A DNA stretch of 64,000 bases from the NCBI GenBank assembly GCA_002633005.1, contig NMRA01000253.1, forward strand, positions 73,251 through 137,250, given 5' to 3'. Origin of the DNA: Phoronis australis. Its lineage: Eukaryota > Animalia > Phoronida. The translations under genes were made by a program, and so were the position numbers. Below, one piece after another: positions 1 through 64,000 of this stretch (position 1 is the stretch's first letter; each line of letters begins with the position of its first letter). The notes beneath the pieces were generated by a model. That model saw nothing but the letters and a program-made list of their open reading frames with translations, was not told the DNA's origin and made no database searches.

Positions 1-335
1 CACGCAGCAGGCGGTCTATCTGGTGGAATACAGAAATGTTAGTGCCTTCAATGAACCTGCCAAACGCGACAATATTGCTAAGTCTTGCTTATCTGCCCGC
101 TTTGTCGGTAAGCAATACAACAGACGCGATATTCAAGACACGACCTGTGTTGTTCATCTAACCAAAACAGAGCTATAACAATGAGAAAATAACTACAGAA
201 AGAGTTTTTAGGATAACATATTTAATTGACATGTTCATATATCTTACTGGCTGACGTTCAATAAGAGGCGGTATTGGGTCACAAGGTTGTGGGGTGGATC
301 CATGGTCGGTTGACTGAGAGGTCAGCATCCCGAAA
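1..335. repeat. Diverged duplicate of 3883-4220 (exon-like, decayed)
   Basis: cacgcagcag...gaggtcagcatcccgaaaa aligns with 3883-4220, with substitutions and small indels. Splice-like signals are present on the minus strand, but no reading frame is preserved in both copies. Confidence 0.7.
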
Positions 336-2722
336 ATTGCGAAACGAGGTCTAAAATTTTGAGAGGAGATGTTACCAAATGGATTATATAAAAAACCGCG
401 TTAGAAAGTATTTTCAAGACCCGACGTTTGGGCACCCACTTATCACATAGCTTTAAACAAACTGTCTCTTTATTAACGGACGAACAATTTTGAAGTCGCT
501 AACTCAAATTATACCATCCCTTTTGAACGACATTTTTTTGAAATATAGAAATATTTCATGAATCTGGGAGATCTTGTTTTTCTTTTCTCGCGCAATAATT
601 TTTTCTAGGTCAAGAACCATGTGAGACTATGGCATATGTGCGTAACGGAGCCAGGCAGTTGGGTTGTTTGTGTGGTGACTAAATGAGAATGCCTGAAAGT
701 AGACCCATTGATGTGCCGTTATCTGAAATATGTAAAGAGATCCAATCTTGTAACTCGAGAGATCTTCTGTGCAGCACAACTACACGATTGACTCTTTCTC
801 CGCAATAAGTTTTCATCTAGAGGGACCAAGTGAAAATATAGCATGCAAAATTTCACGGAGGTATTCTTGATACGCGTTCAGCTCTATGTCATTATCCGAA
901 ACAGAAAGACGAAACGAGTGGTTCTAAATTGATAAGGCGCTAGCAAATATTATAAGAGGTTACTGACCAAAGCACTTTCACTCCTTAAAGGGATTGCCGT
1001 GTCAAAATATAGTATCAATCGAAAGCTTATAATTCATCCCGAGAGATTTTTGAAGAGTCACTTTCTAGGGTAGTTATTTTCGAGTATAGTCTATAATCTT
1101 CTCACGAAAACCAGCCATGATAAGCAGTCGCATTCGAAGTTTCACTGAGTTACGCTCTTGACTCTGAACGCTATATACACTTACGTGATGCTATAATCTA
1201 ATGCATGAAATTAGTAAAACGATTACAAAAGCCGTAACTGAAACCATGTAAAATATAAGATATGCGTGAGAAGTGTTTTATGGGATGAATTAGCCAGATA
1301 CAGTATCTAGCTCATTGGTGAGATCAAGCCGTGGACATAAAAACAGAACTGTCACTAGGAGGCGCCAGAATTGTCTTCACTCCAGTGGGAGCTTACACCA
1401 TTTCGGTAGAAAAAACGCGAAAAAATGTAATACGGTAATACAAAACAATTTACCAGTTTTTATATACGCCAAGGAACTACAGAGATACAGAGGCAAAATT
1501 AAATATGCTTTAAGAATGCACAGCGGTAGTCAAAGCGGTTGCGTGTATTACAAATTAATGTATGAGCCTATGCAGGAGACATTGCGTGGGCTTATAAGCG
1601 ATACTTGAGCAAAGGAGCCAATAGGCGAGCCACTCCCAAAAATGAAAATATTTCACATATAAGCCTTTTCACACAAAGGCGCAGTAATAAAGAGTTTTCC
1701 CATTCAAGATAGAAAGCAAATGAGACAAAATATGGTAAAATGTCACCTACATCGAATTGCTAAAATTGATATTTGTTCATTTTTCAAAGTCTGCATTATT
1801 AAACATTTCGTAGACCTTAAAAATGGAAAGCACCTATTTGGTGCATACATATAAGAAAAAATGGAAAATAAAAAGTAACTCGTCAAACATATTGTCTTTA
1901 AAGTACTTCTCTCATGCGTTGTTAACCATTATTACATGGTTAAAGGATGTTATAAGGATCCAAGAAGTACCTACCCCATAACTAATACACGATCCGTACT
2001 CGAAAAAAGTTTAAATGAACGCGCCACTCACGATTCGCACCCGAAGAACCACCGCCATTTTGAACTTGCCGCGAACCCGGAAGTACAATTCATTCAGGAA
2101 CCCAGGCCGAGAAAACGGCGTCAGTGCGACTGGAGCAGTGCCTGTACTGTTACCAGCCAGCAAACGGGGATAAAATAATTGACAGTGCGCCTTAATTTTA
2201 ATAAAATCAAACTACGGACAATTTTATCGAATTTGCTGAAGAAATGTGGTGAATAAATTTTGACTGAAATTATTTTGCCAGACTCGGGACCGCAGCCTAT
2301 CGGACCCGGTGCGGATCGAGACCAGACACTGGCGAACGGTAAATGCATGCGGTTGCAAGCTGTTTTGTCGAAGTAAAATGGTCAAATCATAAATGCTGCA
2401 TATATTCGAGGGTAGTTTCAGACTATTGCATGAAATTACGGGCTGGTTAGTCCTGTGTCACACTGCCGCGGCAGACCTTAGTTAGCCTCAGTCACCAGCT
2501 ACCATGAAGACTATCGTAAAATACAGCTTGTTAGTAGGCCTATACAGCTTTGCGCCAAGGCTACCCTTAGGCCTAACTGGTCGCTGGCCACAGCGCTCGC
2601 TCAAACGAGGTTTATTTAGAACTTGGATACTTCTGGCGAACTGTGCAAAGTTGTTGGCTTTCAATAGAGATTTTCCCAGACTTTGTATGAGCGCACCAAG
2701 CCTAAAAGAATGGGGGGGGGGG

Positions 2723-3443
2723 NNNNNNNNNNNNNNNNNNNNNNNNNNNNNNNNNNNNNNNNNNNNNNNNNNNNNNNNNNNNNNNNNNNNNNNNNNNNNN
2801 NNNNNNNNNNNNNNNNNNNNNNNNNNNNNNNNNNNNNNNNNNNNNNNNNNNNNNNNNNNNNNNNNNNNNNNNNNNNNNNNNNNNNNNNNNNNNNNNNNNN
2901 NNNNNNNNNNNNNNNNNNNNNNNNNNNNNNNNNNNNNNNNNNNNNNNNNNNNNNNNNNNNNNNNNNNNNNNNNNNNNNNNNNNNNNNNNNNNNNNNNNNN
3001 NNNNNNNNNNNNNNNNNNNNNNNNNNNNNNNNNNNNNNNNNNNNNNNNNNNNNNNNNNNNNNNNNNNNNNNNNNNNNNNNNNNNNNNNNNNNNNNNNNNN
3101 NNNNNNNNNNNNNNNNNNNNNNNNNNNNNNNNNNNNNNNNNNNNNNNNNNNNNNNNNNNNNNNNNNNNNNNNNNNNNNNNNNNNNNNNNNNNNNNNNNNN
3201 NNNNNNNNNNNNNNNNNNNNNNNNNNNNNNNNNNNNNNNNNNNNNNNNNNNNNNNNNNNNNNNNNNNNNNNNNNNNNNNNNNNNNNNNNNNNNNNNNNNN
3301 NNNNNNNNNNNNNNNNNNNNNNNNNNNNNNNNNNNNNNNNNNNNNNNNNNNNNNNNNNNNNNNNNNNNNNNNNNNNNNNNNNNNNNNNNNNNNNNNNNNN
3401 NNNNNNNNNNNNNNNNNNNNNNNNNNNNNNNNNNNNNNNNNNN
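2723..3443. other. Assembly gap (N run)
   Basis: Run of N. Confidence 1.
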
Positions 3444-3882
3444 TTCAGGACAAGTTCCTGAACTGATGAGCCGGAAATGTGGGTACGGAAATAACCGATG
3501 ACAACCGGTAATCATACGCTCAGAGAGAAGGGTCAAATACTGTTCAAAAATCGCTTTTGGCAAGAAAGGCGAAAAGAATATAAAGAAAGGGTGTAGAAAA
3601 TAAGATTTTATGTAGTAAGTATTTTCGGATACTGGAACCACATGGGCAGTTTGAGAGAAGACTTTAATTGGTGAGCTTTTACAGCGTTCTCAATGGAAAA
3701 TTCAAATCAAAAACCTACAATGGTCACTTGTAGGCATCGCTCATGAAACAGTGGTGTGAGTCTCTTCTTTGTCCCATACGTCGCCAAGCAGGTGGTGAAT
3801 ACATGTAGGTCTTGGGCTCTCTAGGTCGACGGTTTAAAGATGGCGAACGATACAGTGCCAGCGTAGGTCGAAAGGTCAAATA

Positions 3883-4220
3883 CACGCAGCAGGTGGTCTA
3901 GCTGGCGGAATACAGAAATGTTAGTGCCTTGAATGAACCGGCCAAATGCGCCAATATTGCTAAGAATCTTGCTTATCTGCAAGCGTTGTCGGTAAACAAT
4001 ACCACAAATGCGACATTCAAGGTAAGACTTGAGTTGTTCATCTAACCAATACAAAGTTAAAAAAATGAGAAAATAATTACAGAAACAGCTATTAGGACAA
4101 TATGTTTAATTGACATGTTCATATATCTTACTGGCTGACGTTCAATAATAGGCGGTATTGGGTCACAAGGTGGTGGAGGTGTGTTCATGGTCGGTTGACT
4201 GAGAGGTCAGCATCCCGAAA
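3883..4220. repeat. Second copy of the 1-335 segment
   Basis: Direct alignment with 1-335. Confidence 0.7.
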
Positions 4221-6719
4221 ACAACCTACAGAGAATAAATAGAATTCATCCATTAACTTTAAATTCACAATGAGATACATTCAGCAATTTTTCTCACATG
4301 TCGTAATTTTAAGGATGAAAATATTAAAACAATGATCAAATCCATTACCGACGTTGCATTTCAGTTAGTATGGATATTACAAGGTTGACGATAAAATACA
4401 TGCACGAACAAAAGTCTGATATTTGCTTGATCAGTCATGGAATTTCTTTTCAACACTGATAACTGCTAAGTGATATAAAATCACCATTGACGATAAACCT
4501 AGTGCTAAAAAACACCCGTATATTGCACGGGTTTTTGATATCTAATTATCTGTTAAAAACGACCACTTACCGCTTTAACAATAGACGCAAGAATTTCGCT
4601 AGTATTTAGCACGTGTGGTCACGGGTTTCATTTCCAATGCATGGCGATAACCCAGTCGCGAAATTTTGCGTCTAGGGAGATTCTTGCAATTGTGGAATGC
4701 TGCCCCGTTCCCAACTCGGTTACCAAAGTTACAAGTGATTTCTGGATGGTGAGAAGGGATTGACGAGGCGTTCAGTTCAATAGCTGTCTCTCAGAGAGAA
4801 TATCTAGTCAAAGTCACGTTGCTTTCATAGAAAAAAAACGTCAAAATCTTGCATAATCTCGCGAAGTCTTGCTATTTAGCGAGGTCCTTAGCGTTTCATC
4901 TACCCAGGATTTTTTCTCTACGGAAGGAATCATCAGACTAAACGTGGCGTACATAGTTGAGGAATAATGTTATTTCCCTGCCCGAGCACTTATGGGTTTT
5001 TGTGACGTGTGCATGGCGTCGTGATGAGTTTTATGTACAATTGCATTAATGTAACAGTTGGACGAATAGAAATAACATTGTACAACTATAACTATAGTTC
5101 AGTGTAGGCTTAGAAATACAGACTTATCATGTAAAGTGTTACCGTTACAGGGAGGTTCCCACTGTGGTATAGGAATACATGTACATGTAGCTGGTAATAT
5201 CTGTACTCTTGTATCTCTGTATTACGTATGCAGTTGTTACGGTTATGCGTACATCCACAATGCACATGGACATGGATACAATACAGTTGTATATGTGTTT
5301 AAATGAATGGGTTTATATTTGTTTACACACGTTGTTGAATATGTATTTTATTTACACGTATGTAAGTGTTAAATTTCCTACATTGCCAATAATTAGAAGC
5401 TTAACTGGCAGAATAGAAAAGTATTACTTTAGATCTTGTACACGCAGTTCAAGTACGATAAATATGTATTCTTATAATCATAGTTAATCTCTTCATATTG
5501 TTATTTTGGCTAAAATTAGAATTGATAACTCGTTGCCTAAACAGGCGCGGATCCAAAAGTCCGAACTCCTCTTTGCTTGATGATGGAATCTTGATCACCC
5601 CCTGTGTTCGTCTATCGTTAGACCCAGGGATGGACAAAATCCTTGATCTGCGTGAAGCCAACTACACACAGAGGTGCGGAGTTAGGTCTAAAGGAATAGC
5701 TTTAATATTTGTCTTTGCATTTCTGTATAATGTACATATGTGTAGTTGTAAGTTTTACGTGCGTATCATCAATGCATATTACGAACCTTGTCCAACACTC
5801 TATACACAGTAGGTGTTGTGCGTGTGAATGTTCGTTCTTGTATCGTCACGTATGAGTTAACACGCTCGTATTTCCAACAGTTACATACATGACTTATAAC
5901 TTGTATACGTAGTTCGAATACAACTATAGACAGTCAGTTGCGCCACAGTGTCACCTTGGCCAATTGTGAGAATTGGTAAATGGTTGCCTATGCAAGCGCG
6001 AATCCAGAAATCGGACTCTCCTGTTCGGTCACTTAACATTGCTGTAACGGTGGAATCTCAAACATCCAAATGTTCGTCCATAGAATTTCCACCCCGTCTC
6101 TGAACAAGATGCTGGACCCGATATAGAGTAACTTCACACCCATATGGGAATTTAAAAAGACGGAACGGATACATGGTCCTGCCAGAACTCTCTTCTCATG
6201 CTCTCACTGTGAAAATGAATATGTGTTCCTACTTCAAAGAGGACTGGTGACTGAATTTCTTACGGTTACGGTTAAGCTACTCAGTCACACTCGCTAGCTG
6301 TTGTTTTTTTTTTCTCGTTCGCGGTTCGTTCCTTTGAGTTCTTGCTAGATTTTTGTTAAACTTGACTTGTGCATTTTAGGAACTTAAACGTGACATACAT
6401 GTATATATGACAGTTACAATAAAGTTTACACTGTACGTGTATGTCATTGCAGGCATGCTTGCGCATGTTTTAGTCCTCGATGTAATGTGAAATTTTTAAA
6501 AAGTATATAATACATGTGTTTTGTATTTCCGTGATATTACAAAATTTGCTATGTTTGTTAAATTAAAAATGGCAAAGAGGACAGTATTAGATCTGGCATG
6601 TTCCTTGCCACAGGAGAGCCATATCTTTACAGTATTCAGAAATTCTGTTAAACAGAGAACTTAGGTTCGATTACGCGCTTACTTCGTCTCGTATCAAAAA
6701 CTCATTCGACGACAATGTC

Positions 6720-7340
6720 CTTTTTAAAATGTCGTGACGTAAGAAGTGATGGTTTGTGGAAGCAACGGTAAGAGTGACAATGGGCGACTTGAAATTCACT
6801 AGGATGCACTTGTGTAACAAGTATCCTAGCCGTAGAACTGCTTTCATTTTAGTGTCCGTTACGTATACACAAAACTCTTGCGAGAAACGTTAGCGGGATA
6901 ACGTGGTTCACTTGCAATACATGTCGATATCATGCGCAATCGCGCGTGACCTTGTTTCCAGGGAACTAAACCCAGGTAGTTACATGTTGCCCTATAAGGA
7001 TGAACTACTCTCTGCTCTCATTTTATTTAGATGTTAAAAAGACATAATATTCTTCAACAATCATGAGCGTCACCTAGCGACTTGCAGTGATTGAATTCCA
7101 ACCGTCCAGCCAAGAAAATTTTGCAGGTATCCTTGGATTTTTTTGAAGTTCTTTCACTGACAGGAACCGAGTATGCCAAAAGGGAAAAATAACAGAATTT
7201 GCCGTACCAAGAGCGATGGCTTGTTGATGTTCCAGTTTTGTGAATAGTTGAGTATTTCGATAAGGGGTTGAATAATTTTTATTTCTAATTTTGCGAAAAC
7301 ATTCAAAATCCCCGACACACGGGCAGAGCTGCAGAAGAGG
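6720..7340. repeat. Diverged duplicate of the upstream region (8255-8660) of the 7714-8007 gene
   Basis: Shared blocks: tttaaaatgtc(g/a)tga(c/t)gtaagaa; gcagtga(t/c)tgaattc...aaaattttgcag...ccttggatttttg; aacagaatttgccgt; aaacattcaaaatcc; ggcagagctgcag. Confidence 0.65.
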
Positions 7341-7644
7341 CCTGAAGGCTGTATATGTAATGACACAAGAGAAAACACATTGGTTCCTTAGAATTTAATG
7401 TTTGCAGATACTGAGAAATTAACTGCAGCTTGTAAGAAAATGATTTTGTTAAGAAGACGCTGTTACCATATCGCCTGTCCGAGATAAATATGTTCCGACA
7501 TTAATTTGTATTTGTTCGTGTGAAACACAACTATTTAATTTTCATGAACATAATCTTTTTTGATTCTGGTTTTTGTAAATTACTGTTTTGTTTACAATTA
7601 CCATACATATACTGGTTGTTAAAAGTGATTAACATTCTCTTAAA

Positions 7645-7694
7645 AAGTGAACAGTTCTTTTTGGAAGATATGGGTAGCCCTTAAAAGGGCTGTT
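7645..7694 (-). terminator. Histone-type 3' processing cassette (stem-loop + HDE), copy 1
   Basis: Minus strand reads AACAGCCCTTTTAAGGGCTACCCA-tatcttc-CAAAAAGAACTGTTCACTT, starting 19 nt after the ORF stop. 6-bp stem, 4-nt loop, then ACCCA. Confidence 0.8.
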
Positions 7695-7713
7695 GGGTTT
7701 TGTGAAGTGGAAA

Positions 7714-8007
7714 TTAATGTTCCACGGACGGTAACAGATAGTCACTGCCAAAAGCCTGTCGTCGTAGGTCAAGAACTCGGTCTGTTTGTTCCAGCGCGTA
7801 TTCGTAATACAGGGAACGCAGACGTTCGGTGGTATCAAGACGCATACGAAGCTGATAACCGAGAGGCAGGAAATCGTTCTTTACAGCCCTCTGGCGGCGA
7901 ATATTCATCTGAATAATTTCTCTGTCTAGCAGTTTCACTTGAGTACAGGCTCTTTGAAATTTCTCCTGTTCCTGGTGGATTTGAGCATGAAGTGCAGACT
8001 TCTCCAT
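7714..8007 (-). CDS. Uncharacterised 97-aa helical/coiled-coil protein, family copy 1 (most diverged)
   Basis: Intact intronless ATG-TAA ORF. Ungapped alignment to the other copies (QVxxLDRE, IRxxRA, TxxLR, Y70); 35/87 identities to the 44411 copy by manual count. TATA box upstream, stem-loop downstream. Confidence 0.8.
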   Translation of the reverse strand: MEKSALHAQIHQEQEKFQRACTQVKLLDREIIQMNIRRQRAVKNDFLPLGYQLRMRLDTTERLRSLYYEYALEQTDRVLDLRRQAFGSDYLLPSVEH

Positions 8008-8052
8008 CTTGATGTCTATATCTACTATGACCCAAACAGCTCTGGCTTCCGC

Positions 8053-8091
8053 TATTTATACCGTACGCGGTGCGGTGACACGACACGTGAC
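8053..8091 (-). promoter_or_regulatory. TATA box (TATAAATA, 8053-8060) and GTCACGTG E-box (8084-8091) upstream of family copy 1
   Basis: TATA lies ~45 nt upstream of the ATG. The same E-box occurs upstream of the other copies. Confidence 0.5.
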
Positions 8092-9957
8092 AGATCGATA
8101 TCCGTGATAGGTGTGAACAACACCGGTTACCGTGTGGCGGTGTCACAATTATCGCCTGCTGAGTGTACTATTTCATTGTCATAGTGTAATTTCAACACAG
8201 CAGGAACTGACAATGTCCCGCCAACGAAGATATTTTTCACGTTGGCGTTTCCTTACTTTAAAATGTCATGATGTAAGAAAAGACATCTAGTTTGTGACAA
8301 TGCGTTTCAGCGAGTATACTCTTTTTATTTCTACGAAGTGGCTATAATCCGACGTTCTGACCAAGACAAAGCGAACTCAATAACAGACACGAGCATCATC
8401 TAGTGAAGAGCAGTGACTGAATTCTAACTGACCAGGCAACAAAATTTTGCAGATCCCTTGGATTTTTGAAATACGTTTATTGAACAGAATTGAGTACACC
8501 TGGCAAACACAAAAACAACAGAATTTGCCGTTCAATTAAGGAGTGTTGGCTTGTTGAACGTCTGGTTTTGTGAATGCTTAAATTTTTACAAGGTGTAGAT
8601 CGATTCTAGTTTCTTATTTTACGGAAACATTCAAAATCCTGGCAGAGCTGCAGGAAAGCCGTGGAGTCAATAGCAGGATTTGCATGACACATTCGATGCA
8701 CTGGAACTTTAGAATAGACTTTTGCAGTTTCTACAAAATTAACTACAGCTCCTAATAAAATGATTTGGTTGAGGTGACGCTGTTGCAAGTGTGTCTGTTC
8801 GAAACATATACCTGCATGATGTGTCTTGAATCTGTATTTGTCCCGTGAAACACAATGTTTTAATTATATTTCAAGTCGTTTACTCTAGCGGGCTAAAGCT
8901 TGACAGATATGGTGTTACCTCATGGGCAGAACGCAGCAAACTCTACATGTATGGTATTACCCTAGGTCATTCTAGAAACATAATGTCTTCTGTAATCTGT
9001 ATTATGTCTGAAAGCGCATCTAATTTGGGGGCAATGTTAGAGGGTAAATTTTTGACAAACCAGGCAGTCATTACTTGTTCAGGTGACTATCATTTATTTC
9101 CGTTCTTTCGTATGAACATCATTCACAAGAAGAACATTGGACGTTGAGTGGTACTTCGCCTGCATTCTGTCGCCGACCATTTTGTGTCTGTATGCGTATT
9201 TATCTTAAATCCGTATGTCTAAGAAATTTACAGAAATGGGATTATTCGGAAAATTTATATTCACTAGAGGGAGCGCGTGTACTAGTGGTGATAGATTAAC
9301 AGCCTCGATTTCGCGAGCTCTTTAAATACATGGTGAAATGGCTTGTAGCCGTGCCAACTTAACCTGAGATTGCGTGAAAAGGGTGCTTCTATGAGATGAA
9401 GTAAGCACGACCTTATACAAAGGTAAGGTTTGTGATTATTTTAACGATTATTCAACTGATGCCTGTTAATTGAGGTACTCGCTGATGTCGACTTCGCGGG
9501 AGGGAGGGAGAGACTGATATCATGGTGGTCCTGTCGGCGGAAGATTGTTTGGGTCTATATTAAGTTTCACAGTATTACAAAGACAAATAAGTCAAATTTC
9601 CTGCATGGAGTGATATTGTTGGTATTCATAAACCTGTCGGCTGCTTCAGCAGTTAATTTTCCCGTAATGGGGTATACACATGTAAAAGTATTTTTGAGGG
9701 ACAATATTGCTCCTTGCTTAATTTTAAATGCTGGGGCGCATTGTTATCGCGTCGAAGTGGGTGTCCGAGATTTGCGCAAATCTGGCACACAGGAAATCTT
9801 AAGCAGGGGCTTCCATCGAAACAGGAAATCTTGCGTAAAACAGATATCCCGAAGTCGAAAACCAACTCCCACGCCTTCAAGACAACTTATTCGCTACACC
9901 CACTCCTACGGCGCCTAAGCAAAGTCTTAACACACCAAAAACTCTAAACTCTGAACA

Positions 9958-10180
9958 TTATCCTGGGATGAAATCTTTTACACTGTGCTGTGCACGGAAA
10001 CTATTCTCACACGTACAAACCAATTCCTCATAGTTGAAGTAGTCGTCTCCAAACGCCTTTCAACGAAGGTCAGGAACTTGGTCTGTTTTTTCCACCGTGT
10101 ATTCGTAATGCCGGGAACGCAGACGTTCGAAGGAATACAGACTTCTATCCAGCTGATACCTGAGAGACTCCATGCGCCGC
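9958..10180 (-). pseudogene. 5'-truncated pseudogene of the helical family
   Basis: Manual translation MESLRYQLDRSLYSFERLRSRHYEYTVEKTDQVPDLR*KAFGDDY aligns with copy 1 LGYQLRMRLDTTERLRSLYYEYALEQTDRVLDLRRQAFGSDY. In-frame TGA; no stem-loop downstream. Confidence 0.75.
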
Positions 10181-10559
10181 ACTCCGGGAATGGGGACGTG
10201 GGGGGGGGGCTCCATTTGGTGTAGTGGGTCTGTCCGAGAAACAAAAAGTCCAAGAAAATGCTACAGCAGTCCACAGGAATTTGAATGCACAATTCATAGG
10301 GCTGAACGGAAATCTGTTGTTTGTGTGGAAAATTAACACTTTCATGGCAAAATTGAAAGCCCTTTTGTTACAACTTCGAAGTCGAATTGTTCATTTCTTT
10401 AAAACACAGAACTATAAACGATGAATTACCAATGCATATTGTCGTTCGTAGTCACTTGCTTCTAAAAAACCTGCAGTTATTAAAAGTGACGAAGAAAAAT
10501 GCGAATATTCCTGATGACGTGTGAAAACAAGTCTTGTGTGTACATGTACATATAACTAG

Positions 10560-10722
10560 AATACTGAAGATGCATTTTCATGTAAGTCAGTTTCTCGGTC
10601 GCGGTAGTGCCTATAATTTGTGGATATCCGGATAAAGTTACTCGAACAGGGTTGCCAACAACATTCATTTCAGGTTTAGAAATGCCCATATATGTTATTT
10701 TCTCAACACCTTGATCGTCAAA
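10560..10722 (-). pseudogene. Inverted, truncated paralog of exon 1 of the proline-racemase-family gene
   Basis: Minus strand encodes (F)DDQGVEKITYMGISKPEMNVVGNPVRVTLSGYPQIIGTTATEKLTYMKMHLQY versus MDDQGVEKMSSLCISTTEMHTAGDPVRIIESGFPQIIGTTMAEKVTYVKTHLQY. The start codon is lost and homology stops at ~10560. Confidence 0.85.
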
Positions 10723-10828
10723 TTTGAACCCGACCTGTGATAAGTGGTTTGTTATCTGGTGCCCAGGGTATTACGCAAATGTTCCCCAGGTCAAAGATAA
10801 ACGTAAAGTCCAGACACCAGTTTAAAGG

Positions 10829-11312
10829 ATGGACGACCAAGGTGTTGAAAAAATGTCATCTCTGTGCATTTCTACAACTGAAATGCATACTGCTGGTGAC
10901 CCTGTTCGAATAATTGAATCGGGATTTCCGCAAATTATCGGCACTACCATGGCGGAGAAAGTGACGTACGTGAAGACACACCTTCAGTATTTGCGCAAGT
11001 TTTTAACGAACGAGCCTAGAGGCCATCGGGATATGGTCGGCTTCATTTTGGTGGAACCTGAAAAGGATTCAGGTGCCTCCATTGGCGTTATCTATTTCGA
11101 TTCATCCGTTTTTCTCGATATGTGTGGGCACATGACAATTGCGCTATGTCGTTACGCCATCGATAAAGGTCTTGTACCAGCCGTATCCCCACGGACAACG
11201 TTCAAAATCCAAGCACCCTGCGGCGTCATCGAAGCTAGTGCAGTCGTTTCACCTGATGGAAAAACGGGAGTATCCAGCTTCATAAGTGTTCCAGCATTTG
11301 TCTGGAAAACTG
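10829..11312 (+). CDS. L3HYPDH: Proline racemase / trans-3-hydroxy-L-proline dehydratase family protein, exon 1 of 4
   Basis: MHTAGDPVRI, EPRGHRDM, MCGH and APCG motifs. Donor G|gtaagt (phase 1). The spliced CDS 10829-11312 + 13172-13324 + 13968-14110 + 15881-16153 is 1053 nt (350 aa). The symbol marks family resemblance, not proven orthology. Confidence 0.9.
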
Positions 11313-12126
11313 GTAAGTGAAACACCATCATGCTATGTTTGTCTGATAGTACATCTTTGGAAAATGAACTCCACCTCGTCAGAAATTTTACTCACGTGAC
11401 ATCATCCAGTGATTTTTATTGTACTGTACAACGTGGCCCAAGTGGGAAGTCTGAATTGCTCGATGATCACAGACTGAATGAAACGTATTTAAGACCAGGA
11501 ATCTTTTCTTTCAAAAACGCTTCTTGATGCTTTGTTCGTAAGTTTATTGTATTAACAAGTTACAAAGCAATGCAACGCTCTAACATAGTAATAGTCTACG
11601 GCGAACAATCTCAAATAGCTCCACGGATGCAAAATGTTCATCTCCTGTGGCATGTTACGTAACGTTTTAATACAGTTTAAAAATTTTTCTCCCGTGCAAG
11701 ACAATTTCCATTCTCAGGCTCCCCTGTGTTGCCAGCATCCCTCACTCCTTGCACACCCCTCAGCTCACTGTTTGGTTCAGTTGTGCATACACAAAATGGA
11801 CGATACACGAGTCACTTTTCGTTAAGTTTTGGGTTCCCTTATTTTACAAATAAAAATTGACCTTACAAAAATTGGTGAATGCTGGTGACAGGACTCGTTC
11901 CCTATCGATATGCCTTGAAGAAAGCGATATTTTTGCCAAAAAAAGTGGAGACAACAAGAAAGGCACAGTGTTGTGAACGACATGAATAAGTTTGTTTCGA
12001 TTCCAAACTTCAGCAAATATATACGTTTATGAATTGGCAGCCGCTAAGTATTTCGATAATTCAAGAAGAAGACAGCATTTTAATTAGTTTACACATAACC
12101 GTAACATAGAAGCAACGATTATATGA

Positions 12127-12129
<3 letters not shown>

Positions 12130-12181
<52 letters not shown>

Positions 12182-12202
12182 TACACATATACACATATAC
12201 AT
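12130..12202. repeat. (TA)n microsatellite in intron 1
   Basis: Visible dinucleotide run. Confidence 0.95.
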
Positions 12203-13171
12203 ATTAGTACATAAACATTTATGTCCGTGAGTGTCGTTGGCTTGGTGTTCTTAACACTGCATCTAGCTTTTCCAATTTCTTGTTTTCGATGGGCCATGAC
12301 TAGGTATTTGTGAAAACAACAGAATGCTCTCAGCATTTTCAGAATTCTTAACCCTCACGGACTAACCTGCTAAAGTACTACACTTTTGTGTACTTGTATG
12401 TAGGCCCCATGCGTTTACATTCGAAATAAAGCGTTGAAAAGTATTCGATTTTTGCATGCAGTTTAGGTGTGTAAACTGAAACTTCACTCGTAGACGGAGA
12501 AAACTCTCGCACTTGTGCGTGCATTATAGGTTATGTATGACTAATGGACAAGATCTGTGTATTTAGTCAAATATCTGTAGAACTATAGAGGTCAAATCAA
12601 TAAAAGTAAACATTTCCTGTAAGAAGGAAGCTTGTAAACTGTCATTTTTGATTTCGTACCAATCTTTCATTGATGCGGTCACGTGACAATGTCCTTTAGT
12701 ATAATTTAGCAAAATAGAGTTGGATTTGCCCCTTCTACTTTATGACATTTGAAAGTTTATTTTCTGAGGTAATACGTAACCTTAAATTAGAGGAGATTTC
12801 TGTATACTGTTTGATCATTCCTTGCATGTTTTACTTAGATTGGTGGTGAAGTGCCCGTCAGCATCTGCTCCAGACTTTCTGTTTCTCATAAGGGCGTACA
12901 CATGTATGCGCCTACATCCCGATATTGGCAACATCATATCATTGCGCATGAGCATAAAATAAGTGCGCACATACATCCCAAATACATTATATACTTAATT
13001 CGTCTTTCATTTGTGCACAGGAGCAGACGTTGAGGTTCCGAATTTGGCGCAATTTACGGGCGACACCACCCAGTGGTTAAAGATAAAACTGCACTAAAAT
13101 ACGTTTGGGCTTAATACGCGTGCTTGCAATACATGCACTGTAAATTGTATTCGTCATTCTTTTGTGCACAG

Positions 13172-13324
13172 GCGTTGACGTAGAGGTTCCGACTTTGGGA
13201 AAAATCACTGTGGACATCAGCTTCGGGGGAGCCTTTTACGCCATCTTGCCTGCATCCCATATTGGTCTTGACGTCAACACCACCACTATGGAAGACTTGA
13301 CTAACGCCGCCACAGCCATCTCAG
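13172..13324 (+). CDS. L3HYPDH: Proline racemase family protein, exon 2
   Basis: Acceptor tttgtgcacag|; VDVEVPTLGKITVDISFGGAFYAIL; donor G|gtagag; phases match the neighbouring exons. Confidence 0.9.
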
Positions 13325-13967
13325 GTAGAGCTGGGTTATATTGTTTGATTGATCGACAAGGTTATGATGACGAGGTGATGACCACCACGACGACTATGGT
13401 GATGAGGATTATGACGATGATGACGCCAGTGATGACGGTGGCCATGATGATGATGATAGTTACTCAATAGCAGAGGTTACAGTCAACGAGTACACGAAGG
13501 AAAAGCCTGCTTCCATGGAGATAATAGCTTTTCACGGTACTGGGCAAATACATAAATAATTGAGTTGATTTTGGAAAAAAAATAAAGAAATGAATGGTTC
13601 TGGTTTTACGCTAGATCAACATACACGCAAGAAAACAACTAAATATGTTTTAGCGAGAGATGTCATATTTACGAAACTTCAAAGTCCAGGCGTTTTGTTA
13701 TTTTGCTCAGAACAACATTGGTGGGGAATTATACACCTAAAAAGTGAATACTGAGCACCGATCAGGGTACGAAGTCTGTTGTCGCTACATGAGTTATGTG
13801 CGTTATGAACCTTAATGTCATGTTGGACGCAAATTCCGGTCAAATTCCCTCATGCACAAAACAGAAACATATGAGGCAATTTAGATATGCTTAGATGTAC
13901 GCATGCTGTATTGCGGTGTACGTATATACGCACGCTTGCCTGCATAAACATCCCGTTATCATTTCAG

Positions 13968-14110
13968 ATGCGCTCCGAGCCAGCATTCGCCTGCAACATC
14001 CGCTAAATAAAGACATCACGTATCTTCAAGGAACCATACTAACAGACGGAAACGATGAATTCAGCACGCAACCGACGGCGCATACAGTTGCACTTTGCGA
14101 ATATGCACAG
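13968..14110 (+). CDS. L3HYPDH: Proline racemase family protein, exon 3
   Basis: Acceptor atttcag|; HPLNKDITYLQGTILTDG; donor CAG|gtaaag (phase 0). Confidence 0.9.
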
Positions 14111-15880
14111 GTAAAGTCTTTGTCTACCGTTTGCTAAACACTCAACATGTCTGTAGTACAGACACTCGTCCAATAAGGTAAAATGCCGTGACTTGACCCA
14201 CCTGGTCGCTTTATACGTAGTCAAATTTTCCAAATATACACCATAATTACAATTTTAATCTGTGTCGAACAAAGGCAAGGCTTTATTTCAGCACGTGTTC
14301 AGCGTGTCTACAAAATAAACTTAGGTAAGGCTATTAATGGTATCATAGATTCTCTTAAGTACACATACACTGTACACATGTAATTGGTCCTTTTTTACTT
14401 CGATGTCGCTGTCACATGCTGTTTCTGAAGGTCTACACAGGCTTAGGATTGGAGTACGCGTAATGCAAGAACGTGTCATTCTCTGCACGTACGCCACGTT
14501 TCTCAAAGACACAGGCCATGTCTCGAGCCTGTCCATGACAAAAATTTATGTCCTCCAGAACAACTAAAACAAGTGTAGGAAAAACATCACCACATCCGGC
14601 AAAATTTACTAGAGATGCTAATGACCGTCATGCAAGTGCATTGTGGGACAATGATTGTTGTTTAAATAACATTTGCGCAAAAAATGATGCATTGGACCTG
14701 TGCTTTCAACAAAGGTGAGCACATGTGACACAGTGTTTTCCGCCGTATCAAGTCACCAAGTTAAGGTAATGTCACCGGATGTTTACTGGCCGAAACTGTC
14801 CCATAATGCATTTGAGGACCAGCAGCGCTGTTGATGACATCTCCAGAGCTGCTTTTGGCGGCCGAAACGAATTGCCATCGTGGAAAGGACAATTTGAGAC
14901 AAATCGGTGAAAGCTAACTCGTGATTTCAAGGTAAAGGTCGTAAAAATAAATTGAAATACTCAAAAGAACCTTTCTGAATCATTGGAACACTTTAAACAA
15001 TATCAAATAAGAATACGAATTGTGTTTATTTTCCATATTTTATATTAGAAGCATAAAACAGAAGGTATATTCTTTTTCGTGCGGCATTCGTGCCCCTGTC
15101 GACTGGTGGTTGATTACCACGACCATTCGTGGTGAATAATCACTGATTACCATCATGAGTAGCACGACTGATCGCTGGCCGCTCAAAGTAGTCGCACCAC
15201 CAGTAATACCAGTAATGATTGCTTCCAAGATTTAGCGTACCAACGATCATGCAACCTGTCCCCCGATTATCTGGTGTACTACTTAGTAGCACGACTACTT
15301 CATAGTTAAAAGAAAGCCGCGTACAGTTGTCGTGCTACTACCAGTTCGTGGACATGTCTTGCGATTAAATATTCATACGATTCCGTGCAGCCAAGGATTC
15401 ACACGGTGACTTAGTTTTATGGACAAAGTTGAGACTAGGAAAAGAGATTGATTTGCAGATGTTTGTATGTAGGAGTATGCGAAGAAATGGAAGGAACGTG
15501 ACAACGTTCCCAAAATTAACGTTAGATTTTACAAATAAAAGTAATTTCTAATCTTTAACGCTTGGTAATTGCATGCTTCCTTGTACTAGTCACTGTCTCA
15601 TATCCTTATTATTAGGTAGTCCATCATTGTAAAGCAGACAAACTTGTATCTATGCATTTTGAGTTACAGTGCTAAAACCAATGACAAAATGAACAATATC
15701 TATGTTGCATGTGTTTTCCTTATTAATCTTGTCCGGAGTGCAAGACAGTTTGAAATGTAGGTGAGCCATGCGATGTATTTTCTTCCATTATGGACCTAGT
15801 CCTATCTACACGTAAATGTATGATGTTAACCAAAAAGTCACAATCTAAAAAAACGATGTTGAATGTTACACTGTTTGCAG

Positions 15881-16153
15881 GTCCCACGAGCGCCTTGCGG
15901 ATCAGGGACCACCGCTCGCGTAGCGCTCCAGTATCACATGCAGAAGGTCAAATTGAACGAGACAAGAATATTCGAGAACGCCATCACTAAGACTCGATTC
16001 AACGCCACTCCACGGACAGAGACGAAGTGCGGAGATTTTCCAGCTGTACACGTTGAAATAGAAGGCAGAGCGTTTTATACGGGTTCCGCGACATTCACGT
16101 TTGAAACTGGTGATAGATTAGGAGCAGGGTTTATTCCTGGAGTTAAAATTTAA
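15881..16153 (+). CDS. L3HYPDH: Proline racemase family protein, exon 4
   Basis: Acceptor ctgtttgcag|; VPRAPCGSGTTARVAL...VEIEGRAFYTG...GF; TAA stop. Confidence 0.9.
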   Translation, partial: VPRAPCGSGTTARVALQYHMQKVKLNETRIFENAITKTRFNATPRTETKCGDFPAVHVEIEGRAFYTGSATFTFETGDRLGAGFIPGVKI

Positions 16154-17149
16154 GGAAGACCAAATGCATAGGCTGTTGCCTAGAATCGCATGAAAAGTAA
16201 AGCTAAGTGTGCAGATCACCATGATAAGTATATTCCTGAAAACTCATTAAAGAAATGACTCCAGGATGGACTCCCTAATCCAGTCAAAACTGATGCACAT
16301 AGACGATATGCTTCTGAGGTCGCTAATTACATGTAGTTTCACTTATCAATTAGAAAAAAAATACTTTGGCCTCACGGAGATGTACAATAGTCACAATCCA
16401 CATTTTGTTGAAGAAACCGCACGAAGGGAAAATAAACCCGAGAATTCTGTCAAAAACCATTTTTTTTAATTTAGCCAACTTACTGTTATTAAGTCGGATT
16501 CGTATACATGTTGTTCCTTACGCAGATCGTTATTGTTTCAGAGCAGCGCATTTAATTTAGTTGTCACCACAGGTAATTTACATGCACATTTTCCAAGAAA
16601 AATCAACGTAAGACGAACTCCAGGTCATCCAAAGATTGTAACTCAATTAACTTCAATCAAAGGACAGAACACGATGACAGTGCTTTGGAAGAACAACTAC
16701 GCCTGTGACTAACTTGCTGTTATTGAAGCCAGAAAACGGTTCACAGCAGTTTTGAAACTCAACTTCGACTAAAAAGATTTGCCTGATTATGTACAGAGGT
16801 TTTCATTTTTTCAAGCTGGAAATCAAAAGGAAACTACCATAGGGGGGCACACCCTTTCTTTGCCTAGACTCAGACAATAATCTGACCCATTTCGCTGGGA
16901 GCTTCTATGGAAAATTCCCTCTTACATTGGTTGGATTTCAAAAACAAGCTCCCTAGACTGTATTATTTTTGACACAACAAGCCTCAACAATTTTGGGAAA
17001 CCCTTCGGTATATGTATTGTTTGTTTGGAAAAGCTCCCTGTCGAAGAGACTCTTGCCATTCCCAGGTCGACGATCACATTTCATAATTTATGACTCCAGC
17101 GTTATACATGTTCCTGTACATAAAAAATGTTAATATTAATGTCATACCA

Positions 17150-17385
17150 ATGTACCCAAGGTCCCAAGCCCTGCAGTAAAACAGGGATGTACTGTATTAA
17201 AGTTGAATTGTGGTCTTTGTTTTGTTTTTATTTTCTTCTCTCGTATTTGCATTTTGTTTCAAACAACACATGTGTGTCTGTGTGTTTGTATAGTGCGTTT
17301 ACTTTTGTAAAATAGGGCTGGTGGTCTAATTACATTGAATGAATAACTTACTTACTTACTTACTTACTTATTTACTTATTTACTG
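17150..17385 (+). mobile_element. Probable non-LTR retrotransposon 3' end with (TTAC)n tail
   Basis: T-rich UTR-like tract ending in gaataa followed by (CTTA/TTTA)n at 17346-17384. Confidence 0.4.
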
Positions 17386-18049
17386 CTATCAAAGAACCTT
17401 AGAAATGTTTCATTATTTATGTCAGTACAACACGCATAATCATCCTATTATTGAAATCAATGTAATATGCCAAGAGCAGACATCAGTTTCTCACCCACAT
17501 CAAAGTATGCAGTAAAACGACAGATTCTACGGATAAGATGGACATTGCCTTTTTTAATCCACCAATTATCAGAATTATTTCCGTGGTCCATGAATAAGCT
17601 TCTCTGCATGTACTGCACGTGCAGGACAAAAACACACACCTTCATCAATTCCAAGATAATCAGTGATAGTTGACTTTCAAAATTCAGATAAATTGCAGTT
17701 TAAGGAAAGACTTTCTTTAAAAAAATAATGTGACGGAAACGACATAAAACAAGACCAATTAGTTAATGATACCAATAAAAGTTATCTTAGTTTATCTTAC
17801 AGCTAATCCAATAACGTGCTGAGGTAAATTGTATCCTGCTTCACACGAAAAATCTTTACGTTGTTTGACACTCGCTGAAAGATTTAATTGCGTCCCAAAA
17901 GTAAGTATGTAAGCCTATATCCATAAACTTAAACGACGAATAAAAGACAAGGCGAGCCAAATAACCGTATTATACAGTGTACATCTAGTCTCAGTGTGTG
18001 TAAATACTCCGTTAAAGAAGTGCTACATGCACTTGTGAAGCCTACTTTA

Positions 18050-18642
18050 GAGAAAGATTTTACCTGCAACTGTATGTGCCGTAGGCTGGGCACTATTTAC
18101 ACGTTCTTCCGTTACTGGTAATGTTTCTTTTAAAAACATTAAAACCGAGGCCGGCAAGACATCTTTCATTTATGCTGCTGCTGCAATATGGAACTCTCTT
18201 AGCTCAGAAATTCAATTAATACTTTCAAACTTAATGTTAAAAAGTGGCTGTAATTTACTTAACCATTCTTACACGTTACCTGTCTTAATTATGTCATTAT
18301 TTATTATTGTAAATACTCTCGCTATTTAGTATCATCTCATTATTTATTTCATCACTCCTATTAAATTTTCATCTTCCTTCGTCATTTATTTATTATCTAA
18401 AGTCTCTTAATTGTATCTTTGTTACATGTAGTTGATTATTGATAGATACATGTAAAATTTAAGTCTAACACTGGAATAAAATGTTCATGTATTTAATTAT
18501 TGTTTTACTACTTTATTGTATTATCTTACTCTTTTATATTTTGTTGTTGAGGACCCTCTTGGAAAGCAGTGCTAATACTGAAGATGTCATCCTCATTTTA
18601 AATAGTAAGATAAATAAATAAATGAATACATAAATAAATAAA
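18050..18642 (+). mobile_element. CR1/L2-like LINE 3' remnant
   Basis: IKTEAGKTSFIYAAAAIWNSLSSEIQ resembles the CR1/L2 ORF2 C-terminus (F.y....WNsL). Followed by an AT-rich UTR, a gagga...tcctc hairpin and a (TAAA)n tail. Confidence 0.65.
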
Positions 18643-20012
18643 CATTTTTAATGTTTCCGATTGCCAATATGGTTTACTAACGATACGAGATGTCTTTAGC
18701 AAACTGGTGTTGCAGACGGATGTCCATTCCGAGTGCCTCTGAAATGGTCACCGCGTGTGAATGCAGGCCAGCGTGCGCACATGTATATCCGTACAATATC
18801 AATGTAACATTGATAAACATTTCTAAATAACCCTATATTTTGTCTAGTTTTGAGCCTGAGTAAATTGGTCAGCGTTTAACTTTTTCTAAAGTAATCATTG
18901 TGGTACACATCAACCATTGCAAAAAGTACCTCAGCATACAGGAGAGCGTGATCTCAAACAAAACAGATATGGATATCGATAAGAAACTTTCATTTCATTG
19001 TAATAAAATTTGGTGATCATCATCATTATCATATTTTTTAAATAGAAGCAATACAATCTTTGTAGTTAATAATATTCCAATATCAGCTAATGAATATCGG
19101 ATTTATGCATTGTAGTGGAAAGTTCTTACCTCCATGAAGACACGCTTCAGCGAAAATAATCAAGATTCACCTAATGTTTAAGAAGGACCACAGAAAAAAT
19201 GTCCAATTTTGGTCAACATCGGAACATCATATCTCAAAAATGACTGTTTAGATTTACATGAAACTTTCAGATACTACCTTGATGCGATACACTGTTCTTC
19301 AAAATCTTGTTTCTTAGTTTAGAATGTTTCATTTTCGCAAGAGAGGCTATAAAAATAAGACGTAAATAATTTTCATAAAAAATTGCATAAAACAGAAACG
19401 AAACGACATATTAGAAAAGTGAACCGCGTTTCGAGTTTTTATTTTAAACATTGATATCGAAATCTGGTGATGTTATTGGTCCTGTTGTTCTGATACGATT
19501 GTACCTACAATGTAGGTTTCCCGTTTTGCTAAACTTTCCTAAAGAGCAAGGTCACGTGACCTTAGTATTCGCAGACTGGTATAAATGACTCGAATTCTAC
19601 GGAATTTCTACTTTCAGAAAATATATTCATTTTCCGAGTTAAATTGTATGCTTGTGTAGATATTCGGCTAAATGTATAAACTTGTCGATAGGTCCTGTAC
19701 ATGTACCTACATAACCGTAACGTCCGTCCATTCTCCTCAACGGTAGTGTCGATATCCCGATAATGCAGACATCGCGATTGATTAACTCCAACAGGGTTGT
19801 CAACAGTATGAATTTTAGTTATTTAAATACACAAAAATGCCATTTTCTCAACGCCTTGATTGCATCTTTGAATCCAATACGTGATAAATCATTCGTTATC
19901 TGGTTCAAGAGGCAAACAAAATTATCAATAAATCTTTTAATTTGTTGAATCTAAGACCACATCCACATACACGTACATGTAGGTCCGGCGGGCCAGTAAC
20001 TTTTAAGTTACA

Positions 20013-20171
20013 AGCCTGGCGTGTGTTCAGTAGACGCTAGGACTTACGCTAGGACCTAGCTAAAACCTAGTCAAAGTCACGTGTTATCATTTAAAATACA
20101 CGGCAATTTCTCACGTAATTTCGCGAAGTCTTGCTTTTTAGCGAGTTCCTAGCGTTACTGAACGGGAGGCT
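20013..20171. mobile_element. ~155-bp MITE; further copies at 21166-21311 and, decayed, ~4765-4895
   Basis: Imperfect TIRs agcct..gttcagta.acgctagga / tcctagcgttactgaac..aggct; shared core ctagtcaaagtcacgt...tcgcgaagtcttgct. Confidence 0.75.
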
Positions 20172-21165
20172 GGTCTCCAATCAACTGTCCCCGGGCCAGC
20201 GGGTTAGCGTGTATTTTGAACGCGGCCAGTTTCTGTGAATAATATTTGAGATATCATTGACTGAGAATTTTTGAGAAAAGAACGAGTGTCCTTGAGGTCG
20301 GATTCTTGGTTCGAAGTGTGGAAACTGGACGATTTAGACGCATTTTGAATACATTCTCAGGAGATACGATGGTCACGATTGCCAGGATATCAGTGCCTAG
20401 ACCACATAGCCTCGGAGTTTGACGACATAGTCTGCACGTAAGTATTAATTCGAAAATAAGGAAAAAAACCCCAAAAACTTTGTGAAAGCTTATGGAGTAT
20501 TTTAATTTAAAAATTGTACAAGATAACCCCTCGCGGAAATGGACGAATTTCATACAGAAGGAGCATGCTTAGTACTTACTGCTGTATTCCATGTTGGATA
20601 AACGAAGTGTTTCGTAGACAAGAGTGATGTTCTCTGTGTCAGCCAACCATGAAATGGACGACAGTTTTAGTAATGCTTAAAATAGTTAAAAACGTCTACG
20701 GATTTCTCGATACCAGTGAGCAGTGAAGTCAGTGGTCAATGACCGCAGTGCAGGTAAGAAATCAATTCTTCATTGCATACGTCTGTATGGTTTTAGCCTA
20801 GTGAGGATCAGTTCCAACTCATTAAAGTTCCGATAGAAAAGACAAAGTTCCGAGTTGGAGAGAAAATCGCTTCTAGATTTTAATATACAGTACGTATATG
20901 TACATTATAACGTTGCAAGGAAAATCACTTATCGTACCGAATCCGCACAATGCGGCCTGTCTATCATCCAAATTGCGTCACAATAGTGCCAAACTAGTCA
21001 TCAGTAAACATTTTTTAAGATTGTTGAAAAATTTCATGCAATAAATATAAGTGACCTTGCTTTTCATTGGATAGTGTAAACCATATCAACCACATATTAA
21101 CCAGTGAGAGTGGAGGTTGTTTAGTCTGAACTGAATGATACAATTTAAAAAGTGAAAATCNTTCA

Positions 21166-21311
21166 AGCCAGGCGTGCGTTCAGTAGCCACTAGGACCTAG
21201 CTAAAACCTAGTCAAAGTCACGTGTTCTCATTTAAAATACACGGCAATATCTCACGTAATCTCGCGAAGTCTTGCTTTTTAGCGAGGTCCTAGCGTAACT
21301 GAACGGGAGGC
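21166..21311. mobile_element. Second copy of the ~155-bp MITE
   Basis: Near-identical to 20013-20171. Confidence 0.75.
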
Positions 21312-22069
21312 AGTCTTACTTCTGCTTGGCATCAATCATTAGTCATGGTACGTTTACAGTGCTCTGTTGATTAGGTTCTTGGAATATAGTTTTTGTTTGT
21401 ACCACACTTTATTTTAGTAAATGTGTCACTAAATGTAACAATGAGTTATCTCGTTAGTTCATTTTCCAGTCGTGCTATCTGTTTACGATTATGCTGGACC
21501 TTAAAAACGTAACCTTATAATCGGCCTGGTCTAATTCATACGAAAAGTTTACATTCTATGCCCCTAGATTCCCATCTATCCAGGAAATCTGAAATCAGTT
21601 CCATATGAAGAAACTTGGAGCACTATCGAAAGACTCTTAAAACAATGATGTATTTCACTTACCAATGCGACATTATTTATAAATGTAGACTTCGAATAAC
21701 AGATTAACAAAAGTATCCCATTATTACATTTGTAACAGAGTGCACAAACAATGCATGCGATGTAGACCCCAAAACCTGTCAATTAATGACGCAAAAGAAA
21801 TGAGAATAACACGCCACAAGCTACTCGAGTTTCGCTTAAGGAGATGTTTAAACACGCATTTTTAGACGGTTATTGGAACATATGGATGCCAAATCTGAAA
21901 TTGATGATCCCCGTCTCCAAATTTCCAACCTAGGGTCGTCACCAATTCTCCAACTCCTCAATCTGCAGACGTTCAGAAATGTCATGTAAATACTTAACCA
22001 ATCAAGTCCGCTGGTTTGGACTTGACTTGTGATTCTCAAAAGGCCAAAGGGGCGCGTTATATGTATCCG

Positions 22070-22233
22070 CATGGGCTGCGCACTATAGGGGGCTGGGGGG
22101 GGGGGGTNGGGGGGGGGGGGGGGGGTATAGCCCCACTTTTTTCGGTGCTCTGGCGCCAGTGGTCTATGGGCGATACACCACAGGGGGCTATGGGGCTATA
22201 GCTCCCACTTTTTTCAGAACTGCGTCGCCCATG
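22070..22233. mobile_element. Short G-rich MITE-like element (catggg...cccatg); related inverted copy at 62064-62132
   Basis: Terminal inverted repeats; shared gcgcac(t/c)atagggggctggggg and agcccca.ttttttc.g motifs. Confidence 0.55.
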
Positions 22234-23431
22234 TACCGGTGTACATGTATAGCAAGGGAAACCTAATACAGACTAAAGCGGCCCACCGAAGGCCGTAAGC
22301 AGCAGTGTTAGCGGCTTCGGGCATGTGTTCCAAGATACGAGGATTTACATGTACTTTCAACAAATTTAGAATACCAGAAGAGAGTTTTCTCGATACTGCC
22401 AGCAAATTTGACACGAAAAAATATTTTACAAAGCATCGTGTGGCGTGAAAGATAATTCCAAATTTTGTCGCCCTCATTAGCTACATGTAACTGTGAGTAA
22501 TACACAAATATGGAACGGGGCTCGATATAAACTGCTGGTAATTTTCTGAAATTAATTATTCGAAGTGTACAATAAAACAACATTTACAGTAGAATAGAAC
22601 CAGGTTGAAATTCACGGTATACAGTGTATGTTTTACACACGTTTGCAACATTATTTGTTCAGGGAAACACTTCATTAGCAATTCGTCTATATTACTTAAC
22701 ATTTTACACTTGCTAGGTAAAATACACGGATGTTATGTACGTAACACACATTTAGGTAGAACAAGTTACGAAAATGAGACGGCAGGTCCAAAAAATTATC
22801 TCAATAACCCCTAGTTGACCTGACAGAAAAAAAAACTGACCATCAATTCTAATTTGTAAAAAATATAAAGTACGTACTTGTCATTAACATTTATCATGTG
22901 ACTAAAAGACGTATTTGCGACATAACTATGCTAATGTATAACAGGAACTAAACGACAATAAAATTTTAACATAATCTACAATAAACAAAATGCAGTTGTA
23001 TTCATTAACGATGTGAAAAAAATCTGCAAATACATGTATGTGACCTTTGAACTAATGACGTAACTCGGGGGCTCACATGCATCATGCAGTGCTATTCCCC
23101 AATACCATGTCACGATACTTACTGGGCACGGTGGATTATTTTCGCCGCAAAACTCGTGCTTAAAGCATTTGGCAATTTCCAACCTATTCACATTCTCATC
23201 GTCACTATATGTTGTTTTTTTACAAATTTGGACAAGCAATCACATAGATAAAGAATTAGCCTGCAAATTCCACTTTAAACTAAATCAAGAGTCTCATTTA
23301 TCTACACACATTCTTTTGAAATTCTTCGCAGAAAAAATCATCTTCTAAACTGAGTAAACAACCAGGTACACACAGAAACGTGACAAGGTCAAGCACTTAA
23401 TCCCGATCAAAAATGCTACAAAAGTCAAAGT

Positions 23432-23755
23432 CTGTTCTTCATTTTCCAAACACCATTGCTCTGAAATGCGACTCGCGCAGCATAGATAACATGGAAAAGT
23501 TGTCACACGTGCTAAAGAAGCTAGAACTATCATATCTAAATAAATGGTCCTAAGTACAACATTAACCGACGTCCTTGATTTTTAGGTCTTTGAAGACTGT
23601 TCTTCATTTTCCAAACACCAGTGCTCTGAAATACGACTCGCGCAGCGAAGACAAAATGGAAAAATTGTCACACGCTCAAAATAAGTCACAACTATTATAT
23701 CAAAACAAATGGACCTAAGTACTACATTAACTGGCATCCTTGATTCGTAGATGTT
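23432..23755. repeat. Tandem duplication, 165-bp unit x2
   Basis: ctgttcttcattttccaaacacca starts at 23432 and again at 23597. Confidence 0.85.
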
Positions 23756-24521
23756 TGCTACTCGAAGTCAACAGACAGAAATTAGCTCCAATAGACAGAA
23801 TAAAAAAAGTTTCGAGATACTAAATTGCCATAAAACAACAACTTTTGACTAGCGAGACAGGGCGATCGTGCACGTTGTCCGTATCAACTAGCTCTAGTTT
23901 TGATCGATATACCCCGGTTGTTTTCTTGGAAACAGATCACACGTGCTTCGGCGCTGGTGGTAACAATCCAACTCCAATTGTGTGAAGAAAAGGAGAAATA
24001 GAAAGGCAACGTCTTAGAAAAATACAAGGTTCAGCAATTAACTAAAATGTTAGGACAAGGGAGCAACAGCTTCTTCGTTTATAAATTGCCACTTTTCTAA
24101 TGTGGTAAATTGTTTGGTTTTGAAACCACGATAATGGGCTCACCTGTGTAAATATAAGAATTCCCTGACAGCAACAATTATTGGTAATTTGAACATTTCC
24201 AGATAGGAATGAGTACACCTAATATATAGATGAAATCCCACCGAGATGTGCGTAAACATACATTGTTGGTTCACCCGCGGCAATGGAAACATTTATGTAG
24301 ATGTACGCCAGACGGCACTATTGTTCCATCCTCTATGTGTCCTAGTAACATGAAGTCTGTAAATCCTCTCAGGTCCCGGAATAAATAAATCCACAAAAGC
24401 AGTTTTGATACTTATCCAAATCGACAAACTCGTTATTCTTTGAAAGCCATTGATACGGTTATTCACTGTACTAACTTACATATTGTAAATGTATAGACGC
24501 TGAGGTTGGCCAGTAATGAAA

Positions 24522-24668
24522 TATATCAAATAAACACAGAAAAATCACAGAACCCCCAAGTGGGAATCGAACCGCAGGTCTTTAGATTGCGGTCTAGTGC
24601 TTGCAATCTAGAGACCTGTGGTTCGATTCCCAGTTGGGTTTCCGGATTTTTTTGTTTAATTTGATATA
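24522..24668. repeat. Inverted pair of tRNA-derived SINE-like fragments forming a ~67-bp-arm hairpin
   Basis: Arms 24522-24590 and 24603-24668 are imperfect reverse complements. Each carries a tRNA B-box (GGTTCGATTCC). Confidence 0.75.
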
Positions 24669-24721
24669 CTAACTTACACTATGCTAAAAGTTTAAGCATG
24701 CGCGCTCATTTTCCTGTATCA

Positions 24722-27496
24722 TCACAGGATATACATTGATGACAGGACAACCAAAACAGTTTGCGCCAACAATAGGTGTGATGCGAGTCGCAATGAACTG
24801 CTTAGGTTTGGAACAGCTTCCACAGTTTCAAAGGTTCCAACCTCGTTCGCAGCTATACACTGCACACCTTTAGATCTATGGACGTTGTCAAGAAGTGTGA
24901 AATTTGCTGACCCTTCAACACGTAATTCGGAGAGCAGAGATGTCGTGAATTCATGCACTTCACCAGCAGGCGAAATAATTGTGATATTTGGTGCAGGGTC
25001 TCCCTCAGAAGAACAAGACACTGCAAAGGTGCCACCTACAATTTCAAATTTGATTTCTGGAACAGAAGGCTTTGCGCATGTCAGGTTGATATTCACGAAC
25101 GTCTCAATTTTCGGATTCGAGAAAAATGGTGTATGACATGATGGTATATCGACTCGTGTCAGTACATTTCTTTTGTACTTTGCGATGTGATCTTGCAAAT
25201 CTCTCAATAAACAGTTACAATGAACAGGGTTGTGATTACTTTTAAATTGCAAACGAGACTGTTTATTTATGACTTGGTCAATGAAGATCTTGGGTAACAG
25301 CTGTATTTGGTTGTATGCCACGTCCAAAGTGTACATATTTGGGAGATTTGGTAGAGCCATATTTTCGATTCGTTTGATCAAGTTGTTACCCAAGGCTAAA
25401 TAACGAATATTGATGAGCGACTCAAATAATCTTTCTGGCACATGTTTGATGTGGTTGTGACTCAAATTGAGGTTGAATATGCCTCTTAGATTAGCAAACG
25501 CGCTCTCATGTATTGAGGAAATTTCATTGTAACTCAGCGAAAGATGCCCTAAAGCTTGAAGGGAGCCACTGAAAGTATATCTTGTAATGGTTTTAAGACG
25601 GTTATTACTGAGATCCAATTGACCCAACATTATCAGGTCTTGGAAACAATTTTCTTCAATTTTCACTATTTCGTTTCTTGACAAATCAATAACGTTTAAT
25701 CGTTTTAAATTGCTGAACAAACTCAACTGTAAGTAGTTCAGCCTATTACGTCTTAGTGACAATTTTTCTAAGCGTGGCAATACCTGAAATGTTCCTCTCT
25801 GGATGTCTACTATCAGATTGTCCCATAAATTTAAGTCCGAAAGATAGCTTAGACCGACAAATGTATCATTTGTCAGTTGCGTGATTTCGTTGGTTTTCAA
25901 AGACAAGTAAGACACCATAGTACTGTCAAGATGCACAAACGACTTATCTTCAATACGAGAGATTTTGCTACGAATTGTTATTCGTTCAGCCCGTACTTGC
26001 CGCATGATGGACATTGACAGGACAAAGGAGTCATTTCCTAAATATTCTAACAGTAATTCCTCTGCAATGACATTATTTTGTACAGGTCCAGGTAAGTTAA
26101 ATTTAATGTTTACAGACTGAATGGACATAGCCGGAAGTTGTGAGAGTGAATGTACGTACATGAACAATTCTGTTACCGAACAGTACTTGAATACGTCATA
26201 TCGCAATGCCGAAAATTCACTAACGAAGATACTTAATCGGTTTAATGATTTAGTGGGTTTAAAAAGTGAAGCACGTAAGCTGCTGATATTGTTTCCACCC
26301 AGAAATAGTTGTTCGAGTTGGAATAAAGTGGCAAACGCGTGGATACTAAACGCCACTATGTCATTGTCGGACAGATCAAGGTAAGTTAGCCGAGATAAGC
26401 CGCGCAAAGTTTCATTTGTAACAGCTGTCATTGCATTACTGCATAAATCTAGACTCCAAATATTAGGATTTTCCATCCAGTTTTGTTCAATCAGACCGAT
26501 CTCGTTACCCTCAAAATTCAGGTTAGACAGAAAAGGAACACCATCTAACGCACCTTTTCCTATCGTTTTCAGTCGATTGCGATCAATATAAAGAATTACT
26601 AATGACGGCAGATGTTCAAACATTTTCTTTTCCAGTCGTTCGATGAAATTACTACCGAGGTCCAATGATGTGAGGCGAGACAGCCCTTGGAAGGACGTTG
26701 ACGTGATGTTCGCTATTTTGTTAAACCTAAGCGTGAGATCCGCAAGGGAATTAAGGTTTCTAAACGGCGAGTCCACTAATCCTTCGATTTGGTTTGATTC
26801 CAGACTGATGAGCTCAGCGTTCTCGAGGCCATCTAACAAGTTTTGCTGCAATGTCGACAGTTCGTTACGCTCCAAAAAAACTTCCAAAACATTACTCCTT
26901 CTACTGAAAGCCGAGTTGTTAACGCTTGTAAATTGATTGTCCGTCAAGAACAGCGAAAATGGTGTGGACACTGGCGGAAGACAAGATGGCGGGAATGAAG
27001 AAATTAAATTGGATCGCAAGTCTAACACATTGAGATTTGACATTTCTGAGAATGCGTTTTCAGATATCGTCTGAATTCTGTTAAACTGTAGCTCCAATTT
27101 CTCCACGTTTGTCAAACGAGTAAAGACACCATCACGCACCTCGGACATGTGGTTGTTTCCAAGACTAACAATCCTCAGATTTGCCAGTTCCGTGAACGCT
27201 GTCTCAGAGATTGTCTGAATGTTATTACCGTCTAGTTCTAATTTTGAGACTTTTACTAGGCCATCAAAAATTCCACCTGGAACGCTTGTGATGTGGTTGT
27301 CTTTGAAACTTGCCAGAGAAACACTACCAAAGTTCAAACCGCTAGAAAACATGTCCATTATATCTTCCAATCCACAAGACTCGACAACAAGATTGCCACC
27401 GCGTGCAACGACATTTTTATTCGTTGTGCATGCTTGAAAAGGTCTAACCAGAGAACACAATCCCAAAATCAGGATCAAACAGGTGTTAAAATCCAT
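24722..27496 (-). CDS. Intronless extracellular LRR protein with LRRCT and Ig-like domain, signal peptide and hydrophobic C-terminus (924 aa)
   Basis: N-terminal hydrophobic signal; more than 20 LxxLxLxxNxI repeats in two blocks; NPVHCNC LRRCT; Ig-like VSCSSEGDPAP...QCIAANEVG; terminal hydrophobic stretch with no cytoplasmic tail. Confidence 0.93.
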   Translation of the reverse strand: MDFNTCLILILGLCSLVRPFQACTTNKNVVARGGNLVVESCGLEDIMDMFSSGLNFGSVSLASFKDNHITSVPGGIFDGLVKVSKLELDGNNIQTISETAFTELANLRIVSLGNNHMSEVRDGVFTRLTNVEKLELQFNRIQTISENAFSEMSNLNVLDLRSNLISSFPPSCLPPVSTPFSLFLTDNQFTSVNNSAFSRRSNVLEVFLERNELSTLQQNLLDGLENAELISLESNQIEGLVDSPFRNLNSLADLTLRFNKIANITSTSFQGLSRLTSLDLGSNFIERLEKKMFEHLPSLVILYIDRNRLKTIGKGALDGVPFLSNLNFEGNEIGLIEQNWMENPNIWSLDLCSNAMTAVTNETLRGLSRLTYLDLSDNDIVAFSIHAFATLFQLEQLFLGGNNISSLRASLFKPTKSLNRLSIFVSEFSALRYDVFKYCSVTELFMYVHSLSQLPAMSIQSVNIKFNLPGPVQNNVIAEELLLEYLGNDSFVLSMSIMRQVRAERITIRSKISRIEDKSFVHLDSTMVSYLSLKTNEITQLTNDTFVGLSYLSDLNLWDNLIVDIQRGTFQVLPRLEKLSLRRNRLNYLQLSLFSNLKRLNVIDLSRNEIVKIEENCFQDLIMLGQLDLSNNRLKTITRYTFSGSLQALGHLSLSYNEISSIHESAFANLRGIFNLNLSHNHIKHVPERLFESLINIRYLALGNNLIKRIENMALPNLPNMYTLDVAYNQIQLLPKIFIDQVINKQSRLQFKSNHNPVHCNCLLRDLQDHIAKYKRNVLTRVDIPSCHTPFFSNPKIETFVNINLTCAKPSVPEIKFEIVGGTFAVSCSSEGDPAPNITIISPAGEVHEFTTSLLSELRVEGSANFTLLDNVHRSKGVQCIAANEVGTFETVEAVPNLSSSLRLASHLLLAQTVLVVLSSMYIL

Positions 27497-27678
27497 TTTA
27501 CTCTGCCGAATGTTGTCATATCACTCCACTGTGCTTGCACTGTTCCCTTTTAAACAGAAGTCGTTCAGCAGGGACGTTGATTCGATGGCTCGACCAATGA
27601 ACTCATTCACTTTCTGGATCATAAAATTAATTCTGAGCCATGATTGATCGTTAAAACAATAACGCCCTTACGAACGAA

Positions 27679-27758
27679 GTCATGCGCTGTCTCATCCGAC
27701 TATGTCATGCGCAGTCCCACCCGACTATGTCATGCGCAGTCCCACCCTACTATGTCAT
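27679..27758. repeat. 25-bp minisatellite (~3 copies) upstream of the LRR gene
   Basis: Unit ccgactatgtcatgcgcagtcccac. Confidence 0.85.
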
Positions 27759-29173
27759 ATTCATTTGGACGTTGCCCGAGAAAGAGGAAGGGCACTAACC
27801 CAATATTCACGAGATAAAGCCTCGTGATGAAAACACTTATTATAACTATATCTATGCTTTACAGTTTTCTGCCAAATCTTAGCGTATAATTATTCAACCA
27901 GCCCAGTCACAACCCATTCCTGTTGCGATTACCCTACATGCTAAACATTCAACATTCCAACCGGTACGCAGTTTTCAGGCTCTTATTACTTGATTAAAAA
28001 CACAATAAAAATAAAACACTAACTTTCATTTATCTTATGAAACCTGAAGCCATCCCAAAAGTCCACTCGGCCAAGTTCGCAGATTTGCATTCTGTCTTCA
28101 GACACTGCACTGGAGACAAGGGTGCCAGTTTTCTTCATTCTGACTACCATCGTCGTCCTCATTGGCTCCCAATTATGCCACTCATACAAGAGTACAGCAG
28201 ACGCCGCCCACTAGGATTAACGATCTTAGAAAAGCCAGAGTAATTCCCACATGTGACTTTGGTTAGCGGACATTTTGGAAATCATTCACGAGATGATACA
28301 ACTGGGTACTTGCCACTGTAGAGATAAAATAAAGTGTGGACAATGTCCACGCCAATCTTTTGTTACTGTTGATTTATTTCTAAGGCATTTTCTAAACTTA
28401 GAAGTGATTAAGAGCCATTGCCTGACAATACCAGGCAAAATGAGATATCGCGAGAATATGACGCGCCACGGAAATCGATTTCCTCGATCTACTCTCATTC
28501 TTTTAATTTAAAAGTTCAATTTCTACCTGTTTTTCCATCGGACTTGGCATGCTGGGAGAGTCGAAACTCCCAGTTGAAGTTTCAGTGGCTTATTTTTCTG
28601 TTATGACATCCAATATCCATGTCGTGTATTAAATATAGATTATTACATGGCGAAGTCGTTATCTCCCTATATCTAGAGCCCGAGTGTGCTATTTTTAGAC
28701 TAAACAATGTTACATGTGCATAACTGAATGGGACATCGGGTCCATTTCTAGTCGCTGCATTCTGTAACAGCAAATGGAAGTTCAAAGATCACTGGTTTTT
28801 TACTTTTTAAATTTCGGCTTCGAAATTGTGAATCGTGCGCGCACTGAATCACTTCTACAACACAATGGAGTCCGTACCGTTCAAACAATTCTTGTTTCAT
28901 GAGATTAAAGGCGAAGGCAACCTTTTTCCATGTCATTTTGAGCTAAAATAAGTTTGGTTGGTTATCCAAGACATATTTTCCACTTAATTACAGCTTTTCG
29001 TAATTTTATTAATTACTCGTCCGCTACTCCGGAAGTGACGTTTTAGGAGGCAAGCATTTCGCGTCAATTTCTTTTCATATAGTCTGACTGTGAGAGGTGC
29101 CGAGTCAGTCATTGTTCTACCTCGGTTGTGTTAAGTTCCGTCGTCGTTTGCTTTCATTTACTAGTCAGTCAAC

Positions 29174-29980
29174 GTGCCACACTGTTGCTGCGTACCCGGA
29201 TTTACTAATTATCGGCTCACGCGCGCTTTAGGAGTACCTTTGCATCGCTTTCCGATGGATGACACACTTCGCCGTACTTGGCTCGTTCGTGTGAAGAACG
29301 CAGCGTTACCCGTCCATGCAACGAACAAAGCAGTGGAGAATTATCTTGTGTGTGGCAAGCACTTTCTGTCGTCCGACTACGAAAGGGATATGTACGCTGA
29401 ACTGATGAAGGTCCCTGCGAAACAACGTCTGAATAAGGATGCCATGCCGTCTGTGTTGATTCCCGGCAGTGCCCCATCGCCACCCCCGAGAAGTGCGTGA
29501 CTTTTTGAAGCGAGAAGCCTCGCGAGCTGTGGCCAGTACAGTGACTTGAGCCAGTGGAGGCACTTTATCTACTGTCACCCGTGCCTCCGAACGTACCCCC
29601 AGAGCGTGCAATTCCTGGAACCAGTATTGATTCGCCCTGTGCTGTTTTCTCCAGCCCAGAGCCTCTAAGCAGCCCTGCAGCGATATTGAGTAGCGGGAGT
29701 GATTACAGGCTCAGTTCGATACCAGTGAAGAGGACAGTTCGTCGTCCAGTGAACAGATTGGTGAGCCAAACTTTGATAAGTTTATTGTGGATATGTCTAA
29801 AGTGTTGGAGCTATTTAGAAGGTGCCAGGTGTGTGGCGAGGGAGTCACACCACACGGTGTAAGCAGTTTGGGTGCTCAGGTCACCATCCAGTGGGAGTGT
29901 GTCGCGAGACACTCTGGCAAGTGGGACAGTTGTTCCTCTGTCCGTGGTACGCCGGAGGTCCACTTAACCATATCCAGTAG
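29174..29980 (+). pseudogene. THAP-domain transposase N-terminal remnant
   Basis: PHCCCVPG...LHRFP...W...VCGKHF...RLNKDAMPSV is a THAP domain with a GTG start. A downstream CQVC...WECVARHSGKWDS Zn-binding segment lies in a different frame. No DDE core. Confidence 0.8.
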
Positions 29981-29989
29981 TGGCTTGGC

Positions 29990-30271
29990 CTCGTCGAACT
30001 CTGAACAGCACAAGCATTCCATTGAGGTAGGCATAACAACGCACACAGTGCATTTGCACCAAGATGTGTCACCACAACTGTCCTCAGTAGCCGCCTCGTT
30101 TCTCTCAACAGCTGCCTGTGCCTGTGCGTGCTCTGCCTCGCTATACTCGGGCTCAAACATGTACCCACCCACTGAATGTCCGTGAAAAAATTCCTCGTCA
30201 CCACTGCTGTGAACAAGGTCTCCGTCACTCACACTACTGTCACTGTGATACGGGTTGCCGACTCCAGCCAC
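29990..30271 (-). pseudogene. KolX / P2X7-ballast-like cysteine-rich protein remnant
   Basis: GYMFEPEY...DTSWCKCTVCVVMPTSMECLCCSEF matches the WCxCxxC...E.xCC motif. It is truncated where it meets the transposase remnant. Confidence 0.75.
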
Positions 30272-31744
30272 TTTCAGTTTGCAACACACTAAATAATCTC
30301 TAAATCCAACGTAGTTGAGTTCTCTACTAACCTATCTTGCCGCAGAATACTCGCCGATGGAAAGTGGTGGCGACAATCGTTGAAAAACAGCACAAAACAA
30401 AAGTAGAATAGAACAGATTCGCACGGTAAAGTCAACGTAAAACAAAGTGGCGGGAAACGCTTGCCTCCTAAAACGTCACTTCCGGAGTAGCGGACGAGTA
30501 ACTTATAAAATTACGAAAAGCTGTAATTAAGTGGAAAATATGTCTAGGATAACCAACCAACCTTTTTTAGCTCAAAATGACATGGAAAAAGGTTGCCTTC
30601 GCCTTTAATCATGCAAACCAGAGAATGTTTGTCAGGTCAGATGCCATGGATGTTTAGCTAAAGTACATGTACTGTGTTTCTGTTGGCTCTCTCTCTAGCA
30701 CGAAACAGAACTGCAACAGATCACGTGACACCAACCCAGACATAATCTGATAATGCCAAGTAAACGATAATCCGTCGAAAGTAAGGTCTACACTTCAGAT
30801 GTCGTAGACTCATTATCGAATTTTTGTTTTCCTAATGAGAATTGTGAAATTACCTTGTTTATATTGATCACATTGGTAACACGCCCGCTCATCAGCTTTC
30901 GGCCGTTATACAAGAAGTAGGGATTTTGCAAAAAGCCGATTATACGTCTTCATAAGAATGCCATGTAATCAGGAAACAACATCAGAAATCAACTGAGCTT
31001 CCCGTTGAAGTATACAGTGTAGGCCAATAGCATGGTTATCTATCTTAATATACTTTATGATAGACCAATTGCAATTGCAGGTGACGTTACAGAGACGTGG
31101 GTGCACTTTTGTCACTTAAGGCATGGATGACCTTGTTTGTATAAAGTAGTTCACAAAACAATATGATAAAATAAATGACATTGTACGAAACGCAGGGGAA
31201 GATTTAAAGAAATTGCGCTGTCGGTAAATACATCATTGAGCTTGCGAGAAAATACCCTCTTCAGTCCTCTAATTTACTTTAACGCTTATCCTGGGCTGGT
31301 ATTAGAAAGAACAATGTCGAAACTATATTTCTATTTCGAGTCCCGATTCAGGAGGTTGTGTCCCGGAGCCTCTCCAAGAATACAGCCTGGATTAGCATTC
31401 GAGTCTGGTACTTTGTCATTCAAGGATGTGGTAAACCGAAATATTTAAATCAGCCAAGCATAAAAAGCGTACATTTTGAAACCTTAAGTGACATAAGTTG
31501 AGTAATTTGAAACATAACTCAGATAAACGAGTGTTTGTGAACACCATGGCCACTGTGGTTTTTACAATGCACTCCTCTTTCTTAGTTGCATCTCATAAAG
31601 GTTGTTATAAAGTTACAGCATGATGTCATTGGAATCTTTTCGTTAAAAGAGCAAGCATAAACATACTAACGTATTGCGAAGAAGCGAAGAAATTCCATTG
31701 TGATACATTCTTAAGTCACTTTCAGCAACTGTCAATCTCGTTTT

Positions 31745-31860
31745 TACTATTATTATTATCATTATTATTATTATTATTGATAATAGTAATAGTAATAGTA
31801 ATAAAAATAGTAATAGTAATAGTATTAGTAATACATGTAGTAATAATTATAATGATGATG
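31745..31860. repeat. (ATT)n/(TAATAG)n low-complexity tract
   Basis: Visible simple repeats. Confidence 0.9.
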
Positions 31861-33544
31861 CTAGACAATCGTAATAACGCCATTACTTTTGATGAATAGA
31901 GTGACAACAAGAAAATCCATGTTCCTCATCTAGTCCAACTTCCCAAAATGTAACATATCGTCACCGTGATCATCTTTATTAGGTCAAACATCAAAACTCT
32001 GTGAGACACCTCGCCTTACGAAGGAGTGGTTACTACCTCATACTCGTCCGGCTCGTCTCCCACCCCGAACAGTTTAGTATACTCTCTCTGCTGGCCTTCC
32101 GGTCCATTTGTTTTTGTTAGTTAATCTTTCATAACCGGGTGTTTGTGACACATTGCCGTACGGCACCCCCCCAATATTTCGTGATATACAGATGCCTGTA
32201 TCTCCGATAAGGCGCTGTCTCGAACCTAATTGTCGTCAACTTGCTCATGTCCCCATTGGCTGGATCTTGTCCACCATAATTCTGCTTGGTCCAATAGGTA
32301 CACCTGTTAAACATCGTTGAATGAAGTGGTGTTGAGAATAATGTTGCGCTTAATGTCGAGTTGAGAGAAATTATCTTTCATTCCTTTTAAATCGTGATTA
32401 GCAAAAAAATTCCCCGTCCCTTAAGCAGCTTACACAAAATCCATGGACATAAAGGTAAAAAAAATAAGAACTTATGCAGAGTTTTATCATATGCTCATGA
32501 CATGAGGATTGTTACTTTCAGTTTTCAGACATCCCTTTTGTAGACAAACCCTTTCTAAAATCAACATTGGTTGTTCTCATCCCATCAGGAACATGTAACT
32601 CAGTTTATATGAAGACCCCTTTAAGAAGTTCGTAGTAAATATTTCAGTCCAAATCGATACACCAGCAGTGCTTTTCTCAATAGAGAAACATGCTTCAAAT
32701 TTCACGAAGACCCATCAAAGGATTAGATAGATAATGAAGCAGGCGAAAAAATTACAAGAAAGTAAACAAATCAATATAACCGTCAACACCAGCCGCGCTA
32801 TGTCAGGGAGTACCTTCAACGAAGTTTTTAATATATTTATTTTGATATAACGTCCGTACAAATTTAAGGAAGAAAATACGGATCAGTAATAACATTCACA
32901 CTCATACTCCAGTCATTAATCACTGGGGGTGTTTTGGCCACCTTGCAGTCTACGGTCAAGAATTTTCCAATTCATACATCAAGAAATCTTGAAAACACTG
33001 TTGTTGACAAAAACCTAAACGACACTGTAGTGTGCCAAATTAGCCGGAGCTGTCCGAAAATTGGCATAAGCCATGCTCCAGCTAATGTGATCAAATACGT
33101 GTACGACAAATTTCACAAGGGTGCATTAAAAACGATAGAAATATTGATGAAAAGAAGCTTATTCGATTCAACGTTCGTTCACTTGTGATGTTATCGTATA
33201 CATTACAATTCACGTACACTGTAGATATAGTAATACAAGTTAAGGTAACACTCGATCAAACCCCATCTTCGTCTCTTCCAGACGGAAATGTGAGGCACGA
33301 CTATTAATAGTTTTGCGAGGGCAAAACCATGAAGACGACATATGGACGAAATTTTGATTTTTTTAAAAATAAACGTCGTTCTCACTTTTGAGTGGCTGTT
33401 ACTTGTATTTTGTTATGGGGATCAAAGGTTTTGACCAAGATAAATCAAACCATTTTCACTTTGATTTCCAGAAAAAGGATTGATCGGATAGACTCAAAGC
33501 TGACCCTAAACTAATAAAAATGACAATCAGGGAGCTTAGAATAT

Positions 33545-34240
33545 GTATGCATGTACTTGTATGCATGTATGCATGTATATATTTATTATATTGACAGGTA
33601 CAGCTAATTCAAACAGTAACCGATGTAACAATAAAAAGCATCCCAGTTGGATATATTAAGTCACTTTCACCACACAACTCAAGATGTTCCGCAAACGGTT
33701 CAAAACCAGACTTGACATATTTGGCGAATTGCCGAGGGAAATACTGAAACAGCAGTTTTAATGTATTTAGCCTTCTGAAATTTACAGAGTTCGGGACTTT
33801 AAGGGAAACATTATGAGACAGAATAGACATCAGTGAGTTCTAAATAAAACAATCAAACTCACCTTCTACAGAATCAGTGTCACAACACAAGCAAAGTCTT
33901 TCGTTTACATATCGGCCAGTTTCCAAGCGCAACGGACGATTTCCTGCTCTAAACTGGGCCAGAAGAGATCGCTCAGAGCGAGAAAAATTAAGCTTAGGGC
34001 TCCGTTAAAGACTCGTTCTTATAACTTAGGTTTTGTTACAACAGAGTAAGCCCAAACACGTTTCGAGTATTTTAGTAGTTTGTTTCTAGCATCTACTATG
34101 TTACAAGTAGTACAATTTTGAAAACAGGATTGCACGGAAATTATGTTAAATAATTTTTTGATGCCGTCTATGCAAAAAGTCCTACCAACAGAGTAATCCC
34201 ATAGAAATATCTTTTTCACAGAAGAAATCGGCATTAACGC
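33545..34240 (-). mobile_element. Decayed non-LTR retrotransposon ORF2 C-terminus
   Basis: Minus strand AGNRPLRLETGRYVNEK...CCDTDSVEGEFDCF resembles the L.IETGRY...C..C...EDE.HF motif. A (TGCA/TACA)n tract lies at the 3' side. Confidence 0.55.
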
Positions 34241-35145
34241 ACGGCGGTGATCGATAAGTGCACATTCGGCATCAAATTAAAACTTTCAGAAGTTTCTTGA
34301 CTGTGACAGCAAGTAATTTTCACAGTTACTTGAGTAGAGTATTTAAGATTTCAACATACGGTTAATTTGGGTATTGAACAATGCACAAATTTAGGAATTA
34401 TAGTTCAGTCTTAGCAACCCAATCAAGTTTTGCCGAATGCTCAGAATCACGTGATTCGCCGTGGGCGGAGTTTGTATGTCATTTACCTGATCTAGGTCAA
34501 CGCGGTCTTATCGAGAAGGGCTGGTACAACGTGGACGTGGTGTAAATATAATACAAAACATAATTATCGAGAGAATTGCGCTGCGACAGTGGTCGAGAAA
34601 TGACCAAGCTGGATGAGATTTAGCCATGATTTTCGAACTACTTTCACATTGCCAAATAGAACTATAACCCTGTCTCTTGGTTTCCTTACTTATACAAATC
34701 AAGTTTGCAAAACTGTGATCTTTGTTTCATTTTATCAGAGACACTCGATGGTCTGATTTCCTATAATCGCAATTCACTGGGCCGGTCTTACAGGAGAACT
34801 AAGTATCAGTTTACTACACGAGTAACGTGTTGTTTCTGGTTTCCATAACTAATGTCTTGTTGTAGGTATTATAAATCCGTATTTGACGTATCGCAGTAGA
34901 CCTGAATCCCTGGTCCGAAGTTTGGAGGTGTGAAGTATACTGGGAAGCCGAATGCATGCATCATTCAGCAAGTTCATTCATGCAATAAATCGTGACCTTT
35001 GCTATTATGCTTGAAAATAAAAATCTCTTCGGTTTAAGCCATTGCGTACATTTTTGTATATTTCAGATTCGATTCACAAGTCCTATGAATGAATGACGAC
35101 TTTTAAAAAAATGGCGGTAATCTTAAAACCCTCGGTAGTGGTCGG

Positions 35146-36215
35146 TCAATCGCAGACACAATCGAAAGTGTCATTGGGTCACTGGGCATAGATACATGTA
35201 AATCATCAACAGAAACAGGAGAAATACGACGGGGAAAAGCGATTGCTGAAAAACCTCCAGGAAGCGTATCTGAATCAAAGTTAAGATATTAAAGGAAGCA
35301 TATATTCATTGCCACAGGAGCATCCATCGTCATTCTAATGTACATACAAGGCATCGTCATTAGTCCAAACATTCACAGGAACACTCTTGCCTAATTTCAT
35401 AACGATCCTGCAAGGTCATCACGCGCTACAACTGCGAACGCCGGAAGCGCCGGACAGAGATGACGGTAATATGAGCCCACTTATGTACAATGTGCAAGCA
35501 TCTTCGTAATGAGAACTAGCTGTCCAAAAACCATTACCTAGCTTTGATGTTAAATTTTCAATAGTAAGATTCCCCAGAGGTTCCGCCGTAATTTGCTCCC
35601 TTTGAAACGCTGGAACAAACTTTTGTAACCCCAGCGACTCCAGAAAGACCGTAACCGCATCATTTAAAATAATTGTTAGAATTCNTCAATCGCAGACACA
35701 ATCGAAAGTGTAATTGGGTCACTGGGCAGAGATACATCGACAGAAACAGGAGAAATACGACGGGGAAAAGCGATTGCTGAAAAACCTCCAGGAAGCGTGT
35801 CTGAATCAAAGTTAAGATATTAAAGGAAGCATATATTCATTCCCACAAGAGCATCCATCGTCATTCTAATGTACATACAAGGCATCGTCATTAGTCCAAA
35901 CATTCACAGGAACACTCTTGCCTAATTTCATAACGATCCTGCAAGGTCATCACGCGCTACAACTGCGGACGCCGGAAGCGCCGGACAGAGATGACGGTAA
36001 TATGAGCCCACTTATGTACAATGTGCAAGCATCTTCGTAATGAGAACTAGCTGTCCAAAAACCATTACCTAGCTTTGATGTTAAATTTTCAATAGTAAGA
36101 TTCCCCAGAGGTTCCGCCGTAATTTGCTCCCTTTGAAACGCTGGAACAAACTTTTGTAACCCCAGCGACTCCAGAAAGACCGTAACCGCATCATTTAAAA
36201 TAATTGTTAGAATTC
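35146..36215 (-). pseudogene. Tandemly duplicated ~535-bp segment containing a frameshifted SAM-domain-like sequence
   Basis: 35146-35684 and 35686-36215 are near-identical, joined by a single N. VTVFLESLGLQKFVPAFQREQITAEPLGNLTIENLTSKLG, then in a shifted frame VMVFGQLVLITKML, fits a SAM pattern. Confidence 0.55.
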
Positions 36216-37499
36216 GTAACATTAGTGAAATTCTTCAGAATTTCTTCAGAAACACAAATCAAAACAACAGTATTTCAGAAATGTAATCTTTGGGTATGCA
36301 AAACAGAGTTTCTTACCTAAATTTCGACGGCTATCCCTCTCTTAGCCAGTGCTGACCTTAAAATATGAATTCTTATGGTTACCCTGCTTCTAGAAAATAC
36401 ATGTAATTGGGCGCAAGTTGTCCAAATATGTTGTTTGACACCTAATTCTTGTAGCTAAGAACACACACGACTTGAGTTACACTAAAACTTCCTGCTAACC
36501 AACATAATTATCGTTTCTTATCAAACAAACTTTGCATTCTGCAAGCATTTCCTCCACAAAATTCTATTAAATCAAAAAACGAAAATCGGCTGTCATGCCA
36601 AGTCAGGTGCAGACAGGGGCAGCTCCTGCCATTTTTTCGCTGTCAAACTTCAGAAAAGGTTCACACATTTTGCTGCAAAGTCTCGTGAACTCAATTAACC
36701 TTCCTTAAGACAAATTTTATAAGGAAACAACAGAATATAGACTTCATGCATGCTTTGAACATGTTGACTTACTTAACGGAAATTCAGAAAATAAAGAATC
36801 AAACCCCACACTGGTCCTGATGACGTACTTTTGTACTACTGAATCTAAATTGCGACGTCATATACATCAATGGGAATTTTATAGCAATGGCGTTTCACAT
36901 TTCGACGGGGTTGTTAGCCAGTACTTTAATATCGTTTTGCGTCGTGCATTGGGCAAGTCAAATGCAAACGACGCTGATTTCGCCCGTCTTAAAATAGGAC
37001 TCGTCAATACTTAAAACATTTTATCTCAAATGCACTTTATTTAGCCTATTAAAAGTCTCTTGAACATGATGCCTTCAAAGTTTTGAATGCAAAAAAGTCA
37101 CAGGCAGTTTGAAATTGACACATCTGACGGATAACTGTACAGTACATAATTCGCGTGCTCATTGTGCCAACTGGCGGAGATATATTACAGAAATCAGAAA
37201 ACAGGTTTTAATTTATCCAAAGCCTTTCCACCCAGTTCGTCTCAGTAGTAAAATACATATTCAAGTAACCTATACCACAGAACGAGCACGTTCACTAACC
37301 TTATTTGGACAAAATTAACGATCAACATTTCAAAAATTCCATCTTCATTACCAGTAGTCGACGTTTCACAACTTACAATGAGATAGACATGTGTATTACC
37401 AAAAGAATGAATACCTACTGTACAACATGCAAAACATACATGTATGGCGGGAAAATTAGAGTGGCTGTGTAAATAGCTGGATGTCATAGGATGACGAAA

Positions 37500-37710
37500 T
37501 TCTATTGAGTTGGGGGTTTGTGTTCTAAAATTTTGAAACTTTCTTTTGCAAACAGACCGAATTTACAAGCATTGTGATCTAAAACCCCAATGTTGTCACA
37601 ATCTATCTCGTGACGAGTATCCATCAGATGGCTATTGACAGAACTGTATTTATCCTTAGAATGGTCATTAAATCTAACTTTCACAATCCTACAAGTCATG
37701 CCAATAGACC
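37500..37710 (-). mobile_element. Penelope-like GIY-YIG endonuclease C-terminal remnant
   Basis: (S)IGMTCRIVKVRFNDH...SSVNSHLMDTRHEID...VLD...KESFKILEHKP matches IGxTxR...R..EH...S....H.....H...IL...E...I....P. Confidence 0.75.
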
Positions 37711-39269
37711 TTATTCACAAAGTCGCCATTTTAGTAGTAGGTTTCAAAAAACAATGCATTTGAGACATGAATATAACGAGGCACGCGAAAAAATCACCCT
37801 TGGCGCTGTATTTAAGCGCAAATTGCACGGTTTTAAAACCTAAAAGGAGGCGTATTTTTAAAATGGCGACTGCATGAATAGGGTGTATAGATGATGCGTA
37901 ACAGCCAACACAGCTCAAACAATACACAAAATTAGATCGCTTATTACGGAATTTACAAGACCCGTGATCTAAACTTCAAAGGCTGTCAAAATCTTACTTT
38001 GGCCTCATGTTATGACTCAGAACGAAGTAATTGGGTTTCACACCCATCTCTTCAGCTTCATCGCCACTGTGAAGTCATACTACACAAGGCAGGATTGGGA
38101 TAACATTTATTTACTAACTGAGTACCACTAACAGCTTTTTGTACGCTACCTGCTCTTTGAATGAATAACAAAATCATTATGAAATCAACACCATAGAAAA
38201 AACATACATTTGCAAATACCTACATGTATTTGCACCAGAGCCAAGCAGCGATAACGCGCCCTCTCTTTTGAGTATAACCAGAAGTAGGACTAGCAGCACG
38301 ATTAACACCGCAGACGCTGAGACGGCAATGTCGGCTATTTCACTATCTGCTAAGTCCTCGAGAATACTGAGATCTAGAAATATAGTTCACACGTATTACT
38401 AGAGCAAGCTTGACAAGCATGAGAAAACCTCAGGAGCTTTTTCGGAAACTCCCATTTCCCCGAAGTGGTTTGGCGTCCACAAAAAGTCCCCAGAGTGCTC
38501 TTGGGGATAAGAGTGGTTGCTTCTTACGGAAACTTGTATTGCTTAAAAACAGCGCTATGACTGGGCTGTGTGTTTTAACATAAGTAAGCGATGTACTTAG
38601 AAGTGAAAAGAAGATTGAACTCGGTAACCAGCACCAGCATGCTACTGATTGTCTGAATAACATTCAGAGCTCAGTGACCCTACAACTACTGTATGGTGAT
38701 GACCTACTTACTTTCCCTGTATCTCTCACTCTCATTTCACCACATGCATGTGACTTGAAAGGTAGTCGATACTTGTTGTCCTGCTGTACATATTCTGATG
38801 ATGTCTTATGAATAGACGAAACGTTGAGTTAACATGAACGTTTTATTTGTGCGGCGATTGTCCATTTTCTAATCGTACTATTGCCAAAAATGATGTAATT
38901 CAGTAAAGACGACATTGGAGGAGGTGATTTGTTTCTGCTGAAATTTAAACTTTCGTTGACTTGAAATACCAATCAAGGTTTCACTCCAGCAGTAGTTTGG
39001 CTATAGTGTAGTACCGCGACGCCTCCTTTCATAGTTGGCAAAGCCACCGATATACAGTACATGTATCTAAAACATGTCAACGCTCCATTCAAGAATTGAA
39101 AAAATGACATTGCACATTTCCCTCTATGAATGCAAACGATCCTAAAGGGTCTTGTTGTTGGTTGGGGCTCTTTCGGACATCCTCTGTACACTGCTCTTGA
39201 ATTCCTAGTGGTACAAATTTAAAGCTAAGCCTGAGAGCCCAGACAATGTAGTCATAAACGACTACCGTA

Positions 39270-39811
39270 CATGTATAGCCCCGCAATTATACGGAACCGC
39301 GCCTAACTGCGGGACTTCGGTGTATGCCCTTAAAATCGGAACATCTGCCTTTTCAATGTTTAAAAAAAACTCCTAGTTTGCGTGTGGATTATAGTGCAAA
39401 TTGTATCTAATGACGTATTGCCGGAGAACCTGTATTGCTTGTTCGTCTTCACAGGAAAATTACAAGTCTATGGCAATTTCAGTCCCTACAGTCCTTGGAT
39501 GAGGAGATGAACCAAGTTTTACTTTATACGTAAGTTGTTCTTGAAAATAAATCTTGTATATTTAGAATTTAAGTGTTCCTGTACTCATCTCGAATGCATT
39601 AACGCTACACATTGTGTGAATTGAATTGTATTTAGTGAATTTTTAAAATCATCCAAGGTGCGCCTACATGTATAACCGGAGCACCGCCTACGCTTAATTG
39701 CGGATCTTAGGCGCATGCGTCTATATGCGGGACATTTAAGTAAAAAAATCTTGCGAAAAATTCGTAGTAATCCGCATGTAGGCGCATGCGCTTAATTGCG
39801 GGGCTGAACTG
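39270..39811. mobile_element. Tc1/mariner-like MITE
   Basis: TIR core agccccgcaatta (39277-39289) / taattgcggggct (39793-39805), with internal repeats of the tgcggg/gcgcatgcg motifs. Confidence 0.6.
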
Positions 39812-40768
39812 TGACCAATGGATTCCTACACATAGTACATGTACTTCCTATCATACTACCAAGCAAAATATGAGTCTATCAGAGTAGAACAGCCCAGATT
39901 AGGGTCACATTTGATCCATGTGTTGAACCAGTACGAGTTCAAAAGTCGTAACCGCAAAATGCGATGATAATAATATTGAAGAAGTTAAGGCGTGCTGGCC
40001 TGCTGATTGTGTTTGGTGTTGCCAGTTGCCGCTAGGGGCACTGCATTATTGGTGCGGCTCTTTAATTCTCTCATTCATTCTGCCATCTTTGGCGCATTAA
40101 AGACGTGCCGTGTAGTCCGTTACAAGACAATGCGTTCTTACCACTTCTGAATGTGTCTATAATACTTTAAGTGAACAACTAGACATCTGAGTATTTTTGT
40201 GGTTTAGAATGTTGCTTGTTGTGTTTAATTAGACAGTCTTTGGCATTTTTTTCGCATGACTCATGTAGTGGATGCCGCCACTTCGGTCATTTTTGTGACC
40301 TTGAAAATTGTATTTTGTTTAGTCAAGTCATTTACTTTATAATTTCACTGTGTTTCATATGCTACGCCTTACTGTGGGCTTTTTAGGTGATGAGTCAATA
40401 GTTTCGAACGAGAAATTGACTGTTTGTATCTTTGTTCATGTCCCATTATAGAGCCAAGGAAGTACAGTACACCTCATCATAATCGCAGAACTTAGTTCTC
40501 TATTATCTCCGTAACAGAAAATATTGTTTGATATTTACAGTATTACTACTAACAGAAATAGGAGTAGTAATTGGACAGTGATGATAACAATACTATACCA
40601 ATGACTACACAAAATCAAAATAGAGACAAATTTAAAAAGGTTGACGGGGGCTTTGTCGAAGAAACAAGCTTTTAATTTAGTTCACTAACTGCTACAAAAC
40701 TGCACTCGACTTGTTCCATCATACTCGAGTAAGAAATGCGTTTTGATTTTATAAAAACTGGCAGTTAT

Positions 40769-41595
40769 CATAGGCGGATTTAGGGGGGGCAGGGGGCCCG
40801 CCCCCCCCCCCNCAAGTGTCAAATTCGGAACACGGCGCAATCGTAACGGAACCATGGCTAAGTATAGGCTCTCCCGCGATATCCCTGGCGATCAGCAGTG
40901 GCGCTGCACACTACGACTCCGTTTCCGGCGTCTGCTCCAATGTACAATGAAGAAAATTACTTCATTTTTTAAAGAAAATGAAATCTAAGTTACGATGAAA
41001 AAAAAAGCTGCTGGTAAGATGTGAATTCAAATGGAAGCCTTAGTGAATCACTCAGAAACTCGTAATTCTCGCTTTGTCAAACCTTAACTTAAGACGATTT
41101 CCAAAGCAATCGCGTCATTATTGCCAATTGAAGACTACTTTAAATACAACAAATTTGTTACGAACTGATTGCACAAAATATAAAACGTGTACTAAGCATT
41201 ACAAAAAGAAGTAGGTTTCGCTCGCAAACGCTGTGGACCATAAACAAGTAGGTCTTTTAGTATTGATTAAGAGGTTGAAGCGTGGTGGTGTTGTGGCAAA
41301 GCACGTGCACTGTATCCATCAGATCGTGAGTTCTAGTCTGTGGTAACTGCAGTTTTTCTTCTTTGACACGTTCTCCGTGTTTTTTTTCGCCTTTTTTTCT
41401 TGGATAATACTTCAGGAATCAAGGAAAATGCTTGACTTTTAGAGGAAAAAACAAAAACTTCCTGGGCGGGAAAGGGGTTTGCCCCCCTCCCGACCTCCCC
41501 CCATTCGGTGCTATGCGCATCTACAATCGTGCGTTGCGCAAATGTTAACAGACAAAATGTTGGGCCCCCCTTGTGATATCCCAGATCCGCCACTG
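40769..41595. mobile_element. hAT-like non-autonomous element
   Basis: Termini cataggcggatttaggg / cccagatccgccactg with subterminal gggggccc motifs. No clean 8-bp TSD. Confidence 0.5.
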
Positions 41596-44314
41596 GTTAT
41601 TACTATTGACTGTTGCTTGAATAGATGATAGGTGAAACAAATGAAACGCTGTTTTTGTGGTTGTTTACTTGAATGCAATACGATACAAGTAGTCTACACA
41701 TTCTCTCTACAAGGCGGAAACAGGTTCTCCTTTGCAAAGTTATTGCACATGATTAGGACTGAGAAGAAATCTAGCTGTATGCGGTGGGCGGGTGGCATTT
41801 GACGCGACCGGGTAGTCGAATCATTGTGGATCTAAGGGCGGGGACAATATCCAGTTCTAAAGCTTATGTAATTAGCCAAGTGTTCCTGTTTACGAAGGGC
41901 ACTCACAATTAATTGGAATTAAGACCACCGAAATCCTGATCTACCAGTGGACAAAATATTTACATGTAGTGTTGTCTAAGATAGTCTTTATTGAAGCAAA
42001 AAAGAACAAGAAGAGTGGTGAGTGTAAGACCTAGAATATGTCAATATACATTGTGCAGTAGGTTACAGTTTGGGATGCATTTCAACCTCAGTACAGTCTT
42101 TCACTGGGCTTTTGTCAAGAGGGTTTAATGTCAACCTCCTTTATACCGCATATGGCGGTGCAATACCCGTGTCAAGTGTCGGTACAAAACTAGAAAAGAT
42201 TACTGTATGGTAACTAGACCAATTAAAATGAAGAGGTCGAAAAAATGAAGTGGCACGTTTTACCTGTAAAATGAGCGGTATAGATATGTTGAAAAAGTTG
42301 GACACATATGCCCAAAAAAGCAACTAACCATCCGTTGTACGAGATTGACAAACTTAATAAATCAGTTGAACATGGTTTTTGCAAAAAAATAAAACACTTT
42401 ATTTCCCGCACGACATCAATTTTCACTATGAACAAAGTTTTACTTATAAAATTTCTCATAAAATTGATTGAGGCAAATATTGATCAAGCCTTCATAGGCG
42501 TACATGTACACTCACTTCAGGTAGTTGGAGATGTTGAAATAAGTGTTCATCTGAGTTGTATATAAATTTTGCGGTGAATTACAGTAAAAATGATTCTGGT
42601 AACCCAGTCGAACGCGGAATGATGACGTCATTCTGTTGCAGCGTTAAACTCTGAAGGTTTCTTTGAAAGTAACAAGTAATATAATTAATTCTGACACTTA
42701 CAATAGTCCATAGGACATGTACATCAGCCACGTGGTTGCTTATATCATTTCCTCACCTTTCACTCGCTCTGGCAGCCCATGCAGTAGGGATTAAAATCAC
42801 TCAATTCAATGACGCGAGTGCTATCACCTGCCTTCCACTGAGATAATGAGAGCTCTTAGAGACCGCGATTAGGTGACGGACCATAATCCAATTCATCATT
42901 CTACACCAATAATCCGAACGTGGTCGCAAAGAAAACATATTCTTATCTCCATAACGGTAAATTAAATTATAGTCTTAGATGAACCTGGTATGACGTTATC
43001 GTAAAATTTGTCCATTCAGCGAAATATCTCCTTTTTGAACCGCCATTCGTAATCTTGCAGAAATTGACAGTTACACACACAACATTGACGGGAATACTTC
43101 ACCGTCACGCAAAATGACAAGTAAAATGAATATGCAACACACAAGTTACACGGCTAATCAAGATTTTTGTGAATCGAAATGGAAAACCGATATATCAAAT
43201 TTGAATTTTGAAATTTCACCCTTTATAAACGCAATCATTTTTCCCTTATAGTTCTTAACGTTCGCTTAGTGATCGACAAATTCTGCCTGGTTGGCCGAAA
43301 ATGCACGGAGGTGGCACTGAACAGTTAGGCTGCGGCCACGTCCAATTTGCAGTGCCAAAATATTAAAATCTAGGGATAGGCCAGGTTTGGGGATCAGTTT
43401 TTATTAAGGCGTTGCAAGTACAGAAGTAAGCTCAGTGAATGTGGTTTGTATTTGTGAACATGATGAGAACAAGAAATAACCACTTGCACGGCTGTAGCTG
43501 TACTCTTCCTTATGAAAGCGGGACCCTATTGCATTTCTACATTGTTGGGAAACGACTGAGAAACTTGCCATCAAACAAGCCAGAGTTGCATGAATTCAAT
43601 TTGTTAACAGTACTTTTGAACCACATTTTGGAATCTGTAAGAAATTTTGCTTTCAGAAACTAATGGTGGCATTTGTCGTGCATTGTCAGAGAAGTGGAGG
43701 TTTTGTAGTGAAACGTGCCGATTTTGTGACCCCCTTTTTATCTGGGCTTACATTGCAGCGTTTGCGAATATAAAGGTGAAAGATTTGTTATTCACTCATA
43801 CATGGTGAATAGATATTTAGACATTTTAAATAAAACTTTGGAGCATTTTGACCGCTCGAAGAAAGTGTTCGTACATTTTCATAAATTCCCGACTACTACT
43901 TGTGTACGCTTTGCCTACAATATTCCCTTTCTCACTACATAAAAGCGATTACCACACTCTCGAATTAAAGAATAAATTTACATTAATTTTAGTTTCAACG
44001 CTTGTAATGCCTTGTGCTATGCTAGTTTCACCTAAGTTTTCGAACCGACGGGTAATGTAACTGAAATCAGTTCCGCTGATAATGCTAGACTGCCATCTAA
44101 ATACTATTAATGCGGCCAGTTTACAGGTAACTTTTCTCACCAAAAGGTTATACATGATATTAGATTTTGTTTTAAATCGTCATATACAGTCATTAAGTCG
44201 TTATTTATAAACAAATTTTAAGAGACAACTTAATTAATTTGACTGCATTAAGTACTAAGACAACAGCATGTTTCATTTTTGCGGTCAGACGATTAAACAA
44301 TTCACCGGAATATA

Positions 44315-44364
44315 AAGTGACCAGCTCTTTTGGTAGTTGTGAGTAGCCCTTAAAAAGGGCTGTT
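44315..44364 (-). terminator. Histone-type stem-loop + HDE (variant with 5-nt loop and ACTCA)
   Basis: Minus strand AACAGCCCTTTTTAAGGGCTACTCA-caactac-CAAAAGAGCTGGTCACTT. Confidence 0.7.
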
Positions 44365-44410
44365 GTTTTTATTGTGGGCTTGAGGATTCCACAGAAGTCG
44401 TCAATCTGTC

Positions 44411-44674
44411 TTAACCAAAAGCATGTTGACGTAGATTAAGAAGCAGACTCTTTTGTTTCTCCTCATATTTGTGGAATGCGTTGCGAAGTCCGTGCGTTGT
44501 AACGATCCGCCGCTGCATTTGATCTTTACGAACTTGGTCACATCTCTTCACTGCCCTCAGGTAACGAATCCTCATATCATCCAACTCTCTGTCCAGGATT
44601 TGTACTTGTGTATGTGCGCGAAGACTTTTCTTGTGAGCTTGGTATATTTTGGCTTGGATATCGGGTTCCGTCAT
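44411..44674 (-). CDS. Helical family protein, subtype A (87 aa)
   Basis: Intact intronless ORF MTEPDIQAK...AFG with the family motifs. Confidence 0.8.
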   Translation of the reverse strand: MTEPDIQAKIYQAHKKSLRAHTQVQILDRELDDMRIRYLRAVKRCDQVRKDQMQRRIVTTHGLRNAFHKYEEKQKSLLLNLRQHAFG

Positions 44675-46740
44675 TTTACAACGAACGTGTACGTCACAAA
44701 CGATGTCTTGATCAGTTGTTAGCCAACACTAGATGGCAAAGCTAAATGTATTATACGTTGAGATGGTGATACGTGACACATTGTGACTAGATTCAAAGAG
44801 GTGTGGAAGCCAGTTTGGCAGAGATTATGTTCAGTACTTATTACCAGTGGCAGCTTAATCCGCATTACTGCCAGGGGCATATCTGGACCCAGCCCATTAC
44901 TTAGAAGGCCATTGCGTAACAGCTAATGACAACTGGTCGATTGGTCTTTTCATGTATATGTAGTTAGGAAAAAAATACTTGATAATCGTAAATCTTAAAA
45001 GCAAGTTACCCTATTCAATAAGTGTTGTGAAACTTTCATTTTTTATTTCAAAAAGTGACAGACAATTAAATGAAAAGTTTCTTTGATAATTACAGGCGTA
45101 TTTCTTGACAATATTGTTCATGGACGTGTCAAACATCAAGTTGTTCGCATCCACATTTACTGAACGTCAGACGGTCACAAAGATTAACATTTTAAGAACC
45201 CAGACTACAAACGAAACTCTTTCAAGTATTAGCTCTCAATTACATTTCCATGTACATGTCATGAACAAACACATGCTTTCTGTTAAGTATGTATATGTGG
45301 AGGATAAATCTAAATAACCTGCGACCTGTTACAGTACAATTAGGTGCCGAAATGAATAAACAAAAACTGTATTGTCGGTGAATGTATTCGCACTAGTAAT
45401 ATGTCCAGCGATATTGCATAAATAGGTTTGAAGAACGTAAAAGACACACTCTGCCTTATTTTACATGTTTTAAAAAACAAATAAAAGACTTAATTATTCG
45501 ATTTACATCACTTAAATAACAATGGTTTATAAATAAAAGATATGTTTTTATTTATGCTATTTAAGGAGATTTCGTGAAAAAACGAAATTCAATAGCAGGA
45601 GCTCAAAAATATTTTCAAAATACTATATCCTTTTGTAATGAATTTGGCAACATCATACTGGCAGATGGTTCATCCTTTTAACGAAACTTTGTTTAAATCG
45701 TATCATTAAAACCCAAATTGCAATATCTATTTGCAATTATGTCTTCAAAATTAGTAGTGTCACAACATCATATATTAATATACAAATTAGTGCCCACGCT
45801 GGCAATTGTTGAATTGTTATTCTTCACATAACAGAGGTGAGTGAAGACACAAGAGCAGGCAATACAAGCCATCTAATATAATATTACGGGAGAATACATT
45901 CCAGATCTCGTCATGACACGTAAACGTATATTTTCATCCAATAAGGCTTTTCTGTTCATTGCTCTGCCACTTCAGTTCATACATTTGCTGAATGTTTTTT
46001 ATTCATAGATCATAGATTTGCAAAAAGATATCTACATATACAGGTTGTATGTAATGAACATCTTATCATGAAATTGACATCTATTGTAATTTGACCAGTA
46101 CAAAGAGGCGTCCCTCCCTAATCCCTCTCCATCCCCACCCTCGCTTGTATGCAAATATGGCGTAAGCTGGGTTACTTCACGGTCACCTACACTAACCTGG
46201 TTTCTTAACGCGTTGAATCATATTTTCCTCCGTGTCTCTTTAAACTGCAGCGGCAATTGCGAGGATTTAAAACACGTGCAAAATATTTCCTAGTTATGAT
46301 TAGTCTGAAAAAGGCGTTAAATAAACTTGCATTTTTGATGTAGTCTCCGTATCAATCTCAGAGCACAATGCATCATTGCTTGGTCTCGTTGTCCATAATA
46401 AAACAATAAAAAAACGCCAGTTTCTAGCAAACCACCACCTAATATCTTTGATTACAGGTTAACATTTTTGTACATATCTGAATCAGGAGTGATCTCTTAC
46501 CTTTCAATGTTAAACTAAAGCACGAATTATCATCTATTTCCGTGAATGATAAACAAATAGATGACTTTATTAATATCTGTAAAGTACACGTTTAAAGGGC
46601 TGTTACATTTTCAGTTTAAATATTTTGCTTTTCTTTTACAATCAGGGGAAATGAAAAGTCGCGATGTGTCCTATCACTACGCAGTTTTTTGTCATACGTG
46701 AGTCGTCAGGTTCTGGGATCCATCACAAATATATGATATG

Positions 46741-46790
46741 AAGTGAACAATTCCTTTTGGAACATTTGGGTAGCCCTTAAAAGGGCTGTT
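46741..46790 (-). terminator. Histone-type stem-loop + HDE
   Basis: Minus strand AACAGCCCTTTTAAGGGCTACCCA-aatgttc-CAAAAGGAATTGTTCACTT, 22 nt after the stop. Confidence 0.8.
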
Positions 46791-46812
46791 TTTTGGTATA
46801 TGTCTGAATTGC

Positions 46813-47094
46813 TTATTCAAACAACCGATCTCCTAAACCCTTGAGACGAAGGAGGGATAGAGACAGGTGGGCCTTTCTTTTACCGTAGTGGAAAAACATG
46901 TCGCGCAGCCCGTGCGTGATCATCCTGCGCCGGTGAAGCTGTTCCCGGCGAACTGAATTTCCACTTCTCAGAGCCCTCTCGTAGCGTATGTCGGTATCTT
47001 GCAGCTCTCGATCCAATAATTCGACTTGCTGTGCTGCTTTCAAACATTTTGCCTGTGCGTCGTGCAGTTGCTCATCAAGTGTAGAATCGTCCAT
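46813..47094 (-). CDS. Helical family protein, subtype C (93 aa)
   Basis: Intact intronless ORF MDDSTLDEQL...DRLFE. Confidence 0.8.
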   Translation of the reverse strand: MDDSTLDEQLHDAQAKCLKAAQQVELLDRELQDTDIRYERALRSGNSVRREQLHRRRMITHGLRDMFFHYGKRKAHLSLSLLRLKGLGDRLFE

Positions 47095-47165
47095 CGTGGC
47101 GAGAACGAACGTGAATGTGACCTCAAATGTCAGTATACTGATTCTAATATAAAGACAACGTTGTT

Positions 47166-47215
47166 ATTGGCAGTTGGCCAAGCTGTGTTTAGTAGCACGT
47201 GACACTATGACGTCA
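47166..47215 (-). promoter_or_regulatory. CCAAT + E-box (GTCACGTG) + CRE (TGACGTCA) cluster
   Basis: attgg 47166-47170, cacgtgac 47196-47203, tgacgtca 47208-47215. E-box and CRE(-like) sites also at 56088-56107 and 60073-60092. Confidence 0.45.
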
Positions 47216-48934
47216 CGAGGTTTTATGCTTCCCCGATATTCCAAAATGGCTGGGTTCACACTTTTCTTATCTCAGTGACCACAAGTCTAGATGTCTTTTG
47301 TTGGCTTGGCTTGTTAGATAATTCACTAATCAAGTTACGTGTACATGAACCTCAAAACAATGATTATGTTACTTTGAATGAAATGAATATGATAGCCCTC
47401 CTAAGAACGGGATTTTACATTTTTTCCCAACAACAATGCATTAGTATTCAATACTGTTACAGTAACGTGTCATGCAGGTCTTGAAATAATTATGTCTCAA
47501 GATTTAAATTTGTGTCATTACAGTAACTTCAAGTAATTTAACAGTATTGTACTTCAAATCGTGTAATATTTACTAATTGGCATTCAACAGTTGACAGGAA
47601 TACACCATAAATTAAATATTCCGTATTTCTTTTTATTGGTGGAGATGATATCCCATATACATGTACGCCGTCGTGTATCTCTGTGCCATTACGTTTTGAC
47701 GTCAAAAACAACAAAGTTTGTTAAATTTAATTAGTCCAAAACATTACTTTTAAAAATTGTTGATGACGCTGGAAACACATTTTATTACCATCAGAAACTT
47801 GCTGCTTCGGCTTTGTGTTTTCGTAAAAATGATAACACCCAGGTTACATTTTGGGATGCATTTCAACATCAGTATAGCTTTTCAATGGACTTTTGTCAAG
47901 AGGGTTTAATGTCAACCTCCTTTATACCGCATATGCTGAAAAAATTCAACATATGTCGCAAAAAACAGTAAAACATCCGTTTTACGAGATTGACAAACTT
48001 ATTAAAACAGTGGATTTTTCCCAAGGAAGTAAAATATTTAAAACATTTTGATTAATTTTGGTTTAAATGATACCGCACGACATAAAATTTCACAGTGATC
48101 AAATTTTCTAAATTTTGCTTATAAAACATCACATAGCATTGCTTGGGGTAAATGATGATCAAGCCTTCATAGGCGTACATGTACAATCACTTCAGATAGT
48201 TGGAGATGTAAAACTGGTGTTCATCTGAGTTGTACATGCATTTTGCTGTAAATAAAGTTATGTTTGTGAGCCCCATAGAATGCTGAATGATGACGTCATT
48301 CTTTCGCAACTTTAAACTCTGGAATTTTCTTTGAAATTTACAAGTAGAATATTAAGTTATGGTTCATTGGGACTCATAAATCAGCCACGTGGTCCTTTAC
48401 AGTATTTCCTCAACTTTCACACGCTCCGACAGGTCATACATGTACGGTGATCGGTACAGTAGACGAAGGATTAAAACCACTTCATTCACTGGCACCAAAA
48501 TTATCGCTTGCCTACCACTGAGATAATATGAGCTCTTAGATCACCTCAATCAGGCGGCGGACCATAATCCATTTCACCACTACCCACCTATAACCCGAAC
48601 GTGGTCCTGTAACAAACGTATTGTTATCTCTAAAGCGGTAAATTAAACAACGACCTTACATAAACCTGGGATGATGTTACCGACAATTTGTGCATTCAGC
48701 CAAATGGTTTATTTGGGACACCGCCATTTGTAATCTTGCACAAATTCACAGCTGTACAGGAAATATTGACTGTAAAACTTCACCGCTACGCAAATTGGCA
48801 AGTAAAATGAATATGCAACACACAAGTTACACCGTTACTTTCAATGTGTGTGAAGGGAACGGTAAAACCATACATTAATTTTGAATTTTGAAATTTCACC
48901 CCTTATAAACGTTATCATTTTCCTTTTGATGATG

Positions 48935-49387
48935 GGCCGTTGTGGAGAAAGTGTCGCCGGAAAAATACGACCGTAATTAGATACATTACGCCGTTATTTA
49001 CGCCGTTAAATACGCCGTAAAATTACGAGTGCAATTTAATTCACTACGGCGTAAAATTACGCTCATAATTTAAATTAAAAACTCTGAGCCAATGACGTTG
49101 ATTTTACAAATCACGGTCGCGCGCGCTCATGTAAATACTTATTTACTGTCGGGTTACGTGTCTACGCTACGAGCACTGAATCATGGCGGATCAAATCGCT
49201 GCAGCAATGTCAGCGATTTTGCAAGAACAAGCTGCCCCGCAGGAACAGTCGTGTACCTTAGGTTAACACTGATTGGAATAAATTTGGAACGTTTTAAAGG
49301 TATTTTACGAGCGTAATTTACAGAGGCATTTCCCCCATTTAATTTACGAAAGCGTAATTGTACGGCGACACTTTCCCCTCAACGGCC
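48935..49387. mobile_element. ~450-bp MITE; partial second copy 51355-51554
   Basis: TIRs ggccgttgtggagaaagtgtcgccg / cggcgacactttcccctcaacggcc. Absent from the paralogous sites at ~43245 and ~58695. Confidence 0.8.
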
Positions 49388-52300
49388 TACCATACCCTTT
49401 ATCTTTCTAACGTTTGCTTATAGTGATCGACAATCTTTTCTGCCTGGTTATCCGGCAACGCACGGAGGTAGAGGGTAGAGTAGGTGAGGGCGAAGCCCTC
49501 GGACTGCTTCGCAAGATCGGTGGATCTCGCCTTCTGTCAACGCACGGAGGTAGCTGCGGCCAGGGCCAATTTTCAGTGCCAAAATATTAAACTCTATTTG
49601 GAGGCCAGGCTTGGGGATCATTTTTTATTAAGGTGTTGCAAGTTCAGATATTGGCTCAGCGAATATGTTTTGTTTTGTGAACATGTTGAGAATGAAAGAA
49701 GATCACTTGCTCGGCTGTAGCTTTAGCCGTCTTTATGATAGCGGGCTCTTGTTGTATATTTGCATTGCTGGGCAGTGACTGAGAAATTGGCTGGAATTTC
49801 AGATAGCCCGTAAACAAGCCAGATTTGCATCAGTTTAGTTTGTTAACAGCACTTTTTCGGCACATTATTGGAATCTGTAAGAAATTTTGCTTTCAGAAAC
49901 TAATGGTGGCATTTGTCGTGCATTGTCAGAGAAGTGGAGGTTTTGTAGATGAAAGTGCCAAGTTTGTTTTCCCTTTTTGTTAGCTTACTTTGCTTTTTAA
50001 TAGGAGTAAAATGACCAAAAATACAAGAGTCAATAAAAACTTTTGGGCGCAACGTAGGGCTCTTGATGTGAATTGACAGAAAACAAGTAATTTTTGGCAT
50101 ACCGTTCTTGGCAGTGTGAAGAAAACGTGACAAATCCATAGGTGTGTGCTTTGCTAGGCTAACCCTAGTGAGAACTGTTCTGTTACAACGGACCAGACAA
50201 CGGCCTTGATATTAGTCTTCTAAAATGGTGAAGGGCTGATAATAACTGATGAAATGCATGAAGAATTTGTCGATTTTTGTCCGTTTTATTCTTTTCACGT
50301 ATAAAAAGAGGTTGTACAGCAATGTGAATTACATAGCATTAAAAGTGAACCGTTTATTGAACCCTAGGCCAGTATAGTTATCTCAGTATTCGTGATGCTT
50401 TCATTATCGTTCCACAAGCCGACGATTTTTGCGTGTATTCATCAAACAAAAGGCAAGCTCTATATTTTCCTCGATAACCAAGTCCATCCATATTTTTCTG
50501 CAACACTTTGACCTGAGAAAAATCTGTGACCGATTCACTATTTAACACGGGCTGTGTCGGTCATTTCGTTTGCATAATGAGAGCAGTAAATGTAGAATCT
50601 AGCTTCAAGAAACTGGTTGTTTGACCGTATTCTTCCGTGCTAATGTGTTTAGAAATGATTTAGCCCAAAACGTTTACTTTTTCCAGTGAGGTAAATGTCT
50701 ATCTGATCATACTGAGCCATAAATGTTGATCATAAATCAATGGACGACAATCAACGGCAGAGAGATCAATCTCTACGATACGCGTGCATCGTTTACAAAA
50801 TTGCTGCTCACGACTACTGTGAGGGCTTGCTAATCAAGTACATGACAACATNNNNNNNNNNNNNNNNNNNNNNNNNNNNNNNNNNNNNNNNNNNNNNNNN
50901 NNNNNNNNNNNNNNNNNNNNNNNNNNNNNNNNNNNNNNNNNNNNNNNNNNNNNNNNNNNNNNNNNNNNNNNNNNNNNNNNNNNNNNNNNNNNNNNNNNNN
51001 NNNNNNNNNNNNNNNNNNNNNNNNNNNNNNNNNNNNNNNNNNNNNNNNNNNNNNNNNNNNNNNNNNNNNNNNNNNNNNNNNNNNNNNNNNNNNNNNNNNN
51101 NNNNNNNNNNNNNNNNNNNNNNNNNNNNNNNNNNNNNNNNNNNNNNNNNNNNNNNNNNNNNNNNNNNNNNNNNNNNNNNNNNNNNNNNNNNNNNNNNNNN
51201 NNNNNNNNNNNNNNNNNNNNNNNNNNNNNNNNNNNNNNNNNNNNNNNNNNNNNNNNNNNNNNNNNNNNNNNNNNNNNNNNNNNNNNNNNNNNNNNNNNNN
51301 NNNNNNNNNNNNNNNNNNNNNNNNNNNNNNNNNNNNNNNNNNNNNNNNNNNNNNTGGCGGGTTACATGTCTACGCTACGAGCGCTGAATCATGGCGGATC
51401 AAATCACTGCTACAATGTCAGCGATTTTGCAAGAACAAGCTGCCCCGCAGGAACAGTCGTGTACCTTAGGTTAACACTGATTGGAATAAATTTGGAACGA
51501 TTTAAAGGTATTTTACGAGCGTAATTGTACGGCGACACTTTCCCCTCAACGGCCTACCATACCCTTTTCTAACGTTTGCTTATAGTGATCGACAATCTTT
51601 TCTGCCTGCCTGGTTATCCGACAACGCACGGAGGTAGCTGCGGCCAGGGCCAATTTGCAGTGTCAAAATATTAAACTCTATTTATAGGACAGGCTTGGGG
51701 ATCAGTTTTTATTGAGGTGTTGCAAGTTCAGATCTTGGCTCAGCGAATGTGTTTTGTTTGCATTTGTGAACATGATGAGAATGAAAAAAGATCACTTGCT
51801 CTGTCATACACTGTAGCTTTAGCCGTCTTTATGATAGCGGGCCCTTGTTGAATTTCTGCATTGTTGGGTAGTGACTGAGAAATAGGCTGGGATTTCAGAT
51901 AGCCCGTAAACAAGCCAGATTTGCATTAGTTTAGTTTGTTAACAGTACTTTTTCGGCACATTATTGGAATCTGTAAGAAATTTTGCTTTCAGAAACTAAT
52001 GGTGGCATTTGTCGTGCATTGTCAGAGAAGTGGAGGTTTTGTGGATGAAAGTGCCAATTTTGTTTTCCCTTTTTGTTAGCTTACTTTGCTTTTTAATAGG
52101 AGTAAAAGGACCAAAAATACAAGAGTCGATAAAAACTTTTGGGCGCAACGTAGGGCTCTTGATGTGAATTGACAGAAAACAAGTAATTTTTGGCATACCG
52201 TTTTTGGCAGTGTGAAGAAAACGTGACAAATCCAGAGGTGTGTATTTTGCTAGGCTACATGTAACTCTAGTGAGAACTGTTCTGTTACAGCGGACCAGAC

Positions 52301-52910
52301 AACGGCCTTGATATTAGTTTTCTAAAATAGCGAGGGGCTGATAATCACTGATGAAATGCATGAAGAAATTGTCGATTTTTGTCCGTTTTATTCTTTTCAC
52401 GTATAAAAAGAGGTCGTACAGCAATGTGAATTACATAGCATTAAAAGTGAACCGTTTATTGAACCCTAGGCCAGTATAGTTATCTCAGTATTCGTGACGC
52501 TTTCATTATCGTTCCACAACCCGACGATTTTTTGTGTGTATTCATCCATATTTTTCAGCAACACTTTCCCCTGAGAAAAATCTGTGACCGATTCACTATT
52601 TAACACGGGCTGTGTCGGTCATTTCGTTTGCATAATGAGAGCAGTAAATGTAGAATCTAGCTTCAAGAAACTGGTTGTTTGACCGTATTCTTCCCTGTTA
52701 ATGTGTTTAGAAATGATTTAGCCCAAAACGTTCACTTTTTCCAGTGAGGTAAATGTCTTTCTGGTCATACTGAGCCATAAACGTTGATCATAAATCAATG
52801 GACGACAATAAATCACAGAGAGATCAATCTCTACGATACGCCTGCATCATTTACAAAATAGCTGCTCCCGACTACTGTGAGGGCTTGCTAATCAAGTAAA
52901 TGACAACATA
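49150..52910. repeat. ~1.6-kb near-identical duplication flanking the second gap (49150-50851 vs 51355-52910)
   Basis: Colinear high-identity alignment with a few indels. Could be a tandem duplication or uncollapsed haplotypes. Confidence 0.85.
50852..51354. other. Assembly gap (N run)
   Basis: Run of N. Confidence 1.
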
Positions 52911-53758
52911 AATAAAATAACGATTTTAATATCTAAAACGAACACCATGGATTCCTCGTTTAAAATTAAGTTACAATGTGTTTGGGTGAAACAATCCTCG
53001 TTCTAGCGGGTTCACATGTTTGTAGTATTTACAAATTTGAATCCGTGATGAATGTCAGCGTGGAATCCAATTACAGTGTACATATCTCGTAACGTACCCT
53101 GCAACATGGCGGCTATTTCTAATATGGTGGAAGAGTTGTTATTCACTCAAACCCGAAGAATGGATATTTCAACAATGTATTATACCTTGGGGAATTCTGA
53201 ATACTAGAAGAAAGTGATAACACTTGCAGACGTCTGGTACATTTTGTGAAATTCCCGAAAAGTACTTGTGTTGATACTGCAATCAATATTAATTTTCTCA
53301 CTTCATAAAAGCGATCACCGAATTCTTGAAATAATTAAAGATGGATGTTTCAATTTTCAATTGTTCAAGCCAGTATTAGAAAACTTTAAAATGAGTAACA
53401 AAGTAAAAATTTGCGTTAATTTGAATTTCATCGCTTGCAGTGCATTGCGTTTTTCTGGTTTAAAGAATTTCGTACCGTCGGGTAATGTAACTGAAATCAG
53501 TTAAATTGATAATGCTAGACTGCCATCTGAATACCATTAATGCGGCCAATTTGCTGGTAACTTTAGTGAGCAAAAAGATTATACATGATGACATGGTTGA
53601 TCTTAAATCATGTTTCAAATCGTCATATCCAGTCATTAAGTCATTCTTTATAAACAAATTTCTAAGGGACAAGTTAATTAATTAGACTGCCTGAAGTACC
53701 AAGACAACAGAATGTTTAATTTTTCCGGTAAATCGATTAGAAAGTTCAATATCATATG

Positions 53759-53807
53759 AAGTGAGCAGCTCTTTTGGTACTTGTGGGTAGCCCTTAAAAG
53801 GGCTGTT
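53759..53807 (-). terminator. Histone-type stem-loop + HDE
   Basis: Minus strand AACAGCCCTTTTAAGGGCTACCCA-caagtac-CAAAAGAGCTGCTCACTT, containing the canonical AAAGAGCTG HDE core. Confidence 0.85.
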
Positions 53808-53853
53808 GTTTTTATTGTGGACTTGAGGATTCCACAGAAGTCGTCAATCTGCC

Positions 53854-54117
53854 TTAACCAAACGCCTGTTGACGTAGATTAAGAAGCAGACTCTTTTGTT
53901 TCTCCTCATATTTGTGGAATGCGTTGCGAAGTCCGTGCGTTGTAACGATCCGCCGCTGCATTTGATCTTTACGAACTTGGTCACATCTCTTCACTGCCCT
54001 CAGGTAACGAATCCTCATATCATCCAACTCTCTGTCCAGGATTTGTACTTGTGTATGTGCGCGAAGACTTTTCTTGTGAGCTTGGTATATTTTGGCTTGG
54101 ATATCGGGTTCCGTCAT
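53854..54117 (-). CDS. Helical family protein, subtype A (87 aa), second copy
   Basis: Intact ORF, one amino acid different from 44411-44674. Confidence 0.78.
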   Translation of the reverse strand: MTEPDIQAKIYQAHKKSLRAHTQVQILDRELDDMRIRYLRAVKRCDQVRKDQMQRRIVTTHGLRNAFHKYEEKQKSLLLNLRQQAFG

Positions 54118-55639
54118 TTTACAACGAACGTGTACGTCACAAACGATGTCTTGATCAGTTGTTAGCCAACACTAGATGGCAAAGCTAAATGTATTATACG
54201 TTGAGATGGTGATACGTGACACATTGTGACTAGATTCAAAGAGGTGTGGAAGCCAGTTTGGCAGAGATTATGTTCAGTACTTATTACCAGTGGCAGTTTA
54301 ATCCGCATTACTGCCAGGGGCATATCTGGACCCAGCCCATTACTTAGAAGGCCATTGCGTAACAGCTAATGACAACTGGTCGATTGGTCTTTTCATGTAT
54401 ATGTAGTTAGGAAAAAAATACTTGATAATCGTAAATCTTAAAAGCAAGTTACCCTATTCAATAAGTGTTGTGAAACTTTCATTTTTTATTTCAAAAAGTG
54501 ACAGACAATTAAATGAAAAGTTTCTTTGATAATTACAGGCGTATTTCTTGACAATATTGTTCATGGACGTGTCAAACATCAAGTTGTTCGCATCCACATT
54601 TACTGAACGTCAGACGGTCACAAAGATTAACATTTTAAGAACCCAGACTACAAACGAAACTCTTTCAAGTATTAGCTCTCAATTACATTTCCATGTACAT
54701 GTCATGAACAAACACATGCTTTCTGTTAAGTATGTATATGTGGAGGATAAATCTAAATAACCTGCGACCTGTTACAGTACAATTAGGTGCCGAAATGAAT
54801 AAACAAAAACTGTATTGTCGGTGAATGTATTCGCACTAGTAATATGTCCAGCGATATTGCATAAATAGGTTTGAAGAACGTAAAAGACACACTCTGCCTT
54901 ATTTTACATGTTTTAAAAAACAAATAAAAGACTTAATTATTCGATTTACATCACTTAAATAACAATGGTTTATAAATAAAAGATATGTTTTTATTTATGC
55001 TATTTAAGGAGATTTCGTGAAAAAACGAAATTCAATAGCAGGAGCTCAAAAANAATATAGTGTAAGCAGGGTTTTTCTACGGTCACCTAAACTAACCTGG
55101 TTTCCTTACGCGTTGAATCACATTTTCACCAGTGTCGCTTTAAACTGTAGCAGTTGTGAGGACTTAAAACAGGCGCAAAATATATTCTACTGATGACTAA
55201 AAAGGCGGTAAATAAACATGCATTTTTGAATGTAGTCTCCATATAAATCTCTGTTCAGAACACAGTTCAGCATTACTTGGTCTCGTTGTCCATAATAAAA
55301 CAATGACAAAAACTCCATTTTCTAGAAAACCACCACCTACTATCTAGTTTGATTACATGTTAAAATTTTGTACATATCTGAATCAGGTGCGATCTGTTAT
55401 CTTTAAATGTTAAAGGAGTGCATGAATTATTATCTGTTTCCTTGAATAATAAACAAATAGATGAATTTGTTAATATCTGTAAACTACATGTTAAAGGGCT
55501 GTTACATTTTCAGTTTAAATATCTTGCTTTTCTTTTTCATTCTGGGGAAATGAAAAGTCGCCATGTGTCCTATCACTGCGCTGTTTTTTGTCATACGTGA
55601 GTCGACAGGTTCTGGGATCCATCACAAATATATGATATG

Positions 55640-55689
55640 AAGTGAACAATTCCTTTTAGAACATTTGGGTAGCCCTTAAAAGGGCTGTT
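55640..55689 (-). terminator. Histone-type stem-loop + HDE
   Basis: Minus strand AACAGCCCTTTTAAGGGCTACCCA-aatgttc-TAAAAGGAATTGTTCACTT. Confidence 0.8.
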
Positions 55690-55710
55690 TTTTATATATG
55701 TCTGAATTAC

Positions 55711-55991
55711 TCATTCAAACAAGCGATCTCCCAAACCCTTACGACGAAGAAGGGATAGAGACAGGTGGGCCTTTCGTTTACCGTAGTGGTAAAATATGTC
55801 GCGCAGCCATGCGTGATGATCATGCGCCGGTGAAGCTGTTCCCGGCGAACTGCATTTCCACTTCTCAGAGCCCTTTCGTAGCGTATGTCGGTATCTCGCA
55901 GCTCTCGATCCAATAATTCGGCTTGCTCTGCTTGTTTCAAGCATTTTGCCTGGGCGTTGTGCAGTTGCTCATCAAGCGTAGGATCCTCCAT
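55711..55991 (-). pseudogene. Helical family subtype C with a 1-bp deletion (pseudogene or sequencing error)
   Basis: 281 nt versus 282 nt in the paralogs. gcagccatg at 55803-55811 versus gcagcccatg in the 59695 copy shifts the frame after ITHG. Confidence 0.75.
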
Positions 55992-58900
55992 CGGGGCGAG
56001 AACGAACGTGAATGTGACCTCAAATGTTAGTAGACTGATTTTGAGTTCAGCGTTCTAATTCGCAGTTAGCCAAGCTGTGTTCAGTAGCACGTGACACCAT
56101 GACGTCCTGTGGTTTGGTGTTTTACCGAGGTCGGATTAACGGTTAATGGTGATGAACTGGATTACAATATTCTCAATTGTTGCGTTTCACACTAGGCTCA
56201 TTATCTGAGTGACTACAAGTGTGGAAGTCTTCTGTTGGCTTGGCGTGTTGTTGGGTAATTCAGTGTATATGAACTCCAAAACCACGATGACGATGCCTAG
56301 AATGAAACGTAATCGATAACCCTTCTATAGTATACATGTAAAACACGATTACACACAACTTCAAGACGACGATGTATTAATATTCAGTGTTTTGATTCTT
56401 TCCTTATTGCGTAAATCAATAAATATTAAGTATTACTATTTTTGATGAAAAAATATTTCTATATTTGAAAAAATCTTTCGTAAATTTTCAAAGAAACCGC
56501 AGCCGCCTTGTGTTTTGATAGGCACGTAATTGCTATTAAACGTTATTTCATTCAAACATCAATCCTGCATGTATCTTTCAGTAATTATGCATGTGTAACA
56601 TACATGTAGGTCTAGGTGTATAGACATGAGTCCAATTAAAATTGTTGCCAAAAGTTTTTGATATTGTCTTTACCAAAAATTACATATACTAGGAATTTCG
56701 TTATTGTTCCAGCCGTGGTGCTCAACTACATTTAAGCATGCGCAAGCTTTGGAATAACCTATACGGTCAAGGCCATCACATTTTTCTGCATTCTAATCCT
56801 ATGAACAAGCCCATCAAAGCGTTATTTGAATGAATATGAATGCAGGAAAAAGACAGAAATTCTACGTTTAACCAATTCACGTAACACAGTTGAAAAAACA
56901 GTAAAAGATTACAAAAAAAGATCTTTAATTTACAAGCTAGTGAACATCCGTTTTAATCAACAGATTATGATAGAGTATCCAAACTTTTACAGTAACGTGA
57001 CGCGCAGGACTTTAAATGATTATTTCTCAATATGTAAATTTAATTCAGTACATCAGCGTCAAATTTTAGGATAGTATTGCACCGCAAATAGTTACGTACT
57101 TAGTAATTAGCATTGAACATTTGACAGGAAAATACCAAAACAGAAATTAAAACATTTCGAACAGTGCTTCTTATTCTTGGTTGAGAAAGTTAGTACCCTC
57201 ATGATTCCTTACATACGTCTTCTTGTATCTTTGCGCCATTACAGGTTGTCGCCAAAAATAACGTTCATTAAACTTTTATTTTTAAAATAATTGAATGCGC
57301 TGCACAAATGAATTATTACGACGAGAAATTTGCTTATTCGGTTTTGTGTTTTCTAAAAAGTGTAACACCTAGGTAGGAATGTTTTTCAACAACAGTATAG
57401 TGTTGCACTGGTCTTTTGTCAAGAGGGTTAATGTAAATGGTCAGGAATGAAACATTGCAAGATTGCAAACTCCTTCAAACCACACAATAGCTGTGTCACG
57501 TGTGCGTACAGAATTCCAAAAGATTAAAATGAAACGTCGAAAAAATGAAGTGACATGTTCCACATATTAAAATGGGCGGAATAGATTTGTTGAAAAATTC
57601 GACACATGTTGAAGCAAAGCAGTAAACCATCCGCTTCAAAAGATTGAATTACTAAATTAAAACAATTGAACATGATTTTTTATTAAAAAATCAAATTTAA
57701 AACATTTTAGTTAGGTTTGAACATTGCTTCAAGACATCAAATTGCACTATGATCACATTTCCTAAGTTATAGTTATAAAAAATCACATACACTGTAGCAT
57801 TGCTTGAAGGAAATATTGATGGAACCTTTCTACAATTACTTCAGATGGATGGAGTTATTAAAATAAGTGTTCATCTGTGTCGTACACTGCATAGGATATT
57901 TTCAGTGAACAAAGTTAATTTTAGTGACCCAATAGAACGCTGAATGATGACGTCATTCTGTTGAAGCTTTAAACTTTAGAAATTCCAAGTAATATAATTA
58001 ATTCTGCCAACAACATTCCATGTGACCGATACATCGGTCACTTGCTTGTTTACAGTATTCTCCTCACGGTCTGACGCGCAATACAGCAGAGGAATACAAC
58101 GGATTAAAATCGCTCCCTTTAATGACACGACTTTTATCGCATGCCTGCCACTGAGATAATGAGAACTCTTAAGGAGCCCCAGTTCTGCGACGGACCATAA
58201 TCCATGTCGTTACTCCTCACCCATAATCCAACTGGGTCGTTCAACAAAAATTGTTATATTAATAACGGTAAATTAAACAAAGACCTTGTCGGAACCTGCT
58301 ATGATGCTACCGACAAATATGTGCACTCAACCAAACATATCCTTTTTGACCCCGCCATTCGTAGCCTTGCACAAATTGACCTATCGCCAGGATTTTGAGT
58401 GGCGGCTTAACTGACCAATTAGAGAGCACAATTCTTGACACACCTTCGTGTCCAAGCTGCCATTTTACAGTACAACAACACGTTAGCAGGTACAACATTT
58501 AGCCAGGGGGCGGAGCTTGCGATAGCTTAATTGACAGCTACATACGACACATCTTCACTGCTACACAAACTGGCATGAAATAATGAATATGCAACATACA
58601 AGTTACAGGTGTACACTGATGGAAGCTAGGGAAAACCAATACTTTAAATTTTAATTTTAAACTTTTTCCTTTGATAAACATAGTCTCAATTGTCCCTTAC
58701 TTCCTCGCATTCGCTTAGTGATCACAATCGGCTCTGCTTGGTTATCCAACCACGCACGGTACAGTTAGGCTGCGGCCGCTTCTAATTTGCAGTGGAAAAG
58801 TATTAAAATCTAGGGATAGGCCAAGCTTTGGGATCAGTTTTAGGTTGGTGTTGCAAGTACAGAAGTAGGCTCAGTGAACGTGATTTGTTTGTATTTGTGA

Positions 58901-59619
58901 ACATGTTGAATATGAGAAAAGACCACTTGCTCGACTGTGGCTGCACTTTCCTGTATGACTGTATCCCCCTGTTGCATTTCTACACTGCTGGGTAGCGAAT
59001 GAGAAACTGGCGGCGATTTAAGGCAGCCCTCAAACAAGCCAGATTTGAAAAAAATTAATTTCGTAACATTAGATTTTGACCACATTTTTGGAATCTGTAA
59101 GAAAGTTGCTTTCAGAAACTAATGGTGACTTAAGTCGTGCATCGGCAAGAAAGTGGTGGTCCTGGAAAGAAAAGTGCCGATTTTGTGATTTTTGTCACTT
59201 TTTGCTTGATATGCTTTTCAGTAAAAGTGAAATGGTGAAAATTATAAGACACGATCAGCGGCAGACGAGCAATCTCAAAATGCGCACGCGTTGTTTACCC
59301 ATGTTACTGTAGGTGCTTGCTACTTGGTGTTTGACAACCGGAATCGGACAACTTGGTGATTTCATTATCTAAAATTATCACGATAGGTTTAATGTTTCAA
59401 ATTAAAAATCACAATGTTGGGGTGCCTGAAGTGTTATATGTTTAATTGAATAATAAACAAATGCATAACTTTGTTAACATTTGTACAACACCTGTTTAAA
59501 GGGAGGCTACATTTTCATTTTACATATTTTATTCGGCGGAAATGAAAAGCCGCTATGTGTTTTATCCCTAAGCACGTTTTGTCATAAATATGTCGTCAGG
59601 TTTACGGATCCATCACTAA

Positions 59620-59669
59620 AAGTGAACAGTTCCTTTTGGAACATTTGGGTAGCCCTTAAAAGGGCTGTT
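59620..59669 (-). terminator. Histone-type stem-loop + HDE
   Basis: Minus strand AACAGCCCTTTTAAGGGCTACCCA-aatgttc-CAAAAGGAACTGTTCACTT. Confidence 0.8.
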
Positions 59670-59694
59670 TTGATCTGGTGCATGTCTGAAATTC

Positions 59695-59976
59695 TCATTC
59701 AAACAAGCGATCTCCTAAACCCTTGAGACGAAGAAGGGATAGAGACAGGTGGGCCTTCCGTTTACCGTAGTGGTAAAACATGTCGCGCAGCCCATGCGTG
59801 ATGATCATGCGCCGGTGAAGCTGTTCCCGGCGAACTGCATTTCCACTTCTCAGAGCCCTCTCGTAGCGTATGTCAGTATCTCGCAGCTCTCGATCCAATA
59901 ATTCGACTTGCTCTGCTGCTTTCAAGCATTTTGCCTGGGCGTTGTGCAGTTGCTCATCAAGCGTAGGATCCTCCAT
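59695..59976 (-). CDS. Helical family protein, subtype C (93 aa)
   Basis: The ATG at 59976 (MEDPTLDEQL) is homologous to the starts of the other copies. The longer track ORF to 60075 begins at a non-ATG codon in promoter sequence. Confidence 0.8.
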   Translation of the reverse strand: MEDPTLDEQLHNAQAKCLKAAEQVELLDRELRDTDIRYERALRSGNAVRREQLHRRMIITHGLRDMFYHYGKRKAHLSLSLLRLKGLGDRLFE

Positions 59977-62722
59977 CGGGGCGAGAACGAACCTGAATGT
60001 GACCTCAAATGTGAGTAGACTGATTGTGAAGTCAGCCTTTTTATTCGCAGTTAGCCAAGCTGTGTTCAGTATCACGTGACATCATGACGTCATGAAATTT
60101 CGTGCTTCGCCTGAGCTGGATTAACGACAAAAGGTGATGAACCGGACTACAATATTCACACCTGTCTCGTTTCGCACCTTGAGTATCTCAGTGACCACAA
60201 GTGTAGATGTCTTTTGTTGGCTTGGCGTGTCGTTGGAGAATTAAATAACCATGTTACATGTACACGTACGTGTATATGACTCTCAAAACCACGATTATGC
60301 TATTTGAATGAAACGAAATTGATAGTCCTTCTATCATAAAAACGGATGGTGAACTTTTTAAGCAACAGTGCATTCAAAATTTTCACGATTTCCTTCGAAA
60401 TACCCTCACTCATCTGAGACGGATATGTCAATAAGTAGAAAATAATACACAATGTTTTTGAAAAAACGTTTCATTTCTACAGCAGAAAGTTTCTGTTGAT
60501 AGTTTGCCAATAAGCTACATTCCTCATGTATCTTTATAGGCACTCAATGGCAATCAAACGTTGTTTTATGTTACGACTTACCTTTCATTAATGATGCCTG
60601 TCTTTAAGATGCGTCTCTTTGGAGTCACACGAGTCACATTAGGGTGGAAACCAAACGTTTTTGGTATCGTCTTTACCAAACATACAAATACTAGTTTTTA
60701 ATTTAAAGAATTGTTGTCGTGGTGCAAAACTGAGCGTGCGAAACTATGAAGTTATGTAAATGGCCTACTATAAGGCCGTTTTCTTGTTTTTTGCATTCAA
60801 TTTATCGAAGCAAATCGAGCAATGTGTTTGTTGAATGAAAATGAATAGCAAGACCAAGATAAGAGTCTACGGCTGACATTGTTTACGTAACTAATTCAGT
60901 TGAAAATAAAAGCTCTTACGCTCTCGGTGAATGTCTGAAAAAAGAAATTTTAATTTACATGCTAGTGAATATTCCTTTTATTCAACATGTTATGTTAGGG
61001 TAAAAACAACTTTACAATAACGAGTCGTGCAAGACTTTGAACTGATATTAATTACTCAAGATGTAAATTTGTTTCAAAACAGCAGCGTCGAATATCAAAC
61101 TAGTAGTTTTGCATTGCGTACTGCGCAATACTTGATCGTTGCATACAACAGTTGTAAAACGAATTAGCAATTAAAATAGTTCAATATTCTCGTTTGGGGT
61201 GGACAAAGTTGTTGCCCCTCATGATGTCTTGGATCCCCCTACGTGAATAGCCCATTACTTGTCGTCAAAAACTACAACATTTGTCAAATTTAATGAGCCC
61301 AAATGCTGATTTTTAGAAAAAAGGTGATAAAAGTTGTGAATTATTACAACCATGACAATCCTGATGTTTTGGATTTGTGTTTTGGTGTTTCTTTTAGTGC
61401 AAAAGTAAGATAACTTGTGGTATGTATTTCAACATCAGTATAGTGTTCCACTGGACTTTGGTCTAGGGGGTATAACGCCTGTTGAATGAAACATGATTGC
61501 TGCAATTTTTCAAATTAGTTTATATCGCATGCGGCGGTGCAGTAACCGAGTCACGTGTCCGTACAAAACCCAAAAAGTACCGTGATTCGAGCAAGGACAG
61601 AAGGCGAGATCCTCCGATCTCGCGAAGCTGTCTGAGGGCTTCGCCCTAATCTACTCTCTCACATGCCGTGATTCGACGAAGTAAAATGAAGTGGTCGAAG
61701 AAATGAAGTGAAATCTCTGACGTATAAATTGGGCTTTATAGACATGATGTAAAAGTACTTCCTTAAACATGATATGCATGTAAGTATGCATTTTGTATGT
61801 GGTGAATCATTGTGTTATCCAAAGTTGTACAGCCAACGATTGTAAACGGTAAGTACCGTTTGTTAACCTTCTAAACTGACGCCCAAACATCAAGATTGCA
61901 CTGCAATGCGCAAATGTTCGCTAACAACACCCAGAAATTAATTCTACGGGTTTTTCATTCGTTCTTGTAAAATGGAATGGGAAGTGGAGATAAACTGTGG
62001 GTGTGGAAAGGAGCAAAAGTATAGGTTGATACTGCGATGTAATGCGGAACGGTCCCGCCAAAATATGGGCGGTGCAGCACTGAAAAAATTGGGCTGTAGC
62101 CACCCCCAGCCCCCTATGGTGCGCCGCGCATGCAAAAGCGGTGCGGCTAGCAAAATGTACGGTATCGAATATGTCAACTGAAAACAACCGGAGCATGTGG
62201 ACCGTGATTCAAAAGTTGCACGAGACTTCTCCTGGGTCGAACGAAAATTAGGGCTAAATCAATCGGACGTACTCTACTTCAAATTACCAAATCCTATAAG
62301 ACTGAGCTCTTAGAGTTGGAGAACTTCTAAACACCTTCCGACTAGTCTGATCCGACGGTCGGTTTCACGTGCATTTGGTGTGCTTACAGAGCGTAGTAGT
62401 TGTCAAATGACGCAAAGGACACAGTGTGGTCGGCCAGTCTGTATTTGACTAATTATGGGGGTAATTGTGCATTGATCTTTAGGGGCATGATTGTTCTGAT
62501 TGCAATTTTTACGTTCATTTGCTATGTACGTGATTGTTCGTCGTTGTGTAATGCTGGTGTAACTAATTGATAATGGCTTTCGAAGCCTTGGCCTTGCATA
62601 CTTTGCAAAATACTGTTTTGAACTAAGGCTAATTTATTGTTTAAACGTTGCATCTTTTTTACCGTGGGCTGCCGAGTTATTAATTTATTGACATTCGGCA
62701 TGTATAGGTTATATTGACCGAA

Positions 62723-62900
62723 GTTACCTCGAGGACAGTTAAGAGATGTGGCCAAGTTCGCAAAGGTCAAATACAGCGGCGCATTGTTGCAACTATCGGA
62801 CTTCGCAACCCGTTGCACATTTTTCAATAAAAACAAAACAGTCCGGTTTTCGATCTACGTCAACAGAGAGCGTGACATCTGCTGAGGAATCTTCCATTCC
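62723..62900 (+). pseudogene. Inverted, decayed fragment of helical family subtype A
   Basis: gttacctcgaggacagttaagagatgtggccaagttcgcaaaggtcaaatacagcggcg...ggacttcgcaac...atctacgtcaaca aligns with the 3' half of the subtype A coding strand. Indels present, no 5' end, no stem-loop. Confidence 0.75.
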
Positions 62901-64000
62901 ACGATTAAAGTTTATTGTAAAAGTCACAAAATAACTAATTGATAAAGGCTTTATGGCATTCAGATTTAGGACAACAAGTTATATCGTTCAAACTAGTTTA
63001 TTCGTTTCAAAAACCAGTGTCTGAGGTATTTTTTAAACGCGCTTGCTGAAATTATTCGGGTCTGTTTCAGTTTAGTAACTTAGCAGAGAAGCACATTTTC
63101 GATATGATACAGGCGTGAACCTGGTGTCCGTTCCAAGAAAAATCACTTATCTAAGATAAATCTAAAATTTCAGTCAATTTCAAAATAAAACTTAAATTTG
63201 TCTCACATCTCTTTCAAGAAACAAATCTTTAGTTTGACTTAATTTTTTGTCAAAGTTATATCTTGATTTTGACTGACTTACCGAATCTAGAAGTTTCAAA
63301 ATTTGGAAGTTGAGACAAATATTGCACTTTTGTCAAAAATCAACTTAAGTTAGTTTTTTGTCAAGGGTCCTTGAACCAAACATTTTTTCTAACTTAAGTC
63401 TTCAACATCTTTATTAGTGACGTGTTGTTCCGGTAGTCTGAGTTTAAATTTCAGGCTACCGAAACAATACGATATTAATGAGTATTGTTCCTACCGTATT
63501 AATAACGATTCTTCTAACGGGCGTTTCAATTTCGCCGATTCCTTCAAGGACAAGTTACTGCCGTTAACTTGATTTATTCGAGATTGAAGCTTACAATTTT
63601 GGTTTGTCTCAATTGACTGAGCACCGCGCGGTAATTTAGATGCGATGCAATTGCATTTCGGTCTATACAGGTACACTCCTCCTGTTTCATTTAATCTGTT
63701 TGAAAATATTTAAATAGATCAAATGCAAAGAAAATTAGGCTAAACAATGGTCGAATGATACTTTTGCAACATGACGTCAATTTTTACGTTTTTTAAAGAA
63801 AATCCATAGTATAAAAACAAAGACACAAAAGACAGTGATCTCCGTCTAAAATAATTTTGTGATATCATGTGAGTGATGACTTGCAGGCAATGTTTGTCCT
63901 AAACTGATGAAATCCTACAATGGATTATTTGAAATGACTGCGGTGTCTGAAATGGAACGTACTGTAAAACGTGACTTTAAAAGACCTATTCGTGTAAATA

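Follow-up and report, generated by a model that had tools for sequence, protein, structure and literature searches.

The window, a stretch of 64,000 nt from Phoronis australis, carries a family of six short genes on the minus strand that fall into three subtypes (copy 1, A, and B; Table 1). All six had been read as intact intronless ORFs in the original prediction. This stands for five of them, but not for the second subtype B copy, in which a base is missing near 55800, shifting the frame. Copy 1 shares 35 to 41% protein identity with the others, in agreement with the value of about 40% given earlier for copy 1 against subtype A. The five copies at 44 to 60 kb lie in segmental duplications (94.6% identity over 1,657 nt for the A pair, 72 to 87% among B copies), so the window offers three independent examples rather than six. 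Synonymous sites are near saturation between the subtypes (dS > 1.6), and dN/dS is 0.28 for B1/B3, with a median of 0.32 over 148 pairs of homologs: the family ORF is under purifying selection. No histone gene was found in the 64 kb.

Table 1. Family genes, 3' cassettes, and associated signals in the window
Feature	Position	Strand	Remarks
Copy 1 HDE-like element	7645..7664	-	AAAGA core, CACTT end
Copy 1 stem-loop + ACCCA	7671..7694	-	24-mer; stem 7676-7691; Rfam Histone3 36.4 bits; predicted 3' end 7671
Copy 1 ORF	7714..8007	-	97 aa, intact, intronless
Copy 1 TATA box	8054..8060	-	53 nt before ATG
Decayed copy 1 fragment	10036..10164	-	3' half, in-frame stop; without cassette behind
A1 cassette	44315..44364	-	stem-loop 44345-44361 with 5-nt loop, ACTCA, HDE-like element; no Rfam hit reported
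AATAAA	44368..44373	-	12 nt before A1 stem
A1 ORF	44411..44674	-	87 aa, intact
B1 cassette	46741..46790	-	stem-loop 46772-46787, ACCCA, HDE-like element (AAAGG core); 24-mer 46767-46790; 33.8 bits
B1 ORF	46813..47094	-	93 aa, intact
A2 cassette	53759..53807	-	stem-loop 53789-53804, ACCCA, HDE-like element; 24-mer 53784-53807; 28.8 bits
AATAAA	53811..53816	-	12 nt before A2 stem
A2 ORF	53854..54117	-	87 aa, intact
B2 cassette	55640..55689	-	stem-loop 55671-55686, ACCCA, HDE-like element; 24-mer 55666-55689; 35.1 bits
B2	55711..55991	-	frameshift near 55800: either a pseudogene or an assembly error
B3 cassette	59620..59669	-	stem-loop 59651-59666, ACCCA, HDE-like element; 24-mer 59646-59669; 33.0 bits
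B3 ORF	59695..59976	-	93 aa, intact
Decayed subtype A fragment	62732..62866	+	without cassette behind

Each of the six copies is followed by a cassette resembling the 3' end of replication-dependent histone genes. A 24-mer spanning the stem-loop and ACCCA had been described as identical in five copies; it indeed occurs exactly five times in the window, always on the minus strand, and in none of 100 shuffles. The sixth cassette, announced with a 5-nt loop and ACTCA, is present behind A1. The stems begin 22, 49, 25, 49, 24, and 28 nt after the stop codons. All six hairpins have G-C as the second pair of the stem and a U at loop position 3 (in A1 within the 5-nt loop), and the basal pair of the window hairpins is A-U. 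An AAAG core starts 14 to 15 nt past the stem in every copy, extended to AAAGG in the B copies. The Rfam Histone3 model matched five of the six cassettes, and for two of them the score exceeds the gathering threshold of 34 bits. The cassette of the frameshifted B2 is still perfect. Folding of the whole UTRs gave modest z-scores (-1.3 to -3.2), which add little.

Relatives of the encoded proteins were found by a full HMMER scan (564 at the 50% level), the named ones belonging to nemerteans, molluscs, a priapulid, and a copepod; a word-index search with the five window proteins gave nothing. No relatives were found in prokaryote genomes, and viral contigs contained neither relatives nor the 24-mer. 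Most relatives known from marine DNA carry the hairpin and the downstream signal. We analyzed 78 homologous loci, mostly of 1 to 4 kb and totaling 164,258 bases, which were fetched by protein motif only, using the narrower alignments A3 and A4 (alignment A2 being too diverse). Histone3 (E ≤ 0.1) gave 50 matches in these loci, all on the sense strand: 48 behind a family stop codon and 2 behind histone H3. All five Histone3 matches of the window also follow family ORFs. In the window and in these loci, the cassette is thus tied to the family genes, as had been proposed. The 48 family matches lie at a median of 35 nt from the stop (45 of them within 70 nt), and 7 reach the Rfam gathering score; the two real H3 hairpins of the same loci scored only 24.6 and 27.7 bits.

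A relaxed hairpin pattern was found within 110 nt of the stop in 56 of the 78 ORFs (or in 34 of the 50 clusters formed at 90% identity), compared with 2 of 78 on the antisense strand and a mean of 1.1 in shuffled sequences (maximum of 4; 200 shuffles). This filter demanded both the G-C pair at position 2 and the U at loop position 3, so that their invariance in the homologs is no evidence. The AAAG core was required by no filter. Of 33 representatives, 32 have it starting 12 to 15 nt past the stem, whereas shuffling yields 2.2 (maximum of 8; 500 shuffles). The stems show compensatory changes at four of the six pairs; the basal pair is A-U in 6 of the 36 rows of the alignment, and pair 4 is unpaired in 11. 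One homolog, L022, has its hairpin at +18 and was left out of alignment A5. In a quick, unrooted tree of the family, the cassette is present in most branches, a distribution wider than the local cluster originally described.

The family mRNAs are thus good candidates for histone-type 3' processing: probably they are bound by SLBP, cut by the U7 snRNP, short, and devoid of poly(A). By analogy with the known pathway, cleavage would fall 5 nt past the stem, at 7671, 46767, 53784, and 59646, and the mRNAs would be translated in an SLBP-dependent manner and decay rapidly. A quite improbable alternative is that a selfish or passenger sequence, either a mobile element or a hitchhiker in histone or 5S repeats, captured a histone 3' end, in which case the cassette was spread by duplication rather than kept for its function. 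Several features of the loci are compatible with this, namely the tandem copies, decayed fragments, and frameshifted copy of the window, the roughly 490-nt direct repeat (69%) flanking copy 1 (no inverted repeat was found around it), and the different neighborhoods of the homologs. The latter include positions between the exons of other genes, beside 5S rRNA (two homologs), and downstream of histone H3 (3 of 78); the H3 and 5S rRNA neighbors speak for histone-type processing as well. The hairpin was found on none of these three H3-linked copies, although the sequence beyond one of them, L031, extends for only 77 nt. Yet the cassette has been kept between subtypes whose synonymous sites are nearly saturated, and blastn found no match between the window DNA and the homologous loci. 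The compensatory stem changes, the low dN/dS, and the lack of viral relatives also argue against a passenger origin, as does the absence of transposase, reverse transcriptase, or viral domains among 295 neighboring ORFs in these short loci, a result with which a non-autonomous element would be compatible.

The cassette is not universal in the family, since 22 of the 78 homologs have no hairpin within 110 nt. AATAAA was found within 150 nt in 10 of these 22 ORFs and in 4 of the 56 hairpin-bearing ones (P = 0.00025), or, by cluster, in 7 of 16 and 4 of 34, respectively (P = 0.024). Homolog L027 and the copepod-type predictions, which break off at one site, are apparently intron-containing members. 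In the window, AATAAA precedes the stem in both subtype A copies, a point absent from the original prediction, and AATAAA or ATTAAA occurs 68 to 276 nt downstream of four copies. Together with the hairpin-less homologs, these signals would suit mRNAs that are mainly polyadenylated and contain the hairpin only as an internal site through which SLBP acts in storage, translation, or decay; they would also suit mRNAs of which both ends are made. Human histone pre-mRNAs with both signals are indeed described in the accessible part of PMC9756948. We nevertheless judge this unlikely for the family, because an internal SLBP site would need no purine core at a fixed 12 to 15 nt and because AATAAA is rare behind the hairpin-bearing homologs.

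The match to an anti-U7 sequence differs between the subtypes. With the mouse anti-U7 15-mer given in PMC5435866, a score of 8 was obtained for copies 1, A1, and A2, a value reached by 3 to 9 of 1,000 shuffles, and the B copies score 4, 4, and 6, which does not beat the shuffles. According to PMC5054213, the UCUUU box of U7 is universally conserved. RNA reads, from 18 to 19% of three runs of unknown RNA selection and without a unique-gene control, were few: there were none on copy 1, and the mean depth was at most 1.3 in the A1 and B1 bins, in both directions.

The encoded proteins have no match in Pfam. The structure model shows two long helices forming a coiled-coil hairpin (pLDDT of 88), and the window proteins contain 4 to 9% lysine and 6 to 8% alanine and lack an acidic tail. 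One could suppose that they represent histones that have diverged strongly, H1 variants, or protamine-like proteins, their genes being ordinary replication-dependent histone genes, given that the genes are intronless, short, and tandem, end in a stem-loop and HDE, and in some homologs adjoin H3. This is scarcely credible, as the original prediction had recognized: no histone or linker-histone Pfam match was obtained with the 5 window proteins or 69 homologs, a profile comparison with H3 (hhalign) gave a probability of 0.2%, and neither the modeled fold nor the lysine content is that of a histone. The PDB sequence search returned no match below an E value of 0.01 and no histone among its 12 weak matches. 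The matches listed by fold searches were generic helical hairpins (Foldseek E values of at least 0.26), again with no histone among the top matches. The histone reading is thus contradicted by Pfam, profile, model, composition, PDB, and fold results alike. The best ESM Atlas scores (0.86 and 0.80) are leads only and point to no named family. Two long antiparallel helices are also found in the ESCRT-III/PspA core, prefoldin, the ING N-terminal domain, and the PI3K iSH2 domain (Z scores of 10 to 12 over 90 to 110 residues), but identity to these is 5 to 17% and none can be told from the background of helical proteins (225 chains with Z of at least 8). In a weak test for longer or fused forms, the one match was a Mya arenaria gene model that merges three tandem copies and has no extra domain.

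In their architecture, the genes resemble the replication-dependent histone genes (RF00032, HDE, SLBP, U7 snRNP, CPSF73): they are intronless, short, and often tandem, with a 6-bp stem and 4-nt loop, the G-C pair at position 2, the loop U3, an A-rich 5' flank, an ACCCA-like 3' flank, and a purine core about 12 to 15 nt downstream of the stem. The stop-to-stem distance (22 to 49 nt in the window, median of 35 nt in the homologs) matches the median of 30 nt given for histones of 2,281 metazoans in the accessible part of a preprint (bioRxiv 10.64898/2026.10.14.759114), and compares with a range of about 25 to 60 nt in replication-dependent histone genes. They differ from the latter in the coiled-coil hairpin they encode, the basal A-U pair of the window, their TGTCA-rich promoters, and a 3' processing that is here predicted from sequence. 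The family as a whole also recalls replacement variants and dual-signal histone genes (human H2AC18 and H4, as far as covered by the available text of PMC9756948), in having hairpin-bearing members, hairpin-less members with AATAAA, members with both (subtype A), and apparent introns; here, however, the protein is not a histone, and the poly(A) status of the members is deduced from their 3' signals. The cassette-bearing and polyadenylation-type members may thus be likened to replication-dependent and replacement histones, respectively.

We propose that these are copies of an old, uncharacterized animal gene family, the product of which is predicted to be a coiled-coil protein with two helices. 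Intronless members of the family carry the histone stem-loop and downstream element. The unrooted tree may reflect an early gain of the cassette, followed by several losses in favor of polyadenylation. A broader reading, to which we give slightly less than even credence, is that this ancient invertebrate family serves SLBP and U7 as a natural substrate outside the histones. Its mRNAs would then constitute a hidden class lacking poly(A). The family would be coregulated with histones and sometimes lie within histone repeats, would have polyadenylated "replacement" paralogs of its own, and would encode an unrecognized partner in the supply of chromatin in germ cells or early embryos. More speculatively, and on balance doubtfully, the protein could be a small adaptor or chaperone that has a basic hairpin and, in most cases, an acidic tail, and that is produced in large amounts together with histones in germ cells or cleaving embryos.

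In their accessible parts, PMC4604434 and PMC5054213 describe replication-dependent histone mRNAs as the sole cellular mRNAs ending in this stem-loop without poly(A), and report no further target of SLBP from CLIP in human cells. This histone-only rule is based on few model species. The literature that we searched, including with six homolog locus tags and leaving aside subscription papers and bioRxiv supplements, contained neither a description of the family nor a report of a functional histone 3' end on any gene other than those of histones. If our interpretation is correct, a protein family that has retained the complete signal in many lineages would be an exception to the rule, and it would indicate a protein that has to be supplied in step with histones. 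The failure of poly(A) RNA-seq and annotation to reveal such genes would also be explained, and the gains and losses between two modes of mRNA ending would form a natural series.

The promoters were also compared. In the window, a canonical TATA box was found only in copy 1, where four TGTCA/TGACA motifs lie upstream of it. CCAAT boxes are barely enriched upstream of the homologs (40 versus 26 expected; maximum of 38). TATA boxes occur in 40 of 67 homolog upstream regions (41 matches versus 5.6 expected), and an initiator-like TCA motif follows the TATA box by 26 to 31 nt in 41 of 65 counts.

The original prediction described six intronless minus-strand ORFs in the window, each followed by a histone-type 3′ cassette (a stem-loop, an ACCCA-like flank and an element resembling the histone downstream element [HDE]). 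The 24-mer spanning the stem-loop, said to be identical in five copies, did have exactly five occurrences, all of them minus-strand, whereas 100 shuffles yielded none; the 5-nt loop of the sixth copy was also seen. In each copy the cassette lay 22 to 49 nt behind the homologous ORF, and the predicted folds of all six 3′ UTRs contained the hairpin. Rfam Histone3 (RF00032) scored five of the six at 28.8 to 36.4 bits, two of them above the curated threshold of 34 bits. Five ORFs are intact, while the one at 55711 is frameshifted. The five copies at 44 to 60 kb arose by recent segmental duplications, so the six examples reduce to three independent subtypes. A further correction concerns decayed family fragments lacking the cassette, found at 10036 and 62732. 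The distal part of the HDE-like element resembled the mouse anti-U7 oligonucleotide given in PMC5435866 in copies 1, A1 and A2 (not significantly in the B copies), so the TCACTT end noted in the prediction probably represents the distal limit of the region pairing with the U7 snRNP. Copy 1 is flanked on both sides by a direct repeat of about 490 nt, 69% identical (7056 to 7540 and 8382 to 8865), possibly a remnant of an ancient tandem arrangement.

The cassette was also found in homologous loci from metagenome DNA. When metagenome contigs were scanned for a peptide motif, 121 stretches matched, of which 96 were confirmed and 78 loci kept; this selection was blind to the 3′ end, and metagenome assemblies favour multicopy, intronless genes. 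Three of the 81 family ORFs in these loci were dropped (one open, two with less than 100 nt downstream). A hairpin followed the stop within 100 nt in 50 of the 78 ORFs with a strict pattern, and within 110 nt in 56 with a relaxed one (34 of the 50 clusters formed at 90% identity), against 2 of 78 in antisense and 1.1 in shuffles. Searching all 78 loci with Rfam (E ≤ 0.1) gave 50 Histone3 matches, every one on the sense strand; 48 followed a family stop, at a median distance of 35 nt, and the other 2 followed histone H3. The gathering score was reached by 7 of these 48, and the two H3 hairpins themselves scored 24.6 and 27.7 bits. The stem alignment (33 cluster representatives and 3 window copies) showed changes on both sides at four of six pairs, an A-U basal pair in 6 of 36 rows and an unpaired pair 4 in 11, counts biased towards the hairpin reading by a filter requiring G2-C, loop U3 and five pairs. 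In 32 of the 33 representatives (2.2 in shuffles), the downstream AAAG core, which was part of no filter, started 12 to 15 nt past the stem; its complement is the U7 box UCUUU (PMC5054213). One family ORF was followed by a tandem pair of stem-loops (L042:1370-1440; +22 and +44), and two stem-loops of 35.9 and 36.5 bits stood 173 nt past the stop, far outside the usual distance (L072:887-932 and L075:1236-1281).

In histone mRNAs, G2-C and loop U3 form the contact between SLBP and the hairpin, the HDE is the pairing partner of U7, and the CPSF73 cleavage site lies five nucleotides past the stem (bioRxiv 10.64898/2026.10.14.759114). Gene anatomy, conservation, spacing and selection are direct observations here, and processing of the hairpin-bearing members by this route is quite probable: SLBP would bind the hairpin and U7 the HDE, and CPSF73 would then cut five nucleotides past the stem. 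Subtype A may use both 3′-end routes, since AATAAA precedes its stem, as with human H4, for which PMC9756948 places such a signal upstream of the hairpin. Read data on copies 1, A1 and B1 neither support nor refute processing: copy 1 had no reads in 18 to 19% of three raw runs labelled as the same species (library selection and tissue unstated, no unique-gene control covered), and in the same runs the 667-nt bins of A1 and B1 had a mean depth of 0 to 1.3 in both directions at 85% likeness, without end pile-up.

According to PMC4604434 and PMC5054213, only histone mRNAs end in such a manner, and neither passages of two 2026 preprints nor a term search in a third contained an exception. In the openly accessible literature, a search of listings and abstract openings returned no account of this family. 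The encoded protein fails the defining test of a histone, so these genes do not form a histone gene family; at the RNA level, they likely work like histone genes.

None of the five intact window proteins had a significant Pfam match, nor did any of 69 homologues scanned (of 150 listed) match a Pfam family. Identity to copy 1 was 35 to 41%. A profile search recovered 564 relatives (50% cluster level, E ≤ 0.001), mostly unnamed, and the window profile matched the core family with a probability of 99.6%. The named members, from Lineus, Tubulanus, Nucella, Dreissena, Mizuhopecten, Priapulus, Lepeophtheirus and Mya, are all annotated as hypothetical or uncharacterised. An AlphaFold2 model, built from an 85-row alignment headed by the homologue P0052 instead of a window protein, predicted two antiparallel helices (residues 2 to 58 and 62 to 108; pLDDT, 88) and a low-confidence tail; fold searches returned generic hairpins only. 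Tails of at least 15 aa contained at least 25% Asp/Glu in 73 of 121 cases, and this acidic tail is absent from the window proteins. The family ORF is under purifying selection (B1/B3, dN of 0.043 and dS of 0.155; homologues, median dN/dS of 0.32 over 148 non-independent pairs, 6 of them above 0.5). Priapulus, Dreissena and Lepeophtheirus share a well-supported subfamily (P0203, P0201, P0236, P0248 and relatives), whose copepod-type members have an apparent intron at one site.

AATAAA within 150 nt was commoner among hairpin-less ORFs (10 of 22; by cluster, 7 of 16) than among those with a hairpin (4 of 56; by cluster, 4 of 34). In a quick midpoint-rooted tree (84 rows, 104 columns, window rows on long branches), most branches contained hairpin-bearing rows, one fully supported clade held 8 hairpin-bearing rows together with a block of 11 hairpin-less ones, and one hairpin-bearing metagenome locus clustered with a Dreissena protein (support, 97). 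The hairpin label changed 8 times, strong branches forcing at least 3 changes; the simplest interpretation, though unproven, is that the cassette was gained early and lost repeatedly. H3 lay on the same strand, 1.1 to 1.4 kb upstream of three hairpin-less copies, and 5S rRNA genes adjoined two members of this H3-linked clade (L007 and L030); therefore, the family gene likely belongs to histone/5S repeats in one lineage. The existence of intron-bearing members is suggested by locus L027, which ends at a GT immediately past the conserved motif, and by many copepod-type predictions that terminate at one site. One hairpin-bearing copy (L014:313-3699) is flanked by exons on the opposite strand that encode FTHFS and THF_DHG_CYH_C domains, and a hairpin-less one (L004:1-20240) lies between two other genes, which by eye resemble glycogen debranching enzyme and CSN5.

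Upstream regions of homologues carried a TATA box in 40 of 67 cases (41 hits versus 5.6 expected, relatives inflating the counts), mostly followed after 26 to 31 nt by a TCA initiator-like motif; among the window copies, a canonical TATA is confined to copy 1. TGTCA/TGACA occurred 137 times in 59 of these 67 regions (58 expected, maximum of 77, again inflated by relatives), enriched 20 to 110 nt before the TATA box, and TGTCA was present in the 200 nt before each of the six window ORFs. This motif resembles a TALE-homeodomain (TGIF/Meis) site. CTGTCAA is taken as the TGIF target in work on an insect TGIF expressed in testis and ovary (PMC3494694), and the motif may point towards germline expression, as a lead rather than a result. 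From the histone-type regulation, the H3 linkage in one clade, the acidic tails and this promoter motif, one might guess, tentatively, at a small adaptor or chaperone produced together with histones, either in germ cells or during early embryogenesis.

Family copies, linked histone genes and other features (window positions unless a metagenome locus is named)
Feature	Position	Strand	Remark
Family copy 1	7714-8007	-	
Family copy A1	44411-44674	-	
Family copy B1	46813-47094	-	
Family copy A2	53854-54117	-	
Family copy B2	55711-55991	-	
Family copy B3	59695-59976	-	
Proline racemase family gene	10829-16153	+	multi-exon; between copy 1 and main cluster
Leucine-rich-repeat protein, 924 aa	24722-27496	-	single exon; apparent signal peptide, Ig-like end
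Element with 196-nt inverted ends (92%)	28882-30631		encloses THAP and P2RX7_C-like ORFs
540-nt tandem duplication (97%)	35146-36215		spans single N; SAM-like exon per unit
Histone H3 with own stem-loop	L025:1-470		upstream of family copy
Histone H3 with own stem-loop	L031:1-150		upstream of family copy
Histone H3 with own stem-loop	L044:566-1060		upstream of family copy

No histone gene was detected in the 64-kb window by tblastn with H3 or by Pfam on 111 ORFs; its other genes matched Pfam proline racemase, leucine-rich repeats, THAP and SAM domains. The 5′ part of the leucine-rich-repeat gene had no reads in the RNA runs examined. Many reads mapped to the element with inverted ends, coming from divergent copies, and the tandem duplication may be an assembly artefact.
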